The notes under the pieces were generated by a model that made no database searches, had not been told where the DNA came from, and saw nothing but the letters and a program-made list of their open reading frames with translations. Shown here piece after piece: positions 1 through 64,000 of a stretch of DNA of 64,000 nucleotides. The stretch's first letter is position 1; every line of letters begins with the position of its first letter. The position numbers and the translations under genes are program-made. Source of the DNA: Sedimentisphaerales bacterium (GTDB lineage: Bacteria > Planctomycetota > Phycisphaerae > Sedimentisphaerales > Anaerobacaceae); assembly GCA_963708075.1 (NCBI GenBank), contig OY970194.1, positions 4,096,001 to 4,160,000 on the forward strand. The letters run 5' to 3'.

Positions 1-170
1 ATGTCCATGAGGACCACGGCGGGGCGAAGTCTCTTGACCAGTTGAATCGCCTGACGGCCGGTTTCCGCCTCGCCGACCACCTCGATATCGTCTTCCGCCT
101 CCAATAATGCTCGAATCCCCTCTCGGACGATCATGTGGTCGTCAGCCAGTAGGACGGTGATTCGCTCCAT
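1..170 (-). CDS. NarL/FixJ-family response regulator, N-terminal receiver part (runs off window start)
   Basis: Manual translation from ATG at 170: MERITVLLADDHMIVREGIRALLEAEDDIEVVGEAETGRQAIQLVKRLRPAVVLMD, a typical NarL-type receiver; directly downstream of a HisKA_3 kinase. Confidence 0.9.
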   Translation of the reverse strand, partial: MERITVLLADDHMIVREGIRALLEAEDDIEVVGEAETGRQAIQLVKRLRPAVVLMD

Positions 171-202
171 AGAAACTTGCCCCTGTAGAATCCCTGAGAG
201 AT

Positions 203-1591
203 CTAAACCTTGGTGCCATTGCCGAAGGGGATGTCCGCTCGGATCGTCGTGCCTTTGCCGGGCGAGGATTCGACGGTAAAGCGGCCGCCGACCATCTCCA
301 CTCGCTCGCGCATGCCGAGCAGCCCCAAGCCCTTGTTCCTTTGGGTGGACAACACGCCTTGCACCTGAAAGGATTTGCCGTCGTCTTGCACTTCCATGCA
401 AATGACGCCCCGGAGTTTCTGGATGCTCACCGTCACGAGGCTGGCTTTCGCGTGCTTGGCAACGTTGGTGAGGGCTTCCTGGACGACGCGATAGAGCACC
501 GTTCGCTTGTCACCGTCCAGAAGTTCCGTCCGATCACGAGTAAAGCTCGTGAAGCGAACGGAGAGGCCCGTCCGCTTGGCAAAGTCCTTCACATGGGAGC
601 GGAGGGCGGGAACCAACCCCAGGTCGTCCAAGGCCGGCGGGCGCAATTGGCCGGCAAACTGATGCACGATGTTCACCGATCTTTGCACCAGCCGCTGTGT
701 GTGAGCAATCTTTCTCTTGAGGCCTTTGCCGTTGGATGCGGCCTCCTTTCCCAATACCGCCAGATGGAAACTGATTGCCGTCAAGACTTGGGCGATATCA
801 TCATGCAGCTCGCGGCTGACTCGCTTTCGCTCTTCCTCCTGCGCCTGTAGAACTTGATGGGACAGATGCTGCAATTGTTTCTGCAACTGAAGGGACTCCG
901 CCAACAACTGGCGGGCGTATGTCTCGCTTTTCTGGAGGGCCTTTTCCACCGCCTTCCGCCGGACGATTTCCTGTTTCAATTCCCGGTTCGCGGCATCCAG
1001 AGCCTCCATGCGGCGTTGCGCCTCTTCAGCCCGCTTGAGCGCGGAGATGTCTGAAACCGCCAGCCGGCACCATTTGCGCACGCCGCTGAGGGAGGCAGCC
1101 GATGCGCCCTGAAGGTTAGCCCAGAAAGAAGTACCGTCCTCGTTCCGAAGTGACGCCTCGCAGATCTGTTTTCCGGGCTCTGCGAATATCTTTTCAAGGA
1201 AAGCCAAAAAGACTGGCCGACTCATCGAGGCCACAAAGCGCGGCAAGCGGCAGTTGATCAGTCGGGAGCGTTCAACGCCCAACAAGGCGGCTCCCGTCAA
1301 GTTCACATCCAGAATCAAGCCCTGTTCATCAATGGAGAAATAGCCGACCGGGGCGAAATCGTAGAGGTCGGTGTATTTTTCCAGCATCACCTCCATCTGG
1401 TCCCAAGCTCCCTGGAGTTCCGCGTTCTGCATCTCCAGTTCAACCTGGTGGACCTGCAATTCGTGGACGAGCCTGTGTGCGTCGGGGTCTGTTCGGGGCG
1501 GGGCCGTGCTTCTCCGTTGCGCTTTGAGCCGGGCTTCGGCGCGGCGGCGCAGTTCAGCGGCATCGGCTGAGGCGTTCGGTTTCTTCTGCAT
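203..1591 (-). CDS. PAS-domain sensor histidine kinase (HisKA_3 + HATPase_c)
   Basis: ELQVHQVELEMQN coil, PAS (YDFAPVGYF), H-box EEERKRVSRELHDDIAQ, QEALTNVAKHA, DDGKSF, GLGLLGMRER; no TM segment seen. Confidence 0.93.
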   Translation of the reverse strand: MQKKPNASADAAELRRRAEARLKAQRRSTAPPRTDPDAHRLVHELQVHQVELEMQNAELQGAWDQMEVMLEKYTDLYDFAPVGYFSIDEQGLILDVNLTGAALLGVERSRLINCRLPRFVASMSRPVFLAFLEKIFAEPGKQICEASLRNEDGTSFWANLQGASAASLSGVRKWCRLAVSDISALKRAEEAQRRMEALDAANRELKQEIVRRKAVEKALQKSETYARQLLAESLQLQKQLQHLSHQVLQAQEEERKRVSRELHDDIAQVLTAISFHLAVLGKEAASNGKGLKRKIAHTQRLVQRSVNIVHQFAGQLRPPALDDLGLVPALRSHVKDFAKRTGLSVRFTSFTRDRTELLDGDKRTVLYRVVQEALTNVAKHAKASLVTVSIQKLRGVICMEVQDDGKSFQVQGVLSTQRNKGLGLLGMRERVEMVGGRFTVESSPGKGTTIRADIPFGNGTKV

Positions 1592-1602
1592 GGCAAGACC
1601 TT

Positions 1603-4348
1603 CTATGTTTTGTCGGACCTGGGTGATTTTCCGGCACGCGTCTCGACATGCTTGCGTGCGAGCGCATCCGTCTGCGAACTCTTCTTTTCCTTGTCCAGCT
1701 TCGCGGATTGTTCCGCTATGCGTTTTTCCAGACCAGCGTGCTTGCCACGCAACCTCGCCTCCAGCGCCTTGGCCGTAGTAATGTCCGCGAAGGTGATCAC
1801 CACGCCGTCAATCCGGTCGTCCAGCGTGCGGTAGGGCGTGATCCGTACCGTAAACCATCGCCCGTCGTGCGCGGCAATCGGTTTCTCCTTAGACGCCAGT
1901 GCCCGCAGCACCTCGCGGGCGTCCTCGGCCAGCTCCGGGTAACGCAGATCCGAGGCGAGGTCGGTGATGGGCCGGCCCTCATCGGCGGGGATGAGCTTGA
2001 TGATCTTCGACGCCTGGGGGGTGAACCGGCGCACATGAAGGTCGCTGTCCAGGAACACGGTGGCCACGTCCGTGCTGTTGAGCAGGTTCTTCAAGTCGCT
2101 GTTCGTCCTGGAAAGATCGTCCATCTTGGCCTGCAGCTCGGTGTTGACCGTCTGGAGCTCCTCATTCAGCGATTGCATCTCTTCCTTGGAGGTGGTAAGT
2201 TCCTCGTTGGTGGACTGCAGTTCTTCGTTGGTCGATTGGAATTCCTCGTTGATGGACGTGAGTTCCTCCTGTGAGGTCTCCATCTCTTCACGGGTGGTCT
2301 GCAGCTCGTCACGGGCCTGCTGGAGTTCCAGCTCCAGTTCCGCCACCCGGGCATCGCGGGTGGCAGTCTTCCGCAACCGGCCCGACGCTTTCGCTTCTGC
2401 TTCCGTGGGCGCGGCCACGTCGGTAAAAACGACCATCACCAACCCCCGCAGCGGCTCCGCTTCATCGAGGGTCTGGACGGAAAGATCCACGAAGTATTCC
2501 CCGCCGTTGGTCTCGACCTTGAGTCTCCGGACCGTCACGGGTCCCTTTTGGCGGAGTGCTTTGCGGAAGGCGCTGGCGAGCTCGAGGCGCAGCCCTTCGC
2601 GGGCCATGGCGAAGATGTTCCAGTTGGCCTTGCCGGCCGCGGGCTCCAGGTATTTGCCGGTCCTGCCGTTGATGTAAAGGATGTCGCCTTTGTCGTTGGC
2701 GAGAACGGCCGCCGGTGAGTAACGCTGCAGGACCAACTGATCCGCCAGCGATTGGAGACTGAGCGGTGGTTTCGACACCCCGTGTGCCTCCGGCCCGCCG
2801 CGCGGGGTAAAGCCGAATGCCGGGGGAAAACCGCGAGGTTCCGGCCGCACGGTGGACTCAGTCCGCCGAAAGATCCTCGATTTGCTGCTGACGGGGGCAA
2901 ACCGGTCGGTGAAGCCGCCGATCGTCTCCGCGTTGCCGAGAAACAGGATGCCGCCCGGATTGAGGCTGTAGTGAAAGAGCGGAAAGAGTTTCTTCTGCAT
3001 CTCCGGGGCCAGGTAGATCAGCAGGTTCCGGCAACTCAAGATATCCAGTTTGGTAAAGGGTGGGTCCATGATGAGGTTCTGCGGCGCGAAGATCACCATC
3101 TCCCGGATCTCTTTGCACACCCGGTAGCCGTGTTCTTCTTTGGAAAAGAACCGGCTCAGTCGCTCCGGCGACGACATCTGCGGCGATATTGTCGGGATAG
3201 ACGCCCTGACGGGCCTTGGCAATGGCGTCCCGGTCCAGGTCGGTGGCAAAGACCTGCAGGGTAAAACTCCCCTCAGGCCTGACTTGCTCCAGCGCCTCCT
3301 TGAACACGATGGCCAGAGAATAGGCCTCCTCCCCGGTTGAGCAGCCGGGCACCCACGCCCGCAGTGCCTGGTCGGGCGACCGGCCGGCGATCAGCTCCGG
3401 GATGGCCTTTTCGCGCAACTGCTCCCAGGCAGTGGGGTCGCGGAAGAAGCTCGTCACGCCGATCAACAACTCCTTGAAGAGCAGATCCAGCTCCTGGGAG
3501 TTTTCATGCAGGTACCGGATATAGTCGGCAATCTTGGCAATCTGGTGGATGCCCATGCGGCGCTCGATCCGGCGGTAAAGGGTATTCCTCTTGTACAGGG
3601 AAAAGTCGTGGCCGGTGTGGGCTCGCAGCAGGATGACAGCCTTATCCATGGCGCTCTGCGTCTTGTCTTCCAGGGCTAGTTCCGGCGTGACAACGAGGGG
3701 GGTGCGCTGCAGATAGGTGATGATCTTGCCAGGCAGCTCGTCCACCGGGGCCACAATATCAGCCAGGCCCGCGTCAATCGCGCTGCGCGGCATGCCGTCG
3801 AATTTGGCCGTCGCAGGCTCCTGCACCAGCACGACTCCCGCCTTCTCCTTGATGGCCCGCAGGCCCAACGTGCCGTCGGAGCCCATGCCCGAGAGAATGA
3901 CGCCGATGCTCCTTTCCTGCTGATCTTCTGCCAGGGAGCAGAGGAAAGAGTCGATCGGCAGGCGCAGTCCGCGAGGCGCCGTCGGCGTAAACAAGTGCAG
4001 GACCCCGTGCAGGATGGACATGTCTTTGTTCGGCGGGATCACATAGACGCAGTCCGGCCGGACCCTGGTGCGATCCTTGACCTGGATCACTTTCATGTGA
4101 GTGACGCGCTGGAGCAGTTCGCACATGATACCCTTGTGCGTCGGGTCCAGGTGTTGGACAATGACAAAGGCCATGCCGCTGCCCGCCGGCACGTGCCCGA
4201 GGAACTGCTCCAAGGCCTCGAGTCCCCCGGCGGAGGCGCCGATGCCGACGATGGGGAACGAAACGCTCGCCTGCGGGTATGGTGTTGCTTGTTGAACAGC
4301 CTTGGCGGGTTTTTTCCGCCGGTGTTCCGGTGCAGACTTCCTTTTCAT
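1603..4348 (-). CDS. CheB methylesterase-CheR methyltransferase-coiled coil-PAS fusion; one-base frameshift near 3172
   Basis: CheB motifs GIGASAGG, VQHLDP, ILSGMGSDG; CheR motifs GVTSFFRD, WVPGCSTGEEAYS, CRNLLIY; ELQSTNEEL repeats; removing one base at ~3172 gives ...IAADVSPERLSRFF and joins the 496-aa and 548-aa ORFs. Confidence 0.9.
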
Positions 4349-4591
4349 GATCCTGTCTCCTGCGCTCGTTCAATCATGGCGTCTCTGGTTCCGGGTGAGT
4401 AGCTCGGCGACACCAGTGCAATCAGCGCTTGCTCATGAATCCTGGCCAAGTCCAACGTCTCCAGCCCGATGGCCAGGGCTCGGCGTCCCAGCCCATCCGC
4501 GGACTGCGTGGCTCGCCTGCGGCCCTTGCTCAATGTGTTTTTGCGGTGCGGCCTGATATCGCCGCGACAAGCCGGTTAACTTGGTCTCCAT
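4345..4591 (-). CDS. Small protein resembling the RsbU N-terminal domain; one-base frameshift near 4510
   Basis: METKLTGLSRRYQAA...GPQAS then, after removing one base, TQSADGLGRRALAIGLETLDLARIHEQAL...; its stop overlaps the cheBR ATG (ATGA). Confidence 0.55.
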
Positions 4592-4918
4592 AAGGCACCG
4601 CGAATTTACGCGCCACCGTCTGGGCAAGCATCCGCTGTTGCCCCAACATCAGGGATGCCCGACCCTTTGCCGCCGAGCCACGAATACGCTGGCATTATCT
4701 GACTTCTGCTTCCATCTGTCTATAGATTAAAATCAGGGCAACTCATTTGATCCATCCGACGACGTGGATGATGGGTTGCCGATTCCCCAAGAACGTGGGA
4801 ACAAGCGCCGCGAGGATCTGGCTCGGCATCCGTCTGGGATGGCCCGAAACCTCACCCGGCCTGTCAACCTGGCCCGGTGACCGGGTCCATTTGTGGGGAG
4901 TACGTCCAATAATTGCAG

Positions 4919-4963
4919 GTAGGGTTATACCCCATAGAGAATAATCGGCCCATGGCGCAATAT
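4919..4963 (+). promoter_or_regulatory. Motif site GTAGGGTTATACCCCATAGA with putative -35 TAGAGA / 17 nt / -10 CAATAT
   Basis: Motif 4919-4938, -10 at 4958-4963. Confidence 0.75.
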
Positions 4964-5302
4964 GTCACGCTGGTCCGGTGGGCCCCAAGACACAATAAGG
5001 ACAACAAGGAAGGCTGGAGAACCAGATGACCATAAAGGAAACCGTGGGCAAGGAGGCTCACTGATCGCTGCCGGCTGGTGCATGGAGGCACCAGTCGGCG
5101 GTGCGTGGCCCTTGCCCGGGTGTCTTTGCAGTGCTGCCTGATATCGCCGCGACAAGCCGGGCAGTTCACTCTCGGCAAAGCACCCCGAGTTTACACGCAG
5201 CCGCTCGGCCAGCATCCGTTGTTGTCACGCCACCAGGGATGCTCGACCCTTTGTTAGCGAGCCACGAATCCACTGTCATCGTCCGACGGTCGTGTCCATC
5301 TG

Positions 5303-5322
5303 TCTATGGGGTAAAACCCCAC
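5303..5322 (-). promoter_or_regulatory. Motif site GTGGGGTTTTACCCCATAGA, facing the cheBR-kinase-regulator operon
   Basis: Reverse-strand copy followed by TAGACA-17 nt-GACGAT; the paralogous promoter near 4694-4722 (TAGACA-17-GATAAT) has a degenerate site. Confidence 0.7.
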
Positions 5323-5500
5323 CTGCTCATTTGTTCCATGTGGCCATGTGGATGAGGGGTCGCCCAATTCGTTGAGACCTCCAGACCAAGTACCACAAAG
5401 GTCTGGCTCAGCGTCCTTCGGGGATCGCCCGACCTGTCCGGCCTGTCGAGCTCTCCTGGCGGCCGGGTCCCCTTCCGGGGAGCGAGGCCAACAATCCCAG

Positions 5501-5546
5501 GTAGGGTTACACCCCATAGATCAAGGACTGACTCACGACGTAGTAT
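5501..5546 (+). promoter_or_regulatory. Motif site GTAGGGTTACACCCCATAGA with -10 TAGTAT
   Basis: Motif 5501-5520, TAGTAT 5541-5546; upstream of lmo0937/DUF3185 genes. Confidence 0.8.
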
Positions 5547-5720
5547 CTCTGAAATGACAGGCCGAAGAACGCGGCAACAGAAAGAAGCAAGTGTGACAAG
5601 TGTGAAGGACTGAATGGCCATGCAGGGGGGCAAGAGCAAGGAGGCTCGTCGATCACTTCCGGCTGGCGCACGGATGCGCCAACCGGCAGTGAAACCACAG
5701 CCAATGGAAAGGAGAATCTT

Positions 5721-5924
5721 ATGTTGTGGATGATTGCCGCCCTACTGGTATACCTGTGGCTGCTGGGGCTGGTGAGTAGTTACTTGATCGGAGGGTTCAT
5801 TCACCTCCTGGTGACGCTTGCCGTTGTCATCGTGCTGGTCAAAATCATTCAGGGACGACGACTAGTGTGGTGTAAGAAGCCGTTAGTCTGTCGTATTGAG
5901 GCAAGGAAGCTGGAGGTTCCATGA
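5721..5924 (+). CDS. lmo0937-family (DUF5670) small membrane protein, C-terminally extended copy
   Basis: MLWMIAALLVYLWLLGLVSSYLIGGFIHLL; RBS AAGGAG; paralog at 10781. Confidence 0.85.
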   Translation: MLWMIAALLVYLWLLGLVSSYLIGGFIHLLVTLAVVIVLVKIIQGRRLVWCKKPLVCRIEARKLEVP

Positions 5925-6136
5925 GATCCAAAACCATCATTGCCGGCATACTGATTGTTGTCGGCATCGTGGTGCTTGCTTACTCGGGCATCACTTACAA
6001 GACCAGAGGAAAGCCCGTCGATATCGGCCCACTGCACGTAGAGACCACAAAGAGCCACTTCATTCCCCCGGTCGTCGGAGCGGTCGCGCTGGTCGGCGGC
6101 ATCATGTTGCTCGTCCTGGACGCCAGGAAGGCATGA
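5921..6136 (+). CDS. DUF3185-like small membrane protein
   Basis: Two TM segments around GITYKTRGKPVDIGPLHV; RBS GGAGG; near-identical paralog at 10976. Confidence 0.8.
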   Translation: MRSKTIIAGILIVVGIVVLAYSGITYKTRGKPVDIGPLHVETTKSHFIPPVVGAVALVGGIMLLVLDARKA

Positions 6137-6203
6137 TGGGAGAGACCACAGAACTCTCGGAAATTCCTGAACAATATCATCTTTTTTACGGAAGGAAAAG
6201 AAA

Positions 6204-6611
6204 ATGAAGACTGCAATTACGATCATGATGACATTAGCTTTGGCCGCCATCTCCGGCTGCCAATCGAGCAGCCCCCGAGGCGGCGGCATGACCAAAGACG
6301 TAGGATTCAAGATCGCTGTTCCGACCTTGGGCACGGACGTCAAACAGGGCGAAGTCCGTGCCGTTACCGTCTCCCTGCAAAGGGGCGAGTCTTTCAAGCA
6401 AGACGTGAAGCTGCAAATCCAAGCGTCCAAGGGCATCAGCGTCGAACCGACCGACGTTCTGGTCAAAGCGAGCGAAAGTCCTGATGTACAAGTCCGGCTT
6501 GCAGCGACCAAGGACACTGCCCTCGGTGCATATATTGTCTCTGTGAAGGGGACGCCGAAAACCGGCGAGCCGACCTCGACGGCATTCACGGTGAAGGTTG
6601 TCGCTCCCTAG
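6204..6611 (+). CDS. Hypothetical lipoprotein (beta-rich)
   Basis: Signal peptide with lipobox ISGC; RBS AAGGA. Confidence 0.75.
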   Translation: MKTAITIMMTLALAAISGCQSSSPRGGGMTKDVGFKIAVPTLGTDVKQGEVRAVTVSLQRGESFKQDVKLQIQASKGISVEPTDVLVKASESPDVQVRLAATKDTALGAYIVSVKGTPKTGEPTSTAFTVKVVAP

Positions 6612-6716
6612 TCTCCGGGCCTTCCGTGAAAGCATATCTGAACCAACACAATTTCGTGATCCCCTGCTGACGATGGGTATTGGCAACTGAAGAACAGTTG
6701 CTGGTTGTTTGACGGC

Positions 6717-6752
6717 GGGTTCTTAGGTGGGCCCTTGCCCACCTAGGAACCC
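6717..6752. other. 16-bp inverted repeat (hairpin)
   Basis: gggttcttaggtgggc-cctt-gcccacctaggaaccc, one G-U pair; intergenic; no U-tract. Confidence 0.6.
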
Positions 6753-6925
6753 AAATACTCGCGGCAGCATTGATGAACCGAGTGATGGTGATGCACTCCC
6801 TCAGCACGGGTGCGAGCCGGGGGTATAAGACTCACCCAGTTCTCATAATTCTCCGATGACCGCTGCACCATGCGTCTATGGGCGGCTGGCAGTACACATA
6901 GAGTTCTTTTTGAAAGGACGGGAAG

Positions 6926-8857
6926 ATGAATCTGCGAAGCGTGGCAATCAATGTATCGGTGCTGCTCCTGATGTCATGGAGCACGGCGGGCGCCGCCAAT
7001 GTCTCATGGATATCCGGCAGTACTGCCCCGAAAGAATGGGTCATTGGTCCTGCCAATCCCACCCCGTTGGACGTCATCCGGTTCTCCGGGCCGACGCTGG
7101 TCTACTCCAATTCGTGCATGGGAGAGAAGGCCTTGAACGGCACGCCTGAGCTTTTGGTCGACCCGAAGGCCAAGGTGATCACGCTGTGGTTCAAGGGTCC
7201 GGCCCCGCAGTCCTGCTCCATGATCTTCAGCCCGGTGGCGGGCCTGGAGGGCGAGTTTGGCCCATTGCCGGCTGGGGACTGGATGTTCACGTGCCTTTCC
7301 AGGGATGCCGGTTTTGAGATTCCTTTCACCATCAGGGACAAGCTCGCGTATCACGTGGATGCTGACGTCCGTGGTTCGGTCCACAACGGCAGGACTTGGG
7401 AGACAGCCATGCTCACCCTTCAGGATGCCTTGGCGGTGGCCGGCAGCGGCGATGAGATTCTCGTTGCGGCCGGTGTGTACAGGCCGGACCAGGGCGGACG
7501 CGTGTCACGCGGCGACCGCACGGCCTCCTTCGACCTGTTCGAGGGCGTGGCATTGAAGGGTGGGTACGCCGGGGACGGGGCCATCAATCCGGATATGCGT
7601 GACCCCAACCAATATCCGACCATCCTCAGTGGCGACCTGCTGGGCGACGACCTGCGGGGGACGCTGAATCGGGACGACAACAGCTACCATGTGGTCACGG
7701 CCCAAGGTCTGCTCTCATCCCCACGTCTGGATGGCTTTACGATCCAGTCCGGCCAGGCGGATGGGGCCGATCCGAACCAGTTTGGCGGCGGCCTGTATGT
7801 CACGGCCGGCTCGCCCGAGGTGCTCAACTGCACGTTCAAGTCCAATGCCGCGGTGTTCGGCGGAGCGATCGCCACCGTCCAGGCCGCACCGGTTCTGGCC
7901 AACTGCAAGCTGACCGGCAACGAGGCGCTGCTGTTCGGTGGGGCCTTGTACAACGAGGATGGCGCCGTGGTCCTGACCAACGTTCTGATCGCGGGCAACT
8001 CGGCGGGCCTGGCGACGGCCTTGGGGAGTTCCGCCCTCTACAACATGGGAGGGAGCATCACCCTCAACGACTGTACGGTGGCTGATAACGTGGCCCCCAA
8101 AGGCATGGCCATTACCAGTCTGGTCTGGGGCTCACCGGCCATGGGGCAGATCATGGTCACTAACAGCATCCTGTACAACGGCGGAGATGAGATCTTCAGT
8201 ACCGATCCTTGCGCCGTCGTGGTCGCATACAGTGATGTCCAAGGCGGCTGGTCCGGGATTGGCAACCTCAACACAGACCCGCATTTCATCAACCCGGGCC
8301 GGTGGAGCATTGGGGGCGACTGGATCGACGGAGACTATCGCCTGATGTCTGATTCAGCGTGCATCGACAAGGGCGACAAGACCCGTCTTCCGGCGGATAC
8401 CCTGGACCTGGACGGCGACGGCACCACCAGTGAGGCCCTGCCGGTCGACCTGAACGGAAACCCTCGCGTCCTGGGTTTGCAGGTAGATATGGGAGCCTGT
8501 GAGCAGCTCGGTTCAGGTCCTGGGCCTGGACCCGGTTGGGTGATGCTGGTGACCGAGGATCTGACCTATGATGTCTCGGCCAATCCGCCTACTTTCCCCA
8601 TCAATGTCTCGGCTTCCAGTCAGAACACAGTCCAACTCAACTTCAAGGCCGAACTGAGGATCGATGTCACGGCGGCATCGCTCGCTGGGGGTGTCTGGAC
8701 GGCCTCGTTCGACCCGGACCCCAACCCCGTGGGACCTGGGACTGTCACCTTCGCCTACAGCATCCACGGTGTCGGCCTGGAGGTCTGGAAGCTCCCGGCC
8801 AACACCCCGGAGGTCAAGGTCGCGACCCTGACCATCTCGGTCCGGCCGGCACCCTAA
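6926..8857 (+). CDS. Secreted right-handed parallel beta-helix / choice-of-anchor Q-like protein
   Basis: Signal peptide; GRTWETAM..LQDAL, GVYRPD, ILSGDL, GGALYN repeats, DYRL..DS.CIDKG, VDMGA.E. Confidence 0.85.
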   Translation: MNLRSVAINVSVLLLMSWSTAGAANVSWISGSTAPKEWVIGPANPTPLDVIRFSGPTLVYSNSCMGEKALNGTPELLVDPKAKVITLWFKGPAPQSCSMIFSPVAGLEGEFGPLPAGDWMFTCLSRDAGFEIPFTIRDKLAYHVDADVRGSVHNGRTWETAMLTLQDALAVAGSGDEILVAAGVYRPDQGGRVSRGDRTASFDLFEGVALKGGYAGDGAINPDMRDPNQYPTILSGDLLGDDLRGTLNRDDNSYHVVTAQGLLSSPRLDGFTIQSGQADGADPNQFGGGLYVTAGSPEVLNCTFKSNAAVFGGAIATVQAAPVLANCKLTGNEALLFGGALYNEDGAVVLTNVLIAGNSAGLATALGSSALYNMGGSITLNDCTVADNVAPKGMAITSLVWGSPAMGQIMVTNSILYNGGDEIFSTDPCAVVVAYSDVQGGWSGIGNLNTDPHFINPGRWSIGGDWIDGDYRLMSDSACIDKGDKTRLPADTLDLDGDGTTSEALPVDLNGNPRVLGLQVDMGACEQLGSGPGPGPGWVMLVTEDLTYDVSANPPTFPINVSASSQNTVQLNFKAELRIDVTAASLAGGVWTASFDPDPNPVGPGTVTFAYSIHGVGLEVWKLPANTPEVKVATLTISVRPAP

Positions 8858-8957
8858 TCGACCTGGGCAACACGGTGGTATATCGAGAAATCTGCAGGGG
8901 GCACCCATTGGGGGGTGCTCCCTACCTCAAGTGATCCTGTCTGTGCCCCATACAAGG

Positions 8958-9002
8958 GTAGGGTTACACCCCATAGATAAGGACCGGCACATGGTGTAGG
9001 AA
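8958..9002 (+). promoter_or_regulatory. Motif site GTAGGGTTACACCCCATAGA
   Basis: Motif 8958-8977, TAGATA-17 nt-TAGGAA; weaker sites upstream (~8908-8926, ~8937-8953). Confidence 0.7.
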
Positions 9003-9113
9003 TCGCAGACAAGAAAATACAACAACAATCGAAAGAAGAAAGTGCGACGCGTGCGAAGAACAGGAGCGTCAACAAGGGAATGATTCCATTGTTGCAGTAG
9101 AGGTAGCAGCGAG

Positions 9114-9446
9114 GTGGGCGTGGCAAGGAAAGAGTTGGTCGGCGTCGATCTGATACTTCCGACGGCCGGAGCGGCAGGTCTTGCCGTGGAACCTGTCCGG
9201 AAGAAAGGATCTATCGGGGCAACGGCGAAAGAGGCAATCCCCGTTGTGAATTATGTAATGGCTTCGTCGAGGGTGTTTCTGATGGGCGCGCCAATCGAAG
9301 GCACTGACGAACTGGCCACGGTCGGGGCGCAGAGAACTTCCCATGTGCCGATGGGATTCGAGATATCCCCATGGGCACCCGCGCGATCGTCTTTGTGGCC
9401 ACAGCGCGAGCCCCGCCCTGACGGTCATCGAGAGGAGTGTGTTTGA
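9114..9446 (+). CDS. Hypothetical protein (doubtful)
   Basis: 110-aa ORF downstream of a motif promoter; no recognisable domain. Confidence 0.3.
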   Translation: MGVARKELVGVDLILPTAGAAGLAVEPVRKKGSIGATAKEAIPVVNYVMASSRVFLMGAPIEGTDELATVGAQRTSHVPMGFEISPWAPARSSLWPQREPRPDGHREECV

Positions 9447-9600
9447 AGCATTGGAGGCGGAAAGGTCATTCCGGCCGTTGTGCCGGAGAAAAGATATGAT
9501 TGGAGATTAGGATATGAAACGGATTTCACTAGCCATGTTCCACAACTCACGTGGTCACCCGTGCTCATTGAACATAGGGTACTCTAAACGGGGAAGATTG

Positions 9601-10311
9601 ATGAAGACGCTGGTATTAACACTCATGATTGCTGCGTTGGCACTGGTCACCAACACTGCAACGGCAAGTTGGACGATGACCAGCGACGTCGGGACTTGGA
9701 CCGGGACCAACGGTGGTACGAACGTACAAAATCAGACAGTGACCGTTGCCTACGGCAACACGGCGCAAAACCAGGTCCGCTGGGGTGTGCCTTATCCTGG
9801 TTCCGTACCGAATGTCATTGACAACCAGAGTGGGCTCGGTTTCACCGGCAAAGCAGCGCCGGCCCTGACCTTTGAGCTTGGCGATCCCTTCGAAATCGGC
9901 CAGCTCGTACACTTCAACCACGAGATCGGCAACGATGGTTCGCCCACGGAGGCTTATCTGCAGCTCGTGATGAACTTCACCACCCCGGATGCTGTCCTGG
10001 GGACATTCAACTTCACATTTGCGGTCAACGAGACACCAGGACTGGGCGTGGATGACATTATCACCTTTCCCATCTCCACCCCACACGAGTCCGCGGATGT
10101 CGGAGGCACACTGTATACGCTGGAGTTGTTAGGGTTCGGAGACAGCCCCAATGCGCTGGTTAAGGAGTTCGTGTCGGTTGAGAATGGTTTGCCGAACACT
10201 ACTCTGCTTTGGGGAAGAGTCACGCCGACGGTTCCCGCCCCTGGCGCTGTTCTGCTCGGCGGGATAGGTACGGCTCTCGTAGGTTGGCTCAGGCGAAGGC
10301 GGATTGTATAG
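9601..10311 (+). CDS. PEP-CTERM-like sorted surface protein (choice-of-anchor K / THxN-like)
   Basis: Signal peptide MKTLVLTLMIAAL; VRWG, QSGLGF, LVHFNHEI; C-terminal VPAPGAVLLGGIGTALVGWLRRRR. Confidence 0.85.
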   Translation: MKTLVLTLMIAALALVTNTATASWTMTSDVGTWTGTNGGTNVQNQTVTVAYGNTAQNQVRWGVPYPGSVPNVIDNQSGLGFTGKAAPALTFELGDPFEIGQLVHFNHEIGNDGSPTEAYLQLVMNFTTPDAVLGTFNFTFAVNETPGLGVDDIITFPISTPHESADVGGTLYTLELLGFGDSPNALVKEFVSVENGLPNTTLLWGRVTPTVPAPGAVLLGGIGTALVGWLRRRRIV

Positions 10312-10567
10312 GTAGGTGGGAGTTTGCCTTGAATTCGGCGCAAGCATCTGGATGGTCATGGTGGTCAACCTGATGCAAGGCAGGAGGGGGGAGTCACAAG
10401 GATGTGACGCCTCCACAAGGATGTGACCTCCTCCTGTCGCACCGAGGGACTGAATCGGAATACGGTTGCGATTCTCCCCCATATATGCCAGAGGTTAATC
10501 CAGATCCCATCTGACAACTGCCATCATCTGCCCATTGGGTAAGGCCCGACCCACCCGGTAATCCGAA

Positions 10568-10612
10568 GTAGGGTTACACCCCACAGACAAGGAACTACCC
10601 ACGACGTAGTAT
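10568..10612 (+). promoter_or_regulatory. Motif site GTAGGGTTACACCCCACAGA with CAGACA-17 nt-TAGTAT
   Basis: Motif 10568-10587, -10 at 10607-10612. Confidence 0.8.
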
Positions 10613-10780
10613 CTCTGATAAGGACAGGCCGAAGAACGCGGCAAAAGAAGAATGTGAAGAGCGTGACGAAACAAATGACTATGGAGGTGGGCAAGAGCAG
10701 GGACGCTCGCCGATCGCTGCCGCCTGGTGACGGAGGTACCAGCCGGCAGTGAAACCATGGCCAACCGAAAGGAGAATCTT

Positions 10781-10930
10781 ATGTTGTGGACGATTGCTGT
10801 CATACTGATAGTTCTGTGGCTGCTGGGGCTGGTGAGCAGTTACACGATGGGAGGATTCATTCACCTCCTGCTGGTGCTTGCCGTTGTCATGGTGCTGGTC
10901 AGGATCATTCAGGGACGACGACTGGTGTAA
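10781..10930 (+). CDS. lmo0937-family (DUF5670) small membrane protein
   Basis: MLWTIAVILIVLWLLGLVSSYTMGGFIHLLLVLAVVMVLVRIIQGRRLV; RBS AAGGAG. Confidence 0.9.
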   Translation: MLWTIAVILIVLWLLGLVSSYTMGGFIHLLLVLAVVMVLVRIIQGRRLV

Positions 10931-10975
10931 GAAGCCGTTAGTCTGTCGTAGTGAGGCAAGGAAGCTGGAGGTTCC

Positions 10976-11191
10976 ATGAGACCTAAAACCATCATTGCCG
11001 GCATACTGATCGTTGTCGGCATCGTGGTGCTCGCTTACTCGGGCATCACTTACAAGACCAGAGGAAAGCCCGTCGATATCGGTCCGCTGCACGTAGAGAC
11101 CACAAAGAGCCACTTCATTCCCCCGGTCGTCGGAGCGGTCGCGCTGGTCGGCGGCATCATGCTGCTTGTCCTGGACACCAGGAGGGCATGA
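10976..11191 (+). CDS. DUF3185-like small membrane protein (copy 2)
   Basis: Near-identical to 5921-6136. Confidence 0.8.
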   Translation: MRPKTIIAGILIVVGIVVLAYSGITYKTRGKPVDIGPLHVETTKSHFIPPVVGAVALVGGIMLLVLDTRRA

Positions 11192-11321
11192 TGAGAGAGA
11201 CCATAAAGGAGACGAGCCATGAGTTGGCACTAAGTCAAAGGACATGTGCCGCTAACCTGTCAAGTATCGGCATTGAACCACAACCAACCCACAATCATCA
11301 AGATTCAGATGGAGATGTAAC

Positions 11322-11420
11322 ATGAAATCACAACGGATTTGCAACTGTGTCTTAGTAGCTGTGGCCGCCCTTTTGGCACTTGCGGTTTTTGTCGGCGGCT
11401 GCCATGGCGTTACCTGGTAG
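11322..11420 (+). CDS. 32-aa putative lipoprotein/lipopeptide precursor
   Basis: MKSQRICNCVLVAVAALLALAVFVGGCHGVTW; RBS GGAG at 11311; too short for the ORF track. Confidence 0.55.
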   Translation: MKSQRICNCVLVAVAALLALAVFVGGCHGVTW

Positions 11421-11462
11421 AGTGTTTTCCGTCGTTCTTGAGAACATCGAAAGGAGTCTATT

Positions 11463-11627
11463 ATGGGATTCATACTACTACTTGTGCTGATCCTGCTTCT
11501 CGTGGGCGGCCTGCCCAGGTGGGGCTACAGCCGTAATTGGGGCTACACCCCCAGCGGCGTCTTGGGGCTGCTACTGATGGTCGTGCTGGTGCTCCTGCTC
11601 GCGGGGTATATCCCCCGCGGCTTCTGA
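11463..11627 (+). CDS. DUF3309-family small membrane protein
   Basis: MGFILLLVLILLLVGGLPRWGYSRNWGYTPSGVLGLLL...; RBS AAGGAG. Confidence 0.9.
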   Translation: MGFILLLVLILLLVGGLPRWGYSRNWGYTPSGVLGLLLMVVLVLLLAGYIPRGF

Positions 11628-11809
11628 GCCGCCGATCACCGGCACGCCGGCCAATTTGGGGTAAGCGGGAGGTCGGCCCCCCGCCCAAGCCGGCCGAGGA
11701 GCGTCAGAGGACGCGCGAAAGCAAGAACCAGGGTGGATACAAGAATAAAGAGAAGGATAAGAACAGATGAGCCGACTTCGCAAGGCTCTGACTCGTAAAG
11801 GAAGATTCC

Positions 11810-12049
11810 ATGAGTAAGTACACAACTCAGTCGAAAACGACGCAGATGTCCGCAATGCAACAGGGGCAAAGGGCCTCGCATCCCGGGCCGGCTGCTGCCG
11901 CCATGCCTACGCACAAAGACATTGCCAAGCGGGCGTATGAGATTTACGTCGAGAAGGCTTGCCGACAGGGCCAGAGTGAACAGGACTGGCTGCAAGCCGA
12001 ACAGGAGTTGAAGAACCAAGAGAACTGGCTGCACGCTGAACAGAAATGA
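11810..12049 (+). CDS. DUF2934-domain protein
   Basis: IAKRAYEIYVEK..RQGQSEQDWLQAEQEL. Confidence 0.85.
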   Translation: MSKYTTQSKTTQMSAMQQGQRASHPGPAAAAMPTHKDIAKRAYEIYVEKACRQGQSEQDWLQAEQELKNQENWLHAEQK

Positions 12050-12214
12050 AAGTAGGACACAACGCAACCTCAGCCCTTGGGCATCTTGGATTCACACGCT
12101 CTGCGCAAAGCGGCAGTCCACGAACCACGGCGTAGCAGCTTCGACATGAAGAAATGATTGATCATCGGCATACGAAGACAAGGCTGTTTGCGTTGAACAC
12201 TGAAGGAGAACTGT

Positions 12215-12334
12215 ATGGAGATGGTTCTATTGACTGTAGTGTATGTGCTTTCTTTGTTCCTTAGCGAAGAGCATGGGCGGCTGGGGGAGCGACGGGATCA
12301 GGACATGGACAGGAACTCGCAGTCCCGGGAGTAA
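12215..12334 (+). CDS. 39-aa hypothetical small protein
   Basis: MEMVLLTVVYVLSLFLSEEHGRLG...; RBS AAGGAG; hydrophobic N-terminus. Confidence 0.45.
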   Translation: MEMVLLTVVYVLSLFLSEEHGRLGERRDQDMDRNSQSRE

Positions 12335-12493
12335 CAGCACGACGGCGGCGGTGATAGTGGGTGTGCCGCCGGGGTCAACAACATGACCATCGAGGAGACC
12401 AGGTCGAAGAACAACTATACATTAACAACGACCACCGTACGCCACCGGCTTTGCCACTTGCGTGCGTTGTTTGCAGGAAAAGGAGTCGGCATC

Positions 12494-12721
12494 ATGAAGG
12501 GCTCAACAGAGGTAGTGAAGGGTCGCATCGAGGAAGCAGCGGGCGTGCTGACCGGCGACGAGAGACTGCGCGCCAAGGGCCAGACGCATCAGGCCGAAGG
12601 GCATGTCAAGCAAGCCGCCGAAAAGGGCGTCCGGCAAGCCAGGGAGTGCGGCCGGAAGATCGTGGACAATGCGAGGAATATCGTTCACAAGGCAGTCGAA
12701 AAAGCAAAAAGAAGGTCTTAG
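12494..12721 (+). CDS. CsbD-family general stress protein
   Basis: VKGRIEEAAGVLTGDERLRAKGQTHQAEG; RBS AGGAG. Confidence 0.85.
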   Translation: MKGSTEVVKGRIEEAAGVLTGDERLRAKGQTHQAEGHVKQAAEKGVRQARECGRKIVDNARNIVHKAVEKAKRRS

Positions 12722-12815
12722 CGGATCGTTGCCAGCGGGTACGGAACGTGTCCACTGGCAGCAATTCCAGGCCCATTAACAGGAACATGGTATGCGAAGG
12801 TAGGTGAGGTTCGTC

Positions 12816-13157
12816 ATGGAACGCAAAAGCAGTGAGAACATTGCGGCAGCTTTGAAACTCCTTGAGGAGGCGGCCAAGCAGAAGAAGGACGAGTTGAGGA
12901 CGCTCATGTCTGATAAGTACACAAATCTGCGGAGCCTGATCATGGAGGACGAAGGCAGTCTCATGGAATCGCTGACCACCGCCAAAGACCACGCGGTCGA
13001 GGCGACCACTCATGTCAAGGAGGCCGGCGTCGAGAAGGCCCGTGAAATCGCCCGCGACGTGGACAAGGGCGTGCATCAGAATCCGTGGCCCTACATCGCA
13101 GGATCGGCGGTGGTCGGTGTGCTACTAGGCTACATTCTGGGCGACAGTCGCAAGTAG
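12816..13157 (+). CDS. DUF883 / ElaB-YqjD-family membrane-anchored protein
   Basis: C-terminal VHQNPWPYIAGSAVVGVLLGYILG. Confidence 0.85.
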   Translation: MERKSSENIAAALKLLEEAAKQKKDELRTLMSDKYTNLRSLIMEDEGSLMESLTTAKDHAVEATTHVKEAGVEKAREIARDVDKGVHQNPWPYIAGSAVVGVLLGYILGDSRK

Positions 13158-13178
13158 CATCGTCCGACAGGAGGGCCT

Positions 13179-13598
13179 ATGTTCAAGTACCTGACCAAGG
13201 GGCTTCTGGCCGGAATTGTGATCCACCTGCTGGACAACTGCCGGCATCTGTCGATTCAAGTGCTCAAGATCGAGGCAGCGAAGTGCTACTTGCACGGCGT
13301 ACGGATGGCCAGGTTGTCGGCAATCGGTCTGATGCGGATGGGGCTCGTGATCGGTCTCATCGGCGTTGGTGTGCTGCTATTCCACGCGGGGCTGTTCATC
13401 CTTCTGCCTTGGACCGCGGAAACCAAAGCGATTCTCGGCATGTTCCTGGGTTTGGCCTACGTGGCCATCGGTTGTGTTGCGCTTCATGCGGCCATGGTTG
13501 AGAAGACGTGGATGGAGAAGTCGGGTGTCGCTGAGATGCTGGACGAAGCGATCGGTCAGTCCAACAAGGACTCACCCGACGGCAAAGGTTCTACCTAA
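13179..13598 (+). CDS. YqjE/phage-holin-like two-TM membrane protein
   Basis: Two TM helices; follows DUF883 as in yqjDE; RBS GGAGG. Confidence 0.6.
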   Translation: MFKYLTKGLLAGIVIHLLDNCRHLSIQVLKIEAAKCYLHGVRMARLSAIGLMRMGLVIGLIGVGVLLFHAGLFILLPWTAETKAILGMFLGLAYVAIGCVALHAAMVEKTWMEKSGVAEMLDEAIGQSNKDSPDGKGST

Positions 13599-14039
13599 AG
13601 CGGCTCGGTGTGTTCCGACAGGAAGACACGAGTACAAGTTCGTTGTCAGCGTGTCCGAGCGGATGGTTCGCAACACGTCCGTCCGGGATGGAAGACATCC
13701 ACACGACCCATGCGGAGAGCTTCCGTGGAGTTGATCATCTGCGCCACATCCTCGAGGAAACACGGGCAATCGTCAGCGATACTCTGGCAGCACCGGGACC
13801 TCAGAAGCCGGGAAACGAAGCTGTGGAATCCTGGCGCAATGAGGGGAACCCTAATGGATGCATTCGGGGATCAGGTCCGAGACAAATGTGAGGGACAGAT
13901 CCTGGGCGAACAAACCCGTGCCGGCCACCCCATATACAATCTTCTACCGTCCGCATTGCAGTCCTGGGTATATGATGCCGGTGGCGTTCCCGGCGGGTTG
14001 CACTTGGGCAGACCATTTCACTACTAATCCAGAACAGAG

Positions 14040-15005
14040 ATGAAATGCCGAGCCATGACAAAGGAAGCTGAACACGCAATCCACGTCGAGAGACTGACGA
14101 AACGTTACGGGGATCTGCTGGCAGTCAACGACATATCGTTCACCGTCAGGAAGGGCGAAGTGTTCGCTTTTCTGGGTCCGAACGGCGCCGGCAAGACCAC
14201 TACCGTTGAGATCATCGAGACAATACGCACGCCAACGTCGGGAAAGGTGAGCCTTCTCGATATGGATGTCACAAGAAAGAAGCACAAAATCGTTCGCCGC
14301 ATCGGCGTTCTCCCACAGGGGTTCAGCTCGTTTGACAGGATAACGGTCAGGGAGACCATCCAGTACTACTCGAGACTTTTCTGCCGCAGGGACACCGATA
14401 TCGATGGGCTGATAGAACTCGCGAACCTCACGGACAAAAGCACAGAGCAGTTCAAGAACCTCTCTGGAGGTTTGAAGCAGCGCCTCGGAATTGCAATTGC
14501 GCTCGTGAACAATCCCGAGGTCGTGTTCCTCGACGAGCCGACGACAGGGCTCGATCCCCGCGCAAGGCGTGAGGTGTGGGATGTCCTGCTGGGCCTGAAG
14601 AAGAAGGGAAAGACGGTATTTCTCACCACACACTACATGGAGGAAGCAGAGCTTCTTGCAGACACTGTAGCCATAATCTCCAAGGGAAGTATCGTCGCGA
14701 TGGGCTCTCCCGGGGAGCTTATCGAAAGGAACGCAAACTATCTGGTCCTCACGCTACTGTCCGTCGATGAAAAAGTCTTTGAGATCGTCCAGAAGATGGG
14801 CTTCGAGCCGGCCCATACCAACCACAAGAACATCAAGGTCCGGGTGGAGCACCAGGACGACGTTCGGAGAATATTGAATGGCATCAAGGACATCGGGGCA
14901 TCATTCCTCAGCTTGGACGTTCGCAAACCCAATCTTGAAGAGGTTTTCCTGAAGCTCACCGGTGCCGCACTCCGCGAAGACCCTGCCGAGGAGGTGGCCG
15001 AATGA
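14040..15005 (+). CDS. ABC transporter ATP-binding protein (ABC-2/DrrA type)
   Basis: GPNGAGKTT, LSGG, FLDEPTTGLD, TTHYMEEAE. Confidence 0.95.
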   Translation: MKCRAMTKEAEHAIHVERLTKRYGDLLAVNDISFTVRKGEVFAFLGPNGAGKTTTVEIIETIRTPTSGKVSLLDMDVTRKKHKIVRRIGVLPQGFSSFDRITVRETIQYYSRLFCRRDTDIDGLIELANLTDKSTEQFKNLSGGLKQRLGIAIALVNNPEVVFLDEPTTGLDPRARREVWDVLLGLKKKGKTVFLTTHYMEEAELLADTVAIISKGSIVAMGSPGELIERNANYLVLTLLSVDEKVFEIVQKMGFEPAHTNHKNIKVRVEHQDDVRRILNGIKDIGASFLSLDVRKPNLEEVFLKLTGAALREDPAEEVAE

Positions 15006-16115
15006 GTCCACGTGTTATCGGCGCCAATCTCATCGTGAGCATCAAGAGCTTCTACCGCGAGAAAACGGCAGTGTTCTTCAGAATTGCCTTCCCTGTACTC
15101 CTGATACTCGTGTTCGGCACGATTTTCATGAACCAGGATAATGTGCGTTTCGACTTTTATGTGCAGGACCTCGATCAGACTAATTCGTCGGCAGAGCTCG
15201 TCAAGACCCTCGAGCTCAACGATAAGTTCAAGATAACCACGGTTGATCCGGCCATCAATGCCACGCAGTACGCCAAACACAACAAGCTAAACTTGGTCGT
15301 GGTTATTCCGCAAAGACTATGAAACGTCCCTCATACAGAGGATGAAACGCAAGGACCTCAACGCTTCCGTTACCATTACATACATATACGACCCCAGCTC
15401 TACTTCGGTGTCCACGAAGATGCAAATCCTGAACTCGGTCTTCGCCGAGATAAACCAGAGGATGTCCGGGAAGCCACCGTTCATCACGCCAGCCGAGACA
15501 TCGATACTCAACAGAAAATACCGGTTCATCGATTTCTTCGTCCCAGGCATTATCGCGATGACGGTGATGACGGCGAGCCTGTTCGGTGCGGTAAACGTTA
15601 ATGCGGAGCTTCGTCAGAAAGGCGTCATCAAGAAGCTGTCCACCACCCCCATCACCCGCACCGACTGGATACTGTCGAACGTTCTGTACCAGTTCATACT
15701 TTCGGTCATAGCCACGATTGCGATACTACTAGTGAGCTACGGCGTGTTCAACGTTAGCCTTCAGATGAATGTTTGGCTCCCTGTGTTCGTGGTGCTTGAC
15801 GTCTTTGCGTTCGTCGGGATAGGGATGATCCTCACCCGCGTCGCGAAAGAGGCGGAGAGCGCCGCCGCTGCGGCAAACGCCATCATGTTCCCGATGATGT
15901 TCCTCTCGGGGACCTTCTTTCCTGTCGAGATGATGCCGGGGTTCCTGCAGAAGTTCTCCAGGATACTGCCTCTGTACTATGTGAACGAGGGTCTCCGAGC
16001 ATCCATGATATTTGGCGACCACATGATCGCATTGCGTTGCTCTCTGATCATAGGGGTTTTCGCCGCCGTGGTCTTCGTCCTGGGCATGATGACCACCAAA
16101 TGGGAGGAGGGGTAG
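15002..16115 (+). CDS. ABC-2 type permease; one-base frameshift near 15311
   Basis: Removing one base gives VVIPKDYETSLIQRMKRK and joins the two ORFs; FFVPGII, FLSGTFFP, LPLYY. Confidence 0.85.
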
Positions 16116-16253
16116 GGATATCATAGTGCCCACGTCGTGCTATTACAGCCTTGCTTGCAGCAACGTCTGCCGCCCCCATCGACACCATTGTCAGGTGCAA
16201 CGCTTATCGCCCTTTACTACATTGAAAGCACCAGATCATTCAGGTGACATGAT

Positions 16254-17243
16254 GTGTTGTACGGTGCAGGAGTAACGTTTATGTTGGCAGGTTGGACGTC
16301 CCGGCTCACAACACAAGGCAAGACAACCCGGTACTTGTTGTCATTAGCCAGGACTCCCCTGGCCTTTAATGCGTACTACAAATATCATTTTCCGTTGCCC
16401 TCTGTCATAATGATCGAGAATACAAATTGCTGCAACTCACACTGTGTCATGTGCCCTCGTGAGAAGCTCACCAGAAAACCCGGCTTCATGGATTTTGGGC
16501 TGTTCGAGAAGATCATTAAAGAAGTGTCCAACATGAGGCGCACACCCGTTACGCATTTACACGGGTTTGGGGAGCCGCTTTTGGATCCACTGCTATCAGA
16601 GAGAATCGAGCTCGCAAAGGCGTGTGGAATACAGCATACCTATATTGTGACCAATGCTTCATTACTTTCTCCCGAGACATCGAGAAAGATCATTACTGCG
16701 GGATTAGACAAGATGAAGATCAGTTTTTACGGAACCGACGAAGAATCGTATGATGCAACCATGAGAAGGTTGAGTTTTAAGGTTACTTTTCAAAATGTCA
16801 TAGATTTCTTGAGGATAAGGAAAGAAATGAAGAGGAAGAACCCGCAGCTAATACTGCAATATCTTCCTCACCCAACAAATCATGCCAAGACGGAGGAGTT
16901 TAGGGCTCTGTGGCGATCTGTGATGGATAAGACGGTTGGTGATTGTCTGAATATCACATCTTTGCATAACTATGGCGGCGGGAGAGCCTATAACCGTGTA
17001 GGGGATAAGATAGTGTCAATCTGTTTTTACCCTTGGACAGCCATGTCCGTGCTCTACGATGGCAGGGTCGTTAGCTGTTGTATGGATTATAATGGTGCTC
17101 AGGTCTTGGGCGATCTGAATTGCCAGACTGTCATGGAACTGTGGAATGGGCCTGTGTTATCCTCGACCAGGAGGACATTTGGAAAGTTGGAGTATAGCGG
17201 GTTTCCGACCTGCATGGGCTGCGATTGGGTGCACAGGCGTTAA
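16254..17243 (+). CDS. Radical SAM protein with SPASM/twitch domain
   Basis: CNSHCVMC, GFGEPLL, C-terminal CFYPW...DGRVVSCC...CMGC. Confidence 0.9.
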   Translation: MLYGAGVTFMLAGWTSRLTTQGKTTRYLLSLARTPLAFNAYYKYHFPLPSVIMIENTNCCNSHCVMCPREKLTRKPGFMDFGLFEKIIKEVSNMRRTPVTHLHGFGEPLLDPLLSERIELAKACGIQHTYIVTNASLLSPETSRKIITAGLDKMKISFYGTDEESYDATMRRLSFKVTFQNVIDFLRIRKEMKRKNPQLILQYLPHPTNHAKTEEFRALWRSVMDKTVGDCLNITSLHNYGGGRAYNRVGDKIVSICFYPWTAMSVLYDGRVVSCCMDYNGAQVLGDLNCQTVMELWNGPVLSSTRRTFGKLEYSGFPTCMGCDWVHRR

Positions 17244-17310
17244 ACCAATATGCAGAGTATCAGAATGATAAGTCCCCACATGGTAACGGTGATAAGGATG
17301 TGATGTGCGA

Positions 17311-18270
17311 ATGAGAAAACGAATCCTCTTTATTTGTGGTTCGATGAATCAGACGACCCAGATGCATCAGATATCCAAGCACCTTCCCGAGTATGAGCAC
17401 TCCTTCTCACCCTACTACTGCGACGGCCTGCACGAGATGTGGCGAAGACTCGGGTTGATGGAGTTCACTATCATAGGTGACAAGCTGGCGAGCAGATGCC
17501 GGACGTATCTGCAGAATCATAACCTTCCCATCGACTACCAGGGGAAGAATCGGCCTTACGACCTTGTAGTTACCTGCTCGGACGTGTACCTGCAGAAGAA
17601 CATTCGAAACAACAGGATCGTGCTGGTTCAGGAGGGGATTACGGACGCAGAATCTATCTTGTTTCGCCTCGTCAAGCGTTTCCGATTCCTTCCTCGCTGG
17701 CTGGCGGGTACATCGGCTACCGGCCTCAGCGATGCATACCGTGCTTTCTGCGTCGCAAGCGACGGATATCGCGATTTCTTCATCCGCAAAGGTGCACGCC
17801 CCGAGAAGATCATCGTTACGGGAATACCCAATTTCGATGACTGCCAACGGTATTGCAGCAACGACTTTCCCTACAGGCACTACGTGCTGGTCTGCACATC
17901 GCCGCTGCGGGAGATATTCCAGGGCGAGGACCGCGAGGCTTTTCTCCGGAAGGCTGTCGAGATCGCCGGCGGCAGGCAACTGATCTTCAAGCTTCACCCG
18001 AACGAAAATGTGGAGCGTGCTACCCGGGAAATCCACCAGCATACATCTGGAGCCATGGTGTTCTCGACCGGCAGCGCCGAAGAAATGATAGCGAACTGCG
18101 ATGTCCTGATTACCCGTTTTTCGTCGACTGCCTTCGTCGGCATTGCACTCGGCAAGGAAACCCACTCGGACTTCGACATGGACGAACTGCGTCGGCTGAC
18201 GCCGGTTCAGAACGGCTCAGCGGCGCTCAACATCGCGAATGTCTGCCGCAGGTTTCTTGAAGAGGATTGA
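17311..18270 (+). CDS. Hypothetical GT-B-like protein (glycosyltransferase / UDP-GlcNAc epimerase-like)
   Basis: KIIVTGIPNFD, IFKLHPNE, CDVLITRFSS. Confidence 0.6.
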   Translation: MRKRILFICGSMNQTTQMHQISKHLPEYEHSFSPYYCDGLHEMWRRLGLMEFTIIGDKLASRCRTYLQNHNLPIDYQGKNRPYDLVVTCSDVYLQKNIRNNRIVLVQEGITDAESILFRLVKRFRFLPRWLAGTSATGLSDAYRAFCVASDGYRDFFIRKGARPEKIIVTGIPNFDDCQRYCSNDFPYRHYVLVCTSPLREIFQGEDREAFLRKAVEIAGGRQLIFKLHPNENVERATREIHQHTSGAMVFSTGSAEEMIANCDVLITRFSSTAFVGIALGKETHSDFDMDELRRLTPVQNGSAALNIANVCRRFLEED

Positions 18271-18696
18271 CGGCCGTTCGTCCTCATTCTATCCTGGCGA
18301 TTCCGCCGAAGGTGTAGGAAGCCGGGTTTTGACGATTTCAAGCTGCGAATAACCAATCCGAAATAAGTCCCGAATCGTTCGCAACTGCGAACAGGATATT
18401 GCACACTGCGAAATGACCGTTTGAAAGACGCCGTAGTAGGGCTACCGGGATAGATTCATGATCTGCCGGGGTCCAGTCCGTTAAGTCCTCTGGAGGAGTA
18501 GGAATCCTGCGAGGGAACATCCAGATGACTGGACCTGGACAATACACATCGGATCCGACGGAGGGCATTATTGACTTCAAAAGGCAGGGGTACAATAAGA
18601 AACAGGCATGCCCTCAAGCCGCACATTGATCACCGCTTCACGGGCGCTGAGATTGTCGCGACATTGACCCTACGTCAGTGTCTGTCCTACAGCAAG

Positions 18697-18741
18697 GTAG
18701 GGTTATACCCCATAGAGTAGGGGCGACCCATGGCGTAGCAT
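18697..18741 (+). promoter_or_regulatory. Motif site GTAGGGTTATACCCCATAGA with TAGAGT-17 nt-TAGCAT
   Basis: Motif 18697-18716, ~130 nt upstream of the FAAL-ACP-AOS gene. Confidence 0.8.
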
Positions 18742-18843
18742 GCCTGCAATGCAGCAGCAAGCCCAAAGACTCAGCCAAAGCAATGGGGCTCCAATATGCG
18801 AAGGCGGCAGTACTAGCCACGATGATGGTCATAGAAAGTATAT

Positions 18844-22195
<3,352 letters not shown>

Positions 22196-22221
22196 CCCGT
22201 GAAACCCATGAAAGATGTCCC

Positions 22222-22788
22222 ATGAAAGAGGCCATGTGGTGGTTCGCTGCTCTCACGTTGCTGGCCGCGGCAGGCTGTGCCCGAGACCAAACTCGGCTGC
22301 CGTTGACCATCGAGCAAAGCAAGGCCGCGCCGGACGGTGCCCTGGCAGAAACTCGTCCGCTGTTCATCATCGAGCGGAGCAAGAACGCCAACGTCGTGCA
22401 TTACGACGCCCAGCTTACCGCCGACGGCAATCTGGATCCCGAGGAACCGGTGATCGCCTACTATGTCATGCTAGCCGAGGACGGCCGCCGGAAGGAACTC
22501 AATTGGATCGAGAAGAAAATGGCCTACGGCTTCGACATTAGACCGGACCCGTCGGTAGGCGGGTACAAAATGATCATCGTGGCTGCCCCCCAGGGGCCAA
22601 TCACCGTGAAGAAGGAGGGGAACGCCGTCCGTGCCGAGCTGGTCATCGACAGCCACCCGGCTGTTGTCGAGAAGATGTACATCAATGCCTCCGACGGGCT
22701 GCCCTGGCCCAAAGTCCACTATATCGAGCTCTACGGAGTAGATCTGCAAACGGGAGAGAAGCGATTTGAAAAGATCATACCGAAGTAG
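22222..22788 (+). CDS. DUF4833-domain lipoprotein
   Basis: Lipobox AAGC; LFIIERSKNANVVHYD, ELNWIEKKMAYG, YIELYGVD. Confidence 0.8.
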   Translation: MKEAMWWFAALTLLAAAGCARDQTRLPLTIEQSKAAPDGALAETRPLFIIERSKNANVVHYDAQLTADGNLDPEEPVIAYYVMLAEDGRRKELNWIEKKMAYGFDIRPDPSVGGYKMIIVAAPQGPITVKKEGNAVRAELVIDSHPAVVEKMYINASDGLPWPKVHYIELYGVDLQTGEKRFEKIIPK

Positions 22789-22830
22789 CCCCCTCGTCGT
22801 GCCACAAAACAGAGGAGAAACGCGGAAGAG

Positions 22831-23022
22831 ATGATTGCGACTTGCGATGTCTTGGTCACTCGTTCTTCATCGACTGCCTTCGTCGGTCTGGCGCTCGGCA
22901 AGGGAACTCACTCCGACTTCGACATGGACGAAATGCGTCGGCTGATGCCGGTTCAGAATGGCTCGGGGGCTTCCAACATCGCGGATATTTGCCGCGGCTT
23001 GATCGAGGAGCGACGGCAATGA
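22831..23022 (+). pseudogene. Orphan C-terminal fragment paralogous to the 17311-18270 protein
   Basis: MIATCDVLVTRSSSTAFVGLALGKGTHSDFDMDE vs MIANCDVLITRFSSTAFVGIALGKETHSDFDMDE. Confidence 0.85.
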
Positions 23023-24146
23023 GCGACCATGTTGTGGTCAGACCGGTGGTTTCGTGGCGGGATCGCAGGCGTTTTCAGCGGCTCGCCTGGTCAATTTATG
23101 CCGGCGACCTCAACTGGGTGCCGCCGATTCTCGCCCAAGAGCGCCAACTCCTGGGCTGGGGACAACATCCCTTCTTTGACAATGCGGAGATCGTAACGCT
23201 GTTGGCGGAGCGAGGTGGCCGGGTGGTGGGTCGGCTGGCGGCGATCGTCAACCACATACATAATAGCAAATACAACGAACGTCGTGGGTTCTTCGGGTTC
23301 TTCGAGTGCGTGAACGATGCAATGGTCGCTCGCTCGTTGTTCGAGGCCGCCCATGCGTGGTTGCGGCAGCGCGGGATGACGGCGGTGCGCGGGCCAGTGA
23401 ATCCGTCGCTCAATTACACCTGTGGATTGCTCGTCGATGGCTTCGATCGGCCCCCTTGCTTCCTGATGACCTACAACCCACCTTACTATGCGGCCCTGGT
23501 GGAATCCTGCGGGTTCGCCAAGTCGCAGGACATGTATGCCTATGAAATGGACATGGGCCGGTTGGCGGCATTGACGGCGCGATACAAGCCCGCGGTGCTG
23601 GCGGCGCTTGAATCGTCCAAACTGGTGTTCCGGCCGTTCGACCCGGGGAAGTATCAGCAGCAGACCGAGACGTACCTCGATATCTACAACCGTTCGCTGG
23701 AAGGCACCTGGGGCTTCACGCCTCTACAGCCGCACGAAGCACGGCACATCGCCGGCGAGCTTCGACAGGTCATCGTACCGGAGTTGGCCGTGTTTGCCGA
23801 GATTGGCGGCCAGCCGATCGGGGCGGTGCTCGCCCTCCTCGACTATAACCAGATCCTCCGCAAGCTCAATGGCCGATTGTTCCCGTTCGGCTTCGTACGC
23901 CTCTTGACCGAACGACGGCACATCACGGCGGCTCGCGTCATGGCAATCAACATGGTGCCCGGCTACCAGAGCGCGGGGCTCGGCATTGTGTTGCTGGACA
24001 ACCTGGTGGGGGCGGTGGCAAAATGGGGCATCGAGCGCTACGAGTTCTCGTGGGTTCTGGAGAGCAATGTCCGTTCCCGCGGCACCCTCGAGCGCGCCGA
24101 GACGAAGATTACCAGCACTTACCGCCTCTATGACAAAGCCTTGTGA
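23019..24146 (+). CDS. GNAT-family N-acyltransferase, bacterial ceramide synthase (bCerS)-like
   Basis: IYAGDLNWVPP, HPFF, VGRLAA, GFFGFFEC, RGPVNPS, GLLVDGF, MTYNPPYY, WGFTP, SWVLESN, YRLY. Confidence 0.75.
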   Translation: MSDHVVVRPVVSWRDRRRFQRLAWSIYAGDLNWVPPILAQERQLLGWGQHPFFDNAEIVTLLAERGGRVVGRLAAIVNHIHNSKYNERRGFFGFFECVNDAMVARSLFEAAHAWLRQRGMTAVRGPVNPSLNYTCGLLVDGFDRPPCFLMTYNPPYYAALVESCGFAKSQDMYAYEMDMGRLAALTARYKPAVLAALESSKLVFRPFDPGKYQQQTETYLDIYNRSLEGTWGFTPLQPHEARHIAGELRQVIVPELAVFAEIGGQPIGAVLALLDYNQILRKLNGRLFPFGFVRLLTERRHITAARVMAINMVPGYQSAGLGIVLLDNLVGAVAKWGIERYEFSWVLESNVRSRGTLERAETKITSTYRLYDKAL

Positions 24147-24423
24147 CGCCGACCGGGATGCGTTACGACTGAACCAGGGTCGCGCGCTGGCAGTGGATGC
24201 GTAAACGGCGGATGCCACGACCCAGCGCCCGCCACGGACTGAACTGGAGCGTGCCCCAGATGCTGAGCATGGCGTGAAGCGGGCGCAGCGACGCCTTCGG
24301 CCAGACGCTGCAGTAGCGGTTTTCGGACCGGGGCCGGAAGCGAGTCTTGAAGTGATAGATGCCCGGCGTATCAAGGATGAAGTTTAGATAGTGGTGCGCG
24401 ATCCGGATATAGGTGTGGATCAG

Positions 24424-25517
24424 TCATGGCAGCATCCTGCCCGGGTCGCCGGGAGTTCCGAGAACCCCTGGTATAGGAGCAATACGCTCAAAGCCACCCC
24501 GCTTGGCATACCATTGGGCCGTTTCGCGCAGGCGTTCAGCCAGGGCGGCCGCGGGCGACCAGCTCAGGTGTGTGCGAGCTTTCGCGGATGAGCACATCCA
24601 CGACCCGGCCAGGGCTTCAGTCATCTTGTCGCTGTTCACCCAAGCGGGGCGCTGCCGGATCCGCCCTATCGCGTCACCGCAGAGCCCAGCCAGTCGCACC
24701 AGTGGCCCGGGCAGGTGTACTACGACGGTGCACGCTTCTTTCCCAATGCTGTGGCCATTACCTGTCCGAGTTCGGCGTATGTCGGATAGTCATCCGCTGC
24801 CATGAAGTAGATGCCTTGCCCAGGCGATCCATTGGGGTGCAGGCGCTCGCCTTTCTCGGCTGCAAGGAGCAAACCCTCGACCAGGTCGGCTACGTGGATC
24901 AGCGAGAAGCATCGCTCGTCCAGACCCGGCACAACATGGATACCCCAGCGTGCGATCGGCCGGAACATTTTAAGCATGCCCCTGTCACCGGGACCAAAGA
25001 CCATCGGCGGACGTACAATACTGATCGGCACCGCTGTGGCATATCTGGCTGTGGCCTGTTCTCCGGCCAGCTTGCTGCAACCGTAAGCTGAAACAGGCAT
25101 CGGCGCATCGCTTTCTACCCGAGGTCGGCCAACGGCGCAAGGCCCCGCTGCGGCCAGCGAGGACACCACTACTAACACCGGCTTGTCAGTGCAGTCAGCG
25201 CAGGCGGCAGCGACGGATTCGATACCACCTGCGTTCACACGCAGGAAATCGTCTGTCCGCAGCGCCTTCGTCAGCCCGGCCAGGTGGAACACAATACCGG
25301 CCTGCGACACCGCCAGTGCCCGTCCAATGCTGGCCCCATCGGTCACATCGCCAGTGACCAACTGAGCGCCGGCCGACCTCAGATCCTCGATGCACGAGGT
25401 GGCTCGCACCAGACATGACACCCGATCGCCAAGCTCGGTCAGCCGTTGTACCAGGTGCCGCCCGATGAAGCCACTGGCCCCTGTCACCAGCACGGGTTTT
25501 GGAACCCTATTGTTCAT
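24424..25517 (-). CDS. NAD-dependent epimerase/dehydratase (extended SDR); one-base frameshift near 24730
   Basis: VLVTGASGFIG, HLAG, VSSLAA, YGCSK, RPPMVFGPGD, HVADL; C-terminus (...LRETAQWY) continues in the 24424-24699 frame. Confidence 0.88.
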
Positions 25518-26070
25518 AGTCGTATAAGACACCTTTCAAAGGGCGTCAAGTGCTTGGTGTTGCGAGCTTAGTCTGATACCATATCGTCTTGCTGACCACG
25601 AGGCACGGGCCGCGAGGGACCATGAACGTACACCCTCGGGCTCTGGGACAGTCGCACCGGGGTTTAGAGAGAGGCAAAGATGTTGAAGTCTGCTCATGCG
25701 AAGCACTTTAGCCACACTCGTCCATGGGCTTCGGTTCCCCCGACCCCTCGCTCGTCCAGTGCGGCTATGACTCCAATGCATTTGCAGAGCCCGCCCGAAC
25801 CCGCGGGCTTTGTGAAAGCCTCTCCGCCCCATTCCTTGTAAAAAGGTAGCTCGTCGAGAACGGCCGTCATACAACCGGAAAACCACGGACAGATTGATTG
25901 CTGTGGCACTCATCTCCATTCCCGTACTTCGAGGTTTGCATTACAGGTATGTCCGCATAGCCGCATAGACTGTCGAACAGATGTTTACTCTCGTCTCGAC
26001 ACTCCCCCCGATTCCTCGACGTGTTGTGCGAAAAGCGCCCTGTTGGCTCATTAGGCGCCATTCGAATGGG

Positions 26071-26430
26071 TCAACGCGCTGCCAACTTCGCCGGTCCTGA
26101 TCTCACATCGCCGTCAAGACAGGGTTTTTTGGAGGGACATGTGATCGCTTCCAGCGCCCCATCTATCGCTCCGTCCAACCGATCTGCGATCTCGTAGGTG
26201 CCCTCGGTAATCTGACGACGGATGCTCAGCACTTTGCCTCGCCGGATGTGGGGCGAGCATGCGATCCTCTTCAACACCCCCTCCCAAGGCGTGCTACTCA
26301 TATTCTCAAGGATCTGCTCCATCAATCCATCGTCGTTTGGCGAAGCATCACGCCCTTGGTTGTTTCCTGCGTCCTGCGATTTACGGCGACCTGTGGATTG
26401 CAGCCTCGGCATCTCGAATAGTGTTGCCAT
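26071..26430 (-). CDS. FlgM-like (anti-sigma-28 C-terminal domain) protein
   Basis: PHIRRGKVLSIRRQITEGTYEIADRLD; RBS GAGG; no flagellar genes nearby. Confidence 0.6.
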   Translation of the reverse strand: MATLFEMPRLQSTGRRKSQDAGNNQGRDASPNDDGLMEQILENMSSTPWEGVLKRIACSPHIRRGKVLSIRRQITEGTYEIADRLDGAIDGALEAITCPSKKPCLDGDVRSGPAKLAAR

Positions 26431-26589
26431 AATTGCCTCTTAGCTTATCATCCAAATGTGTGGTTCGCGGCCTGATCCCACAATACCTTGTAGCCCATCC
26501 AAATCCGCCCCCTGGGCCCAAAATCAACTCAGCAGCGAGAGTGCAAAGCATAGAACACAGCCATTCTCTATCCTTTTCTCTTTTGGCTT

Positions 26590-26609
26590 TCTATGGGGTA
26601 TAACCCTAC
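26590..26609 (-). promoter_or_regulatory. Motif site GTAGGGTTATACCCCATAGA upstream of the FlgM-like gene
   Basis: Exact reverse-strand copy; weaker site at ~26622-26640. Confidence 0.75.
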
Positions 26610-27027
26610 CAGGGACTGTTTTATAGGATGTATCCCCACCGGGTGAGCGGTCCGGACTCAAAGCCCCGGCCATGACTCTGTCCGCATGACGTGACGAATC
26701 GGCAGGCTTGGCCGTCACTCCATCGCTCATCACGGGCGGCTGTCACTCCAACGCGTCGGTCAGCCAGCGGCGAACCCGTCGCCAATTGAAGACGAGAACC
26801 CCCGCGTTGTCTCGCTGCGTCTCCCTTGCCAAAGAAACGCGGGGCTCTTCGTTGCGCTGAGCAGCATGAAACCCCCGATAGAGAAGAGAACTGACTTCGT
26901 CGCTTTACAGGCAATCACTTCCGGACGGCGGGCAACCCAAGCTCGTTGGGCTTTCGTCAACCTGTCCAGTTCGTCGCACTTTTGCGGCTGGGGGGCCCTT
27001 TTCGGGGAGTGCATCCAACAAGTCCAG

Positions 27028-27072
27028 GTAGGGTTACACCCCACAGACGGGAAACGACCCACGACGTAGTAT
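27028..27072 (+). promoter_or_regulatory. Motif site GTAGGGTTACACCCCACAGA with CAGACG-17 nt-TAGTAT
   Basis: Motif 27028-27047; leader homologous to those after 5501 and 10568. Confidence 0.8.
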
Positions 27073-27148
27073 ATCTGAAAGGATAGGGCGAAGAACGCAG
27101 CAAAGGAACAAAGTGTGAAGCGTGTTATGATTCTTGAAGGAAGATTCC

Positions 27149-27427
27149 ATGAGTAAGTACATGACTCAGTCGAAAACGACGCAGATGTCCGCAATGCAAC
27201 AGGGGCACAAAGCCTCGCATCCCGGGCCGGCTGCTGCTGCCATGCCTACGCACAAAGAAATTGCCAAGCGGGCATATGAGATTTACGTCGAGAGGGATTG
27301 CCGGCAGGGCCAAAGTGAACTGAACTGGCTGCAAGCCGAACAGGAGTTGAAGAACCAAGAGAACTGGCTGCAATCCGGACCAGATATGGAAAACCAAGAC
27401 CAGGTTGGGGACCCTGCGGCCTATTGA
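27149..27427 (+). CDS. DUF2934-domain protein (copy 2)
   Basis: Near-identical to 11810-12049 with a different C-terminus. Confidence 0.85.
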   Translation: MSKYMTQSKTTQMSAMQQGHKASHPGPAAAAMPTHKEIAKRAYEIYVERDCRQGQSELNWLQAEQELKNQENWLQSGPDMENQDQVGDPAAY

Positions 27428-27504
27428 ACCATACAGGCGGGGCCACGCGTGACGTCCACGGCAGTGGCCTCCGTCGTTATTGAGAACATCGAAAGGAGTC
27501 TATC

Positions 27505-27669
27505 ATGGGATTTATACTATTACTTGTGTTGATCGTGCTGCTCTTGGGTGGCCTGCCCAGGTGGGGCTACAGCCGCAATTGGGGTTATGCCCCCAGCAGC
27601 GTCTTGGGGCTGCTATTGGCGGTCGTGCTGTTGCTCCTACTTATGGGGTACATCCCCCGCAGCTTCTGA
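27505..27669 (+). CDS. DUF3309-family small membrane protein (copy 2)
   Basis: MGFILLLVLIVLLLGGLPRWGYSRNWGYAPSS...; RBS AAGGAG. Confidence 0.88.
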   Translation: MGFILLLVLIVLLLGGLPRWGYSRNWGYAPSSVLGLLLAVVLLLLLMGYIPRSF

Positions 27670-27724
27670 GCCGCTGGTCCCTGACTCGGCTAAAACTCTA
27701 TCCAGACTCATTGGTGGTATATTT

Positions 27725-27961
27725 ATGGCACGCATGCTTCTCGCGCTCGTTCTGATCGTGGCCGTTGTCGCCGGCCTGGGCTTCTACATGGGGTGGTTCC
27801 ATTTCTCGTCGGGCAGCGACAGCAACAGTGCGCACGTCACTATGTCGATGGACAAAGGCCAAATCCAAAAGGACAAGGACAAAGCGGTGGACAAGGTGCA
27901 AGACCTGGGACAACAAGCGAAGGACAAGGTCGCAACGACGACCCCGAAAGGTCAGGAATAG
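27725..27961 (+). CDS. Hypothetical single-TM small protein
   Basis: MARMLLALVLIVAVVAGLGFYMGWF followed by a K/D/Q-rich helical tail. Confidence 0.7.
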   Translation: MARMLLALVLIVAVVAGLGFYMGWFHFSSGSDSNSAHVTMSMDKGQIQKDKDKAVDKVQDLGQQAKDKVATTTPKGQE

Positions 27962-28094
27962 GCCGCCTCCCTCGTGTTCCGTTTGCAGTACGATCCGCTC
28001 ACCAACAACCTCATGGGGGAAGTACGGATCCGTCGGGACGCCATGGTCGCCGCTTGGCCAAAGTGGCGGAACTCGAAAGCCGGGAGGCACCCTA

Positions 28095-28187
28095 ATGAAG
28101 AACAATCCTCTGACGATATTGGGAACGCTGAGCCAATCCATCCGGCTGGACTACATCCGGCGAGATCTGACCGCCAGCGGCGGGCTT
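28095..28187 (+). pseudogene. tal: Transaldolase N-terminal remnant
   Basis: MKNNPLTILGTLSQSIRLDYIRRDL resembles the GQSIWLD.I.R start of transaldolases; RBS GGAGG; rest missing. Confidence 0.65.
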
Positions 28188-28230
28188 CCACCAAAAGCGA
28201 CCGTTTACCCGGGCTCAGTTTCGGCACTTC

Positions 28231-28524
28231 ATGTTCGCGCAATCGAAACCTTACCCCGAGATGATCGCGCTGGTCGCTCAGCTCAAGGCCCGGCACGGGC
28301 TGAAGGTCGCCGTGGTCAGCAACGAAGGGCGCGAACTGAATGCGTATCGGATTCGCAAGTTCAAACTGAACGGGTTTGTGGATTCCTTTATTTCCTCCTG
28401 CTTCGTCCAAGTCGCGGAAGGTCTGGGGATTCGAAGCATTCTTCACACGGATTACAGGTCCACGTGCGCCAAACTGGCTTCGTTCGGACTACAGAATGAC
28501 GAAGGAGTCAGCCATGCCCGTTGA
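28231..28524 (+). pseudogene. HAD-family phosphatase remnant
   Basis: LKVAVVSNEGRELN...FISSCFV joined straight to [13 protein letters not shown]; DxxG N-terminus and KP motif absent. Confidence 0.65.
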
Positions 28525-29485
28525 ATTCAAGGACTACTACGACGTCCTCGGTGTGGCTCGAGACGCGAGCGGCGAGGAAATCAAGAAGGCATTCCGAAAG
28601 CTCGCCCACAAGTATCACCCTGACGTTGCCAAAGATAAGATCACGGGCGAGGCAAAGTTCAAGGAAATCAACGAGGCCAACGAAGTCCTCAGCGACCCGG
28701 AGAAACGGCGAAAGTATGATCAGTTGGGAGCAAACTGGAACCATCCGGAACGGCAGCCGCCGCCACCGCGGGGGGGATTCGGTGGAGGTTACGAAGAGGC
28801 TTCGGAAGTCCATTTCGATGGCACGGGCTTCAGCGATTTCTTCGAGCAGTTCTTCGGCAGTCGCGGTCGTCCATCCGGTGGTTTCGGCCAAACACGGGGG
28901 GATGTCACGGGAGGAGGGACCGTCGCCCAGCGCGGCCAGGATATTGAGGCCGACATCCTGGTGACGCTGGACGAGATCCTGCATGGTTCGACGCGCACGA
29001 TCCAACTGCAGCGTGCCGATCCACGCACCGGGCAATCGGTCAAGCAGACTCTGCGGGTGAAAATCCCACCCGGCGTTCGGGAAACGCAGCTCATCCGTCT
29101 CGCGGGCAAAGGCCAGGAAGGCATTGGCGGAGGCGACTCGGGAAACCTGTATTTGAGGGTGAAATTCGCCCAGCACCCCGATTTCCGTGTGCGCGGCGCC
29201 GACCTGTATTACGATTTGGATCTGGCCCCGTGGGAAGCGGTGCTGGGTACTACCGTCCACATCCCCACTGTGGATGGAACGGTGTCCTTGAAAATCCCGG
29301 CGGGCACCATGGCTGAACGGCAATTACGTTTACGCGGGAAAGGTTTGCCCACGAGCAACGGAGCACGGGGCGATCTGTATGCCGTCGTGTCCATCCAGGT
29401 CCCGGTGCATCTGACGCCGGAACAAAAAGTCCTCTGGGAACAGTTGGCCACAAGATCGACCTTCAACCCGAGGCAACTCTCATGA
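28514..29485 (+). CDS. cbpA: DnaJ-class chaperone, CbpA-like
   Basis: [22 protein letters not shown], DnaJ_C domain, no zinc finger. Confidence 0.88.
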
Positions 29486-29524
29486 GCAAGCGATTTGTTC
29501 CGGACAGCCCCCCCACCCCTGGCG

Positions 29525-29935
29525 ATGGAGTTGTTTCAGCCGCAGCCAAACGTTTTGTACAACCTCGATGCGACTGCACATCTCGCGGGTGTCCCACGCC
29601 GTTCCATTCTGATCTATTGTCGCGCCGGCCTTGTACGACCTGTCGTTCAACCGCCGTATGGGGTGATGGGATTCACGGAAGAGGCGATTTATACCATGCG
29701 GCGAATCGAGGGCTTGCGAACCGTTTACGGCCTCGATTTAGCCTGGATCAAAACCATGTTCGATCTGCTCGACGAGGTGGAGCGCCTGCGCCGAGTTGCG
29801 CTTTTTGCGCAGCCATTGACAAGGCGAACATACACGAGGCTTATACTCTATGGCGACGAAACTCGACCAAACCTGTGTCTTGGCGATCAACGGCGGCTCG
29901 TCGAGCATCAGGTTCGCTCTGTACGAGGTGGGTGA
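29525..29935 (+). CDS. CbpM / MerR-like chaperone modulator
   Basis: Follows cbpA; AHLAGV...YCRAGLVRP...RRIEGLR...LLDEVERLR; 3' end reads into ackA. Confidence 0.7.
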   Translation: MELFQPQPNVLYNLDATAHLAGVPRRSILIYCRAGLVRPVVQPPYGVMGFTEEAIYTMRRIEGLRTVYGLDLAWIKTMFDLLDEVERLRRVALFAQPLTRRTYTRLILYGDETRPNLCLGDQRRLVEHQVRSVRGG

Positions 29936-31130
29936 GGCGCTGGAGCAAAGGCTTCATGGGAAGGTTGACCGCATCGGCCTGAGCGGGACGAATCTAACGT
30001 TTCATGACCCGGATGGCAAGCCGCAGGCCAGTTGCAGCCTCGCCGCCGCCGATCACAAATCGGCCGCGAGTTTCCTGATTGATTGGTTTGAAGGGCAGAA
30101 GGCCTTCGCTTCGGTCAAGGCTGTGGGACACCGAGTGGTGCATGGCATGACGCATTCCGAGCCGGAACGGGTCACGCCGGGGTTGATTGATGAATTGCAT
30201 CGTATCACGCCGTATGACCCGGATCATTTGCCCCGCGAGATTGAACTGATTGAGGCGTTCCGCCAGCGTCATCCGAAACTGCCCCAGGTGGCCTGTTTTG
30301 ACACGGCGTTTCATCACACCATGCCGCGTGTCGCCAAGTTGCTGCCGATTCCGCGACGCTTCGACACAAAAGGAGTCAAGCGCTACGGTTTTCACGGTTT
30401 GTCCTATGCCTATCTGATGGAAGAACTCGCGCGCCTCGGCGACCCGGCGGCAACGACTGGCCGTGTGATCCTCGCGCATCTCGGCAATGGCGCCAGCCTG
30501 GCTGCCGTGCGTGACGGCAAAAGCATCGATACCAGCATGGGCTTCACGCCCACGGCAGGATTGGTGATGAGCACCCGCTCCGGCGATTTGGATCCTGGCC
30601 TGGCGCCGTATCTGGCGCGAACTGAGCAGATGACCACAGAACAGTTTTACGAAATGGTGAACCACGAGTCCGGGCTGCTCGGCGTTTCGGAGACCAGTTC
30701 CGACATGCGGGACCTGCTCGCGCGGGAAGCCGATGACGTGCGTGCGGCGGAAGCCGTGGCGATGTTCTGCTACCAGGCGAAGAAATGGATCGGCTCCTTC
30801 GCCGCCGCGCTCGGTGGATTGGACACGCTCGTCTTCGCGGGAGGTATCGGCGAAAATGCGCCACTCGTCCGCGCTCGCATTTGTGAAGGGTTGAGCTTCC
30901 TCGGCATTGAACTGAATGAGTCGCGCAACGCGGAAACTGCGGGGGTGATTTCCACGGACGCCAGCCGGGTTGCGGTCCGCGTCATTCGCACGGACGAAGA
31001 ACTGATGATCGCCCGCTCGGCGTGCCGTGTATTCCGACTTGGCATGGCCAGTGAAAGAGGGAATTCCGACCATGCAACGAAATACATCTGTCGGCTGGAT
31101 CCGTTGTCAGAGGGCGGTGTGCCCCCATAA
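29850..31130 (+). CDS. ackA: Acetate/propionate kinase
   Basis: INGGSSS, GHRVVHG, FDTAFH, RYGFHG, HLGNGAS, TSMGFTP, FAGGIGEN, TDEE. Confidence 0.95.
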   Translation: MATKLDQTCVLAINGGSSSIRFALYEVGEALEQRLHGKVDRIGLSGTNLTFHDPDGKPQASCSLAAADHKSAASFLIDWFEGQKAFASVKAVGHRVVHGMTHSEPERVTPGLIDELHRITPYDPDHLPREIELIEAFRQRHPKLPQVACFDTAFHHTMPRVAKLLPIPRRFDTKGVKRYGFHGLSYAYLMEELARLGDPAATTGRVILAHLGNGASLAAVRDGKSIDTSMGFTPTAGLVMSTRSGDLDPGLAPYLARTEQMTTEQFYEMVNHESGLLGVSETSSDMRDLLAREADDVRAAEAVAMFCYQAKKWIGSFAAALGGLDTLVFAGGIGENAPLVRARICEGLSFLGIELNESRNAETAGVISTDASRVAVRVIRTDEELMIARSACRVFRLGMASERGNSDHATKYICRLDPLSEGGVPP

Positions 31131-31136
31131 TCCACG

Positions 31137-31181
31137 GTAGGTGTATACCCCATAACGAAGCCGCCCCGGCCGGCGCAATAT
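31137..31181 (+). promoter_or_regulatory. Variant motif site GTAGGTGTATACCCCATAAC with -10 CAATAT
   Basis: Motif 31137-31156; second partial site ~25 nt upstream (ggtgtgcccccataa); upstream of the copper module. Confidence 0.6.
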
Positions 31182-31253
31182 AGGTGATGGCACCAGCCTC
31201 AGCCGGACGCCAACAGCAAACAAGAACGAAAAACATAAAGAAAGGAATAGTAC

Positions 31254-31715
31254 ATGAAGAACCACACGACTACGAACCTCGTCATCTGTTCAAGCCTGGC
31301 ACTGGCCTTGGCCCTGGTCATCTGGTCTCCAGTCCAAGTGCGATCCGCCGAGCCTGCGGAGCGGAAGAACGTGACGGAGGCCAAAATGATGGAACGCTGC
31401 CAGGCGATGAAGGAACAGAAACAGAAAATGATGGCAGAAATGAAGACGCAGGACGCCGAACTCACCGCGCAGGTCGCCAAGATGAACAGCGCGCCGGAGG
31501 ACAAGAAGTTAGACCTGATAGCCGCCGTGGTCACCCGCATGGTGGAGCAGCGGACTGCCATGAATGTGCGAATGGCAAAGATGCAGGAGGAGATGATGCA
31601 GCACATGATGCAGCACATGCAGATGGGCAAGGAATCCATGTCGCAGTGCCCGATGATGAAGGGCATGAAGGACATGGACGAAAAATCGGGGGCTGGTCAA
31701 AAAGAACAGAAATGA
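31254..31715 (+). CDS. Exported Met-rich helical protein (possibly copper-binding)
   Basis: Signal peptide; MMQHMMQHMQM, CPMMKGM; upstream of copA. Confidence 0.7.
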   Translation: MKNHTTTNLVICSSLALALALVIWSPVQVRSAEPAERKNVTEAKMMERCQAMKEQKQKMMAEMKTQDAELTAQVAKMNSAPEDKKLDLIAAVVTRMVEQRTAMNVRMAKMQEEMMQHMMQHMQMGKESMSQCPMMKGMKDMDEKSGAGQKEQK

Positions 31716-31853
31716 TTGCTGAGCACCACGATGCCCTGCGACGAACGGTTGCTGCGGGGCATCGTGGCGGCTACATCAAGTGACACGCCTGCCTCCGGTC
31801 ACGGCCTGGATTGTCTGGTGGTGGGCTGGTCGCTGCGCAACGAAAAGTGCTTT

Positions 31854-31967
31854 ATGATGAATCATACAGACGGATGGATGGGCGGAGGGATGTGGATTTG
31901 GGCGGTGATCAGCGTAGCGGTGGTGGCCCTGCTGGTCGTCGTGATTATCAAGCTGTACAAGAAATAA
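31854..31967 (+). CDS. Small membrane protein
   Basis: MMNHTDGWMGGGMWIWAVISVAVVALLVVVIIKLYKK. Confidence 0.55.
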   Translation: MMNHTDGWMGGGMWIWAVISVAVVALLVVVIIKLYKK

Positions 31968-32021
31968 TCGAGCGTTCACGATCCACCTGTGAAGTAAACC
32001 GTTCGCCATAAAGGAGAACCG

Positions 32022-32414
32022 ATGCTAGTCAAATTATCCACGGACAAAACCGTGAGTGAAGCTGCGGCTGCCTTGCAGACCGCCGTCCAGGCCAATCACT
32101 TTGGTGTCATGCAGGTTCACAATCTCAAAGAGACCATGGCGAAGAAGGGTGTGGAGTTCGCCCGCGAATGTCTGATCTTCGAGGTCTGTCAGCCGCAACA
32201 AGCGAAGAAGGTGCTCGATCAGGACATGAGCGTCTCAACCGCACTGCCATGCCGGATCTCCATTTATGAGGAGGGCGGTAAGACCATTCTGGCTACTTTG
32301 AAGCCAACCACTCTTCTGGCGATGTTCAACGCGCCGCAACTGGAAGGGGTGGCGCAGGAAGTGGAGGCCACCATTTTGAAGATCATGACAGCGGCCGCTC
32401 AGGAAGCCAAATAA
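32022..32414 (+). CDS. DUF302-domain protein
   Basis: FGVMQVHNLKETM, IFEVCQP, ALPCRISIYE. Confidence 0.9.
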   Translation: MLVKLSTDKTVSEAAAALQTAVQANHFGVMQVHNLKETMAKKGVEFARECLIFEVCQPQQAKKVLDQDMSVSTALPCRISIYEEGGKTILATLKPTTLLAMFNAPQLEGVAQEVEATILKIMTAAAQEAK

Positions 32415-32475
32415 AACGGGGTATTTGCATTATCCAACATACATAGATGAAGCACCCCCCAAGGAGAGTAACTAT

Positions 32476-33060
32476 ATGAAAACTTCCGTCAAGAATGGGC
32501 TCATCTTTGGAGCGGGTTTTTTGGCCTGTGTTCTGCTCACGTTCATTGTCCCGCTGCTGGTCATGGACATAGGGATGATGGACATGTCCGCCAGCGCCAA
32601 GCCGGGACTGCTTGAAAAGATATTCGCACCCTGGGCTTTCACCAATTCCATGGAGAAACGGGCGCCCGAAGCGAAAAACCCGTTTGCGAATGACCCGTCC
32701 GTGCTGGCTTCCGGCATGGCCCATTACCGGGAAAACTGCGTCCTCTGCCACGGGGCGCCCAATGTCAAACCTGCCGAGCTGGCGGCAGGACTCAATCCTC
32801 CAGTACCCGAGCTCTATACCGATGATGCGCAGTCTCTTTCTGACGGCAAGCTTTTCTGGATCATCAAGAATGGAATCCGGATGACCGGCATGCCGGCCTT
32901 TGGCGAAACCCATAGTGACGAGGAAATCTGGCATATCGTCACCTTTGTACGCCATTTGCCCAATATCACCGATGCGGAAAGAGAAACGCTCAAGCCCGCG
33001 GCCAGTGATATGGAGCACCATCATGAAGGGATGGACATGAACGCCGAGATTGTGAAGTAG
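32476..33060 (+). CDS. Membrane-anchored monoheme c-type cytochrome
   Basis: CVLCH, FWIIKNGIRMTGMPAF. Confidence 0.9.
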   Translation: MKTSVKNGLIFGAGFLACVLLTFIVPLLVMDIGMMDMSASAKPGLLEKIFAPWAFTNSMEKRAPEAKNPFANDPSVLASGMAHYRENCVLCHGAPNVKPAELAAGLNPPVPELYTDDAQSLSDGKLFWIIKNGIRMTGMPAFGETHSDEEIWHIVTFVRHLPNITDAERETLKPAASDMEHHHEGMDMNAEIVK

Positions 33061-33161
33061 AGAGCGCTCAGAAAAAACCTCTAACCGGGGCGGGGGACGG
33101 CTGCGGTCCAGTCTCCCGTTTCGAAACCAAGACCGCACCCGCAGAAGAAGAAGGAATCCAA

Positions 33162-34214
33162 ATGAAGAAACGCATAGTCATAATCGGACTGCTGGGCCTG
33201 GCGCTCGGCGTCTGGCGGCTGCCGATCGTATCGGCAGCGGAGGGCTTTGTTTATACCGCCAATGAACGCGGAAACTCCATCAGCGCGATTGATGTTGGCA
33301 CCGGGCAGGTCAGAACTATTGTCACGCGCATCACACCGCATAATGTCCAGGTGTCGCGCGATGGCCGGCTATTGCTCGCCGTCGGCCCGGTCGCCAATAT
33401 GACCGATATGACCGCAAATCAATCTCCAATGAAGATGACAGATGCCGGCAAGATGGCCCGAGGCAGGCTTTTGATCATCGACGCCGAGACGCTTGCCGTC
33501 GAGAGCGCGGCGGATGTGGAAATAGGCCGTCATCCTGCACATGTCATCATCGATGCACAGGGCAAACTGGCTTACGTGACGAATTCCGAGGATGACAATG
33601 TCCTTGTCGTTGATGTGGTACAGAAGAAAGTGGCCGGCGAGATCAAGACCGGCAAATTCCCGCACGGTCTGCGCATGAGTCCGAACGGGCGTGAAATCTA
33701 TGTCGCCAACGTCAACGATAACAGCGTCTCGGTAATAGACGTCGCCCTATCTAAGGAAGTGACACGCATACCGGTTGGCAAAGCGCCGGTTCAGGTTGGC
33801 TTCACGCCGGATGGTGGTCGGGTCTATGTCTCCTTGCGAGATGAGAACAACGTCGCCGTGATCGACACGGCTCAGCGTAAAAAGATCGCTACTATCGCAG
33901 TCGGACACAATCCGATTCAGGTCTTTGTCACGCCGGACGGACATTACGTCTATGTCGCAAATCAGGGTACGGAAGCCGATCCGGACAACACCGTGTCGGT
34001 GATAGAGACAGCCAATAACAGCGTGGTTGCCACCATCGTGACCGGAAAAGGTGCGCATGGCGTCGTGGTAAGCGATGATGGAAAGCGCGCCTTCGTCGCC
34101 AACATCGTGGACGAAACGGTGTCGGTGATAGATACGGCGACCCAAAAAGTGACTCAAAACATCAAGGTTGGCAAGGGACCGAACGGAATTACGTTCAGGC
34201 GCGCGAATCGTTGA
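33162..34214 (+). CDS. YVTN/YncE beta-propeller protein
   Basis: Signal peptide; repeated YVTN/YVAN...VSVID...I.VG..P. Confidence 0.9.
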   Translation: MKKRIVIIGLLGLALGVWRLPIVSAAEGFVYTANERGNSISAIDVGTGQVRTIVTRITPHNVQVSRDGRLLLAVGPVANMTDMTANQSPMKMTDAGKMARGRLLIIDAETLAVESAADVEIGRHPAHVIIDAQGKLAYVTNSEDDNVLVVDVVQKKVAGEIKTGKFPHGLRMSPNGREIYVANVNDNSVSVIDVALSKEVTRIPVGKAPVQVGFTPDGGRVYVSLRDENNVAVIDTAQRKKIATIAVGHNPIQVFVTPDGHYVYVANQGTEADPDNTVSVIETANNSVVATIVTGKGAHGVVVSDDGKRAFVANIVDETVSVIDTATQKVTQNIKVGKGPNGITFRRANR

Positions 34215-34223
34215 GACAGGCAG

Positions 34224-34302
34224 CGCGCCGCAACTGAAAGGAGTGGCACAGGAAGTAGAGGCCACGATTGTTAAGATCATGAAGGAAGCGGCGTCAGGTT
34301 GA
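34224..34302 (+). pseudogene. Duplicated 3' end of a DUF302 gene
   Basis: APQLKGVAQEVEATIVKIMKEAASG* vs APQLEGVAQEVEATILKIMTAAAQEAK* (32330-32414). Confidence 0.75.
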
Positions 34303-34411
34303 TTGGCTGGCCTTTGAACTTACCGATGGCTAGTGCGTAGTCATCATCGCGCCAGGCTGTCTGAATCGCAGTTATGACACCGCTGAACCAGTCAAATGAA
34401 ACCGGATTGAT

Positions 34412-36688
34412 ATGGCCATCGACCCCATCTGCGGCATGACGGTGGACGAAGCGTCCGCGCTACGTGCCGAGCGTGACGGACAGACGTTCTACTTTTGCAG
34501 CGACCACTGCCGGCAGAAGTTTCTGTCAACGCCCGCCACCGCGAAGCACGAAGAGAAGCCGCAGGGCAAAGCCATCTACACCTGCCCGATGCACCCCGAA
34601 GTGCAGCAGGACCATCCCGGCGATTGCCCCAAGTGCGGCATGGCGCTGGAACCGAAGACGGTGACAGCGGGTACGGATGACGAGGAAAACGCCGAGCTGC
34701 GCGACATGACGAAGCGCTTCTGGATCGGCGCCGCGCTGACGTTGCCGGTGTTTGTCCTGGCGATGGCTCACTTGATCCCGGCACTGGCCAGGCAGTCCTG
34801 GGCGGATAGCCACGCCTCACGCTGGATGCAATTTGCGCTCACCACGCCCGTGGTCTGGTGGGCAGGCTGGCCGTTCTTCCGCCGTGGCTGGCGCTCCGTC
34901 GTGACGCGTCACTTGAACATGTTCACGCTGATCGCCATCGGCGTGGGCGCAGCATTCGTCTTTAGCGCCGTGGCGATGCTCATGCCCGGCCTGTTCCCAC
35001 ACACGATGCAACACGAGGGCAAGGTCGCCATCTACTTTGAGGCCGCCGCGGTGATCGTTGTGCTGGTGCTCCTCGGTCAGGTGCTCGAACTCCGTGCCCG
35101 CAGCCGCACGGGCAGCGCCATCAAAGCGTTGCTGAACCTCGCACCGCCCACGGCGCGACAAGTCGCACCGGGGGGCGATCATGAAGTCCCGCTCGACCAG
35201 GTGAAAGTCGGCGACTGGTTGCGCGTGGTTCCAGGTGACAAGGTGCCCGTGGATGGCGCGGTGGTCGAAGGTCACTCCAGCGTGGAAGAGTCCATGATCA
35301 CCGGCGAACCGCTCCCGGTGGAAAAGACCGTCGGCGACAAGGTGACGGGCGGCACCGTCAATGGCCCCGGCAGTTTCGTCATGCGCGCCGAGCGAGTCGG
35401 CAGCGACACGTTGCTCGGGCAGATCGTGAACATGGTTGCCGAAGCCCAGCGCAGCCGCGCGCCCATTCAAGGTCTCGCCGACAAGGTCGCGGGCATCTTC
35501 GTGCCGGCGGTGCTGGCGGTTTCGGTGCTCACCTTCGTCCTCTGGATGTGGCTTGGGCCGGAGCCAAAGCTCGCGCACGCCATCGTCAACGCCGTCGCGG
35601 TCCTCATCATCGCCTGCCCGTGCGCCCTCGGCTTGGCCACGCCCATGTCCATCATGGTCGGCGTCGGACGCGGCGCGCAGGAAGGCGTGCTCGTGAAAAA
35701 CGCCGAGGCGCTCGAACGGTTGGAGAAAGTCACCACGCTCGTCGTGGACAAGACGGGCACTCTCACGGAGGGCAAACCCAAGCTCATGGATGTCCTGCCC
35801 ACCGGCGGTTTCGACGCGAAGGAGTTCCTGCGTCTCGCCGCCTCACTGGAGCAGAACAGCGAACACCCGCTCGCCGCCGCGATTGTGCAGGGCGCGAAGG
35901 AACAAGGTATCGCTTTCGAGGCCGTGAAAGACTTTCGTTCGGTGACGGCGGGCGGTGTTCTCGGCACCGTCGCCGGTCGTGCGGTGATGATCGGCAAACC
36001 GGATTTCCTGCGGAACGAAAAGATCACCGGCCTGGAGCCGCTCGAAGCCTCGGCCGTGAAACTTCAGGAAGAGGGCAAGACCGCGATGTTTGTCGCCATC
36101 GATGGCAAGCCGGCCGGAATCCTCGCCGTCGCCGACCCGATCAAATCCACCACCGCCGAAGCCATCCGCGAACTCCACGCGCTCGGGTTGAAGCTCGTCA
36201 TGCTCACCGGCGACAACCGCCGCACCGCCGCCGCGGTGGCCAAGCAACTCGGCCTCGATGCGGTGGAAGCGGAGATCGAACCCGCCGGAAAAGTCGCCCA
36301 TGTCAAGAAGCTGCGCGCGGAAGGCAAACATGTTGCGATGGCCGGCGACGGCATCAACGACGCACCCGCCCTCAGCGAAGCGGAAGTCGGCATTGCCATG
36401 GGCACCGGCACCGACGTGGCCATGCAAAGCGCGGGCATCACCCTCGTGAAAGGCGACCTCCGCGGCATTGCCAAGGCCATCCGCCTCAGTCGCGCCACCA
36501 TGCGGAACATCCGGCAGAACCTGTTCTTCGCCTTTCTCTACAACGCGCTGGGTATTCCGGTGGCGGCGGGAGTGCTTTACCCGTTCTTCGGCTTGCTGCT
36601 CAGCCCGATCATTGCCGGCGCCGCGATGAGCCTGAGTTCCGTCTCGGTCATCAGCAACGCCTTGCGGCTGCGGAAAGTGAGGCTGTGA
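34412..36688 (+). CDS. copA: Cu(I)-translocating P1B-type ATPase with YHS and heavy-metal-binding domains
   Basis: [47 protein letters not shown]. Confidence 0.95.
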
Positions 36689-36702
36689 TTGAGTTGCGAA
36701 AC

Positions 36703-36870
36703 ATGAAAACAAAAACAAAGACGCTCACTCTGGAACTGGTCTACGAGGCAAACGCCTATTGGCGTGCCGCCAGCTATCTGTCGGGCGGCGGCCAGCCGGG
36801 TTGCGGTCCGCGTCATTCGCACGGACGAAGAACGCATGATAGCCAAGATGGTGTGCCGCGTTCTCGGCCT
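36703..36870 (+). pseudogene. Deletion scar: phosphoketolase 5' end joined to acetate kinase 3' end
   Basis: MKTKTK...NAYWRAASYLS (cf. [11 protein letters not shown]); 36791-36833 identical to ackA 30960-31002. Confidence 0.8.
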
Positions 36871-36893
36871 CCCGGTTGGAAAGGAAATGTGCC

Positions 36894-38396
36894 ATGAAGA
36901 CGAAGAGGACTAACCTCAGGGACAGATCAGCGATGACGATGGCTGTTGGTAATCTGGTGTTCGACGTCTGGCACATCGCTGCCATCGGACTTGGGTTGCT
37001 TCTCTCTGTGTTGGCGACGGGGCACGCGGTTCTCAACAAGCGTGATTCGCGCGCCGCCATCGCGTGGGTGGGTTTCGTTTGGTTCGTGCCTCTGGTCGGG
37101 GCGGTCATGTACTTCATCTTCGGCCTGAATCGTATTCGCCATAGGGCCGCTTTGCTGCGAAGGAACCTGGAGCGATATCGGGCACAAGCCGCGCAACCCG
37201 AATGTCTGCCGGAAGAGTTGCAGCGCCATCTACCGGATCACGGAGGGCATCTCCAGATGCTGGCTCGGGTCGTTGGGGGTGTGATAGAGCGGCCCTTGCT
37301 GCCAGGCAATCGGATCGATCCGTTGGTGAACGGAGATGAAGCCTATCCGGCCATGCTGGAAGCGATCCAACACGCACGCCAGACAGTCTCTTTCGTGACC
37401 TATATCTTCGATCGGGACGAGGTCGGGATGGCCTTTGCGCATGCGCTGGGCGAGGCCGCGCGCCGGGGCGTGGAAGTGCGGGTGCTGATTGACGCGATGG
37501 GGACTCGGTATTCCTGGCCCACCATTCTCCACACGCTGCGACGAGAAGGGGTGAAGCATGCACGGTTTCTCCCGCCGTCTGCTTTGTGGCATCTGATGTC
37601 GATGAACATGCGCACACATCGGAAGATCCTGGTGGCGGATGGGCGCGTGGGATTTACCGGCGGCATGAATATTCGAGTGGGACATTGCCTTCAACGCCAA
37701 CCGCCACACCCGGTACAGGACATCCATTTCCGAGTGAAAGGCCCTGTGGTGACCCAACTGCAAGAAGTGTTCACCGATGATTGGCTGTTTACGACCGGCG
37801 AAGCTTTGCGTGGTGATTCGTGGTTTCCCAAAAGCGAAAACGCGGGGCAGGTGTTGGCGCGAGGCGTGCCCGATGGCCCGGATGAGAATTTCGAGAAGCT
37901 TCATTGGACGCTGTTGGGAGCCCTCTCGATTGCCCGCTATTCCGTCCGGATCATGACTCCCTATTTTCTGCCCGACCCCGCCGTGGTATCCGCCCTGAAT
38001 CTGGCATCAATGCGGGGTGTGCAGGTTGATATCATTTTGCCCGCACGAATCAACCTGCCGTTCATCCTGTGGGCCTCCCGGGCGATGTGGTCGCAAGTCC
38101 TCCAGCATGGATGCCGGATGTGGTTAACCCCGCCTCCATTCGATCACTCAAAACTCATGCTGGTGGATGGCTGCTGGGTGCTACTGGGATCGGCCAACTG
38201 GGATTCACGAAGCTTGCGTCTCAACTTCGAGTTCAACGTGGAATGTTACGACGCCGAACTCGCCCAGCGGCTTGATCAGTGGGTCGAGACGAAACGGAAG
38301 GGCGCCCATCCCGTGACGATGGAGGAGGTCGATGGCCGCCCACTGCCGGCTCGCCTGCGCGACGGCATTGCGCGATTGCTGACGCCGTACTTGTAG
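36894..38396 (+). CDS. cls: Cardiolipin synthase
   Basis: N-terminal TM region; two HKD motifs ([16 protein letters not shown]); GSANWD.RS. Confidence 0.92.
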
Positions 38397-38442
38397 TCCG
38401 GGACTTATGTGTGGGCAAATCCATCTGGAAAGGAATGCGATC

Positions 38443-40833
38443 ATGAAGATAGACAAGAAGAACGCAGCGGATAAACCATTGTCAAACGAACTGCTTTCCA
38501 AGATGGACGCCTACTGGCGCGCTGCCAACTATCTGTCGGTCGGCCAGATTTATCTTTACGACAATCCGCTGCTGAAGCGGCCGCTGACGCTCGCGGATGT
38601 GAAGCACATGCTGTTGGGGCACTGGGGCACGACCCCCGGGCAGAACTTCATTTACGTGCACTTGAACCGGGTGATCAAGAAATACGACCTCGACATGATT
38701 TACGTCTCCGGTCCCGGGCACGGCGGCCCGGCCGTCGTGGGCAACACTTACCTCGAGGGCACGTACAGCGAGATTTATCCCAATATCAGCCAGGATGAGG
38801 CCGGGCTTCGGAAGCTCTTTATTCAGTTCTCGTTTCCCGGAGGAATTCCCAGCCACGCCTCGCCGGAGTGCCCGGGCTCGATCCACGAGGGCGGCGAGCT
38901 GGGCTATTCGCTCAGCCATTCGTTCGGGGCGGTGTTCGACAATCCCGATCTGATCGTCGCCTGCGTCGTCGGCGATGGCGAGGCGGAAACCGGACCGCTG
39001 GCCACAGCGTGGCATTCCAACAAGTTTCTCAACCCAATTACCGACGGAGCCGTGCTGCCGATCCTGCACCTCAATGGCTACAAGATCAGCAACCCGACCG
39101 TCCTGGCCCGCATCGAGCATGAGGAATTGGAGCAGTTTCTACGAGGTTGTGGCTGGACGCCCCACTTTGTGGAAGGTGATGAGCCCGAAGAGATGCATCA
39201 ACTCATGGCCGATGCTTTGGAAAAGGCCATCGAGAGCATCCGGCAAATCCAAAGCAATGCACGGAACAAGAACGACACCACTCGGCCTCGCTGGCCAATG
39301 ATCGTCCTGAGGTCACCCAAGGGCTGGACGGGACCGAAGATGGTCGATGGCCTGCAAGTTGAAGGCACGTTCCGTTCGCACCAGGTGCCGCTCTCCGACC
39401 CGGCCACCCATCCCGAACACCTCAAGCTGTTGGAAGACTGGCTGAGGAGCTACCGGCCGGAGGAACTCTTCGATGAGCAGGGCCGCCTGAAACCGGAACT
39501 GGCCGAACTTGCGCCCAAGGGCGAACGACGCATGGGCGCGAATCCCCACGCCAACGGCGGCATTCTGCTCCGCGACCTGCGGATGCCGGACTTCCGCGAC
39601 TACGCGGTCGACGTGCCCTCGCCGGGGGTGCGCGGCATCGGCGACACACATGTGCTCGGGCCTTTCCTGCGCGATGTGGCGAAGCTGAACAGTGAGCAGC
39701 GAAATTTCCGGGTCTTTGGCCCTGACGAGACGCTCTCCAACGGCCTGGAAGCCCTCTTTGACGTGACCCAACGCCAATGGGACGCCGCGACCGTGCCGAA
39801 CGACGAATTTCTCGCGCCCACCGGGCGAGTGATGGAAATGCTCAGCGAGCACCAGTGCGAGGGCTGGCTCGAGGGCTACCTGCTCACCGGCCGGCATGGG
39901 CTCTTCAATTGCTATGAGGCGTTCATCCACATCGTCGATTCGATGTTCAACCAGCACGCCAAGTGGCTGAAGGTCACGTCGCGGCTGCCGTGGCGGAGGA
40001 AGATCGCCTCGTTAAACTACCTGCTGGCCTCGCATGTCTGGCGCCAGGATCACAACGGCTTCACGCACCAGGATCCCGGCTTCATCGACCACGTCGTGAA
40101 CAAGAAGGCCGAGATCGTGCGCGTTTACCTTCCGCCGGATGCAAACTGCCTGCTGTCGGTGATGGACCACTGCCTGCGCAGCCGCCACTATGTCAACCTC
40201 GTGATCGCGGGCAAACACCCGGCGCCGCAGTGGCTGACGATGGACGCCGCCGTCAAGCACTGCACCGAAGGCATCGGCATCTGGCAGTGGGCCAGCAACG
40301 ACCAGGACGTTGCACCCGATGTGGTCATGGCCTGCTGTGGCGACGTGCCCACGCTTGAGACGCTCGCCGCCGTCTCCATTCTGCGCGAGCATCTGCCCGA
40401 CCTGAAAATCCGGGTGGTCAATGTCGTCGACCTCATGAAACTGCAGCCGCAAACCGAGCACCCGCACGGGTTGAGCGACGTCGATTTCGACGAGCTCTTC
40501 ACCAAGGACAAGCCGGTCATCTTCGCCTTCCATGCCTACCCGTGGTTGATCCACCGGCTAACCTACCGCCGCACCAACCACGACAACATCCACGTCCGCG
40601 GCTACAAGGAAGAGGGCACCATCACCACGCCCTTCGACATGACGGTGCTAAACGATCTGGACCGCTTCCATCTCGTGATGGACACTATCGACCGCCTGCC
40701 GCAGACCGGCGACAAAGGCATCTACCTGAAGCAGCAGCTCAAGGACAAGCTCGTCGAGCACAAGCAATACATTGACAAGTACGGCGAAGACCTGCCGGAG
40801 ATTCGGAACTGGAAGTGGAGCAGCCCCAAATGA
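38443..40833 (+). CDS. xfp: Xylulose-5-phosphate/fructose-6-phosphate phosphoketolase
   Basis: [44 protein letters not shown]. Confidence 0.97.
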
Positions 40834-40991
40834 ACGCACAAGAGCTCATAGACACCACGAGAGCGCTGGTCGCCGGCGACAAGGGCCTGCTGGCGATGGA
40901 TGAAAGCAATCCAACCTGCAACAAACGATTTGCCGGGTTGGGGATTCCCCAAACGCCCCCGTCGGGCAAAACGAAAAAGGAGTCGTTATGA
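40830..40991 (+). pseudogene. Class I fructose-bisphosphate aldolase N-terminal remnant
   Basis: [34 protein letters not shown], truncated after ~42 codons. Confidence 0.75.
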
Positions 40992-41380
40992 AAGGATTTG
41001 TGCAAGACATCGAAAGTCTGGCCATCAAGAATGATGAGTTTCGCCGAGTGCTTTACACGGCAAAACACTGCCAGCTCGTCGTCATGGCACTGAAGCCCAA
41101 GGAAGAGATCGGGGCGGAAGTCCACAGGCTCGACCAGTTCTTTCGCGTGGAGGAGGGTTCCGGTGAGGCGGTTCTCGATGGCGTTCGGACGGCGATCCGA
41201 GCGGGCTTCGCGGTAGTCGTCCCGGCTGGGACGAATCACAACATCATCAATACCGGCGGTGTTCCACTGAAGCTCTATACGCTCTATGCGCCGCCGAATC
41301 ATCGGGACGGCGTCGTCCACCATACCCGCGACGACGCGGAGGCCGACAACGAGCACTTCGACGGCAAAACGACGGAATAG
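40988..41380 (+). CDS. Cupin-domain protein
   Basis: EIGAEVH..DQFFRVEEG, VPAGTNHNIIN, LYTLYAPPNH. Confidence 0.9.
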   Translation: MKGFVQDIESLAIKNDEFRRVLYTAKHCQLVVMALKPKEEIGAEVHRLDQFFRVEEGSGEAVLDGVRTAIRAGFAVVVPAGTNHNIINTGGVPLKLYTLYAPPNHRDGVVHHTRDDAEADNEHFDGKTTE

Positions 41381-41469
41381 AGAGTCGACTGCGCGCCGGG
41401 CTGATCTCCGCAGGAGGGGAACGCAGATCTACTACAAGGACGTCGCATCATGTTTGAATAAGGTTTGCA

Positions 41470-42642
41470 ATGGCGAAAAATGATATCCCGCGTCACGTCC
41501 GCTTCGAGCTATCACCCAAGACCTTGGTGGCGCTCGTCCTCGTCGCCGCTTCCCTCTGGCTGCTGATCCGGCTCTGGCCTGTCCTCCTTGTGCTCGTCGT
41601 CGCTCTTCTCGTCGCCGGCACGTTGAGCCCGGCCGTCCGCTGGCTCGAAGAGAAGCGCGTGGGACGCGGGTTCGGAATCGCGATGGTCTTCTCGGTCTTC
41701 TTCATCCTCGCGCTTCTCTTCGTCATCCTTACGATCCCGACGCTGGTGTCGCAGGCGGTGGCGCTTCTCGAGCACGAGCCCGCGCTGCGCGCGCGACTCG
41801 CGGACCATCTCGCCGGCTCTCATCTGAGCGCCCCGCTGGCGACTTGGCTTCGCGGCCTCAAGCTCGACGCGCTGACGGGCACCATCGGCGCGACGGCGTT
41901 CGCCTTCTCCCTACGCGTCTTCGGCGCGGTCGCGTACGGGTTGAGCGCCCTCTTCCTCGGGCTCTACATCCTGATCGACCGCGATCGGCTCCGAGGGGGG
42001 CTTTTCGCCGTTGTCCCCCGCTCGCACCACATCCGGCTCTCTCGCATCATGATGAACCTCGAGACGATCGTCGGCGCGTACATCCGTGGACAGATGGTCA
42101 CGTGCCTGCTGATGGCACTCTTCGCGTTCGGGCTTCTGAAGGCGTGCGGCGTGGAGAACGCTCTGGCGCTCGCGGCGTTCGTCGGCCTCATGGACGTGCT
42201 GCCCTACATCGGGCCTCTCCTCGCGGCAGGGCCGGCGGTCCTCGCGGCACTGTCGCGTGGGCCCATCGTTGCCGTCGTCGTTCTCGTCCTCATGCTCGCG
42301 TACCAGGAGTTCGAAAACAGTGTGCTCGTTCCTCGGATCTATGGCCGGGCGCTGCGCCTTCCCTCGTCCGTCGTCCTGTTCGCGCTCCTGGCGGGCGGGA
42401 CGCTGATGGGGATCCTCGGCGTGCTCCTCGCCCTACCCGTCGCGGCCACGGTGATGATGCTCATAGAGGAGTTGCGAGTGGAGCTGCCTGGTGAGCAGGA
42501 GCAGGTCGCGGATGCGCAAGTGCGTGAAGCCGACGACCGCGGGGAGAAAGAGTACGAACGCAGGACGGAGGGTGTGGGCGCGGAGCAGGCCGCCGCCATC
42601 GCCGTCGAGATCTCGGCAGACCGGCGGGAGGAAGAAAGCTGA
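41470..42642 (+). CDS. AI-2E (PerM/TqsA) family transporter
   Basis: Multi-TM; GAYIRGQ, LPYIG, YQEFEN..LVPRI, LLALPVAA. Confidence 0.9.
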   Translation: MAKNDIPRHVRFELSPKTLVALVLVAASLWLLIRLWPVLLVLVVALLVAGTLSPAVRWLEEKRVGRGFGIAMVFSVFFILALLFVILTIPTLVSQAVALLEHEPALRARLADHLAGSHLSAPLATWLRGLKLDALTGTIGATAFAFSLRVFGAVAYGLSALFLGLYILIDRDRLRGGLFAVVPRSHHIRLSRIMMNLETIVGAYIRGQMVTCLLMALFAFGLLKACGVENALALAAFVGLMDVLPYIGPLLAAGPAVLAALSRGPIVAVVVLVLMLAYQEFENSVLVPRIYGRALRLPSSVVLFALLAGGTLMGILGVLLALPVAATVMMLIEELRVELPGEQEQVADAQVREADDRGEKEYERRTEGVGAEQAAAIAVEISADRREEES

Positions 42643-42668
42643 ACCAGCGACACACGGATTTTCAGTCC
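42640..42668 (-). repeat. 29-bp tRNA-Phe(GAA) fragment, copy 1 (att-like)
   Basis: Minus strand GGACTGAAAATCCGTGTGTCGCTGGTTCA: anticodon arm, variable loop and start of T arm; identical to 46544-46572. Confidence 0.75.
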
Positions 42669-43307
42669 GAACAGGGCGTTCGTAAGTCCTTGTGGGATAA
42701 GGGGTAATGGTTGTCAGATAAAGACTTATGTAGATCAGGCGTAGATCAGCCGAAGGTCAGCCGTAGACCAGACATACATGTCTGGCGCGCACTTTGGCAC
42801 GCGTCTGGTGATTGCCAAAGCTTGTAAGACCGGTCTCACTGTGATTAGCTCCGGCATCGCCCTCAAATCCTGTTTGGCTCCGGCTGCGGCTTCGGCGGGG
42901 CCTTCGCCACCGGTGTCATGTAGCCCAGCAATCTGTCGCTGCCAGTCAGTCTCGCCGACCCACCCCACTGCGGCGGCACCCCCGAAACCCCGCACAGCGT
43001 CGTCCAGAAGCGTAAACTTACTCATCCGCGCCATCGGGCGGGCCTGCGGTGAGGCTTTCGAGAGCCCGCCAATGTACTCCAGGTAGATTGTTTCGCCGTC
43101 CTGCCGACATCATCCAGAGCATTCCCGTGGGTTTACGTTCATCACCAGTTCAAGCTCTCTCGTCTCGAACGATCTTTCACAACTGCCGGGCCTTGGCATT
43201 TTAACCACAGTGCCTCTGAGAATCGACCGGTCTTCCGTCAATCCGGCCGCCACCAACTGGTCTGACGACCGTTTGACAGGCACGTGCGCCCTCGCACGAC
43301 CATGTGA

Positions 43308-46300
43308 CTACTTATCCAGCGGCTTCGTCAGCCCGGCCAGGTACGCGATCTCGGCCTGCTGCAAGGTACGATTATAGAGATAGAACTCATCGATGGTGCC
43401 CGGGAAGAAGCGAGAGAGGCTGTCGTGCCTCAGCACGCCGATCGTCAGCCGCGGCAGGACTTCGGCGAACTCTGTGCTGTCCGCCGCTGTGGCCGCCTGC
43501 TCGCCATTGATGTACAACCTGATCGCAGTCGCCGACTTCACGGCCGCCATGTGGTACCACTCCCCGTCAGCGTAGTTGCTGTTGCTGCGCATGTCGTTGC
43601 CACCCGAGGTACCCAGGGGGACCCGATGCAGGAAGCGAAACGCCCCGGTGTCCGTAATCTCCAGCAGCACGCCATGGGAGCTGCCGGAGTAGATCGACAC
43701 CAGGTCCCTCGTGCCGGTGCCGCCCTCCACATTGAACCACATGGCGGCGGAGTACTCGGCAAGGGTGAACGAGCCCTCGACCATGAGATAATCGGTTGCG
43801 CCGTTGAGCTTGATGGCCTGGCCGACCTTGCCGGGGACGTATGTCGGCGTCCCGCCGGCGGTGGCATGCAGCGTTCCCGCGCTGCTGTTCGTGTTGCCCT
43901 CTAAGGCATAATGGATCAGGAGATTCGCCGTATCGGGTTTGACCGGCGTCACGGACTGCCGATCCTGCGAGGACAACCTGATATCGTCGACGAACACGAG
44001 GCCCTTTCCGCCCTCGAAGCCGATGGCCAGCTTGGTAACCTTGCTGAGGTCCACGCCGCTGAACTGGCTCAGGGAGATATACCAGAGATGCCAGGGCTTG
44101 CGAAGAAGATTAGTGGCGTCACCGTCATACGCCACTTTGCGGCCGTTGACCTTCACGTACATCTGCGACGCTGTGTTGGTGGCATTGCCACAGAACCAGA
44201 GCATCAGGGCCTTGATTCCGTGTCCGGTCCAGTCCTGGGGATCCGTGAAGGTCCGTTCCGCCTCGGAAGTCGCCGCGACGGAACTGTCGTAGGACACCGG
44301 CATGGACTGCGTGCCACCATGGACCGTCGCGGTCTCCATGATATTGCCCGCCGTGGGGTCGTACCCGACCATGGCGCCCGTGCCGTTTCCAGGATTCCCC
44401 TTCGGAAAGAACTCATCCTCCGAGAAGCCCATCCCATCGATCCACGTCTGGAAGACCCGCTTGGGCGAATCATTCGTGCAACTCTCGAAGTCATCCACCA
44501 CGAGGTACTCATGGGTCGAGAAGCTCCACACATCGCCTGTCCAGACGCCGGGACGGGCGGCATCGTTGACCTCATCCACTCTCCAGTAGTAAGTCGTCGC
44601 AAGATTGAGGCCGGTCGGATCAAAGCTGTGCGTGCTCACTGTGTTTGCGGAGGCCGTGCCGTTGGCTACGGCATTCGGATCGCTGCTGAGATAGACCTTA
44701 TGCAACGCCGCCTCACGTCCGGGCCGCCAGTTCAGCGTGACATCCAGCTCTTGTCCGGTCGCATCAATGGCCGGCTGGGGCTCTCTAGCCTGGACGGGAA
44801 CATAGAAGAACCGCACTTCGCTCAGGCCCGCCTGAGCCATCCCGCCCCATGTGCTGTTGATGGTCAGCTTGACGTACTTTGCCGGTGCACCACCGAAATC
44901 CACAATCGTATCGTGAACATAGTTGGTCGAGCCGCTTGCACGTGTGAACACGGGTACCCCGCCCAACGGAGTCCACGTACTGCCGTCGGCGGAATACTCG
45001 ATGGCAACATCCTTGGCTCCAAAGCCGATGATATTCTCGTTTGGCTGGTTGTAATTCCAGATCCACAGTTCATCCAGCCGGTAGAGCTTGTCAAATTCGA
45101 ATTGGATCCAGTTCGGCAGCGTACCCTTGCTGAACCACATCTGCTTGACATCCGTTGAATGCTGATCATCCGCGTTCAGGCCGGCTCCGTCGATTGTTTT
45201 CTCCGGCCCCATGTCGGCTTGTGAACTGGACGCCGTGGCGGTCACGTTCGTGATCGGATAGGCATACGGCTCGACTGTAAAGCTCCATACGCTGCCCTTG
45301 GTGATTGACGGGACATTGACCTCATCGACCCTCCAGTAGTAGGTTTGGCCCAGAGCGAGCAGCCCCGGCACGTAGGTGGCGGCATCCTGGCCCTGGCTGA
45401 CCAGTACGTCCTTTGGGCTGGTCCTGCCGGCAGCGTTAACGTCTGCGAGCACGGTTCCAAAGTACACATCATGCGTCCTGGCGAGTTGCCCGGGGGACCA
45501 GCTCAGGACCGCATCACGAGCTATGTCCTCTGCACCGTTTCCCGGCGAAGGCCCTCCTGCGGCGAGGTACGGATGACTGGTCACATCCTCCCAGGTGGTG
45601 CCCAATCGCATCAAATCCACTTCCTTCTCGCCCGAATTGCTCTGACCGACACGGAAACTGAACCCGATGATTCCCGTCGCCGGGTTGATGTCATTGCCCG
45701 TCTCGGCGATGGCGGTTGCGTCCGCCGCGGGTTCGGGCGCCCCGACCGGCGGGTTCACCCATAGTTGCACGGTGTCATTATTCGACCCCGGGACCATCGT
45801 AACCTTCATGACCACCAAGGCGGTCTGTCCCAGCGGAATGGGTTTCTTACTCAGCACCGTAGCGGTGCGCATGCGGCAACCCAATTCCACTTGCCCGTTG
45901 GTATTCTTGCCGTCAATTCTCCCGAGCTGGCCCTGGATCGAGCCTGTCGTGTCAAGCTGGAACCAGTATGTGCCGGGAATACTCAGGGGCTTGTAAAGGA
46001 AGGACGCGTAAAGGGAATTCCCTTCACCGGTCACCGGCCTTGACAGAGCGTGGTAGATGTTGTTCGAACCTGCCTTTACGTAAAGTCGTCCATCCTGGGA
46101 GGTGATGCCGGGGTACTGAAGCGAGTTCGTGCCGCCGTCTCCCAATCCGTCGTCATTTAACACCCAGTGGGCGGTGGCATCAGTAGCGGTCCACCCTCCG
46201 ATGCCATTAAGATTCGTTCTGTCCGCATAGGCAAAGTCATCGGAAAACAACACCTCCGCCCCAGCAGGTGCGCTCAGGACCAAGCCGAACATCAGGACCA

Positions 46301-46340
46301 ACCCTCGGACGACGACACGGAAGATGCACTGCTTCCACAT
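43308..46340 (-). CDS. Large secreted protein with FN3-like repeats, F5/8 type C (discoidin) and C-terminal LamG domain
   Basis: Signal peptide; TYYWRVDEVN twice, WIQFEFDK, GLSEVRF, VVDDFES, WYHMAAV...LYINGE...IDEFYLYNR; RBS AGGAGG. Confidence 0.88.
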   Translation of the reverse strand: MWKQCIFRVVVRGLVLMFGLVLSAPAGAEVLFSDDFAYADRTNLNGIGGWTATDATAHWVLNDDGLGDGGTNSLQYPGITSQDGRLYVKAGSNNIYHALSRPVTGEGNSLYASFLYKPLSIPGTYWFQLDTTGSIQGQLGRIDGKNTNGQVELGCRMRTATVLSKKPIPLGQTALVVMKVTMVPGSNNDTVQLWVNPPVGAPEPAADATAIAETGNDINPATGIIGFSFRVGQSNSGEKEVDLMRLGTTWEDVTSHPYLAAGGPSPGNGAEDIARDAVLSWSPGQLARTHDVYFGTVLADVNAAGRTSPKDVLVSQGQDAATYVPGLLALGQTYYWRVDEVNVPSITKGSVWSFTVEPYAYPITNVTATASSSQADMGPEKTIDGAGLNADDQHSTDVKQMWFSKGTLPNWIQFEFDKLYRLDELWIWNYNQPNENIIGFGAKDVAIEYSADGSTWTPLGGVPVFTRASGSTNYVHDTIVDFGGAPAKYVKLTINSTWGGMAQAGLSEVRFFYVPVQAREPQPAIDATGQELDVTLNWRPGREAALHKVYLSSDPNAVANGTASANTVSTHSFDPTGLNLATTYYWRVDEVNDAARPGVWTGDVWSFSTHEYLVVDDFESCTNDSPKRVFQTWIDGMGFSEDEFFPKGNPGNGTGAMVGYDPTAGNIMETATVHGGTQSMPVSYDSSVAATSEAERTFTDPQDWTGHGIKALMLWFCGNATNTASQMYVKVNGRKVAYDGDATNLLRKPWHLWYISLSQFSGVDLSKVTKLAIGFEGGKGLVFVDDIRLSSQDRQSVTPVKPDTANLLIHYALEGNTNSSAGTLHATAGGTPTYVPGKVGQAIKLNGATDYLMVEGSFTLAEYSAAMWFNVEGGTGTRDLVSIYSGSSHGVLLEITDTGAFRFLHRVPLGTSGGNDMRSNSNYADGEWYHMAAVKSATAIRLYINGEQAATAADSTEFAEVLPRLTIGVLRHDSLSRFFPGTIDEFYLYNRTLQQAEIAYLAGLTKPLDK

Positions 46341-46543
46341 GACCAACCTCCTGCCTTTTACAGACTTTCAGCTCAGCGAACTCTACGCTTATGCGAGCAA
46401 GACACATGGGTCAGGACCTTCGAGGCGGTCCGACTGCACGTTGACACGGCAGGAGTAGGGCATCGATGTGCGCACCCGACTCCTATAGCCTTTATAACAA
46501 ATGAGCCGATCTTAGTCAACGCGTAGCTGACACGAGGCACGGT

Positions 46544-46572
46544 TGAACCAGCGACACACGGATTTTCAGTCC
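46544..46572 (-). repeat. 29-bp tRNA-Phe(GAA) fragment, copy 2 (att-like)
   Basis: Identical to 42640-42668; both are followed on + by a TAAGTCCTT box. Confidence 0.75.
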
Positions 46573-46681
46573 TTGGCTCAGCTCATAAGTCCTTATACAA
46601 TAAGATGTTACAGGCGCACAATTGGCGTTTTTCGAGAGATACAAGTGGATAGCAACTCGGCTACCACTCAGTGACAAGTGG

Positions 46682-47287
46682 CTAACACGTGACGACTGAC
46701 CCACTTTTGACCCCATCGCTCGTTCCGGAGATACTGTTCCAGCCGGGCCCGAGGCTATCAATCTTGATGAGGTCGGCGCTACCTGGAGTGATGAACGTGA
46801 ATGTTGAGGTGCCGGTGGAAGCACCATCAATGAATACGGGCTCAAGGCCGGTGAAGGAAATCAAGGTGGCGCCGACCTGAATCGTGCTGTCGCCGAAGAC
46901 CACGCCCGGAGCGTAAGTCCCCGCAAAAATGCCACTTATGACGGGAGTATCATACCCCCCTGCACCACCGTGGAAGGTGACGGGAATGGGCAGATCGCCG
47001 CGGCTCAAGTCCACGACGAGGGTGTCGTCCGTCTCATCCAAACCCCGGATGATCAGACCACAGATCCCCTCCTCGGCCAACCGTTTCCGCTGGAAGTCCC
47101 ATACATCGATCATCCCTGAAGCTGTCACGGTCAGGATCGAGCCCGCCTGTGGCGGAGGATTCGAAACGTGCAATGTGTCGAGGAGTCGCGACTCGAGAGA
47201 CTCCACGCTGTAGTTCGTCTCGCCATCGCGCGGACCAGCCGCGGGCTGTTTTCTCCCCGAACGCGTTGCCCACCATCGTGCTAACAC
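46682..47287 (-). pseudogene. Truncated N-terminus of a LEPR-XLL-type extracellular protein
   Basis: R/W-rich start then YSVESLESRLL; DDTLVVDLS, FHGGAGGYD, ISFTGLEPV; ends ~110 nt from the att-like repeat. Confidence 0.6.
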
Positions 47288-47442
47288 TGCGAAGAAAGCA
47301 ACCCTTCAGGCTTCTGTCCGGATCGCAGGGTGACAGGACATCCTGCGCAAGATGTTCCGAAAAGGCGTTGCAACCATGCGGAGGCAGTGTACAATCAGAG
47401 TTGATTGGCTTGTGTTCTTGTGTCCAAGATAGGGTACGGCTG

Positions 47443-49308
47443 ATGGCGGACGAGTTGTCTCATACTCCAGAAGATGCCAATGAAGGCTCGCCGCCGCGAG
47501 CTGAAGGACCATCAAATCGAGCGCCAGGTGCCGAAGCGGGACTGGGTCGGTTCTTTACTCAGCTTTTGGCTATGCAATGCCACTGCTGCCGAGCCAAACA
47601 TGGTGCGGTGCTCCAGCTGGATGGCGATAAGACCTTCCGGACAGTGGCCTTGTTTCCGTCGGGGCAGATTGAGCAGGAACAACAGCAATGGCTGCAGCGT
47701 TCTGCGGCGGCAGCGAGCCAGGTATTCGCCGGCGGTGGAGCTGCGGTTGTGCCCGTGGACGGGGACTTGCGAACCCATGCGGTTATTGTGCCCCTTCGAA
47801 TTTCCGGCCACGACCGGCTGTTGGCGACGCTCCTGGTCAAGACGGCCGAAAAGACTGCCTTGGAAGGAGCCAGACAACTGCTCGAACTGACGACGCTTGT
47901 GGTCGGCATGACGTGCGAACACTTGTCCTCGCACGGCAAAGAGACCGCCCTGCAGAAGTTACACAAGGGATTGGAGGTCCTCGCAGGGACCAACCGCCAG
48001 AACCGCTTTCGGGCCGTGGCGATGGCCTTCTGTAATGAGATGGCCTCGCAGTGGCAGTGCGAGCGGGCCAGTCTTGGCTTTCTCAAGGGCCGCTATGTCC
48101 AGGTGAAGGCCATGAGCCATGCCGAGCACTTCAGCCGCAAGATGCGACTGGTGCAGGACATCGAAGCCACCATGGAGGAGTGCCTGGACCAGGATTGCGA
48201 GGTCATCTATCCCTCTTCGGCTGACGCGACTTACATTGCACGAGCGGCCGGTGAGTTGTCGGATCATCACGGCCCAAAGACCCTCATGAGCCTGCCATTA
48301 CGACAGGAGAGCCGGCCCATAGCCGTAGTCACTCTGGAGCGGATTGCCGGCCAGGCATTTACAGATGACGAAGCCGAGGCCATCCGGCTGGCGTGCGATC
48401 TGTGTGCCCCACGACTACTGAACCTGCAACACTACGATCGCTGGATCGGAGCCAGGATGGCCGCCAATGCTCGTCGCGGGTTAGCCGTCGTGCTGGGTGC
48501 CCAGTACACCTGGACCAAACTGGCGGTGATTGGCGGCTTCGTCCTTGTGCTGTTTTTGGTCTTCGCCAAGGGTTGGTACAAAGTCAAAGCTCCCTTTGTC
48601 TTTGAGGCGATCTCTCAGTACAAGATCGCTGCCCCATTCGATGGGTTTATCAAGAGCGTGGGTGTAGAGGTCGGCGACCGCATCGTGGAGGGCCAGACCG
48701 CTTTGGCGGAGTTGGATACAGCCGAGCTGCGACTACAGTTGGCTTCCGCCAAGGCCGAACAGGCCGGCTATCTCAAGCAGGCGGATGCCGCCATGCGAGA
48801 CGGCAAGACCGCCGAGGCCCAGATCGCCCAGGCGAGCGCCGATAGGGCTCAGGCTCAGATGGACCTGCTCAGTTATCACATCAGCCAGGCACGGATTCTG
48901 TCTCCCGTGACCGGCACGCTCGTGACCGGCGATCTCAAGCGCCAGATCGGTGCTCCCGTGGAGACAGGCAAGGTACTTTTTGAAGTTGCTCCCCTGGATT
49001 CTTTGCGAGCCGAACTGTATGTATCGGAGGATGAAGTGTCGGACGTGGCGGTAGGTCAACAGGGTTATCTGGCGACGGCCACCTATCCGGGGGACCGGAT
49101 CGGCTTTGCGGTGGAGCGAGTGAATCCGGCGGCGGAGGTAGTCAGCAATCGCAACGTCTTCAAGGTGTGGGTGAAGCTCTCGGAGAGCCGGCCCTGGATG
49201 CGGCCGGGCATGGAGGGTGTGGCGAAAGTCACGATCGAGAAACGCCCCTACGCATGGATCTGGACGAGGAAGGTTGTCAACTGGATACGGATGAAGCTGT
49301 GGCTTTAG
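47443..49308 (+). CDS. GAF-like domain + HlyD-family membrane fusion protein
   Basis: GAF-like region (LMSLPLR...AVVTLER), single TM, APFDGFI..V.VEVGD, ILSPVTG, MRPGMEG. Confidence 0.85.
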   Translation: MADELSHTPEDANEGSPPRAEGPSNRAPGAEAGLGRFFTQLLAMQCHCCRAKHGAVLQLDGDKTFRTVALFPSGQIEQEQQQWLQRSAAAASQVFAGGGAAVVPVDGDLRTHAVIVPLRISGHDRLLATLLVKTAEKTALEGARQLLELTTLVVGMTCEHLSSHGKETALQKLHKGLEVLAGTNRQNRFRAVAMAFCNEMASQWQCERASLGFLKGRYVQVKAMSHAEHFSRKMRLVQDIEATMEECLDQDCEVIYPSSADATYIARAAGELSDHHGPKTLMSLPLRQESRPIAVVTLERIAGQAFTDDEAEAIRLACDLCAPRLLNLQHYDRWIGARMAANARRGLAVVLGAQYTWTKLAVIGGFVLVLFLVFAKGWYKVKAPFVFEAISQYKIAAPFDGFIKSVGVEVGDRIVEGQTALAELDTAELRLQLASAKAEQAGYLKQADAAMRDGKTAEAQIAQASADRAQAQMDLLSYHISQARILSPVTGTLVTGDLKRQIGAPVETGKVLFEVAPLDSLRAELYVSEDEVSDVAVGQQGYLATATYPGDRIGFAVERVNPAAEVVSNRNVFKVWVKLSESRPWMRPGMEGVAKVTIEKRPYAWIWTRKVVNWIRMKLWL

Positions 49309-49324
49309 GGGGGCAGCGGTTCCC

Positions 49325-51511
49325 ATGGCGGTAGATCGTCCGACATTCCATGAGTCCTGGTACCGCGTGGCGGATCTGCGGCCGAGGCTGCTATCAGGGG
49401 TAAACATCCGGCGGCAGTACTTCCGGGGGCAATTGTGGTATATCCTTGAAAACCCCGCCAATAGCGAATACGCCCGCATCGCAGAGAACGCCTACCGCTT
49501 CATCGGCGCCCTCGACGGCCGAAGGACGGTGGCCGAGCTCTGGCAATTGTGTAACCAGCAGCTCGGCGATGGCGCCCCAACCCAGGGGGAGGTCATCCAA
49601 CTGCTCGGCCAGCTCCACGGGATGAATCTTTTGTATGTGGATTTGCCCCCGGATGCCGAGGGGCTGCTCAACCGCTACAACCGCCGCATCCAGCGACAGG
49701 TCCTGAACTATCTGGCGAACCTGCTTTTCCTGCGGATTCCGCTGATCGACCCTGATGCATTCCTGGAGCGCTGGGTGGGTGTGCTTGGATCGGTCTTCAG
49801 TTGGACTGGCTTTTGCTTGTGGATGGTCTTGCTGGTCGCGGGATTGTATTTCGTCATCGGCAACTACAGCGAGCTGGTTGCCCAGAGTGCCGACGTACTG
49901 GCCCCGGGCAACCTGTTCCTGCTGTACCTGGCCTTCGTCGTCGTCAAGATCTTCCACGAGTTCAGCCACGCCTTCGCCTGCAAGAAGCTGGGGCGGCTCA
50001 ATCGCAGCAGCGGCGAAGTCCACAGCATGGGTGTGATGTTCCTGGTGCTGTTTCCCCTGCCATACGTGGACGCCTCCAGCGCTTGGGCCTTTCGCAACAA
50101 ATGGCACCGGGCGATTGTGGGCATGGCCGGAGTCATGGCGGAACTGGCCGCGGCGTCCGTCGCCGCCATCGTCTGGGCACAGACTTCCACGGGGACTATC
50201 CACATCATTGCCTACAACGTCATCTTCGTCGCCAGTGTTTCGACGATCTTGTTCAACGGCAACCCCCTGCTGAGGTTCGATGCCTACTATGTGCTTTGCG
50301 ATCTGCTGGAGATTCCCAACCTGGCCCAGCGGTCGAAGAACTACATCTATTACCTGGTCAAGCGATATGTCTGGGGCCTTAAGAAGCTCCGGAACCCCGC
50401 CTACGGCCCTGGAGAGACCTTCTGGTTCATCGCTTACGGTCCCGCGTCGACTGTCTATCGCATCTATATCAGCATACGAATCCTCCTATTCCTCAATCGG
50501 CGCCTTCCCGAGGAATTGTTCATTCTTGTTCCGTTGTTAGCGATAGCCGCCATCGTGGGCTGGCTGTTCGCACCGCTGGCGCGATTCATCAGGTACTTGG
50601 CGACAGGCCCTGAGCTTACCCGCAATCGCCGCCGGGCGGTCGTGTCCACTGTGGGCGGTCTGTGCGTGACAGTAGTCCTTATGGGCCTGATTCGCATGCC
50701 GGACCATTACCGTATCGAAGGGATCGTCGAGCCCGCTCATCTCGCCCTGATCCACGCAGAAAGTGACGGCTTTGTCACCGGTTTTCTCCCATCCGAGTCG
50801 GTTGCCTCGCCAGATGGCCAGTCCCTTGTACAGGCAGTCAATCGGGAGTTGGAGGCGGAGAAGGCGAGCCTGCTGGCGGAGCGACGTGGCCTGGAGGCGA
50901 GGCACCGTCTGGCTGAGACCCAGGAGACCGCCGCGGCACAGATCATCGCCGAGCAGATCGACGCTCTCAATGAAAGCCTTGCCCGCGTCCAGTGGCAACT
51001 GGATAACCTGAACTTGAAGCCGCCGTTCAAAGGCATCTGGGTGGCCCCGGAGATCGATCGCACCAAAGGCACATACCTGAAACGGGGTGAAAGAATCGGC
51101 TTCGTCGGCAGCCTGGAGGATCTGATCATTCGCGTGACCGCCGGGCAGGATGTCGCCGCTATGATCTTTGAGCAGGCACACAAGACCGTTGAGATTCGGG
51201 TCAAAGGCCGGCCGGACAGGACCTTCACAGGCCAGATCGAGAAGATCTTCCCCGCCGGCAGCGATGAGCTGCCCTCTGAGGCCTTGAGCTATGCCGCCGG
51301 TGGTGACGTGCCCACGCGTTCACCAACGCCACAGGATAGAACCGCGGCAGAGAAGTTCTTCGAGATTCGCATCAGGCCCGTGGCATCGGACGCTTCGGCC
51401 TTATTCACGGGCCAGCGGGTAGTAGCCAGGCTCACCATGACAAGCAAATCGCTTCTGGCCCAGTGGTGGCAGTCGGGCAGGCGGCTGTTCCAGAGGAGGT
51501 TCCACATCTAA
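49325..51511 (+). CDS. PqqD/RRE-like - M50 (site-2) metallopeptidase - HlyD-like fusion
   Basis: N-terminal LDGRRTVAEL...LGQL; HEFSH; PYVDASSAW; NGNPLLRFDAYY; C-terminal hairpin and barrel. Confidence 0.85.
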   Translation: MAVDRPTFHESWYRVADLRPRLLSGVNIRRQYFRGQLWYILENPANSEYARIAENAYRFIGALDGRRTVAELWQLCNQQLGDGAPTQGEVIQLLGQLHGMNLLYVDLPPDAEGLLNRYNRRIQRQVLNYLANLLFLRIPLIDPDAFLERWVGVLGSVFSWTGFCLWMVLLVAGLYFVIGNYSELVAQSADVLAPGNLFLLYLAFVVVKIFHEFSHAFACKKLGRLNRSSGEVHSMGVMFLVLFPLPYVDASSAWAFRNKWHRAIVGMAGVMAELAAASVAAIVWAQTSTGTIHIIAYNVIFVASVSTILFNGNPLLRFDAYYVLCDLLEIPNLAQRSKNYIYYLVKRYVWGLKKLRNPAYGPGETFWFIAYGPASTVYRIYISIRILLFLNRRLPEELFILVPLLAIAAIVGWLFAPLARFIRYLATGPELTRNRRRAVVSTVGGLCVTVVLMGLIRMPDHYRIEGIVEPAHLALIHAESDGFVTGFLPSESVASPDGQSLVQAVNRELEAEKASLLAERRGLEARHRLAETQETAAAQIIAEQIDALNESLARVQWQLDNLNLKPPFKGIWVAPEIDRTKGTYLKRGERIGFVGSLEDLIIRVTAGQDVAAMIFEQAHKTVEIRVKGRPDRTFTGQIEKIFPAGSDELPSEALSYAAGGDVPTRSPTPQDRTAAEKFFEIRIRPVASDASALFTGQRVVARLTMTSKSLLAQWWQSGRRLFQRRFHI

Positions 51512-53497
51512 ATGGCGGCCCTCTCCCACGTAAGCTGGAAGACGCTCGATCAGGGCCTGCAGGCGAAACCCCTGCCCCAAGGCGCAGACGCCGCTTGGCA
51601 TGCAGGAGCGGGCATGCTAAGTCGATGCCTCCCACGACAGCGGTGGTTCCTTCGCCGGGCCCGGAAAATTGCGGAGCTGGATACGCAGTTCTCCGCCCTG
51701 ACGGACCACAAGCTGCGAGAAGAGGCCACCGGGCTTCGACAGGTGTTTCGGCTGGGCCGGGACAAGGCAGACGACTTGGATCGGGCATTTGCCATCGTGC
51801 GGGAGGTTGCCCTGCGGCAGATCGGTGAAAAGCCTTTCCCCGTCCAGATAGCAGGAGCTTTGGCTCTGGCCAAAGGCTGTGTCGTAGAGATGGCTACGGG
51901 CGAGGGCAAGACTTTAAGCGCTACACTGCCCGCGACGGTCGCTGGCTGGCGAGGCCAGGGCTGTCACATCATCACGGTCAACGACTACCTGGCCAAGCGG
52001 GATGCCGAATGGATGGGCCGCATTTATCAGTTTTGCGGGCTTCGGGCCACCTATATCGAGCAGGGCATGGCCCCGGAGGATCGCAGGAACGCCTACGCAG
52101 CGGATATCACCTACTGCACGAACAAGGAAGTGACGGCGGATTTCCTGCGGGATCGACTGCTTCTGGGCCGGTTGCGGGGGTCCAGTTCCGCCCTCTTATC
52201 CAAGATTGCCTCCGACGGCAGGTCCCCTCTGGATCGTCTGGTCCAAAGAGGGCTGCAGTGGGCAATTGTCGATGAAGCGGACTCCATCCTTGTCGATGAA
52301 GCCGTAACTCCTTTGATTATCTCCGGACCCGCTCCCAATCCCGAGCAGACGCAAGCCTTCTGCCAGGCGGTGAAGATTGCGGAAAGTCTCACCCCTCCAA
52401 GAGATTACTCGGTCAATCCTCGCTACCGGGAGGTGGAACTGACCGCCGAGGGACGCCGGCGTCTGGCAGATTTGGCGGCGCCTTTGCCAGGGATCTGGCA
52501 AGGCGCCCGCCGCCGCGAGGAGATCGTGACGAAGGCCCTCGTCGCCCAGCAGCTCTACCTCAAGGATAAGCACTACATCGTCAGCGATGGCAAAGTCGTC
52601 ATCGTGGATGATTTCACCGGCCGCATTATGCCGGACCGCTCCTGGCGGGATGGATTGCACCAGGCGATCGAGGCCAAAGAGGGGCTGGAGGTCACCGCCT
52701 GGAAGGATACCTACGCACGAATCAGCTTTCAGCGGTTCTTTCGATCGTACAAGCACCTGGCCGGCATGACAGGCACGGCCCAGGAGGCCGCCGGCGAGTT
52801 CTGGCAGATCTACAATCTGCCCGTAGTGACGATCCCGACGAATCGGCCGTGCATCCGGAGGGTACTGCCGGATATCGTTCTATCCGGCAAAGAGATCAAA
52901 TGGCAGCGGCTCGTACAGGAGATTCGTAAAGTTCACGATAACGGCAGGCCGATCCTCGTGGGAACACGAAGTGTTCGAGACAGTGAATACCTGAGCATCC
53001 TGCTAACAGCCGAGCATCTGGATCATCAGGTGCTTAATGCGGTCCGCCATCGTGAGGAGGCCCAGATCGTCGCTGAGGCGGGTCAACCCGGCAGGATTAC
53101 CGTGGCGACGAACATGGCCGGCCGAGGCACCGACATCAAACTCGGTCGGGGCGTGGCTGAACTTGGGGGTCTGCACGTGATTGCCGCTGAGCGAAATGAG
53201 TCCGGCCGGATCGACCGCCAGCTCTTCGGCCGGTGTGCCCGCCAGGGCGATCCGGGAAGTGCCCAGGCGATAGTGTCACTGGAGGATGAGTTCGTCTGCC
53301 GCTACGCAACACACCTTGCCGGCCACTTCAAACGCCGCCACGCTCAAGCCTCGGGAGACCTTTCTTCCATCCTCGCCAGGACAACATTTCATCTGGCCCA
53401 GTACCGCGCCGACAGATTCGCCCTGAGCCAGCGTAAGGCGGTCATGCGGGCCGATCACTGGCTCGATGAGACCATCGGCTTTGCCGGTAGGGCTTAG
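51512..53497 (+). CDS. Short SecA paralog (DEAD motor + PPXD, most of C-terminal scaffold/wing absent)
   Basis: EMATGEGKT, TVNDYLAKRD, VDEADSILVDEA.TPLIISG, GLHQAIEAKE, GMTGTA, ATNMAGRGTDI, RIDRQLFGRCARQGDPG; only 661 aa. Confidence 0.9.
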   Translation: MAALSHVSWKTLDQGLQAKPLPQGADAAWHAGAGMLSRCLPRQRWFLRRARKIAELDTQFSALTDHKLREEATGLRQVFRLGRDKADDLDRAFAIVREVALRQIGEKPFPVQIAGALALAKGCVVEMATGEGKTLSATLPATVAGWRGQGCHIITVNDYLAKRDAEWMGRIYQFCGLRATYIEQGMAPEDRRNAYAADITYCTNKEVTADFLRDRLLLGRLRGSSSALLSKIASDGRSPLDRLVQRGLQWAIVDEADSILVDEAVTPLIISGPAPNPEQTQAFCQAVKIAESLTPPRDYSVNPRYREVELTAEGRRRLADLAAPLPGIWQGARRREEIVTKALVAQQLYLKDKHYIVSDGKVVIVDDFTGRIMPDRSWRDGLHQAIEAKEGLEVTAWKDTYARISFQRFFRSYKHLAGMTGTAQEAAGEFWQIYNLPVVTIPTNRPCIRRVLPDIVLSGKEIKWQRLVQEIRKVHDNGRPILVGTRSVRDSEYLSILLTAEHLDHQVLNAVRHREEAQIVAEAGQPGRITVATNMAGRGTDIKLGRGVAELGGLHVIAAERNESGRIDRQLFGRCARQGDPGSAQAIVSLEDEFVCRYATHLAGHFKRRHAQASGDLSSILARTTFHLAQYRADRFALSQRKAVMRADHWLDETIGFAGRA

Positions 53498-55341
53498 AAT
53501 GACGGGGACATCTCCCAGGGCGGCTCGGAGATCGTCCGCCGTTCAGAGCCCTCCTGAGGCGGCTCTGGATCAGGCAGGCTCTGCAGAACCGAAGACAATG
53601 ATGCTTCCACCATGCGCAGGTCAAGGATCGTTCCGGCCGCCTGGGCAAGCTCGGCCAAGGCGATATTGAGTTCCACGATCGCACCGATCTCGCCCCGCTG
53701 AGCCTGGGCATAGGTCTCCTGGGCCTGTAATTTCACCAGCAAAAACTCCGGCGTGAGCTTTTCTCGAATGGCCTCCGATTCCTCCAGCGTCTGCAGGTGT
53801 GCCCGGGCCGCCTGCACGGCCTCCTGCTGTACCTTGAGCTCATCGAAGCTCGTCTGGACTCTCCTGGCTCTCTCGCGCACCTGCACCGCTACCTGGTCAG
53901 CCGTATTATGCAGAATCGAAGTGGCCTTTCGCCGCTCCCACTGCCGGCGGAGCCATTCGGCCTGTCGGCTGCGATTACCCAGCGGATACTCCAGGTTCAG
54001 CCCAACCGCGTAGCTTGTATATTGGCCATCCTCGATCTGATCGTGTGCTTCGAACCTGTCCTCGCCCAAACCTCGAGCCCTCGCTGAGCCCACCAGGTCC
54101 AGCCGGGGCATGCGTTGATTCTTCGCTACATCGATGTTGATCTGGGCGACCTGAACGCCAAGGTGGGCCTGCTGAATCACGGGATTTCGCTGCATCGCCG
54201 TCGCCAGCGTGCGATCCACCAAGGTTGCAGACTCCGGCAACTCCTGCGCGACCTGCGGCTCACTCGCTGGTATGATCTCGAGCTTGCTGGCCGTATTGAC
54301 CTGTGGATCAGAGATCAATCGCACAAGAGCATCCTGCACGTCCACCGCCTGCTTTTGCGACTCCAACAGCGTCGCCTCGCGGCTCTTGGCGTAGGCCTCA
54401 GCCTGCTTGATCTGGACATCCGTAGCATCGATGTCCCGCCGACCCTCTACCTTCTTGAGCGTCTGATTCGTCTCGTCCACAAGCTGACGCTGGATCTCGG
54501 CATCCTGCCGGGCCTGGACCAATCGCCAATAGGCCGTAATCACAGCCGCCGAGACAGCTTCCGCTTTCTCACGAAAACCAAGGAGCGATGCCTCATAGTT
54601 GAGCTTGGCCACATTCACGCCGGCCAGATTCACCTGCGTGCCGGCATCACGGAGCAAAGGCTGGCGAAGCTCAAAGATGACCATCGGCTCATAGCGAGTC
54701 GGTAACGTTCGCCCAACCAGATCATCCCAGATATGGCTTAGACCGTAGCTGGCTGACCACTCAGAGCCCAGGATGGTCCTTTGCTTTACCCCGGACTCGA
54801 ACAATCGTGTCTCTGCCTCTCCGGGCTCAAAGAAGCTGTTGCGAGGATTGTCCTGATCGTCATAGTTCACGCGGCTAAACGCCGTCGGGTCAAAATCCCC
54901 CGCCGCCTTGGCGACCTCTTGCCGCACGATCTCCGGATCGAAGCTGACGATTCGAATCTCAGGGCTATTGGCCAAAGCGCGCGTGATGGCCTGCTCGATC
55001 GTCAGCGTCGCGGTCTTCTCGCCGTTATTCGGGTCCTCAATTATCTGCAAGGGCGGGATGGCTTCTTGCTCAGTCTCGACCGGCTTGAGCATGCTCAACG
55101 GATCAAGCGATGGCGGTTCCTGTGCGTTGAGGCGCTGCTGTGGCCCACTGCCGGCTAACCGCTTCTGGTATGTGCTCACTTTCGATCCATCGCTGACTCG
55201 ATCGGAAACGCAGCCGCCAAATACGACCAGACAACCGATCAGGATAGGTGAGTATGCCCCCCAACCACTCACGTGCGACAGGCTGAGCCATCCTGTCCTT
55301 CGGCGGGACTGTCTTGGTGTCCTCTGTCTCAACTGCATCAC
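53494..55341 (-). CDS. TolC-family outer membrane protein (lipoprotein)
   Basis: Lipobox FGGC; LTIEQAITRALANS, LRQPLLR, AYWRLV, MPRLDL, LEYPLGNR. Confidence 0.9.
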   Translation of the reverse strand: MMQLRQRTPRQSRRRTGWLSLSHVSGWGAYSPILIGCLVVFGGCVSDRVSDGSKVSTYQKRLAGSGPQQRLNAQEPPSLDPLSMLKPVETEQEAIPPLQIIEDPNNGEKTATLTIEQAITRALANSPEIRIVSFDPEIVRQEVAKAAGDFDPTAFSRVNYDDQDNPRNSFFEPGEAETRLFESGVKQRTILGSEWSASYGLSHIWDDLVGRTLPTRYEPMVIFELRQPLLRDAGTQVNLAGVNVAKLNYEASLLGFREKAEAVSAAVITAYWRLVQARQDAEIQRQLVDETNQTLKKVEGRRDIDATDVQIKQAEAYAKSREATLLESQKQAVDVQDALVRLISDPQVNTASKLEIIPASEPQVAQELPESATLVDRTLATAMQRNPVIQQAHLGVQVAQINIDVAKNQRMPRLDLVGSARARGLGEDRFEAHDQIEDGQYTSYAVGLNLEYPLGNRSRQAEWLRRQWERRKATSILHNTADQVAVQVRERARRVQTSFDELKVQQEAVQAARAHLQTLEESEAIREKLTPEFLLVKLQAQETYAQAQRGEIGAIVELNIALAELAQAAGTILDLRMVEASLSSVLQSLPDPEPPQEGSERRTISEPPWEMSPSF

Positions 55342-56216
55342 GGCTGTCGCCCCGCCTGTGGCTGTCCATCCCCTGCGAATGTCACCAGCACGTGCTCTCC
55401 CGCCGGTCTGCCCATTGGGTTCGGCACTTCGATGCGCACCCGCAGTGTGCCACTGGCGGCATCGGCCACTGCCGCAACAAAGATCACACGCCCCTCGGCA
55501 GCCGACGTCGCCTTGCCCGAGTCGGTGAACTGTACCCGAGTCGTCCCGCCCGTCTTTAAGTTGATCCCCTCAGCCAGTGGGACAGGGGCGTCGATCCACA
55601 ACGGGTCAGTCTGCACGACCCGAATCACATCCGCCAAGGCGTTCGCCGACTCGCCCACTTCGACATCGACCTTTTCGATCCACCCATCGACAGGGCTTTT
55701 GAGCTGCATGTTGTCAACGCGGATTCTGTACTCCTCGTACTTGCGGCCCGCCTGCTCATGCTCGAATTTGGCCAATTCAAAGGATAACTGCGCAATGGTC
55801 ACATCCAGCTTGGCGTGCTCGACCTCAAGGAATGTGGCGGCATTGCTGGCAGCGGCCTTCTGGAGCTTCTCCAGATCGACTTTCTTTTGCGCCAGCGATG
55901 CTTCGCTCGCCCGCATCTGCGTGAGGTCCTCGCTCTGGGCCTTGAGCTGGGCAAGCTGAACCTGCTCGGCGGCATCATCCTGCCGGACCAGCACCTCACC
56001 GACCTTTACCGAATGCCCCTCCTTGAACGGCACGCTCGCAATCCGCCCCGGCTGCACGAAGGAAAGGGTAATATCCGCGCTCGGCCGCGTGATAGCTCGA
56101 ACGCCTGTGCCCATTCCGGCGGATGTCACGCCGCAAAGCAATATCACTATGAACGACAACGAAAACAGCTTATGTATTCCATTCGTGACCATCAGCCAAG
56201 CCTCTATGCCATACAT
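55338..56216 (-). CDS. RND/HlyD-type periplasmic adaptor (MFP)
   Basis: PGRIASV.FKEG..VKVGEVL, LKSPVDG, ADAASGTLRVRIEVPNP. Confidence 0.9.
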   Translation of the reverse strand: MYGIEAWLMVTNGIHKLFSLSFIVILLCGVTSAGMGTGVRAITRPSADITLSFVQPGRIASVPFKEGHSVKVGEVLVRQDDAAEQVQLAQLKAQSEDLTQMRASEASLAQKKVDLEKLQKAAASNAATFLEVEHAKLDVTIAQLSFELAKFEHEQAGRKYEEYRIRVDNMQLKSPVDGWIEKVDVEVGESANALADVIRVVQTDPLWIDAPVPLAEGINLKTGGTTRVQFTDSGKATSAAEGRVIFVAAVADAASGTLRVRIEVPNPMGRPAGEHVLVTFAGDGQPQAGRQP

Positions 56217-56400
56217 CCAACAATTCGTTACTGTACATCACGACAGGAGATACTGCAAGTGAGTTCGCACAAGAAGTAGTGTAATGAGTTGTGTGTAAGC
56301 TGGGCTGGGCAGGGATAGGGGCCACCCGTCTGGAGCAAAGGCGAGCGTAGCGAGCCGTAGCGCAAGGCGGGTAACAGCGGCCATGAAATAGGGGTACGTA

Positions 56401-56596
56401 CTTGCTCTGTAGAGAAGGTCCCTGAGAAGTAGGATGAGAGCGATGTTGTGCGTGAGCACAAGAAGGAGCATATCGCAACACTGGGACCAGTACTGCCTCG
56501 CCCGCAGGGCCGACCCATAGTTGCGTCTGATCATGCTGATCACCGTCTCGGCTTGCCAGCGCTGGCGGTAGAGTTTGCGTCTAAAATGGCGTAGGG
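56401..56596 (-). mobile_element. IS5/IS4-like DDE transposase 3' remnant
   Basis: LYRQRWQAETVISMIRRNYG...LTHN...LYRA (YxxRWxxE signature). Confidence 0.7.
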
Positions 56597-56728
56597 TGCA
56601 AATATTATCTGATTACGCCGGAGACGATCCTATCCTGGTATCGGCAACTCATCGCCGAGAAATATGATGGCAGCAAGAACTGTAAGAACCCCGGCCCGCC
56701 TAAGATCTCGCAGGAAATCATCGGCCTT

Positions 56729-57313
56729 GTGATCCAATTCAAAGAGGAGAACCCGCGCTGGGGCTACACCCGAATTCGGGATTACCTCGTCTACCTCGGA
56801 CACAAGATCGGCGAAACCACGGTTAAGAACATCCTCATCGAGAACGGCTTAGATCCAGAGCCAGACCTGACCCGCAAGACCACCTGGAAGGAGTTCCTCA
56901 AGAGCCACTGGAATGTGCTGGCCGCCTGCGATCTGTTCTCGATTGAGCTACTGGTCAAAGGTAAACTTGTCCGCTACATGGTGCTCTTTGCCATCAATCT
57001 GGCCACTCGCAAAGTGGAGATCCTGGGCGTCGGTGCGCAACCGAATGGTCCCTGGATGGAGCAAATCGCCCGCAATGCCAGCGGCGAACACGGCTTCCTG
57101 GCCGGCAAGAAGTACCTGATCCATGATCGGGATCCACTGTACACAGACAAGTTCGACAGCATCCTCAAAGCTGCCGGGGTGGAAGCTGTGAAACTACCAC
57201 CGCAAAGCCGCGTGACAGGCACCCTGCCACGTCATCTTCGCGGGGACAGTATGCGCCCGGGTATGATCTGGGCATCAGGAAACTCCTTCTATGCGATGCT
57301 CAATGCTGGATGA
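56729..57313 (+). mobile_element. Integrase-core (rve) transposase remnant
   Basis: ENPRWGYTRI, WKEFLKSH, ACDLFS, LIHDRD, KLPPQS; final catalytic Glu region missing. Confidence 0.75.
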
Positions 57314-57463
57314 TCTACGATTCCGTCCGCCCTACCGACTCATCTTTCCTGGCGATTTCAGTGCTAACAGTCTGAAATCGCTAGCGTTATGCTTGGATGA
57401 GTATTTGCACCATACGGGTTCTCCGCAACGCTATCGTTCGAAGGGGCAATATCGATCGGCAAT

Positions 57464-60400
57464 CTATTCCACGATCCCGGGAGCACCGACGTAACGCAGG
57501 TGAATCAGGCCGGCGTCGAGTATCGCGCCGATCGTGCCGTGATAGCGGAACGTAATCCAAGAGACGCCGTCGGCCGTCGCACGGAGAAGAGCCGTGGTGG
57601 GAACGGACCAATTGAATTCGAGGCGGTTCATGAAGGTGCCGGTTCCGCCCGGCGCCTTCAGCGTGATCCTGACGCCCGTCACATCGCTGGCGAGGTCGTT
57701 TAGGGCGTCCAGGATGGAGGCGTCGCTCGCGGTGAGCGCGACATCGCCACCGCGCGATTGGACCAGGCCGACAAGCAGGTCCCCGGTGGTTTCGGTGAGA
57801 ACGACCCAATTGTCGACATTGACGTCGATATGGCCGCCAGTGCCCAGGAGGTCCGTTCGGGAACGCACCGCAATCGTTGACGGCGTCAGCCCGGCTACCC
57901 CGCCAACCTTCGCGCCGTCCACGTCCTCAATGATGATATTGCCGCCCGCAATCAGGCCGGCCACAGTCCGATTGTCGGTCGGCAGATTGAGATTGCCGCC
58001 GGTCTCCAGATCGAGGTCGCTGGTCTCCAGATTGAGGTTGCGGAAGTCATAGATGCAGTTGACAGGCGTGACGGTCGCCCCGCCGGTCGCCCCGCCGTTG
58101 GAATCGGGACGGAAGAAGTTGCTAAAGATCCAGTCGCGGGTTCCATCCGCAGGCGGGGAACTTGGATAATCAAAATTGGCGCCCTCGTTCAACGTGGTGA
58201 CGCGAACACCCGCCCCCGCCCCAGCCTCAGGATCCTTCTCGGCGTCCTGAAGGAGCAGGTCAATGGTTCCGCCTGCCGTCAGCGAATCGATGGTCGCAGT
58301 GAACTCGGTCACCGCCGAGTCATCGCGCAGAACCGCTTTCAAGTCGAGGTAAATGTCTCCGCCCGCGACACCCACGACATGCTGAGCGGCCGTCAACTGA
58401 TGCACGGGAGCAACGTCCGAAGCGGACGGGTCCAAGGTGATGACATCACCGCCCGGTGTGGCGAGCTGAAGGGTGGTGCCGTCGGCGGACAGGATCACCG
58501 TGTAGTAGTGCCCGTTCTCCAGCCCTTCGATTGGTGTCCCGGGGGTCCCGTTGGCGTTGACGGCCTGGTACTGCACGAGCTGCCCGTTGAAGAATGGGAC
58601 ATAACCCAGGAACAGCACATTGGCTGCGCCACAAACCCCGTTGGCGAGGAAGGTCGTGGTCGCCCCGGGGTAAGTCAGGTCGACATTGACCCGCGGCGCA
58701 CTGCTACCGATCCCGCCTGCCGGGGCCCGAATGTCGAGGATGGCCGTGCGGATGAGAGAGGTGCGGCCGTTACCGTTCGGTGCATCGGCATCCTCTGCCA
58801 CGTCACGTCCGCGCGCCGCGGTGATGTTGCCGCCGCTGTTGTGGATGACGGTGCGGCCGATGGGGTTATTGATCGTGCCGTTCAGGATGATATTTGAGTT
58901 GGTCTCATTGATGATCTGCACCAGCGCCGGCCCCCCCGTGCGGCTGAGCGCGAATGTCAGCGTGACGTATCTGCTGTTCAGGTCCACCAGCGGATTCTCC
59001 GTGGTATTGACCACGTTGATGTTGTTGATCTTGAGCGGCATGCTCGAGTAGTTCGTGATCAGCACCCGGCCGAGCGTGCCACTGAGGTCCCATGTGCTCC
59101 CCTCGCCGCTGATCCCTACCGCGTCTCCGTCGACCCAGGCGTCATTGAAATAAACCTGGCCGCTGCCGCCGTTTCCGATGTCATTGACGAAGATCTCGGG
59201 CTCGGAAACGATCTGGCCCGATGTCTGGGATGCGTTTTCGCTGGTCCACACGCTGACGTTGGTGGCCTTCGTAATCCACCCGTACTCGTCGATCACCAGC
59301 TCCGCGCTCTGGCCCGAAGAGATGTGCACATCGGCGTTCCAGACGATTCTACGGTCCTGGTTGTCGTTCAGCTCGGTGTCTGCATGACCAGCCGCTATCG
59401 CCTTCTTCTTCACCTTGGCATCGGCAGCGATTTTCACGTTGTAGTTCGTCGTATTGACGTACAGCGCCAGTTGATCCAGGGTATTGGGGTCGGTGGCGTC
59501 GCCGACCACGTTATCTGCCAGATGGTCGCGCAAGATCGCCACCGGGTTCCATAAACCAGGGTCGCTGTAATTCTGCAGACTCAGGTCAAATTTCTGATTT
59601 TCGGCTGCAACCAGGTCGCTATCGGTCTGTAAGACGCCGATGTACTCGTAAACGTTGCCGCTGGAGACGCGCACCGTCATTCCCGGAGCAAGCGCGTTGA
59701 CCATGGTTCCGGCCCCCTCAGAATCCTCGGAGGTCGTAACTTCGACTTGTTTCCACTGGTCTGCATCCTCGTAGGCCTGGAGACTGAGGTCAAATTTCTG
59801 ACTGCCGTCTATATCCGGGTCGCTATCGGTCTGTAAGACGCCGATGTATTCGTACACGTTGCCGGCAAGACCACCGCTGGCGATGGCTACCATCATGCCC
59901 GGAGTAAGCGCGTTGACCTCGTCGAGGATAGTTCCGTCGCTCACGCGCGGACCGGCGGTCACCTGGGCACGTGGGGCCCCCGTAGCTGCATCGGGGCCGT
60001 CGGCCACTACGCTGGAAGTCAATGTCGTAGTGTTGTTTCCGTCGGAGTCGACCCAGCCGAATAAGCCCATGACGCGACCGTAGGAGTAGGCGTAGGTATC
60101 GACGTTATTGAACGTGGCCTCGAGGTCGACACCGCGATAGCCCGTAAGGCTTGACCCGCTGCCCAGCAAAACCTTGTTCTCGGCGTCGATGTCCATATCG
60201 GTAAAATCATCCGATACGCCGACAAAGCCGGCGCCGTATCCCTCGGCGTCGGCATGGACATCCATGTTGCTGGTTGTCGCGCGCAGGGCCACGGTGCTCG
60301 CGATTACGACTGCGCTTCCTCGAGTGTCACCAGGCTCTGGCTGCCGTCAAGGATGTCCATATCGGTTTCGGCATAGCCGCCGCCGCCGAAACCGCGTCCA

Positions 60401-63400
60401 TCGGCATAGGAATGAGTCAGGGCGTCGACATTGGCGTCGGAAGTGATTCCGACATGGCCTGCGGCCGCGATCTTGGCTCCGCCTTCCAGGTACGCCTGGG
60501 TGTCGTAGGACAGTACAGACGTCATGTAGGCTCTCACGTCGGCCGCGGCGCCGCCCGCTTTAGCCGTGGCGGTGCCGCTGGTAACATGGTTCGACCAGGC
60601 ATCGACCGTCACGTCGCCGCCGCTGATGATGTTGGCGCCGGCCGCAATGTAAGCGTAGGTGGTGCTCGTTTGATCGGTGGTGGCCCAGGACTTGCCGATG
60701 CCGACAAAACCGCCCGTGGAGTTGGTGGTGTTGGCGCGGGCATTGGTCTCCGATGCGGCCAGAACCGAGATATCCCCGGTGACTCTCAGCGACCCTGACG
60801 CAATGTACGCGGTGACCGTGACATCGGCGTTTGAATTGGATTCGTTTTTCGACTGGCCATAAACGCCGCCGGCGGAGCCCTTGCTGTCCGCGCTGGACAC
60901 GGTATCGCCCGGAGGCGCGACCAGTTCGGCGAGATCCACTCCGCCCAGGCCTGTGATCCAGTGACGCGTCGTGCCGTCAGGCAAGGTGCCGCCGGGCAAG
61001 GTGGTGGTCGTACCGTCAGGCAGGGTGATGGTAGTGAGGTTAATGCGGAACTGATGGGTTGTGCCGGACTCTGCTGTCCCAAGGTCGACGCTTTGTGTTC
61101 CAACCCAGTGCGTGGTGGATGCATTCAGCCCCGTCGTGCCCAGGGTGATCGCGGCGCCTCCTGGGGTGCTGGCAAGCTGGTAACTGCTCTTGGTCGCATT
61201 AATAATGTAGTAGGTCTGGCCACTTACCAGGCCGTGAATCGGCGCGTTGCGTGCGAGCACCACGCTGTGCACGGAGCCATCGGCCTTGTTCGGCCCCAAC
61301 TCGATCGGCGTCTTGCCATCGACAGTCTTGCCGCTGATGGTCGCCGCCGTACCGAAGTTGCCGGTGATATAGAGGGTGCCATCGACGATGCTGTCGATCA
61401 CGTAGTCTCCGTTATTGTTGCCCGCGCCGCCGATCCTGATGCTTTGGCCCGGAGCGAAGCCGTAGGCGCTCCAGGGCTGGCCGCTCATGTACGCCTTGTT
61501 GCCGTTCGCCTGCGGAACAAACGTGATTACTCCCGTAACGGTTGGCGCCAGTTTGATCGTATGCTCGGTCTTGTTTATGACGCGGTAGACGCAGTCGTTG
61601 TTCAGTCCGCCGATCGCCGTGGGTTCGCCGATCATTGAGCTCACGTGATAGACAACATAATCCCCATTGGTGAAATGATGATCGATCCCAACCAGACTAC
61701 TATTGCCGTTGGAATCGATCACCTCTTCGAAGAAGACGATGTTGTTGGCGCCCGGATTGTCGGTGACCTCCGGCTTATCACCCAACGTGACGTCGGCATC
61801 GACCTGGGAGCTGGCGAAGGTGAGCGTCTTTGGCGCTATGTAGGTCACCGCCTGCCCGTTGACGAAGTTGTTGGGGTCGATGATCGTCTTACCGTCGGGT
61901 TGCACGTTGCTCACGATGAAGCTGTTGAGAGATGCCCCCGGCGCCACCAACTGGATACTGTTCGCATCGATCACGCGCACCGTATACACGCCGCCATCCG
62001 TCAATCCGCCAATAAGCTTGCCCAGATCAGACGCATGATAGACCACCTGGTCGCCATTCAGGAAGTTGTGGGGCGTGGCAAAGGTGATGGTCTCGTTGTC
62101 CGGGTTGACGACGCCGAAATCAATGGCGTCAGGGTCGGCGGTGAACCCGGCGCCGAGCGCGATGGTGTCGTCGTCGACGTAGATCACGCTGTACTGGCGT
62201 GCGCTGGTCTCGCCTTCAGCATCCGTATAGGTCTGGTCCAGGCCGCCGATTTCAATGAAGTCAGTCTTGTATTCGATCACGTCGCCTGTTTGCAGATTGT
62301 GGTTCGATACGGTCAGAGTGTCTTCGATATCCCCGACAGCCTCAATGTGGTAGTCAGGCTGGCCGGGCTGCATCGCCGGCTTGGCGATCGCACTGACGTT
62401 CACCGAGCCGGCCTTGATCAGCGAGCCACTGCCGATGTAGGCGGTCACATCGGGCGTCACATTGACCGTGGCCTTCGACCCGCCGACGCCACCAGCACCT
62501 TTGGCTACGCCCTTGGTGGAAGCGTCGGCCTCGGGGTTCTCCTTCGCTTCGACGGTGATGTTGCCGGACACGTAGATCCTGCTGTTGTCGCCGATGTGGG
62601 CGTCGAGGGCTGGGCTGACGGTCGACGTTGACTCGTTGTCACTGGGGCTCCCCTCGGCGGCAAATCCTTTTGACACCGCCTGAGATGTGGCCTTGGCTTT
62701 ATCGACGCCGAGCGCCCTGACCTTCAGGCTGACGGCGCCCGGCCCAGTCTCGGAGCCGATAGTGCCGTCCATGCGTGCCTTCACAATGGGACTGCCGATC
62801 GCAGTGGCATGGCTCTCGCCGAGTCCAACGAAGCCGCCGTTCTGGCCGGCCGCGGTAGCCTCGGGAGTAGTCGCCGAGCTCGAAATCACCGCGATGGCGT
62901 CCCCGGCGCTGAGTGTCGCATCGCTATCGACCCAACTCTCGAGGTACGGAGTCTCCGTGGCTATGGCAGTCGCACCGCCTTTAGCGAGGAAGCTGCCTGA
63001 CCTCGAATAGGCGATAGCTTCTGCACCCGAGCCTAACAACACTGCATAGCTGTCTTCCGCGCTCAGGTCCTGGTTGTATATGGACTTGAGGTTGATGTCG
63101 CCGTTTGTCGAAACGATGTTGCCACCGCTGATCGAGCTCGACACCATGCTGGCAGGTGTTGCCGCGTTGGGAGCGATCGTCGCCGTTGCCACGGGCGCAC
63201 ATCGGGCCTCGCCGATGGAGAAAGAAACGGAATTTCCATCCGCCAGGGCTGCCGCACTGGCAGCCAGCGTCGAGCCGACCGAAATGGTGCCGTCAGCCTT
63301 GGCCTGCCGAGCATCCGCATAACCACCCAGCCGGCTTTCGACTGTCGGCGTCACGTTGGCGATCGCTGCCGTTATGACGTCGGAGGTCGCGGTGAAGGCG

Positions 63401-64000
63401 ACCGACAGAGCTTTGCCCTCCGTCGTGGAATCTGCATCGACCGACGAGATGGCGTTGATCTCGACCTTGCCTCCGATATCGAGTTCAACCGGGTCGGCGT
63501 AGGCCCGCGTCGTGGTCGTCACCGTCGCGTCGCTGGTCGCGCTGCCAACGGCACCGGCGAAGACTCCGGCGACGGCCGCAGCAGAAGCGGTCGACATGCT
63601 GGTGACCGTCGCATCTTCCGTGGCGGTGATCGTCAAGTCGCCGGCGCCGGTCGTGACGATCTTCGCTTGCGTGGCATACGCCTCCACGTCGTTGTCGATC
63701 GTGTTGACGGCTTTTGACAGGCTGATAGCGCCGGCGCCGCCGAGCCCGATCGCCGCGGCGAACGAGATCGCGTTGGCAGTGGCGCTGACCATAGACGTGT
63801 CGCTGGCGATCATCGTCACGATACCGGCGGCATCGACGAGCGTGGCTATGGGGTTGGAAGCGGTGTCTGCGACAAACGCCTTGACGCTCGTGTTGATCCT
63901 GTTCTCGATGAGAATACCCGCCCCGGCGGCGGCGACCGCGATCTGTCCCCCGGCGGCGGACGCCACAGTGGCCCGGATATCGGCCGTGATCGTCGCGCCT
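57464..64000 (-). CDS. Giant repetitive secreted/adhesin-like protein, 3' part (starts beyond window); one-base frameshift near 60315
   Basis: Frame is open to the window end; A/G/S/T-rich beta repeats; repeated H.F.NGD.V.Y...IGGL..G..Y.V modules; adding one G gives VTLEEGAVVIASTVALRAT and joins the 1220-aa and 942-aa ORFs. Confidence 0.85.

Follow-up and report, generated by a model that had tools for sequence, protein, structure and literature searches.

A conserved dyad promoter box associated with a NarL/LuxR-type response regulator and with general stress genes in genomes under five phylum labels

The window considered here is a 64,000-nucleotide stretch of the 7.5-Mb genome of a Sedimentisphaerales bacterium (G000). 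At its left end lie the 5' part of a response regulator gene, RR-B (1..170, minus strand; the gene continues to G000:4095496 outside the window), a PAS-HisKA_3-HATPase histidine kinase (203..1591, minus) and a CheB methylesterase/CheR methyltransferase/PAS_10 protein (1603..4348, minus). The last of these is a single ORF of 899-956 aa in relatives but is split in the window into two overlapping frames (2858-4348 and 1603-3249). RR-B has the REC and GerE/LuxR helix-turn-helix domains of a NarL-type regulator, which is what the preliminary description of this locus had taken it to be, and is 92% identical to a paralog, RR-A, at G000:66643-67317. The closest solved relatives of the regulator are VraR (5hev, E 7.5e-42) and NarL (1a04, E 1e-31), and the DevR structure 3c3w is a more distant match (E 7e-29). 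The protein reaches no NCBIfam equivalog cut-off, the best being MctR with 208 bits against the required 300.

To the right of these genes, a 20-mer box, GTAGGGTTAYACCCCAYAGA, with the dyad GGGT-N3-ACCC at its core, is found eight times at ≤3 mismatches (4919+, 5303- with 2 mismatches, 5501+, 8958+, 10568+, 18697+, 26590- and 27028+), compared to 0.00 expected from 100 shuffles. Together with a variant at 31137+ that has 4 mismatches, these make up the nine copies originally reported, and a search allowing ≤4 mismatches likewise found no further copy in the window beyond 31.2 kb. The bare core has one extra match in the window, at 44356, which lies inside a long ORF without the box flanks and is at chance level (0.95 expected).

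The boxes closest to the regulator operon bear the marks of rearrangement. A tenth copy adjoins the operon itself (4694..4738, minus); its -35 TAGACA and -10 GATAAT are kept, but both dyad cores at 4719-4738 are destroyed (GGG to TGA and CCC to ATC). Behind the next box (4919-4938, plus), with its -10 CAATAT at 4958-4963, there is just a truncated leader of the lmo0937 type, and this promoter runs convergently into the one at 5303; it is therefore a rearrangement remnant. The 5303 promoter (5278..5322, minus) consists of a kinase-type box, GTGGGGTTTTACCCCATAGA (5303-5322), and the -10 GACGAT, and heads the truncated N-terminus of an RsbU_N-type kinase; an inserted, convergent module separates this intact copy from the kinase-regulator operon.

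The remaining boxes are followed by a variety of genes. The box at 5501..5546 (plus, -10 TAGTAT) is separated by a leader of about 175 nt from an operon at 5721-6611 that encodes an lmo0937/DUF5670 protein, a 71-aa membrane protein and a lipoprotein. For the box at 8958..9002 (plus, weak -10 TAGGAA) it is uncertain which gene it heads: an unassigned ORF comes first, followed by a PEP-CTERM THxN protein at 9514-10311. The box at 10568..10612 (plus, -10 TAGTAT) heads a predicted operon of lmo0937 (10781-10930), a 71-aa membrane protein, DUF3309 (11463-11627) and DUF2934 (11810-12049), after which comes a CsbD-like gene (12383-12721). The box at 18697..18741 (plus, -10 TAGCAT) heads a fatty-acyl-AMP ligase/carrier/aminotransferase protein (18844-21984), followed by DUF4833 (22192-22788) and a GNAT-like protein (22842-24146). 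The box at 26565..26609 (minus, -10 TAGAGA) heads a FlgM-like protein (26071-26430) and an ORF at 25536-25919, and the box at 27028..27072 (plus, -10 TAGTAT) heads DUF2934 (27134-27427) and DUF3309 (27505-27669). The variant box GTAGGTGTATACCCCATAAC at 31137..31181 (plus, -10 CAATAT) precedes a Met-rich secreted protein (31254-31715), with DUF302 at 32022-32414. The targets first proposed, small stress proteins, a lipid synthesis module and an anti-sigma-like gene, are thus recognizable, but the “copper module” at 31 kb comes down to the Met-rich secreted protein and DUF302, without a family match. Four of the window copies have upstream and leader sequence in common and are paralogous duplicates, as had been noted; elsewhere unrelated genes follow the box.

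The genome contains 24 matches at ≤4 mismatches, of which 17 were kept as real; the seven that were dropped all have 4 mismatches and lack both an intact core and a -10. The 17 sites cluster at four places (68-81 kb, 2.06 Mb, the window and 5.13 Mb). Recombinase or integrase genes are found close to some of the box islands. Twelve of the sites head a recognizable gene 50-260 nt downstream (five lmo0937-type genes, a kinase, MlaE, YflT, the acyl-AMP ligase, the FlgM-like protein, DUF2934 and the Met-rich protein), three head small or unassigned ORFs only, and two are rearrangement remnants.

Across 67 unique sites from 10 genomes of the genus, the arrangement relative to the promoter is nearly invariant. 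The conserved block is 20 bp long, two-fold symmetric and extends to about -51, with the centre of the dyad some 43 bp upstream of the predicted start and its end overlapping a poor -35. A TAnnnT -10 lies at offset 39 or 40, that is, 19-20 nt past the box, in 50 of the 67 sites, and no other flanking offset reaches eight. The same holds for 68 of 116 cross-phylum sites found with the regulator as guide and for 60 of 80 metagenome sites picked by the box alone, three more of which have it at offset 38 (63/80). In the window, the -35-like hexamers are TAGAGA, TAGACA, TAGATC, TAGATA, CAGACA, TAGAGT, TAGAAA and CAGACG, and the spacer to the -10 is 17 nt, or 18 at 5501, in agreement with the original reading. 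The mean match of the -35 to TTGACA is 3.5/6 in the genus, where 34 of 67 sites match at 4-5 of 6 positions, and 2.75/6 across phyla, where some 90% of sites have A or G in place of T at position 2 and most have C at position 4. A spacer block ahead of the -10 (ccca..gcg), initially described as CCCAYGRCG, occurs in the majority of promoters but is not universal. The weaker helper sites once suggested 20-30 nt upstream of the box were not found by a weight-matrix scan, whose only secondary matches, at offsets -34/-37, were dyads belonging to the other member of a divergent promoter pair; 5 of the 67 genus sites have a CCCTAC half-site at -30. With its dyad over a weak -35 and its invariant spacing to a sigma-70-like -10, the geometry of the box fits class II activation, as was originally suggested.

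What follows the box is a gene set characteristic of general stress responses. BON/OsmY-like proteins account for about 14 of 112 and about 11 of 74 first genes, and the others include DUF5670, CsbD, YflT, DUF3309, DUF3185, PRC-barrel, OsmC, DUF883, Hsp20, MlaA/MlaE and the kinases themselves. One report describes lmo0937 as sigma-B dependent in Listeria (PMC7690807). The gene content resembles that of the regulons of sigma-B (Bacillus, Listeria), RpoS and EcfG/PhyR (Alphaproteobacteria), with which CsbD, YflT, OsmY/BON, OsmC, PRC-barrel, lmo0937 and Dps/bacterioferritin are common targets. In those systems promoters carry a sigma-specific -35/-10 pair, whereas here it is replaced by a sigma-70-like -10 and a dyad, and the regulator conserved in linkage with the box is the response regulator of a two-component system, not a sigma factor. 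The RNA runs consist of assembled contigs from relatives that are 90-95% alike.

The regulator operon comprises HisKA_3 kinases with either the CheB/CheR-PAS protein or an RsbU_N-like kinase head, and the kinase input parts differ by lineage, with KaiBC as a neighbour in some. The operon carries the box in at least 8 genomes of the genus. A kinase-type variant lies ahead of it in G000, G007, G009, G012, G013 (a 5-mismatch copy), G015 and G016, usually as one of two divergent dyads separated by 17 nt, MlaE being on the far side. A placement that fits the proposed autoregulation is thus conserved in relatives, but in the window the dyad of the proximal copy is destroyed and the 5303- copy is cut off. 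In G000 the RsbU_N-like head scores 24.4 bits, below the cut-off of 25.5; in three cross-phylum loci (L098, L092 and L103) it reaches 27.2-28.1 bits. In Bacillus, RsbU_N acts as the receiver of RsbT. Signalling proteins bearing this domain are described as acting downstream of stressosome (RsbRST) modules (PMC9237108). The kinase adjoining the regulator here begins with an RsbU_N-like domain, but no RsbR, RsbS or RsbT genes were seen in the annotated loci.

Box and regulator tend to occur together. Regulator orthologs (82-92% identity) are found in 5 of 11 box-bearing genomes of the genus and in none of 13 without the box. Among the box-bearing genomes, six show no ortholog; the operon is cut short by a contig end in G012 and G016, and for G004, G005 and G008 the draft state of the assemblies may be the reason. 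When 300 genomes were sampled evenly across the phylum, at least two boxes were present in 4 of the 9 that have the regulator and in 1 of the 291 that lack it (Fisher p = 2e-6, although related genomes are not independent). All five regulator-bearing genomes in the sample with any box have one 0.35-5.3 kb from the regulator gene; the other four have none, and one genome (G289) has five boxes yet no regulator at E ≤ 1e-70.

A search of 185,579 species genomes with the regulator only yielded 80 loci (62-83% identity, 1.04 Mb) labelled Verrucomicrobiota, Planctomycetota, Kiritimatiellota, Acidobacteriota and Omnitrophota. They contain 118 boxes (≤2 mismatches) in 51 loci, compared to none in the reversed-sequence control, and no DNA-binding gene other than that of the regulator accompanies the box from phylum to phylum. 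Across the 80 loci, conservation of the regulator's recognition helix, KTVEKHR, is 95% or higher. A subclade altered there (V to F and A to P before the helix, E to D within it) has no box, which was checked genome-wide for two of its genomes. Of five Verrucomicrobiota-type genomes with the regulator and no box in the flanks, three have none genome-wide, including G039, in which the helix is unchanged. By this association and by its autoregulatory placement, the neighbouring regulator is the best candidate for the reader of the box, as the preliminary description had proposed for the gene at 1-170. No description of this box or this regulator was found in the literature searched.

The box with its fixed spacing to the -10, the placement and orientation before genes, the conservation with the regulator gene under five phylum labels and the general-stress character of the gene content are seen directly. 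The box is a conserved promoter element, and its dyad is probably bound by a dimer of the phosphorylated regulator that would activate -35-deficient promoters of the sigma-70 type. The signal would enter via the adjacent HisKA_3 kinases, and the phosphorylated dimer would dock on the GGGT-N3-ACCC dyad, with no other protein reading the box. Binding would activate rather than repress promoters without a usable -35, and transcription would begin about 7 nt past the -10.

NarL-family regulators can also repress, and the same protein might sit on the box as an operator over the -35, blocking RNA polymerase until a signal releases it. The overlap with the -35 and the better hexamers of half the genus sites are consistent with this, but all sites stand in exactly the same phase to the -10, a regularity not required of repressor operators, and the -35 is poor across phyla; with its substitutions at positions 2 and 4, the core promoter would be weak even if derepressed. 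Repression is thus unlikely. The reader of the box could instead be a different transcription factor, or an alternative sigma factor that uses an extended upstream element, the two-component system being just a member of the regulon. Sigma genes are sometimes found behind the box (G016 and L144 have an ECF sigma there, L120 a gene of the sigma-70 type), the members include a FlgM-like anti-sigma protein, and some box-bearing genomes show no regulator ortholog. Yet the symmetric block extends further upstream than a sigma factor contacts at the -35, and the -10 has the sigma-70-like form. No sigma gene shows consistent linkage: G000 has three homologs of the ECF sigma from G016, all far from every box. 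It is the regulator that accompanies the box, and changes at its helix accompany loss of the box. This possibility, too, is doubtful. That the box is merely the end of a mobile or repeated module without a regulatory role is very improbable: in spite of the four duplicated copies with their common sequence, the remnants at 4719-5322 and the recombinase or integrase genes near some islands, flanks are almost unconserved beyond the box and -10 in the 67 genus sites, the genes behind it are unrelated while orientation and spacing to gene starts are kept, and it persists under five phylum labels amid unrelated flanking DNA. The box is a promoter module, not a mobile repeat.

Activation by the regulator has a precedent in the DosR/DevR dormancy regulon of Mycobacterium tuberculosis, in which a NarL-family response regulator acts on a palindrome of about 20 bp with GGG...CCC cores at or upstream of the -35, that of its own operon included. 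The box has a similar palindrome by the -35 of stress-survival genes and of the operon of its predicted NarL-family reader, but the gap between GGG and CCC is 5 nt rather than 8, the kinases have PAS or RsbU_N-like heads instead of GAF-haem, general stress genes of the OsmY/CsbD type form the targets, the regulator is only a distant relative, and the system is spread over the five phyla named above. NarL/NarP recognize 7-2-7 sites of inverted half-sites, the NarL heptamer being TACYYMT. As for NarL/NarP and VraR/LiaR, a dimer of one protein family is predicted to bind inverted half-sites here, and the right half of the box, TACCCCA, is similar to the NarL heptamer; the half-sites, in contrast, face outward from the centre without a spacer, the reverse of the 7-2-7 arrangement. 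If the activation model is correct, the neighbouring two-component regulator would turn on small stress-protection genes jointly.

The box, a 20-bp palindromic element with the core dyad GGGT-N3-ACCC, is the promoter module of a general-stress-type regulon. When the window was searched with GTAGGGTTAYACCCCAYAGA at up to three mismatches, eight matches were found against 0.00 expected, at the places named in the preliminary description (4919+, 5303-, 5501+, 8958+, 10568+, 18697+, 26590- and 27028+), and the variant that it had placed at 31137 was borne out as a ninth copy with four mismatches. Past 31.2 kb, where none had been seen, no further copies were found in the window; the single extra match to the bare GGGT-N3-ACCC core, at 44356, is at chance level. 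The final four bases of the box open a -35-like hexamer in all copies, as had been claimed, and a TAnnAT-like hexamer follows 17 nt later (18 nt at 5501). A tenth copy, missed in that description, lies at 4719-4738(-) and is the promoter immediately before the kinase-regulator operon. It retains TAGACA and GATAAT, and both dyad cores are lost.

The window sits within one 7.5-Mb contig with 60% G+C. At up to four mismatches, 24 matches were found genome-wide, 17 of which were kept as real; the seven that were discarded each have four mismatches and lack both the -10 and an intact core. Those kept fall in clusters at 68-81 kb (five), 2.06 Mb (two), the window (nine) and 5.13 Mb (one). Twelve have a recognisable gene in the same orientation 50-260 nt downstream, and three precede small or unassigned ORFs only. 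The other two, 4919+ and 5303-, point towards one another and were left behind by a rearrangement. They belong to a 640-bp stretch (4690-5325) containing three promoter modules: the dyad-dead copy of the variant found before kinase-regulator operons (4719-4738, minus strand), a rightward module of the lmo0937 type (4919+) and an intact, leftward kinase-type copy (5303-), the last two converging and heading only truncated pieces. The regulator operon here may therefore have been released from autoregulation, unless the assembly at 4.7-5.3 kb is erroneous.

The anatomy of the promoter was derived from 67 unique sites aligned on the box, 15 from this genome and 52 from relatives. Strong information outside the box is limited to T-A at offsets 39-40 and A-T at 43-44. 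TAnnnT starts at offset 39 in 38 of the 67 sites and at 40 in 12, with fewer than eight at every other flanking offset, which puts the dyad centre about 43 bp before the predicted start, taken as 7 nt past the -10. The extended dyad reads GTnGGGT-N3-ACCCnAY, and the symmetric element spans 17-20 bp. The -35 is weak, with a mean match to TTGACA of 3.5/6 in the genus and 2.75/6 across phyla, and T is nearly absent from its second position. A ccca..gcg block before the -10 is common and is missing in a second class of promoters, such as 26590- and 5129400-. The helper sites that had been proposed some 20-30 nt upstream were not found in the 67 sites, apart from the second dyad where two promoters diverge and, in 5/67, a CCCTAC half-site at -30. 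An 18-nt box in some leaders (11/67 sites) was rejected as a feature of the regulon, as it belongs to one paralogous leader family.

The operon at the left end of the window, on the minus strand, encodes a CheB/CheR-PAS_10 protein, a PAS-HisKA_3 kinase and the response regulator RR-B, a REC+GerE protein with the domains of the NarL/FixJ (LuxR-type) family (Pfam Response_reg and GerE, E 7e-20). Its paralog RR-A, 225 aa long and 92% identical, has its best PDB matches in NarL, VraR, DevR and DesR, and the phospho-acceptor residues of the receiver are present in the sequence P0002 (D10, D11, D56, S84 and K106). Ahead of RR-A, at 66-68 kb, stands a HisKA_3 kinase of 379 aa that has an RsbU_N-like domain at its start and whose gene is headed by the site 68616-, which forms a divergent dyad pair with the MlaE promoter, 17 nt apart. 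Kinases with HisKA_3 and HATPase_c domains stand immediately upstream of the regulator at both loci of this genome, in the congeners G007 and G012 and in the cross-phylum loci. The RsbU_N scores are 24.4 bits here and 23.2 in G007 (cut-off 25.5) and exceed the cut-off in the cross-phylum loci L098, L092 and L103. One study takes RsbU_N domains as the mark of likely RsbT targets (PMC9237108). No STAS- or RsbT-type genes were found in the annotated flanks of this genome and eight cross-phylum loci, nor does the RsbR/RsbS/RsbT adjacency of a stressosome occur in these flanks; one HATPase_c_2 protein lies behind a box in locus L149. The CheB/CheR-PAS_10 gene at 1603-4348(-) is broken into two overlapping frames inside the CheR domain, while relatives (L066, L088, L090) have a single ORF of 899-956 aa. 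The split may be a frameshift or a sequencing or assembly error.

In the GTDB genus, the box (up to two mismatches) is found in 11 of 24 genomes, and the reversed pattern in none. Besides this genome, six others (G007, G009, G012, G013, G015 and G016) carry the kinase-type box (GTCGGGTTTTACCCYATAGA ... GATAAT) before a kinase-regulator or CheBR-kinase-regulator operon. Orthologs of the regulator at 82-92% identity occur in this genome (two copies), G007, G009, G013 and G015, the remaining matches being paralogs of at most 50% identity. None of the 13 box-less genomes has an ortholog; six box-bearing draft genomes likewise lack one, and the operon reaches the contig end in two of these. To the left of the regulator operon lie a DnaB-like helicase, an integrase-core fragment and a 3'-5' exonuclease (positions 4091000-4094000 of the genome, equal to L034:7044-9912), and a large serine recombinase adjoins the box-headed YflT gene in G008 (L072:2738-4504). 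These recombination-type neighbours, together with the patchy spread in the genus, suggest that the stress island is mobile.

In a sample of 300 genomes drawn evenly from the phylum, nine have the regulator (E <= 1e-70), five of which carry the box, always 0.35-5.3 kb from the regulator gene. Two or more boxes occur in 4/9 genomes with the regulator versus 1/291 without it (G289; Fisher p = 2e-6, with kin not independent). Of the 291 that lack the regulator, 16 have a single match, as many as the reversed control matches (16 genomes).

Beyond the genus, a search with RR-A alone against 185,579 species, each represented by a single genome, gave 584 relatives, the best 80 of which are 62-83% identical to it. 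By the labels as deposited, 66 of these 80 loci come from Verrucomicrobiota, two each from Planctomycetota, Kiritimatiellota, Acidobacteriota and Omnitrophota, and six have another label or none. Three labels are probably mistaken (Bifidobacteriaceae twice and Anaerolineaceae once), the regulators concerned nesting within the Verrucomicrobiota and Planctomycetota clades of a FastTree phylogeny. In the 1.04 Mb of the best 80 loci, the 17-mer GTAGGGTWWYACCCCAT has 63, 91 and 118 matches at zero, one and two mismatches, against 0, 0 and 0 for reversed sequences, and it is present in 51 of the 80. TAnnnT starts at offset 39 in 61 of 116 cross-phylum sites, at 40 in seven and at 38 in six. Metagenome contigs were scanned by an exact 19-mer, unselected for the regulator, which gave at least 128 stretches and 80 unique sites; among the matches listed, the offset is 39 in 51/80, 40 in nine and 38 in three.

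The regulator clade is split from the other paralogs of this genome by a long, fully supported branch (FastTree), and labels cluster within it (14 changes versus 23.7 when shuffled); the placement of the genome in Planctomycetota agrees with the tree. Among the best 80 relatives, conservation of the recognition helix KTVEKHR is 95% or higher. For a two-component regulon, such a near-invariant box and helix across phylum labels are unusual. A subclade of seven regulators (L094, L097, L105, L110, L111, L121 and L153) has A-to-P, V-to-F and E-to-D substitutions at or before the helix, and no box was found in the flanks of these loci or genome-wide in two members, G036 and G040; this subclade probably reads a different DNA word.

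In this genome, the box heads a set of genes typical of general stress responses. Two lmo0937/DUF5670 membrane proteins score above cut-offs (68 and 39.4 bits for NF033488, cut-off 30; 39.3 for Pfam DUF5670, cut-off 23.5), and three more were assigned by likeness. In tables of one study, lmo0937 is lower in sigB mutants (PMC7690807). Other predicted targets are DUF3309 and DUF2934 proteins, a CsbD-like protein (39.5 bits versus a cut-off of 40), a YflT-like protein, bacterioferritin, Band_7, a B12-radical-SAM protein, MlaE and a FlgM-like protein, as well as a 1046-aa fatty-acyl-AMP ligase/carrier/aminotransferase protein followed by DUF4833 and a GNAT-like protein, and a Met-rich secreted protein ahead of DUF302. 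A search for box-less orthologs of the YflT-like gene that would show a diverged box found the gene confined to box-bearing G005, G008 and G016, plus a weak partial match in G033.

The suggestion that some copies come from duplication holds for the operons at 5.5-6.8 kb and 10.6-11.9 kb, which are paralogous duplicates. The lmo0937 gene copy at 5721-5924 lacks its stop and encodes 67 aa versus 49 aa at 10781-10930, the 18 extra residues running on into the beginning of the gene that follows. The leaders of the lmo0937-type operons, about 170 nt long, share a conserved 16-bp hairpin, GCTGCCGGCTGG...CCAGCCGGCAG, at 5640-5705 and 10700-10760 and in relatives (L031:10400-10465; also L033, L077 and L078). 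It lies about 25 nt ahead of the ribosome site, one pair alternates between C-G and U-A, and a short ORF of variable length (MTMEG...) extends into it. This hairpin may be a leader switch. It matches no Rfam family; at gathering scores, none was found in the whole window, and at relaxed thresholds, the sole match in 4800-12500 was a chance miRNA.

Among 112 first ORFs scanned behind cross-phylum boxes, about 14 are three-BON proteins and about nine HisKA_3 kinases, some RsbU_N-like at the head, along with DUF5670, DUF3185, DUF3309, CsbD, YflT, OsmC, PRC-barrel, MlaA/MlaE, ice-binding-like proteins, GroEL, KaiC and sigma factors. Of 74 metagenome first ORFs scanned among the matches listed, 36 have a family: BON (about 11), DUF5670 (five), HBM/apolipoprotein-like (five), CsbD (three), PRC-barrel (three), YflT (two), DUF883 (two), Hsp20, dodecin and others. 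The input modules of the Planctomycetota loci are CheBR-PAS and PAS-kinases, the same as in the window; those of Verrucomicrobiota and Kiritimatiellota are kinases with an RsbU_N head. In both loci from Acidobacteriota, the kinase-regulator pair is adjoined by a KaiC-KaiB-KaiB-PAS-HisKA_3 kinase operon (L098:8861-12564 and L120:9747-13409), and the box heads a KaiC gene in a Lacunisphaera-labelled locus (L164:239-586), which together hint that a KaiBC timer feeds the box regulon.

Four RNA-library runs from three studies were compared with 4500-14499. Their assembled contigs are mostly 90-95% alike and are therefore derived from relatives. They pile up at 5836-6837 and 10512-12181, in the operons of small proteins that the 5501 and 10568 boxes head, and at 12850-13517, a stretch without assigned genes, the contig depth being no measure of expression by which genes could be ranked or transcripts mapped. 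At most, the pile-ups hint at transcription of these genes by relatives in sediments and wetlands.

The most economical mechanism would have four steps, all of them inferred. The box shows dyad symmetry, and a dimer of the NarL-type regulator, activated by its kinase, would bind the dyad at about -43, substitute for the absent -35 contact, bring in the housekeeping polymerase and exert positive feedback on its own operon. The sites have the layout of class II activator promoters, with a fixed-phase site over a weak -35 and a normal -10, relative to a predicted start; the spacing to the -10 is preserved in 50/67 sites in the genus, 68/116 across phyla and 60/80 in metagenomes. Less probably, the same regulator might act as a repressor, or another protein could read the box; that the box is a passive repeat is least likely. 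Two genomes count against the pairing of regulator and box: G039, where the helix is unchanged yet no box occurs, and G037, with one or two boxes only. An ECF sigma was rejected as the reader, its homologs in this genome lying far from any box.

Read as a NarL-type activator circuit, the system is of a kind already known and would seem, by analogy, to work like a DosR-type regulon of the NarL family. In the DosR box consensus, the distance from GGG to CCC is 8 nt, as opposed to 5 nt here, and DevR is only a distant match to the regulator (E 7e-29). It is not a member of the DosR/DevR regulon, because it has neither the orthologous regulator nor the geometry of that box. No NCBIfam equivalog cut-off was reached (MctR, 208 bits versus 300). 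Searches of open-access full text found no description of the box or the regulator, the motif strings leading only to an irrelevant synthetic-promoter paper, and no such stress regulon described for Verrucomicrobiota, Planctomycetota or Acidobacteriota. It is possible, at slightly less than an even chance, that the box regulon is the counterpart of sigma-B, RpoS and EcfG in these phyla, with a conserved output and with inputs that can be exchanged: a kinase with an RsbU_N head, a methylation module of the CheB/CheR-PAS type or KaiBC. It differs from these alternative-sigma regulons in that it has neither a sigma-specific -35/-10 nor an autoregulated sigma gene, and a sigma gene behind the box occurs only sporadically.

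Verrucomicrobiota, Planctomycetota and Acidobacteriota are abundant yet little studied, and they dominate soils, peat and sediments. To our knowledge, how they switch on their protective genes has hardly been described. What the finding supplies is an exactly defined DNA word, a candidate regulator named along with its kinases, and a list of predicted targets readable from any genome or metagenome. Any carrier in culture would serve to test the circuit, and together, the box, the regulator and the targets could let stress states be followed in metatranscriptomes.

Follow-up and report, generated by a model that had tools for sequence, protein, structure and literature searches.

A putative TolC-dependent exporter without an ABC transporter, centered on an RRE-M50 protease, beside a LEPR-XLL giant gene in a Sedimentisphaerales bacterium

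We analyzed the open reading frames (ORFs) and profile matches of a 64,000-nt stretch of a Sedimentisphaerales genome (here called the window). Three genes encoding a GAF-HlyD adaptor, an RRE-M50-HlyD protein, and a short SecA paralog form one series on the plus strand, and the genes for a TolC-family outer membrane factor and a stand-alone membrane fusion protein (MFP) converge on it from the minus strand (Table 1). An earlier sequence-only reading had described the same tight operon and convergent pair, and every gene was found in its place. MFP adaptors and a TolC-family channel, two parts of type I secretion systems, are both present. Hydropathy indicated a single transmembrane helix (residues 355 to 373) in GAF-HlyD, whose N-terminal GAF-containing part is presumably cytoplasmic and whose MFP domain is presumably periplasmic, and a hydrophobic anchor or signal at the N terminus of the stand-alone MFP. 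The TolC-family protein has a lipoprotein-like N terminus, with a lipobox read from its sequence, and the IS481-like fragment has paralogs elsewhere in the same genome. A promoter and terminator scan gave counts at chance level only.

Table 1. Features at the locus, in window positions unless marked otherwise
Feature	Position	Strand	Remarks
Relic of a leader-bearing giant gene (LESRLL ORF)	46682..47287	-	201 aa, ...VESLESRLL/DTLHV...; divergent from GAF-HlyD
GAF-HlyD adaptor	47443..49308	+	621 aa counted from ATG; Pfam GAF, HlyD_3, HlyD_D23
RRE-M50-HlyD	49325..51511	+	728 aa; 16-nt gap after GAF-HlyD; best named profile NF041824
Short SecA paralog	51512..53497	+	661 aa; abuts RRE-M50-HlyD; SecA_DEAD, PP_bind, P-loop; no SecA_SW
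TolC-family outer membrane factor	53494..55341	-	Pfam OEP; TIGR01844 under cut-off
Stand-alone MFP	55338..56216	-	292 aa; TIGR01730 110.9 bits, cut-off 94.9
IS481-like transposase fragment	56729..57313	+	Between giant gene and MFP-TolC; weak NF033577 match; not a machine part
Giant repeat gene, 3' part in window	57464..64000	-	Pieces 57464-60292 and 60304 onward; beta-rich LktA_tand_53-type repeats
Giant's leader VESLEPRLLLS	C1:4175227-4175262	-	At N-terminal start of giant
Giant gene start	~G000:C1:4175400 (window-relative 79400)	-	~15 kb past window end

The giant repeat protein noticed in the earlier reading does lie on the other side of the module, and its gene runs from 57464 beyond the window end. 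Inspection of the gene start for a LEPR-XLL motif, which had been proposed as a check, revealed VESLEPRLLLS, scoring 21.6 bits against NF012209 in a genome search and 15.9 bits with the whole protein (cut-off, 17 bits). At the default E-value the same model had no match in the bacterium's own genome, because that threshold is too strict for a model of 24 residues. One RTX block (aa 554 to 588) follows the leader near the N terminus. The gene has about 7,290 codons in total, provided that both of its frame breaks are assembly errors. They look like such errors: short-read contigs carry one extra base near position 60314 (contigs from three runs) and near window-relative position 66245 (contigs from two runs), each contig at a depth below 5, and the same extra bases make it unlikely that the gene is a frameshifted pseudogene. 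We also considered a C terminus cut off by the IS fragment; this was ruled out, and the C terminus (...YVGAPGIVE) is genuine, as a homolog from the same genus stops at the identical residue.

The LESRLL ORF occupies the divergent position assigned to it, but it is not the intact leader gene that the sequence-only reading took it to be. It is a copy of the giant's N terminus (63.5% amino acid and 76.5% nucleotide identity) from which about 145 residues after the motif have been deleted, its 3' end is truncated, and it has no match to NF012209. A short-read contig covering 46887-47328 showed 0 differences at the deletion junction. In a relative (locus L003), a long LEPR giant gene stands in the relic's divergent position. 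The likely cargo of the locus is the product of the giant gene, not that of the LESRLL ORF.

The RRE-M50-HlyD protein consists of an RRE (residues ~18 to 105), a site-2 metalloprotease (H211, E212, H215, and D319) with transmembrane helices on to residue 455, and an MFP domain (~457 to 716). Its motifs HEFSH and NGNPLLRFD represent HExxH and the downstream NxxPxxxxD, and the catalytic motifs are intact. HExxH was present in 65/65 ORFs, and H211, E212, H215, N311, D319, D326, and N332 were each conserved at 100% (rounded) across 108 sequences. Pfam PF02163 remained under its cut-off (19 versus 27.2), as did the daptide protease model NF041824 (149 bits; cut-off, 300), and the PqqD profiles of Pfam and NCBIfam gave no match in the protein. 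An alignment-based structure model reached a pLDDT of 86, and a single-sequence prediction of a 90%-identical homolog gave 39.6. In the former, the N-terminal domain is predicted to adopt an RRE fold, with three strands and three helices assigned by DSSP (E27-33, E36-43, E48-53, H54-61, H69-83, and H87-99), and it aligned with the lasso-peptide RREs 6jx3 (Z 9.5; rmsd 2.8; 83 residues aligned) and 5v1u (Z 9.4; rmsd 3.0; 82 residues). The protease part aligned with RseP (7w6z; Z 9.6) and SpoIVFB (8vjl; Z 9.2). The Foldseek listing for the structure model was dominated by the MFP domain.

A complex prediction of the RRE with a leader, as proposed earlier and run here with the giant's leader, arranged the leader so that it lies on the RRE and reaches into the protease site. 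Its score was 0.63, against 0.01 for the best control, and may reflect likeness to solved RRE-leader and site-2 protease-substrate structures; the mark used for such scores is reached by 116/157 solved pairs and 2/215 mismatched pairs. The runs shared at least 59% of contacts, led by V12 and L15 (numbering of the 40-aa leader segment), and the partner had a pLDDT of 44 to 48, so that its fold is uncertain. In the model, V-E-S-L-E is predicted to pair with RRE strand beta-3, and P-R-L-L-L-S-A to enter the zinc site. The register with the daptide leader ELExMEAP suggests that the cut falls at the invariant Arg or immediately behind it. Thus, the RRE fold, the intact M50 motifs, and the complex model are consistent with the earlier proposal that the RRE binds a leader and M50 cuts it, although the LESRLL ORF did not hold as the substrate.

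M50-HlyD occurs in about a quarter of the sampled genomes of two phyla, the Planctomycetota and the phylum of a Nitrosomonas MAG. We compared its distribution with that of the tag, using NF012209, an independent model, at E<=0.03, where 0/14 control genomes matched. The association anticipated in the sequence-only reading was strong in both phyla: NF012209 matched 40 of 79 M50-positive and 3 of 222 M50-negative Planctomycetota genomes, and 55 of 77 and 2 of 224, respectively, in the second phylum. The Fisher p values (4e-24 and 2e-39) are overstated, because related genomes were counted and kin are not independent. Only 5/446 M50-negative genomes had the tag, three of them in frames shorter than 180 aa. 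The other 39 of the 79 M50-positive Planctomycetota genomes had no NF012209 match, and a wider leader profile found variants in at least one of these (G090). Within loci of about 20 kb, a long leader-bearing ORF starts in 26/107 and TolC lies in only 22/107. Of the 55 second-phylum genomes with both the tag and M50, at least 30 have the two no more than 60 kb apart. Among 25 listed N termini, 23 had a best 11-residue hydropathy value under 1.5; the starts of the remaining two may be misassigned.

The short SecA has an intact Walker A motif, DEAD motif, and motif VI, and its PPXD is present. It is alignable to B. subtilis-type SecA only up to residue ~604 and therefore has neither the wing domain nor the two-helix finger/IRA1, which agrees with the earlier remark that most of the C-terminal SecY-engaging region is missing. 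Canonical SecA pushes with this finger, which inserts into SecY. All SecA2 models of NCBIfam were under cut-off for the paralog, and the locus ORFs included no SecY2. The expected co-occurrence of the paralog with M50 was found in part: at E<=1e-170 it was enriched (48/79 M50-positive versus 1/222 M50-negative Planctomycetota genomes), but about 31 of the 79 M50-positive genomes were without it at that threshold, and 9 of 10 M50-positive genomes rechecked without the strict threshold had only canonical SecA. In the second phylum, 16/16 matches fell in M50-positive genomes, and the paralog adjoined M50 in 0/21 lower-scoring loci. A genome-contig scan with the paralog retrieved mostly canonical SecA, and 8/80 loci (L003 to L009 and L013) were accepted; L009 (3.5 kb) was excluded from later counts. 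On a FastTree tree with a midpoint root and no clade test, the short SecA was present in 46/47 loci of this clade and 5/61 loci outside it, with L146 and L159, SecA-negative by the HMM cut-off, counted as positive by phmmer. It is largely confined to one clade and thus is not a universal motor. Furthermore, in entire M50 clades with a tagged giant alongside, the locus contains no ATPase. The part of the module that stays constant is M50-HlyD, and the short SecA marks a subtype. The proposal that a SecA motor energizes export, taken as a general claim, has to be given up in view of the genomes with canonical SecA alone, the ATPase-less clades, and the missing finger.

No ABC ATPase or RND pump was present within the locus, as originally noted, nor was a cognate ABC transporter found just outside the window. 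The nearest ABC ATPases are of the ABC-2 type (window 14040-16115; 32 kb away) and in a MacAB-type set about 54 kb past the module end. No HlyB-type transporter was found in the bacterium's own genome, which has only two ABC_membrane proteins, with no adaptor match near either, and one stand-alone 247-aa C39 frame. Nor was any found in 107 related loci, where six flagged proteins proved to be five lone ABC ATPase domains and one SMC protein. Type I secretion is recognized by an ABC transporter that combines a TMD and an NBD in one protein; the locus contains none, and none was found near an adaptor in the own genome or anywhere in the 107 related loci.

Judged from sequence, the set of parts, their intact catalytic motifs, the lack of a HlyB-type pump, the adjacent tagged giant, and the tight co-occurrence make it on balance probable that the five genes form an ABC-less, TolC-dependent exporter whose RRE-M50 subunit would bind and cut the N-terminal LEPR-XLL leader of the adjoining giant of about 7,300 residues. 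In such an exporter, the inner membrane passage would be built from the transmembrane helices of the M50-HlyD and GAF-HlyD proteins, and the three MFP domains would bridge this passage to TolC. The cargo, probably in an unfolded state, would be threaded with its N terminus leading. The short SecA of this clade would serve as an ATP-driven clamp or feeder for the cargo and would dock on the exporter, not on SecY. In the clades that lack it, the energy would have to come from another source, such as canonical SecA, translation, the proton motive force, or extracellular folding.

The alternative that survives best, which we nevertheless regard as unlikely, is a two-step route. Here, the leader would serve as an atypical targeting tag with RRE-M50 as its leader peptidase, the cargo would cross SecYEG with the help of the short or canonical SecA, in the manner of SecA2-only systems, and the MFPs and TolC would export it from the periplasm. 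Canonical SecA, the only SecA of many module genomes, would suffice on this route, which also accords with the lack of a pump in the locus. Besides, the main text of a preprint on 'Chlorochromatium aggregatum' reports that giant symbiosis proteins are held in the periplasm of partner-free cells (bioRxiv 10.64898/2026.03.19.712371). However, the short SecA is without the wing domain and the SecY-inserting finger, the leaders have no hydrophobic h-region, and inner membrane proteins with cytoplasmic domains carry two of the three MFP domains, as a trans-envelope conduit predicts.

Next, and in our view decidedly unlikely, is a tether from which the giant, threaded C terminus first, is released: the RRE would hold the leader as an anchor, M50 would cut it when GAF senses a signal, and the short SecA would regulate or feed. 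This logic resembles that of LapA/LapG, and the same leader-binding complex model, the sensor-type GAF domain, and the RTX repeats of the cargo, a hallmark of type I secretion, would all suit it. Contact-dependent release and C-terminus-first export have been proposed for the Chlorobium LEPRxLL giants in the main text of the preprint cited above, and this proposal, like the periplasmic retention, is easier to reconcile with the two rivals than with a strict one-step route. On the other hand, no HlyB-type transporter to drive C-terminal export was found in the own genome, and the RTX block of the cargo lies near the N terminus, not the C terminus. It is very improbable that the module does not export the giants but processes small RiPP-like peptides or serves as a regulatory site-2 protease unit, with the giants using an ordinary type I system elsewhere: although daptide clusters contain RRE-site-2 protease fusions (in passages of bioRxiv 2023.03.08.531785) and some tagged-giant genomes, such as that of Chlorobium chlorochromatii, carry many ordinary T1SS genes (according to parts of bioRxiv 10.64898/2026.03.19.712371), the tag is nearly confined to module genomes, no HlyB-type transporter was found in the own genome, and the neighbors are giants, with no tailoring-enzyme cluster in the locus.

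Returning to ABC-less export, we tentatively propose, as an extension that falls a little short of probable, a separate and widespread secretion class in which RiPP leader logic (RRE plus site-2 protease) selects LEPR-XLL giants for one-step, N-terminus-first export through M50, MFPs, and TolC without an ABC pump or SecY, one subtype having a finger-less SecA motor and another no dedicated ATPase. Some of the largest bacterial proteins known belong to the LEPR-XLL group. So do exported symbiosis proteins of 'C. aggregatum', according to the preprint's main text (bioRxiv 10.64898/2026.03.19.712371). Our reading links these giants to a module described in 2015 in a paper whose main text names no cargo (PMC4452313). 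By this link, an orphan machine would gain substrates, and the LEPR-XLL motif would gain a function. The model points to specific sites of recognition and cleavage that can be probed with a short peptide, and the leader might serve as an N-terminal secretion tag in biotechnology. It also raises the question of what powers export in the ATPase-less subtype.

Type I secretion is represented by HlyB-HlyD-TolC, by the giant-adhesin systems LapBCE and SiiCDF, and by the bacteriocin PCAT exporters with a C39 leader peptidase, which couple N-terminal leader cleavage to export. Export is in one step with no periplasmic intermediate, and the C-terminal signal is uncleaved. The present locus shares the TolC duct, the MFP adaptors, and a giant repeat or RTX cargo with these systems, whereas it has no ABC transporter and has three MFP domains, two of them fused to the M50 protease or the GAF region. 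Compared with PCAT exporters, an RRE and a zinc site-2 protease replace C39, and the N-terminal tag is on a cargo of several thousand residues. In SecA2-SecY2 systems, a second SecA is dedicated to giant serine-rich adhesins. A second SecA for special cargo is common to both, but here the scaffold/wing/finger region is missing, the neighbors are TolC and MFPs, and there is no SecY2 at the locus, which sets the paralog apart from SecA2.

The five-gene core itself was described computationally in 2015, when SecA as the ATPase and M50 as the pore were already suggested (Kamneva, Poudel and Ward; main text of PMC4452313). The earlier reading had mentioned secondary SecA_DEAD proteins next to T1SS components in PVC bacteria. 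Our locus has the features listed there, that is, a SecA_DEAD protein without SecA_SW, adjoining M50-HlyD, GAF-HlyD, and HlyD proteins, an optional OEP, and no ABC transporter. That text, which also notes the module in Methylobacterium extorquens AM1, a laboratory organism amenable to genetic work, is centered on SecA, whereas our counts make M50-HlyD the constant part. It had 0 matches for leader, PqqD, adhesin, or cargo, and its supplementary tables and some figures may list giant neighbors. We found no paper joining the LEPR-XLL tag to this module in a literature search that left subscription journals mostly outside its coverage.

The closest named family to RRE-M50-HlyD is the daptide protease (NF041824). 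DapP/MpaP is a site-2 protease with an RRE at its N terminus, and it cleaves off the ELExMEAP leader (passages of bioRxiv 2023.03.08.531785). This leader is in register with V-E-S-L-E-P-R, and its essential positions -7 and -4, shown for the MpaB RRE, match the modeled contacts V12 and L15. Here, in contrast, the protease carries a fused MFP, and a giant protein, not a short peptide, is its likely substrate; no daptide tailoring genes were present among the locus ORFs, which together with the NF041824 score below cut-off places it outside the daptide systems. Finally, the LEPRxLL giants Cag_663 and Cag_665 of Chlorobium chlorochromatii leave the cell, and a tolC lies between their genes, according to the main text of bioRxiv 10.64898/2026.03.19.712371. 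There they are said to be without known transport signals, export by SapC/TolC/HlyD with the C terminus first is proposed, a horizontally acquired secA is noted, and peptidase has 0 matches. Cag_663, Cag_665, and the giant described here carry the same N-terminal motif family.

ORF listing and family scans confirmed the gene order proposed by the sequence-only reading, and no ABC or RND genes were found in the locus. The source genome is a single contig of 7.5 Mb (the window being G000:C1:4096001-4160000), and the closest named relatives for the SecA paralog were Phycisphaerae/Sedimentisphaerales MAGs. A cognate ABC transporter just outside the window was looked for and not found; the closest ABC ATPases, 32 kb and ~54 kb from the module, belong to other gene sets. 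Since the two ABC_membrane proteins of the genome lacked a nearby adaptor match and C39 occurred as one stand-alone 247-aa frame, no HlyB-type transporter was found by ABC_membrane, adaptor, and C39 searches.

Genes of the export module and the adjacent LESRLL frame (window coordinates)
Feature	Position	Strand	Basis
LESRLL ORF	46682-47287	-	
GAF-HlyD	47443-49308	+	ORF listing, family scans
RRE-M50-HlyD	49325-51511	+	ORF listing, family scans
SecA paralog, 661 aa	51512-53497	+	ORF listing, family scans
TolC	53494-55341	-	ORF listing, family scans; convergent with + strand genes
MFP	55338-56216	-	ORF listing, family scans; convergent with + strand genes

Other features of the window include an ABC-2 type exporter adjoining a radical SAM-SPASM gene (14040-18270; 32 kb from the module), a pair that may form a small peptide-modification cluster, and a 1046-aa AMP-binding, ACP, and class I/II aminotransferase fusion (18844-21984), by domain content a putative lipid or sphingolipid-type starter enzyme. 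A 1012-aa protein (43308-46346) with a signal-peptide-like N terminus and F5/8 and LamG domains has no LEPR leader and is therefore probably Sec exported and unrelated to the module.

The giant gene beside the module starts ~15 kb past the window end (GRLAKWW...VESLEPRLLLS) and runs to 57464. The LEPR-XLL motif sought at its start was present (VESLEPRLLLS); it passed the LEPR-XLL profile NF012209 at 21.6 bits when the genome was searched but not when the whole protein was scanned (15.9). Although the gene is read in three frame pieces (4416, 2041, and 942 aa), short-read contigs carry one extra base at both breaks (~60314, three runs; window-relative ~66245, two runs; each contig depth <5), and a same-genus homolog has the identical C-terminal end residue; thus, it is probably one intact frame of ~7,290 codons, with LktA_tand_53-type repeats and one RTX block. 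A cheB/cheR fusion, lepA, and an MsbA-like exporter gene are also split (window 1603-4348; window-relative 120910-122733; G000:C1:154224-156004), which points to frequent indel errors in the assembly. A 1180-aa HD-CE domain protein is encoded upstream of the giant gene, beside an integrase gene (L002:7564-11103; window-relative 83561-87103).

The LESRLL ORF, taken earlier for a leader gene, is by its sequence a relic. It matches giant residues ~182-373 (63.5% protein and 76.5% DNA identity), its motif is joined directly to a segment ~145 residues downstream, and it ends at 201 aa; the deletion junction was confirmed in one short-read contig, and another locus (L003) has a long LEPR giant at the matching position. 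A 27-38 nt element at 46542-46579, with four further copies nearby (window-relative 42640, 81337, 87654, and -8410), is probably an IS end; this element and an IS fragment at 56729 bracket the module, which may explain the relic and rearrangement.

The proposed co-occurrence of M50-HlyD and LEPR-XLL proteins was borne out. M50-HlyD was found in 79 of 301 Planctomycetota genomes, and NF012209, which is independent of our alignments, matched 40 of these 79 versus 3 of the 222 M50-negative genomes (one match being a 60-aa frame with a stop). In the phylum of a Nitrosomonas MAG, which we take to be Pseudomonadota in GTDB, 77 of 301 genomes had M50-HlyD, and the tag occurred in 55/77 versus 2/224, both of the latter in frames of <180 aa; the sampled genomes include kin and are not independent, so that Fisher values overstate the association. 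The tag was absent from all 14 control genomes. It lay within 60 kb of M50 in at least 30 of the 55 double-positive second-phylum genomes.

We also compared 107 loci, comprising 100 around M50 matches chosen for long contigs (60 of 112 Planctomycetota matches and 40 from the second phylum) and 7 found with SecA. These contained GAF-HlyD (83), MFP (67), SecA (50), and TolC (22), and a leader-bearing long ORF started inside 26; ABC-like flags in six were five lone NBDs and one SMC. Common to the leaders is [LM]-E-x-R with hydrophobic residues after it, and those examined have no Sec h-region. It is very probable that the module handles LEPR-XLL giants. A separate M50 clade (L164-L184, also L132, L135, and L136) with a shorter GAF-HlyD (~440-490 aa) looks like an ATPase-less subtype: it has no ATPase in the locus, and its cargo carries an 'LEPRxMFDG' or 'EERIVLD' leader and then DUF4347 (3/3 scanned).

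The M50 protein, folded from a 76-row alignment (pLDDT 86), has a predicted N-terminal domain of three strands and three helices matching lasso-peptide RREs (6jx3, Z 9.5, rmsd 2.8, 83 aligned; 5v1u, Z 9.4), a protease core matching RseP (Z 9.6) and SpoIVFB (Z 9.2), and a C-terminal MFP matching MacA/MexA (Z 14). Zinc ligands and the catalytic Glu were conserved at 100% (rounded) among 108 sequences, and the best named family, below cut-off, was the daptide RRE-protease. In GAF-HlyD, a single TM helix separates the GAF region from the MFP. Complex prediction of M50 residues 1-432 with zinc and a 40-aa giant leader segment scored 0.63 versus 0.01 for the best control; the score mark was reached by 116/157 solved and 2/215 mismatched pairs, counts that apply only roughly here. 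The runs shared at least 59% of contacts (partner pLDDT 44-48), placing leader residues 11-16 along strand 48-53 of the RRE; L15 and V12 rank among the top contacts, and the interface also takes in family-conserved W254 and N332 and active-site residues 208, 211, 212, 215, and 317-319. The score may stem from resemblance to solved complexes of RREs with leaders and of site-2 proteases; the prediction supports, without demonstrating, the proposed leader binding by the RRE. Daptide leaders are removed by an RRE-protease, and positions -7 and -4 of the precursor motif ELExMEAP are essential for RRE-dependent processing (bioRxiv 2023.03.08.531785). In this shared register, V12, L15, and the invariant R18 of the giant leader fall at -7, -4, and -1, from which we infer a candidate cleavage site at or just after R18. 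RRE binding with M50 cleavage of the leader is considered likely.

The SecA paralog retains Walker A, DEAD, and motif VI and, as proposed, lacks most of the SecY-engaging C-terminal region: it aligns with B. subtilis-type SecA up to residue 604 only and stops short of the wing and of the two-helix finger/IRA1, the latter of which inserts into SecY and represses the ATPase (PMC3101351). Ends 67-117 aa past motif VI were seen in 27 of 30 fetched paralog ORFs; one other ran off its contig, and two, of 650 and 635 aa, fell outside the motif pattern. Lacking this finger, the paralog would act as a clamp-ATPase that is free of repression but has no canonical pusher. The canonical SecA (G000:C1:2546294-2548099; 1243-aa frame) has 555 residues past motif VI, which fits the rearrangement of SecA_SW described for planctomycetes in 2015 (PMC4452313).

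Short SecA (E<=1e-170; counted if the frame was <800 aa or the gene had been seen in a locus) occurred, among the matches listed, in at least 49 of 301 Planctomycetota genomes, 48 of them M50 positive, and in 16 second-phylum genomes, all M50 positive, whereas 9 of 10 M50-positive genomes rechecked at a loose threshold had canonical SecA only. Short SecA therefore depends on the module, and the module does not depend on short SecA. Short SecA was also seen in a genome without an M50-HlyD match (G101:C16:16587-18413) and distant from the M50 locus in another (G300:C1:2401120-2402982). In the M50 tree, SecA was adjacent at 46/47 tips of the window's clade (38/39 without the window and SecA-fetched loci) versus 5/61 outside it, and the SecA-less clades still lie beside tagged giants, often with DUF4347. 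The claim that a SecA motor energizes export thus fails in general and can hold only for this subtype, and even there short SecA is somewhat less likely than not to be the true energy source.

The earlier statement that secondary SecA_DEAD proteins had been noted computationally beside T1SS-type components was correct: Kamneva et al. 2015 (PMC4452313) described the same gene set and suggested that SecA serves as the ATPase and that M50 forms the pore. Its main text does not mention leader, PqqD, adhesin, or cargo, and cargo terms are absent from the searchable supplement, although the tables and some figures may bear on this. No paper linking tag, RRE, and this module was found in our literature search. 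In Chlorobium chlorochromatii, a 2026 preprint (bioRxiv 10.64898/2026.03.19.712371) reports that LEPRxLL giants, stated to be without known transport signals, exit the cell and are kept in the periplasm of partner-free cells, and it proposes SapC/TolC/HlyD. The locus genuinely belongs to this module, for which all existing knowledge is computational. One-step, N-first passage without SecY is slightly favored. In Omnitrophota, SecA domains without a wing form part of giant proteins according to a 2023 preprint, unlike the arrangement here. The module belongs neither to type I secretion, having no ABC transporter, nor to accessory SecA2 systems; in mode of work, as far as genes and models indicate, it resembles a leader-processing type I exporter.
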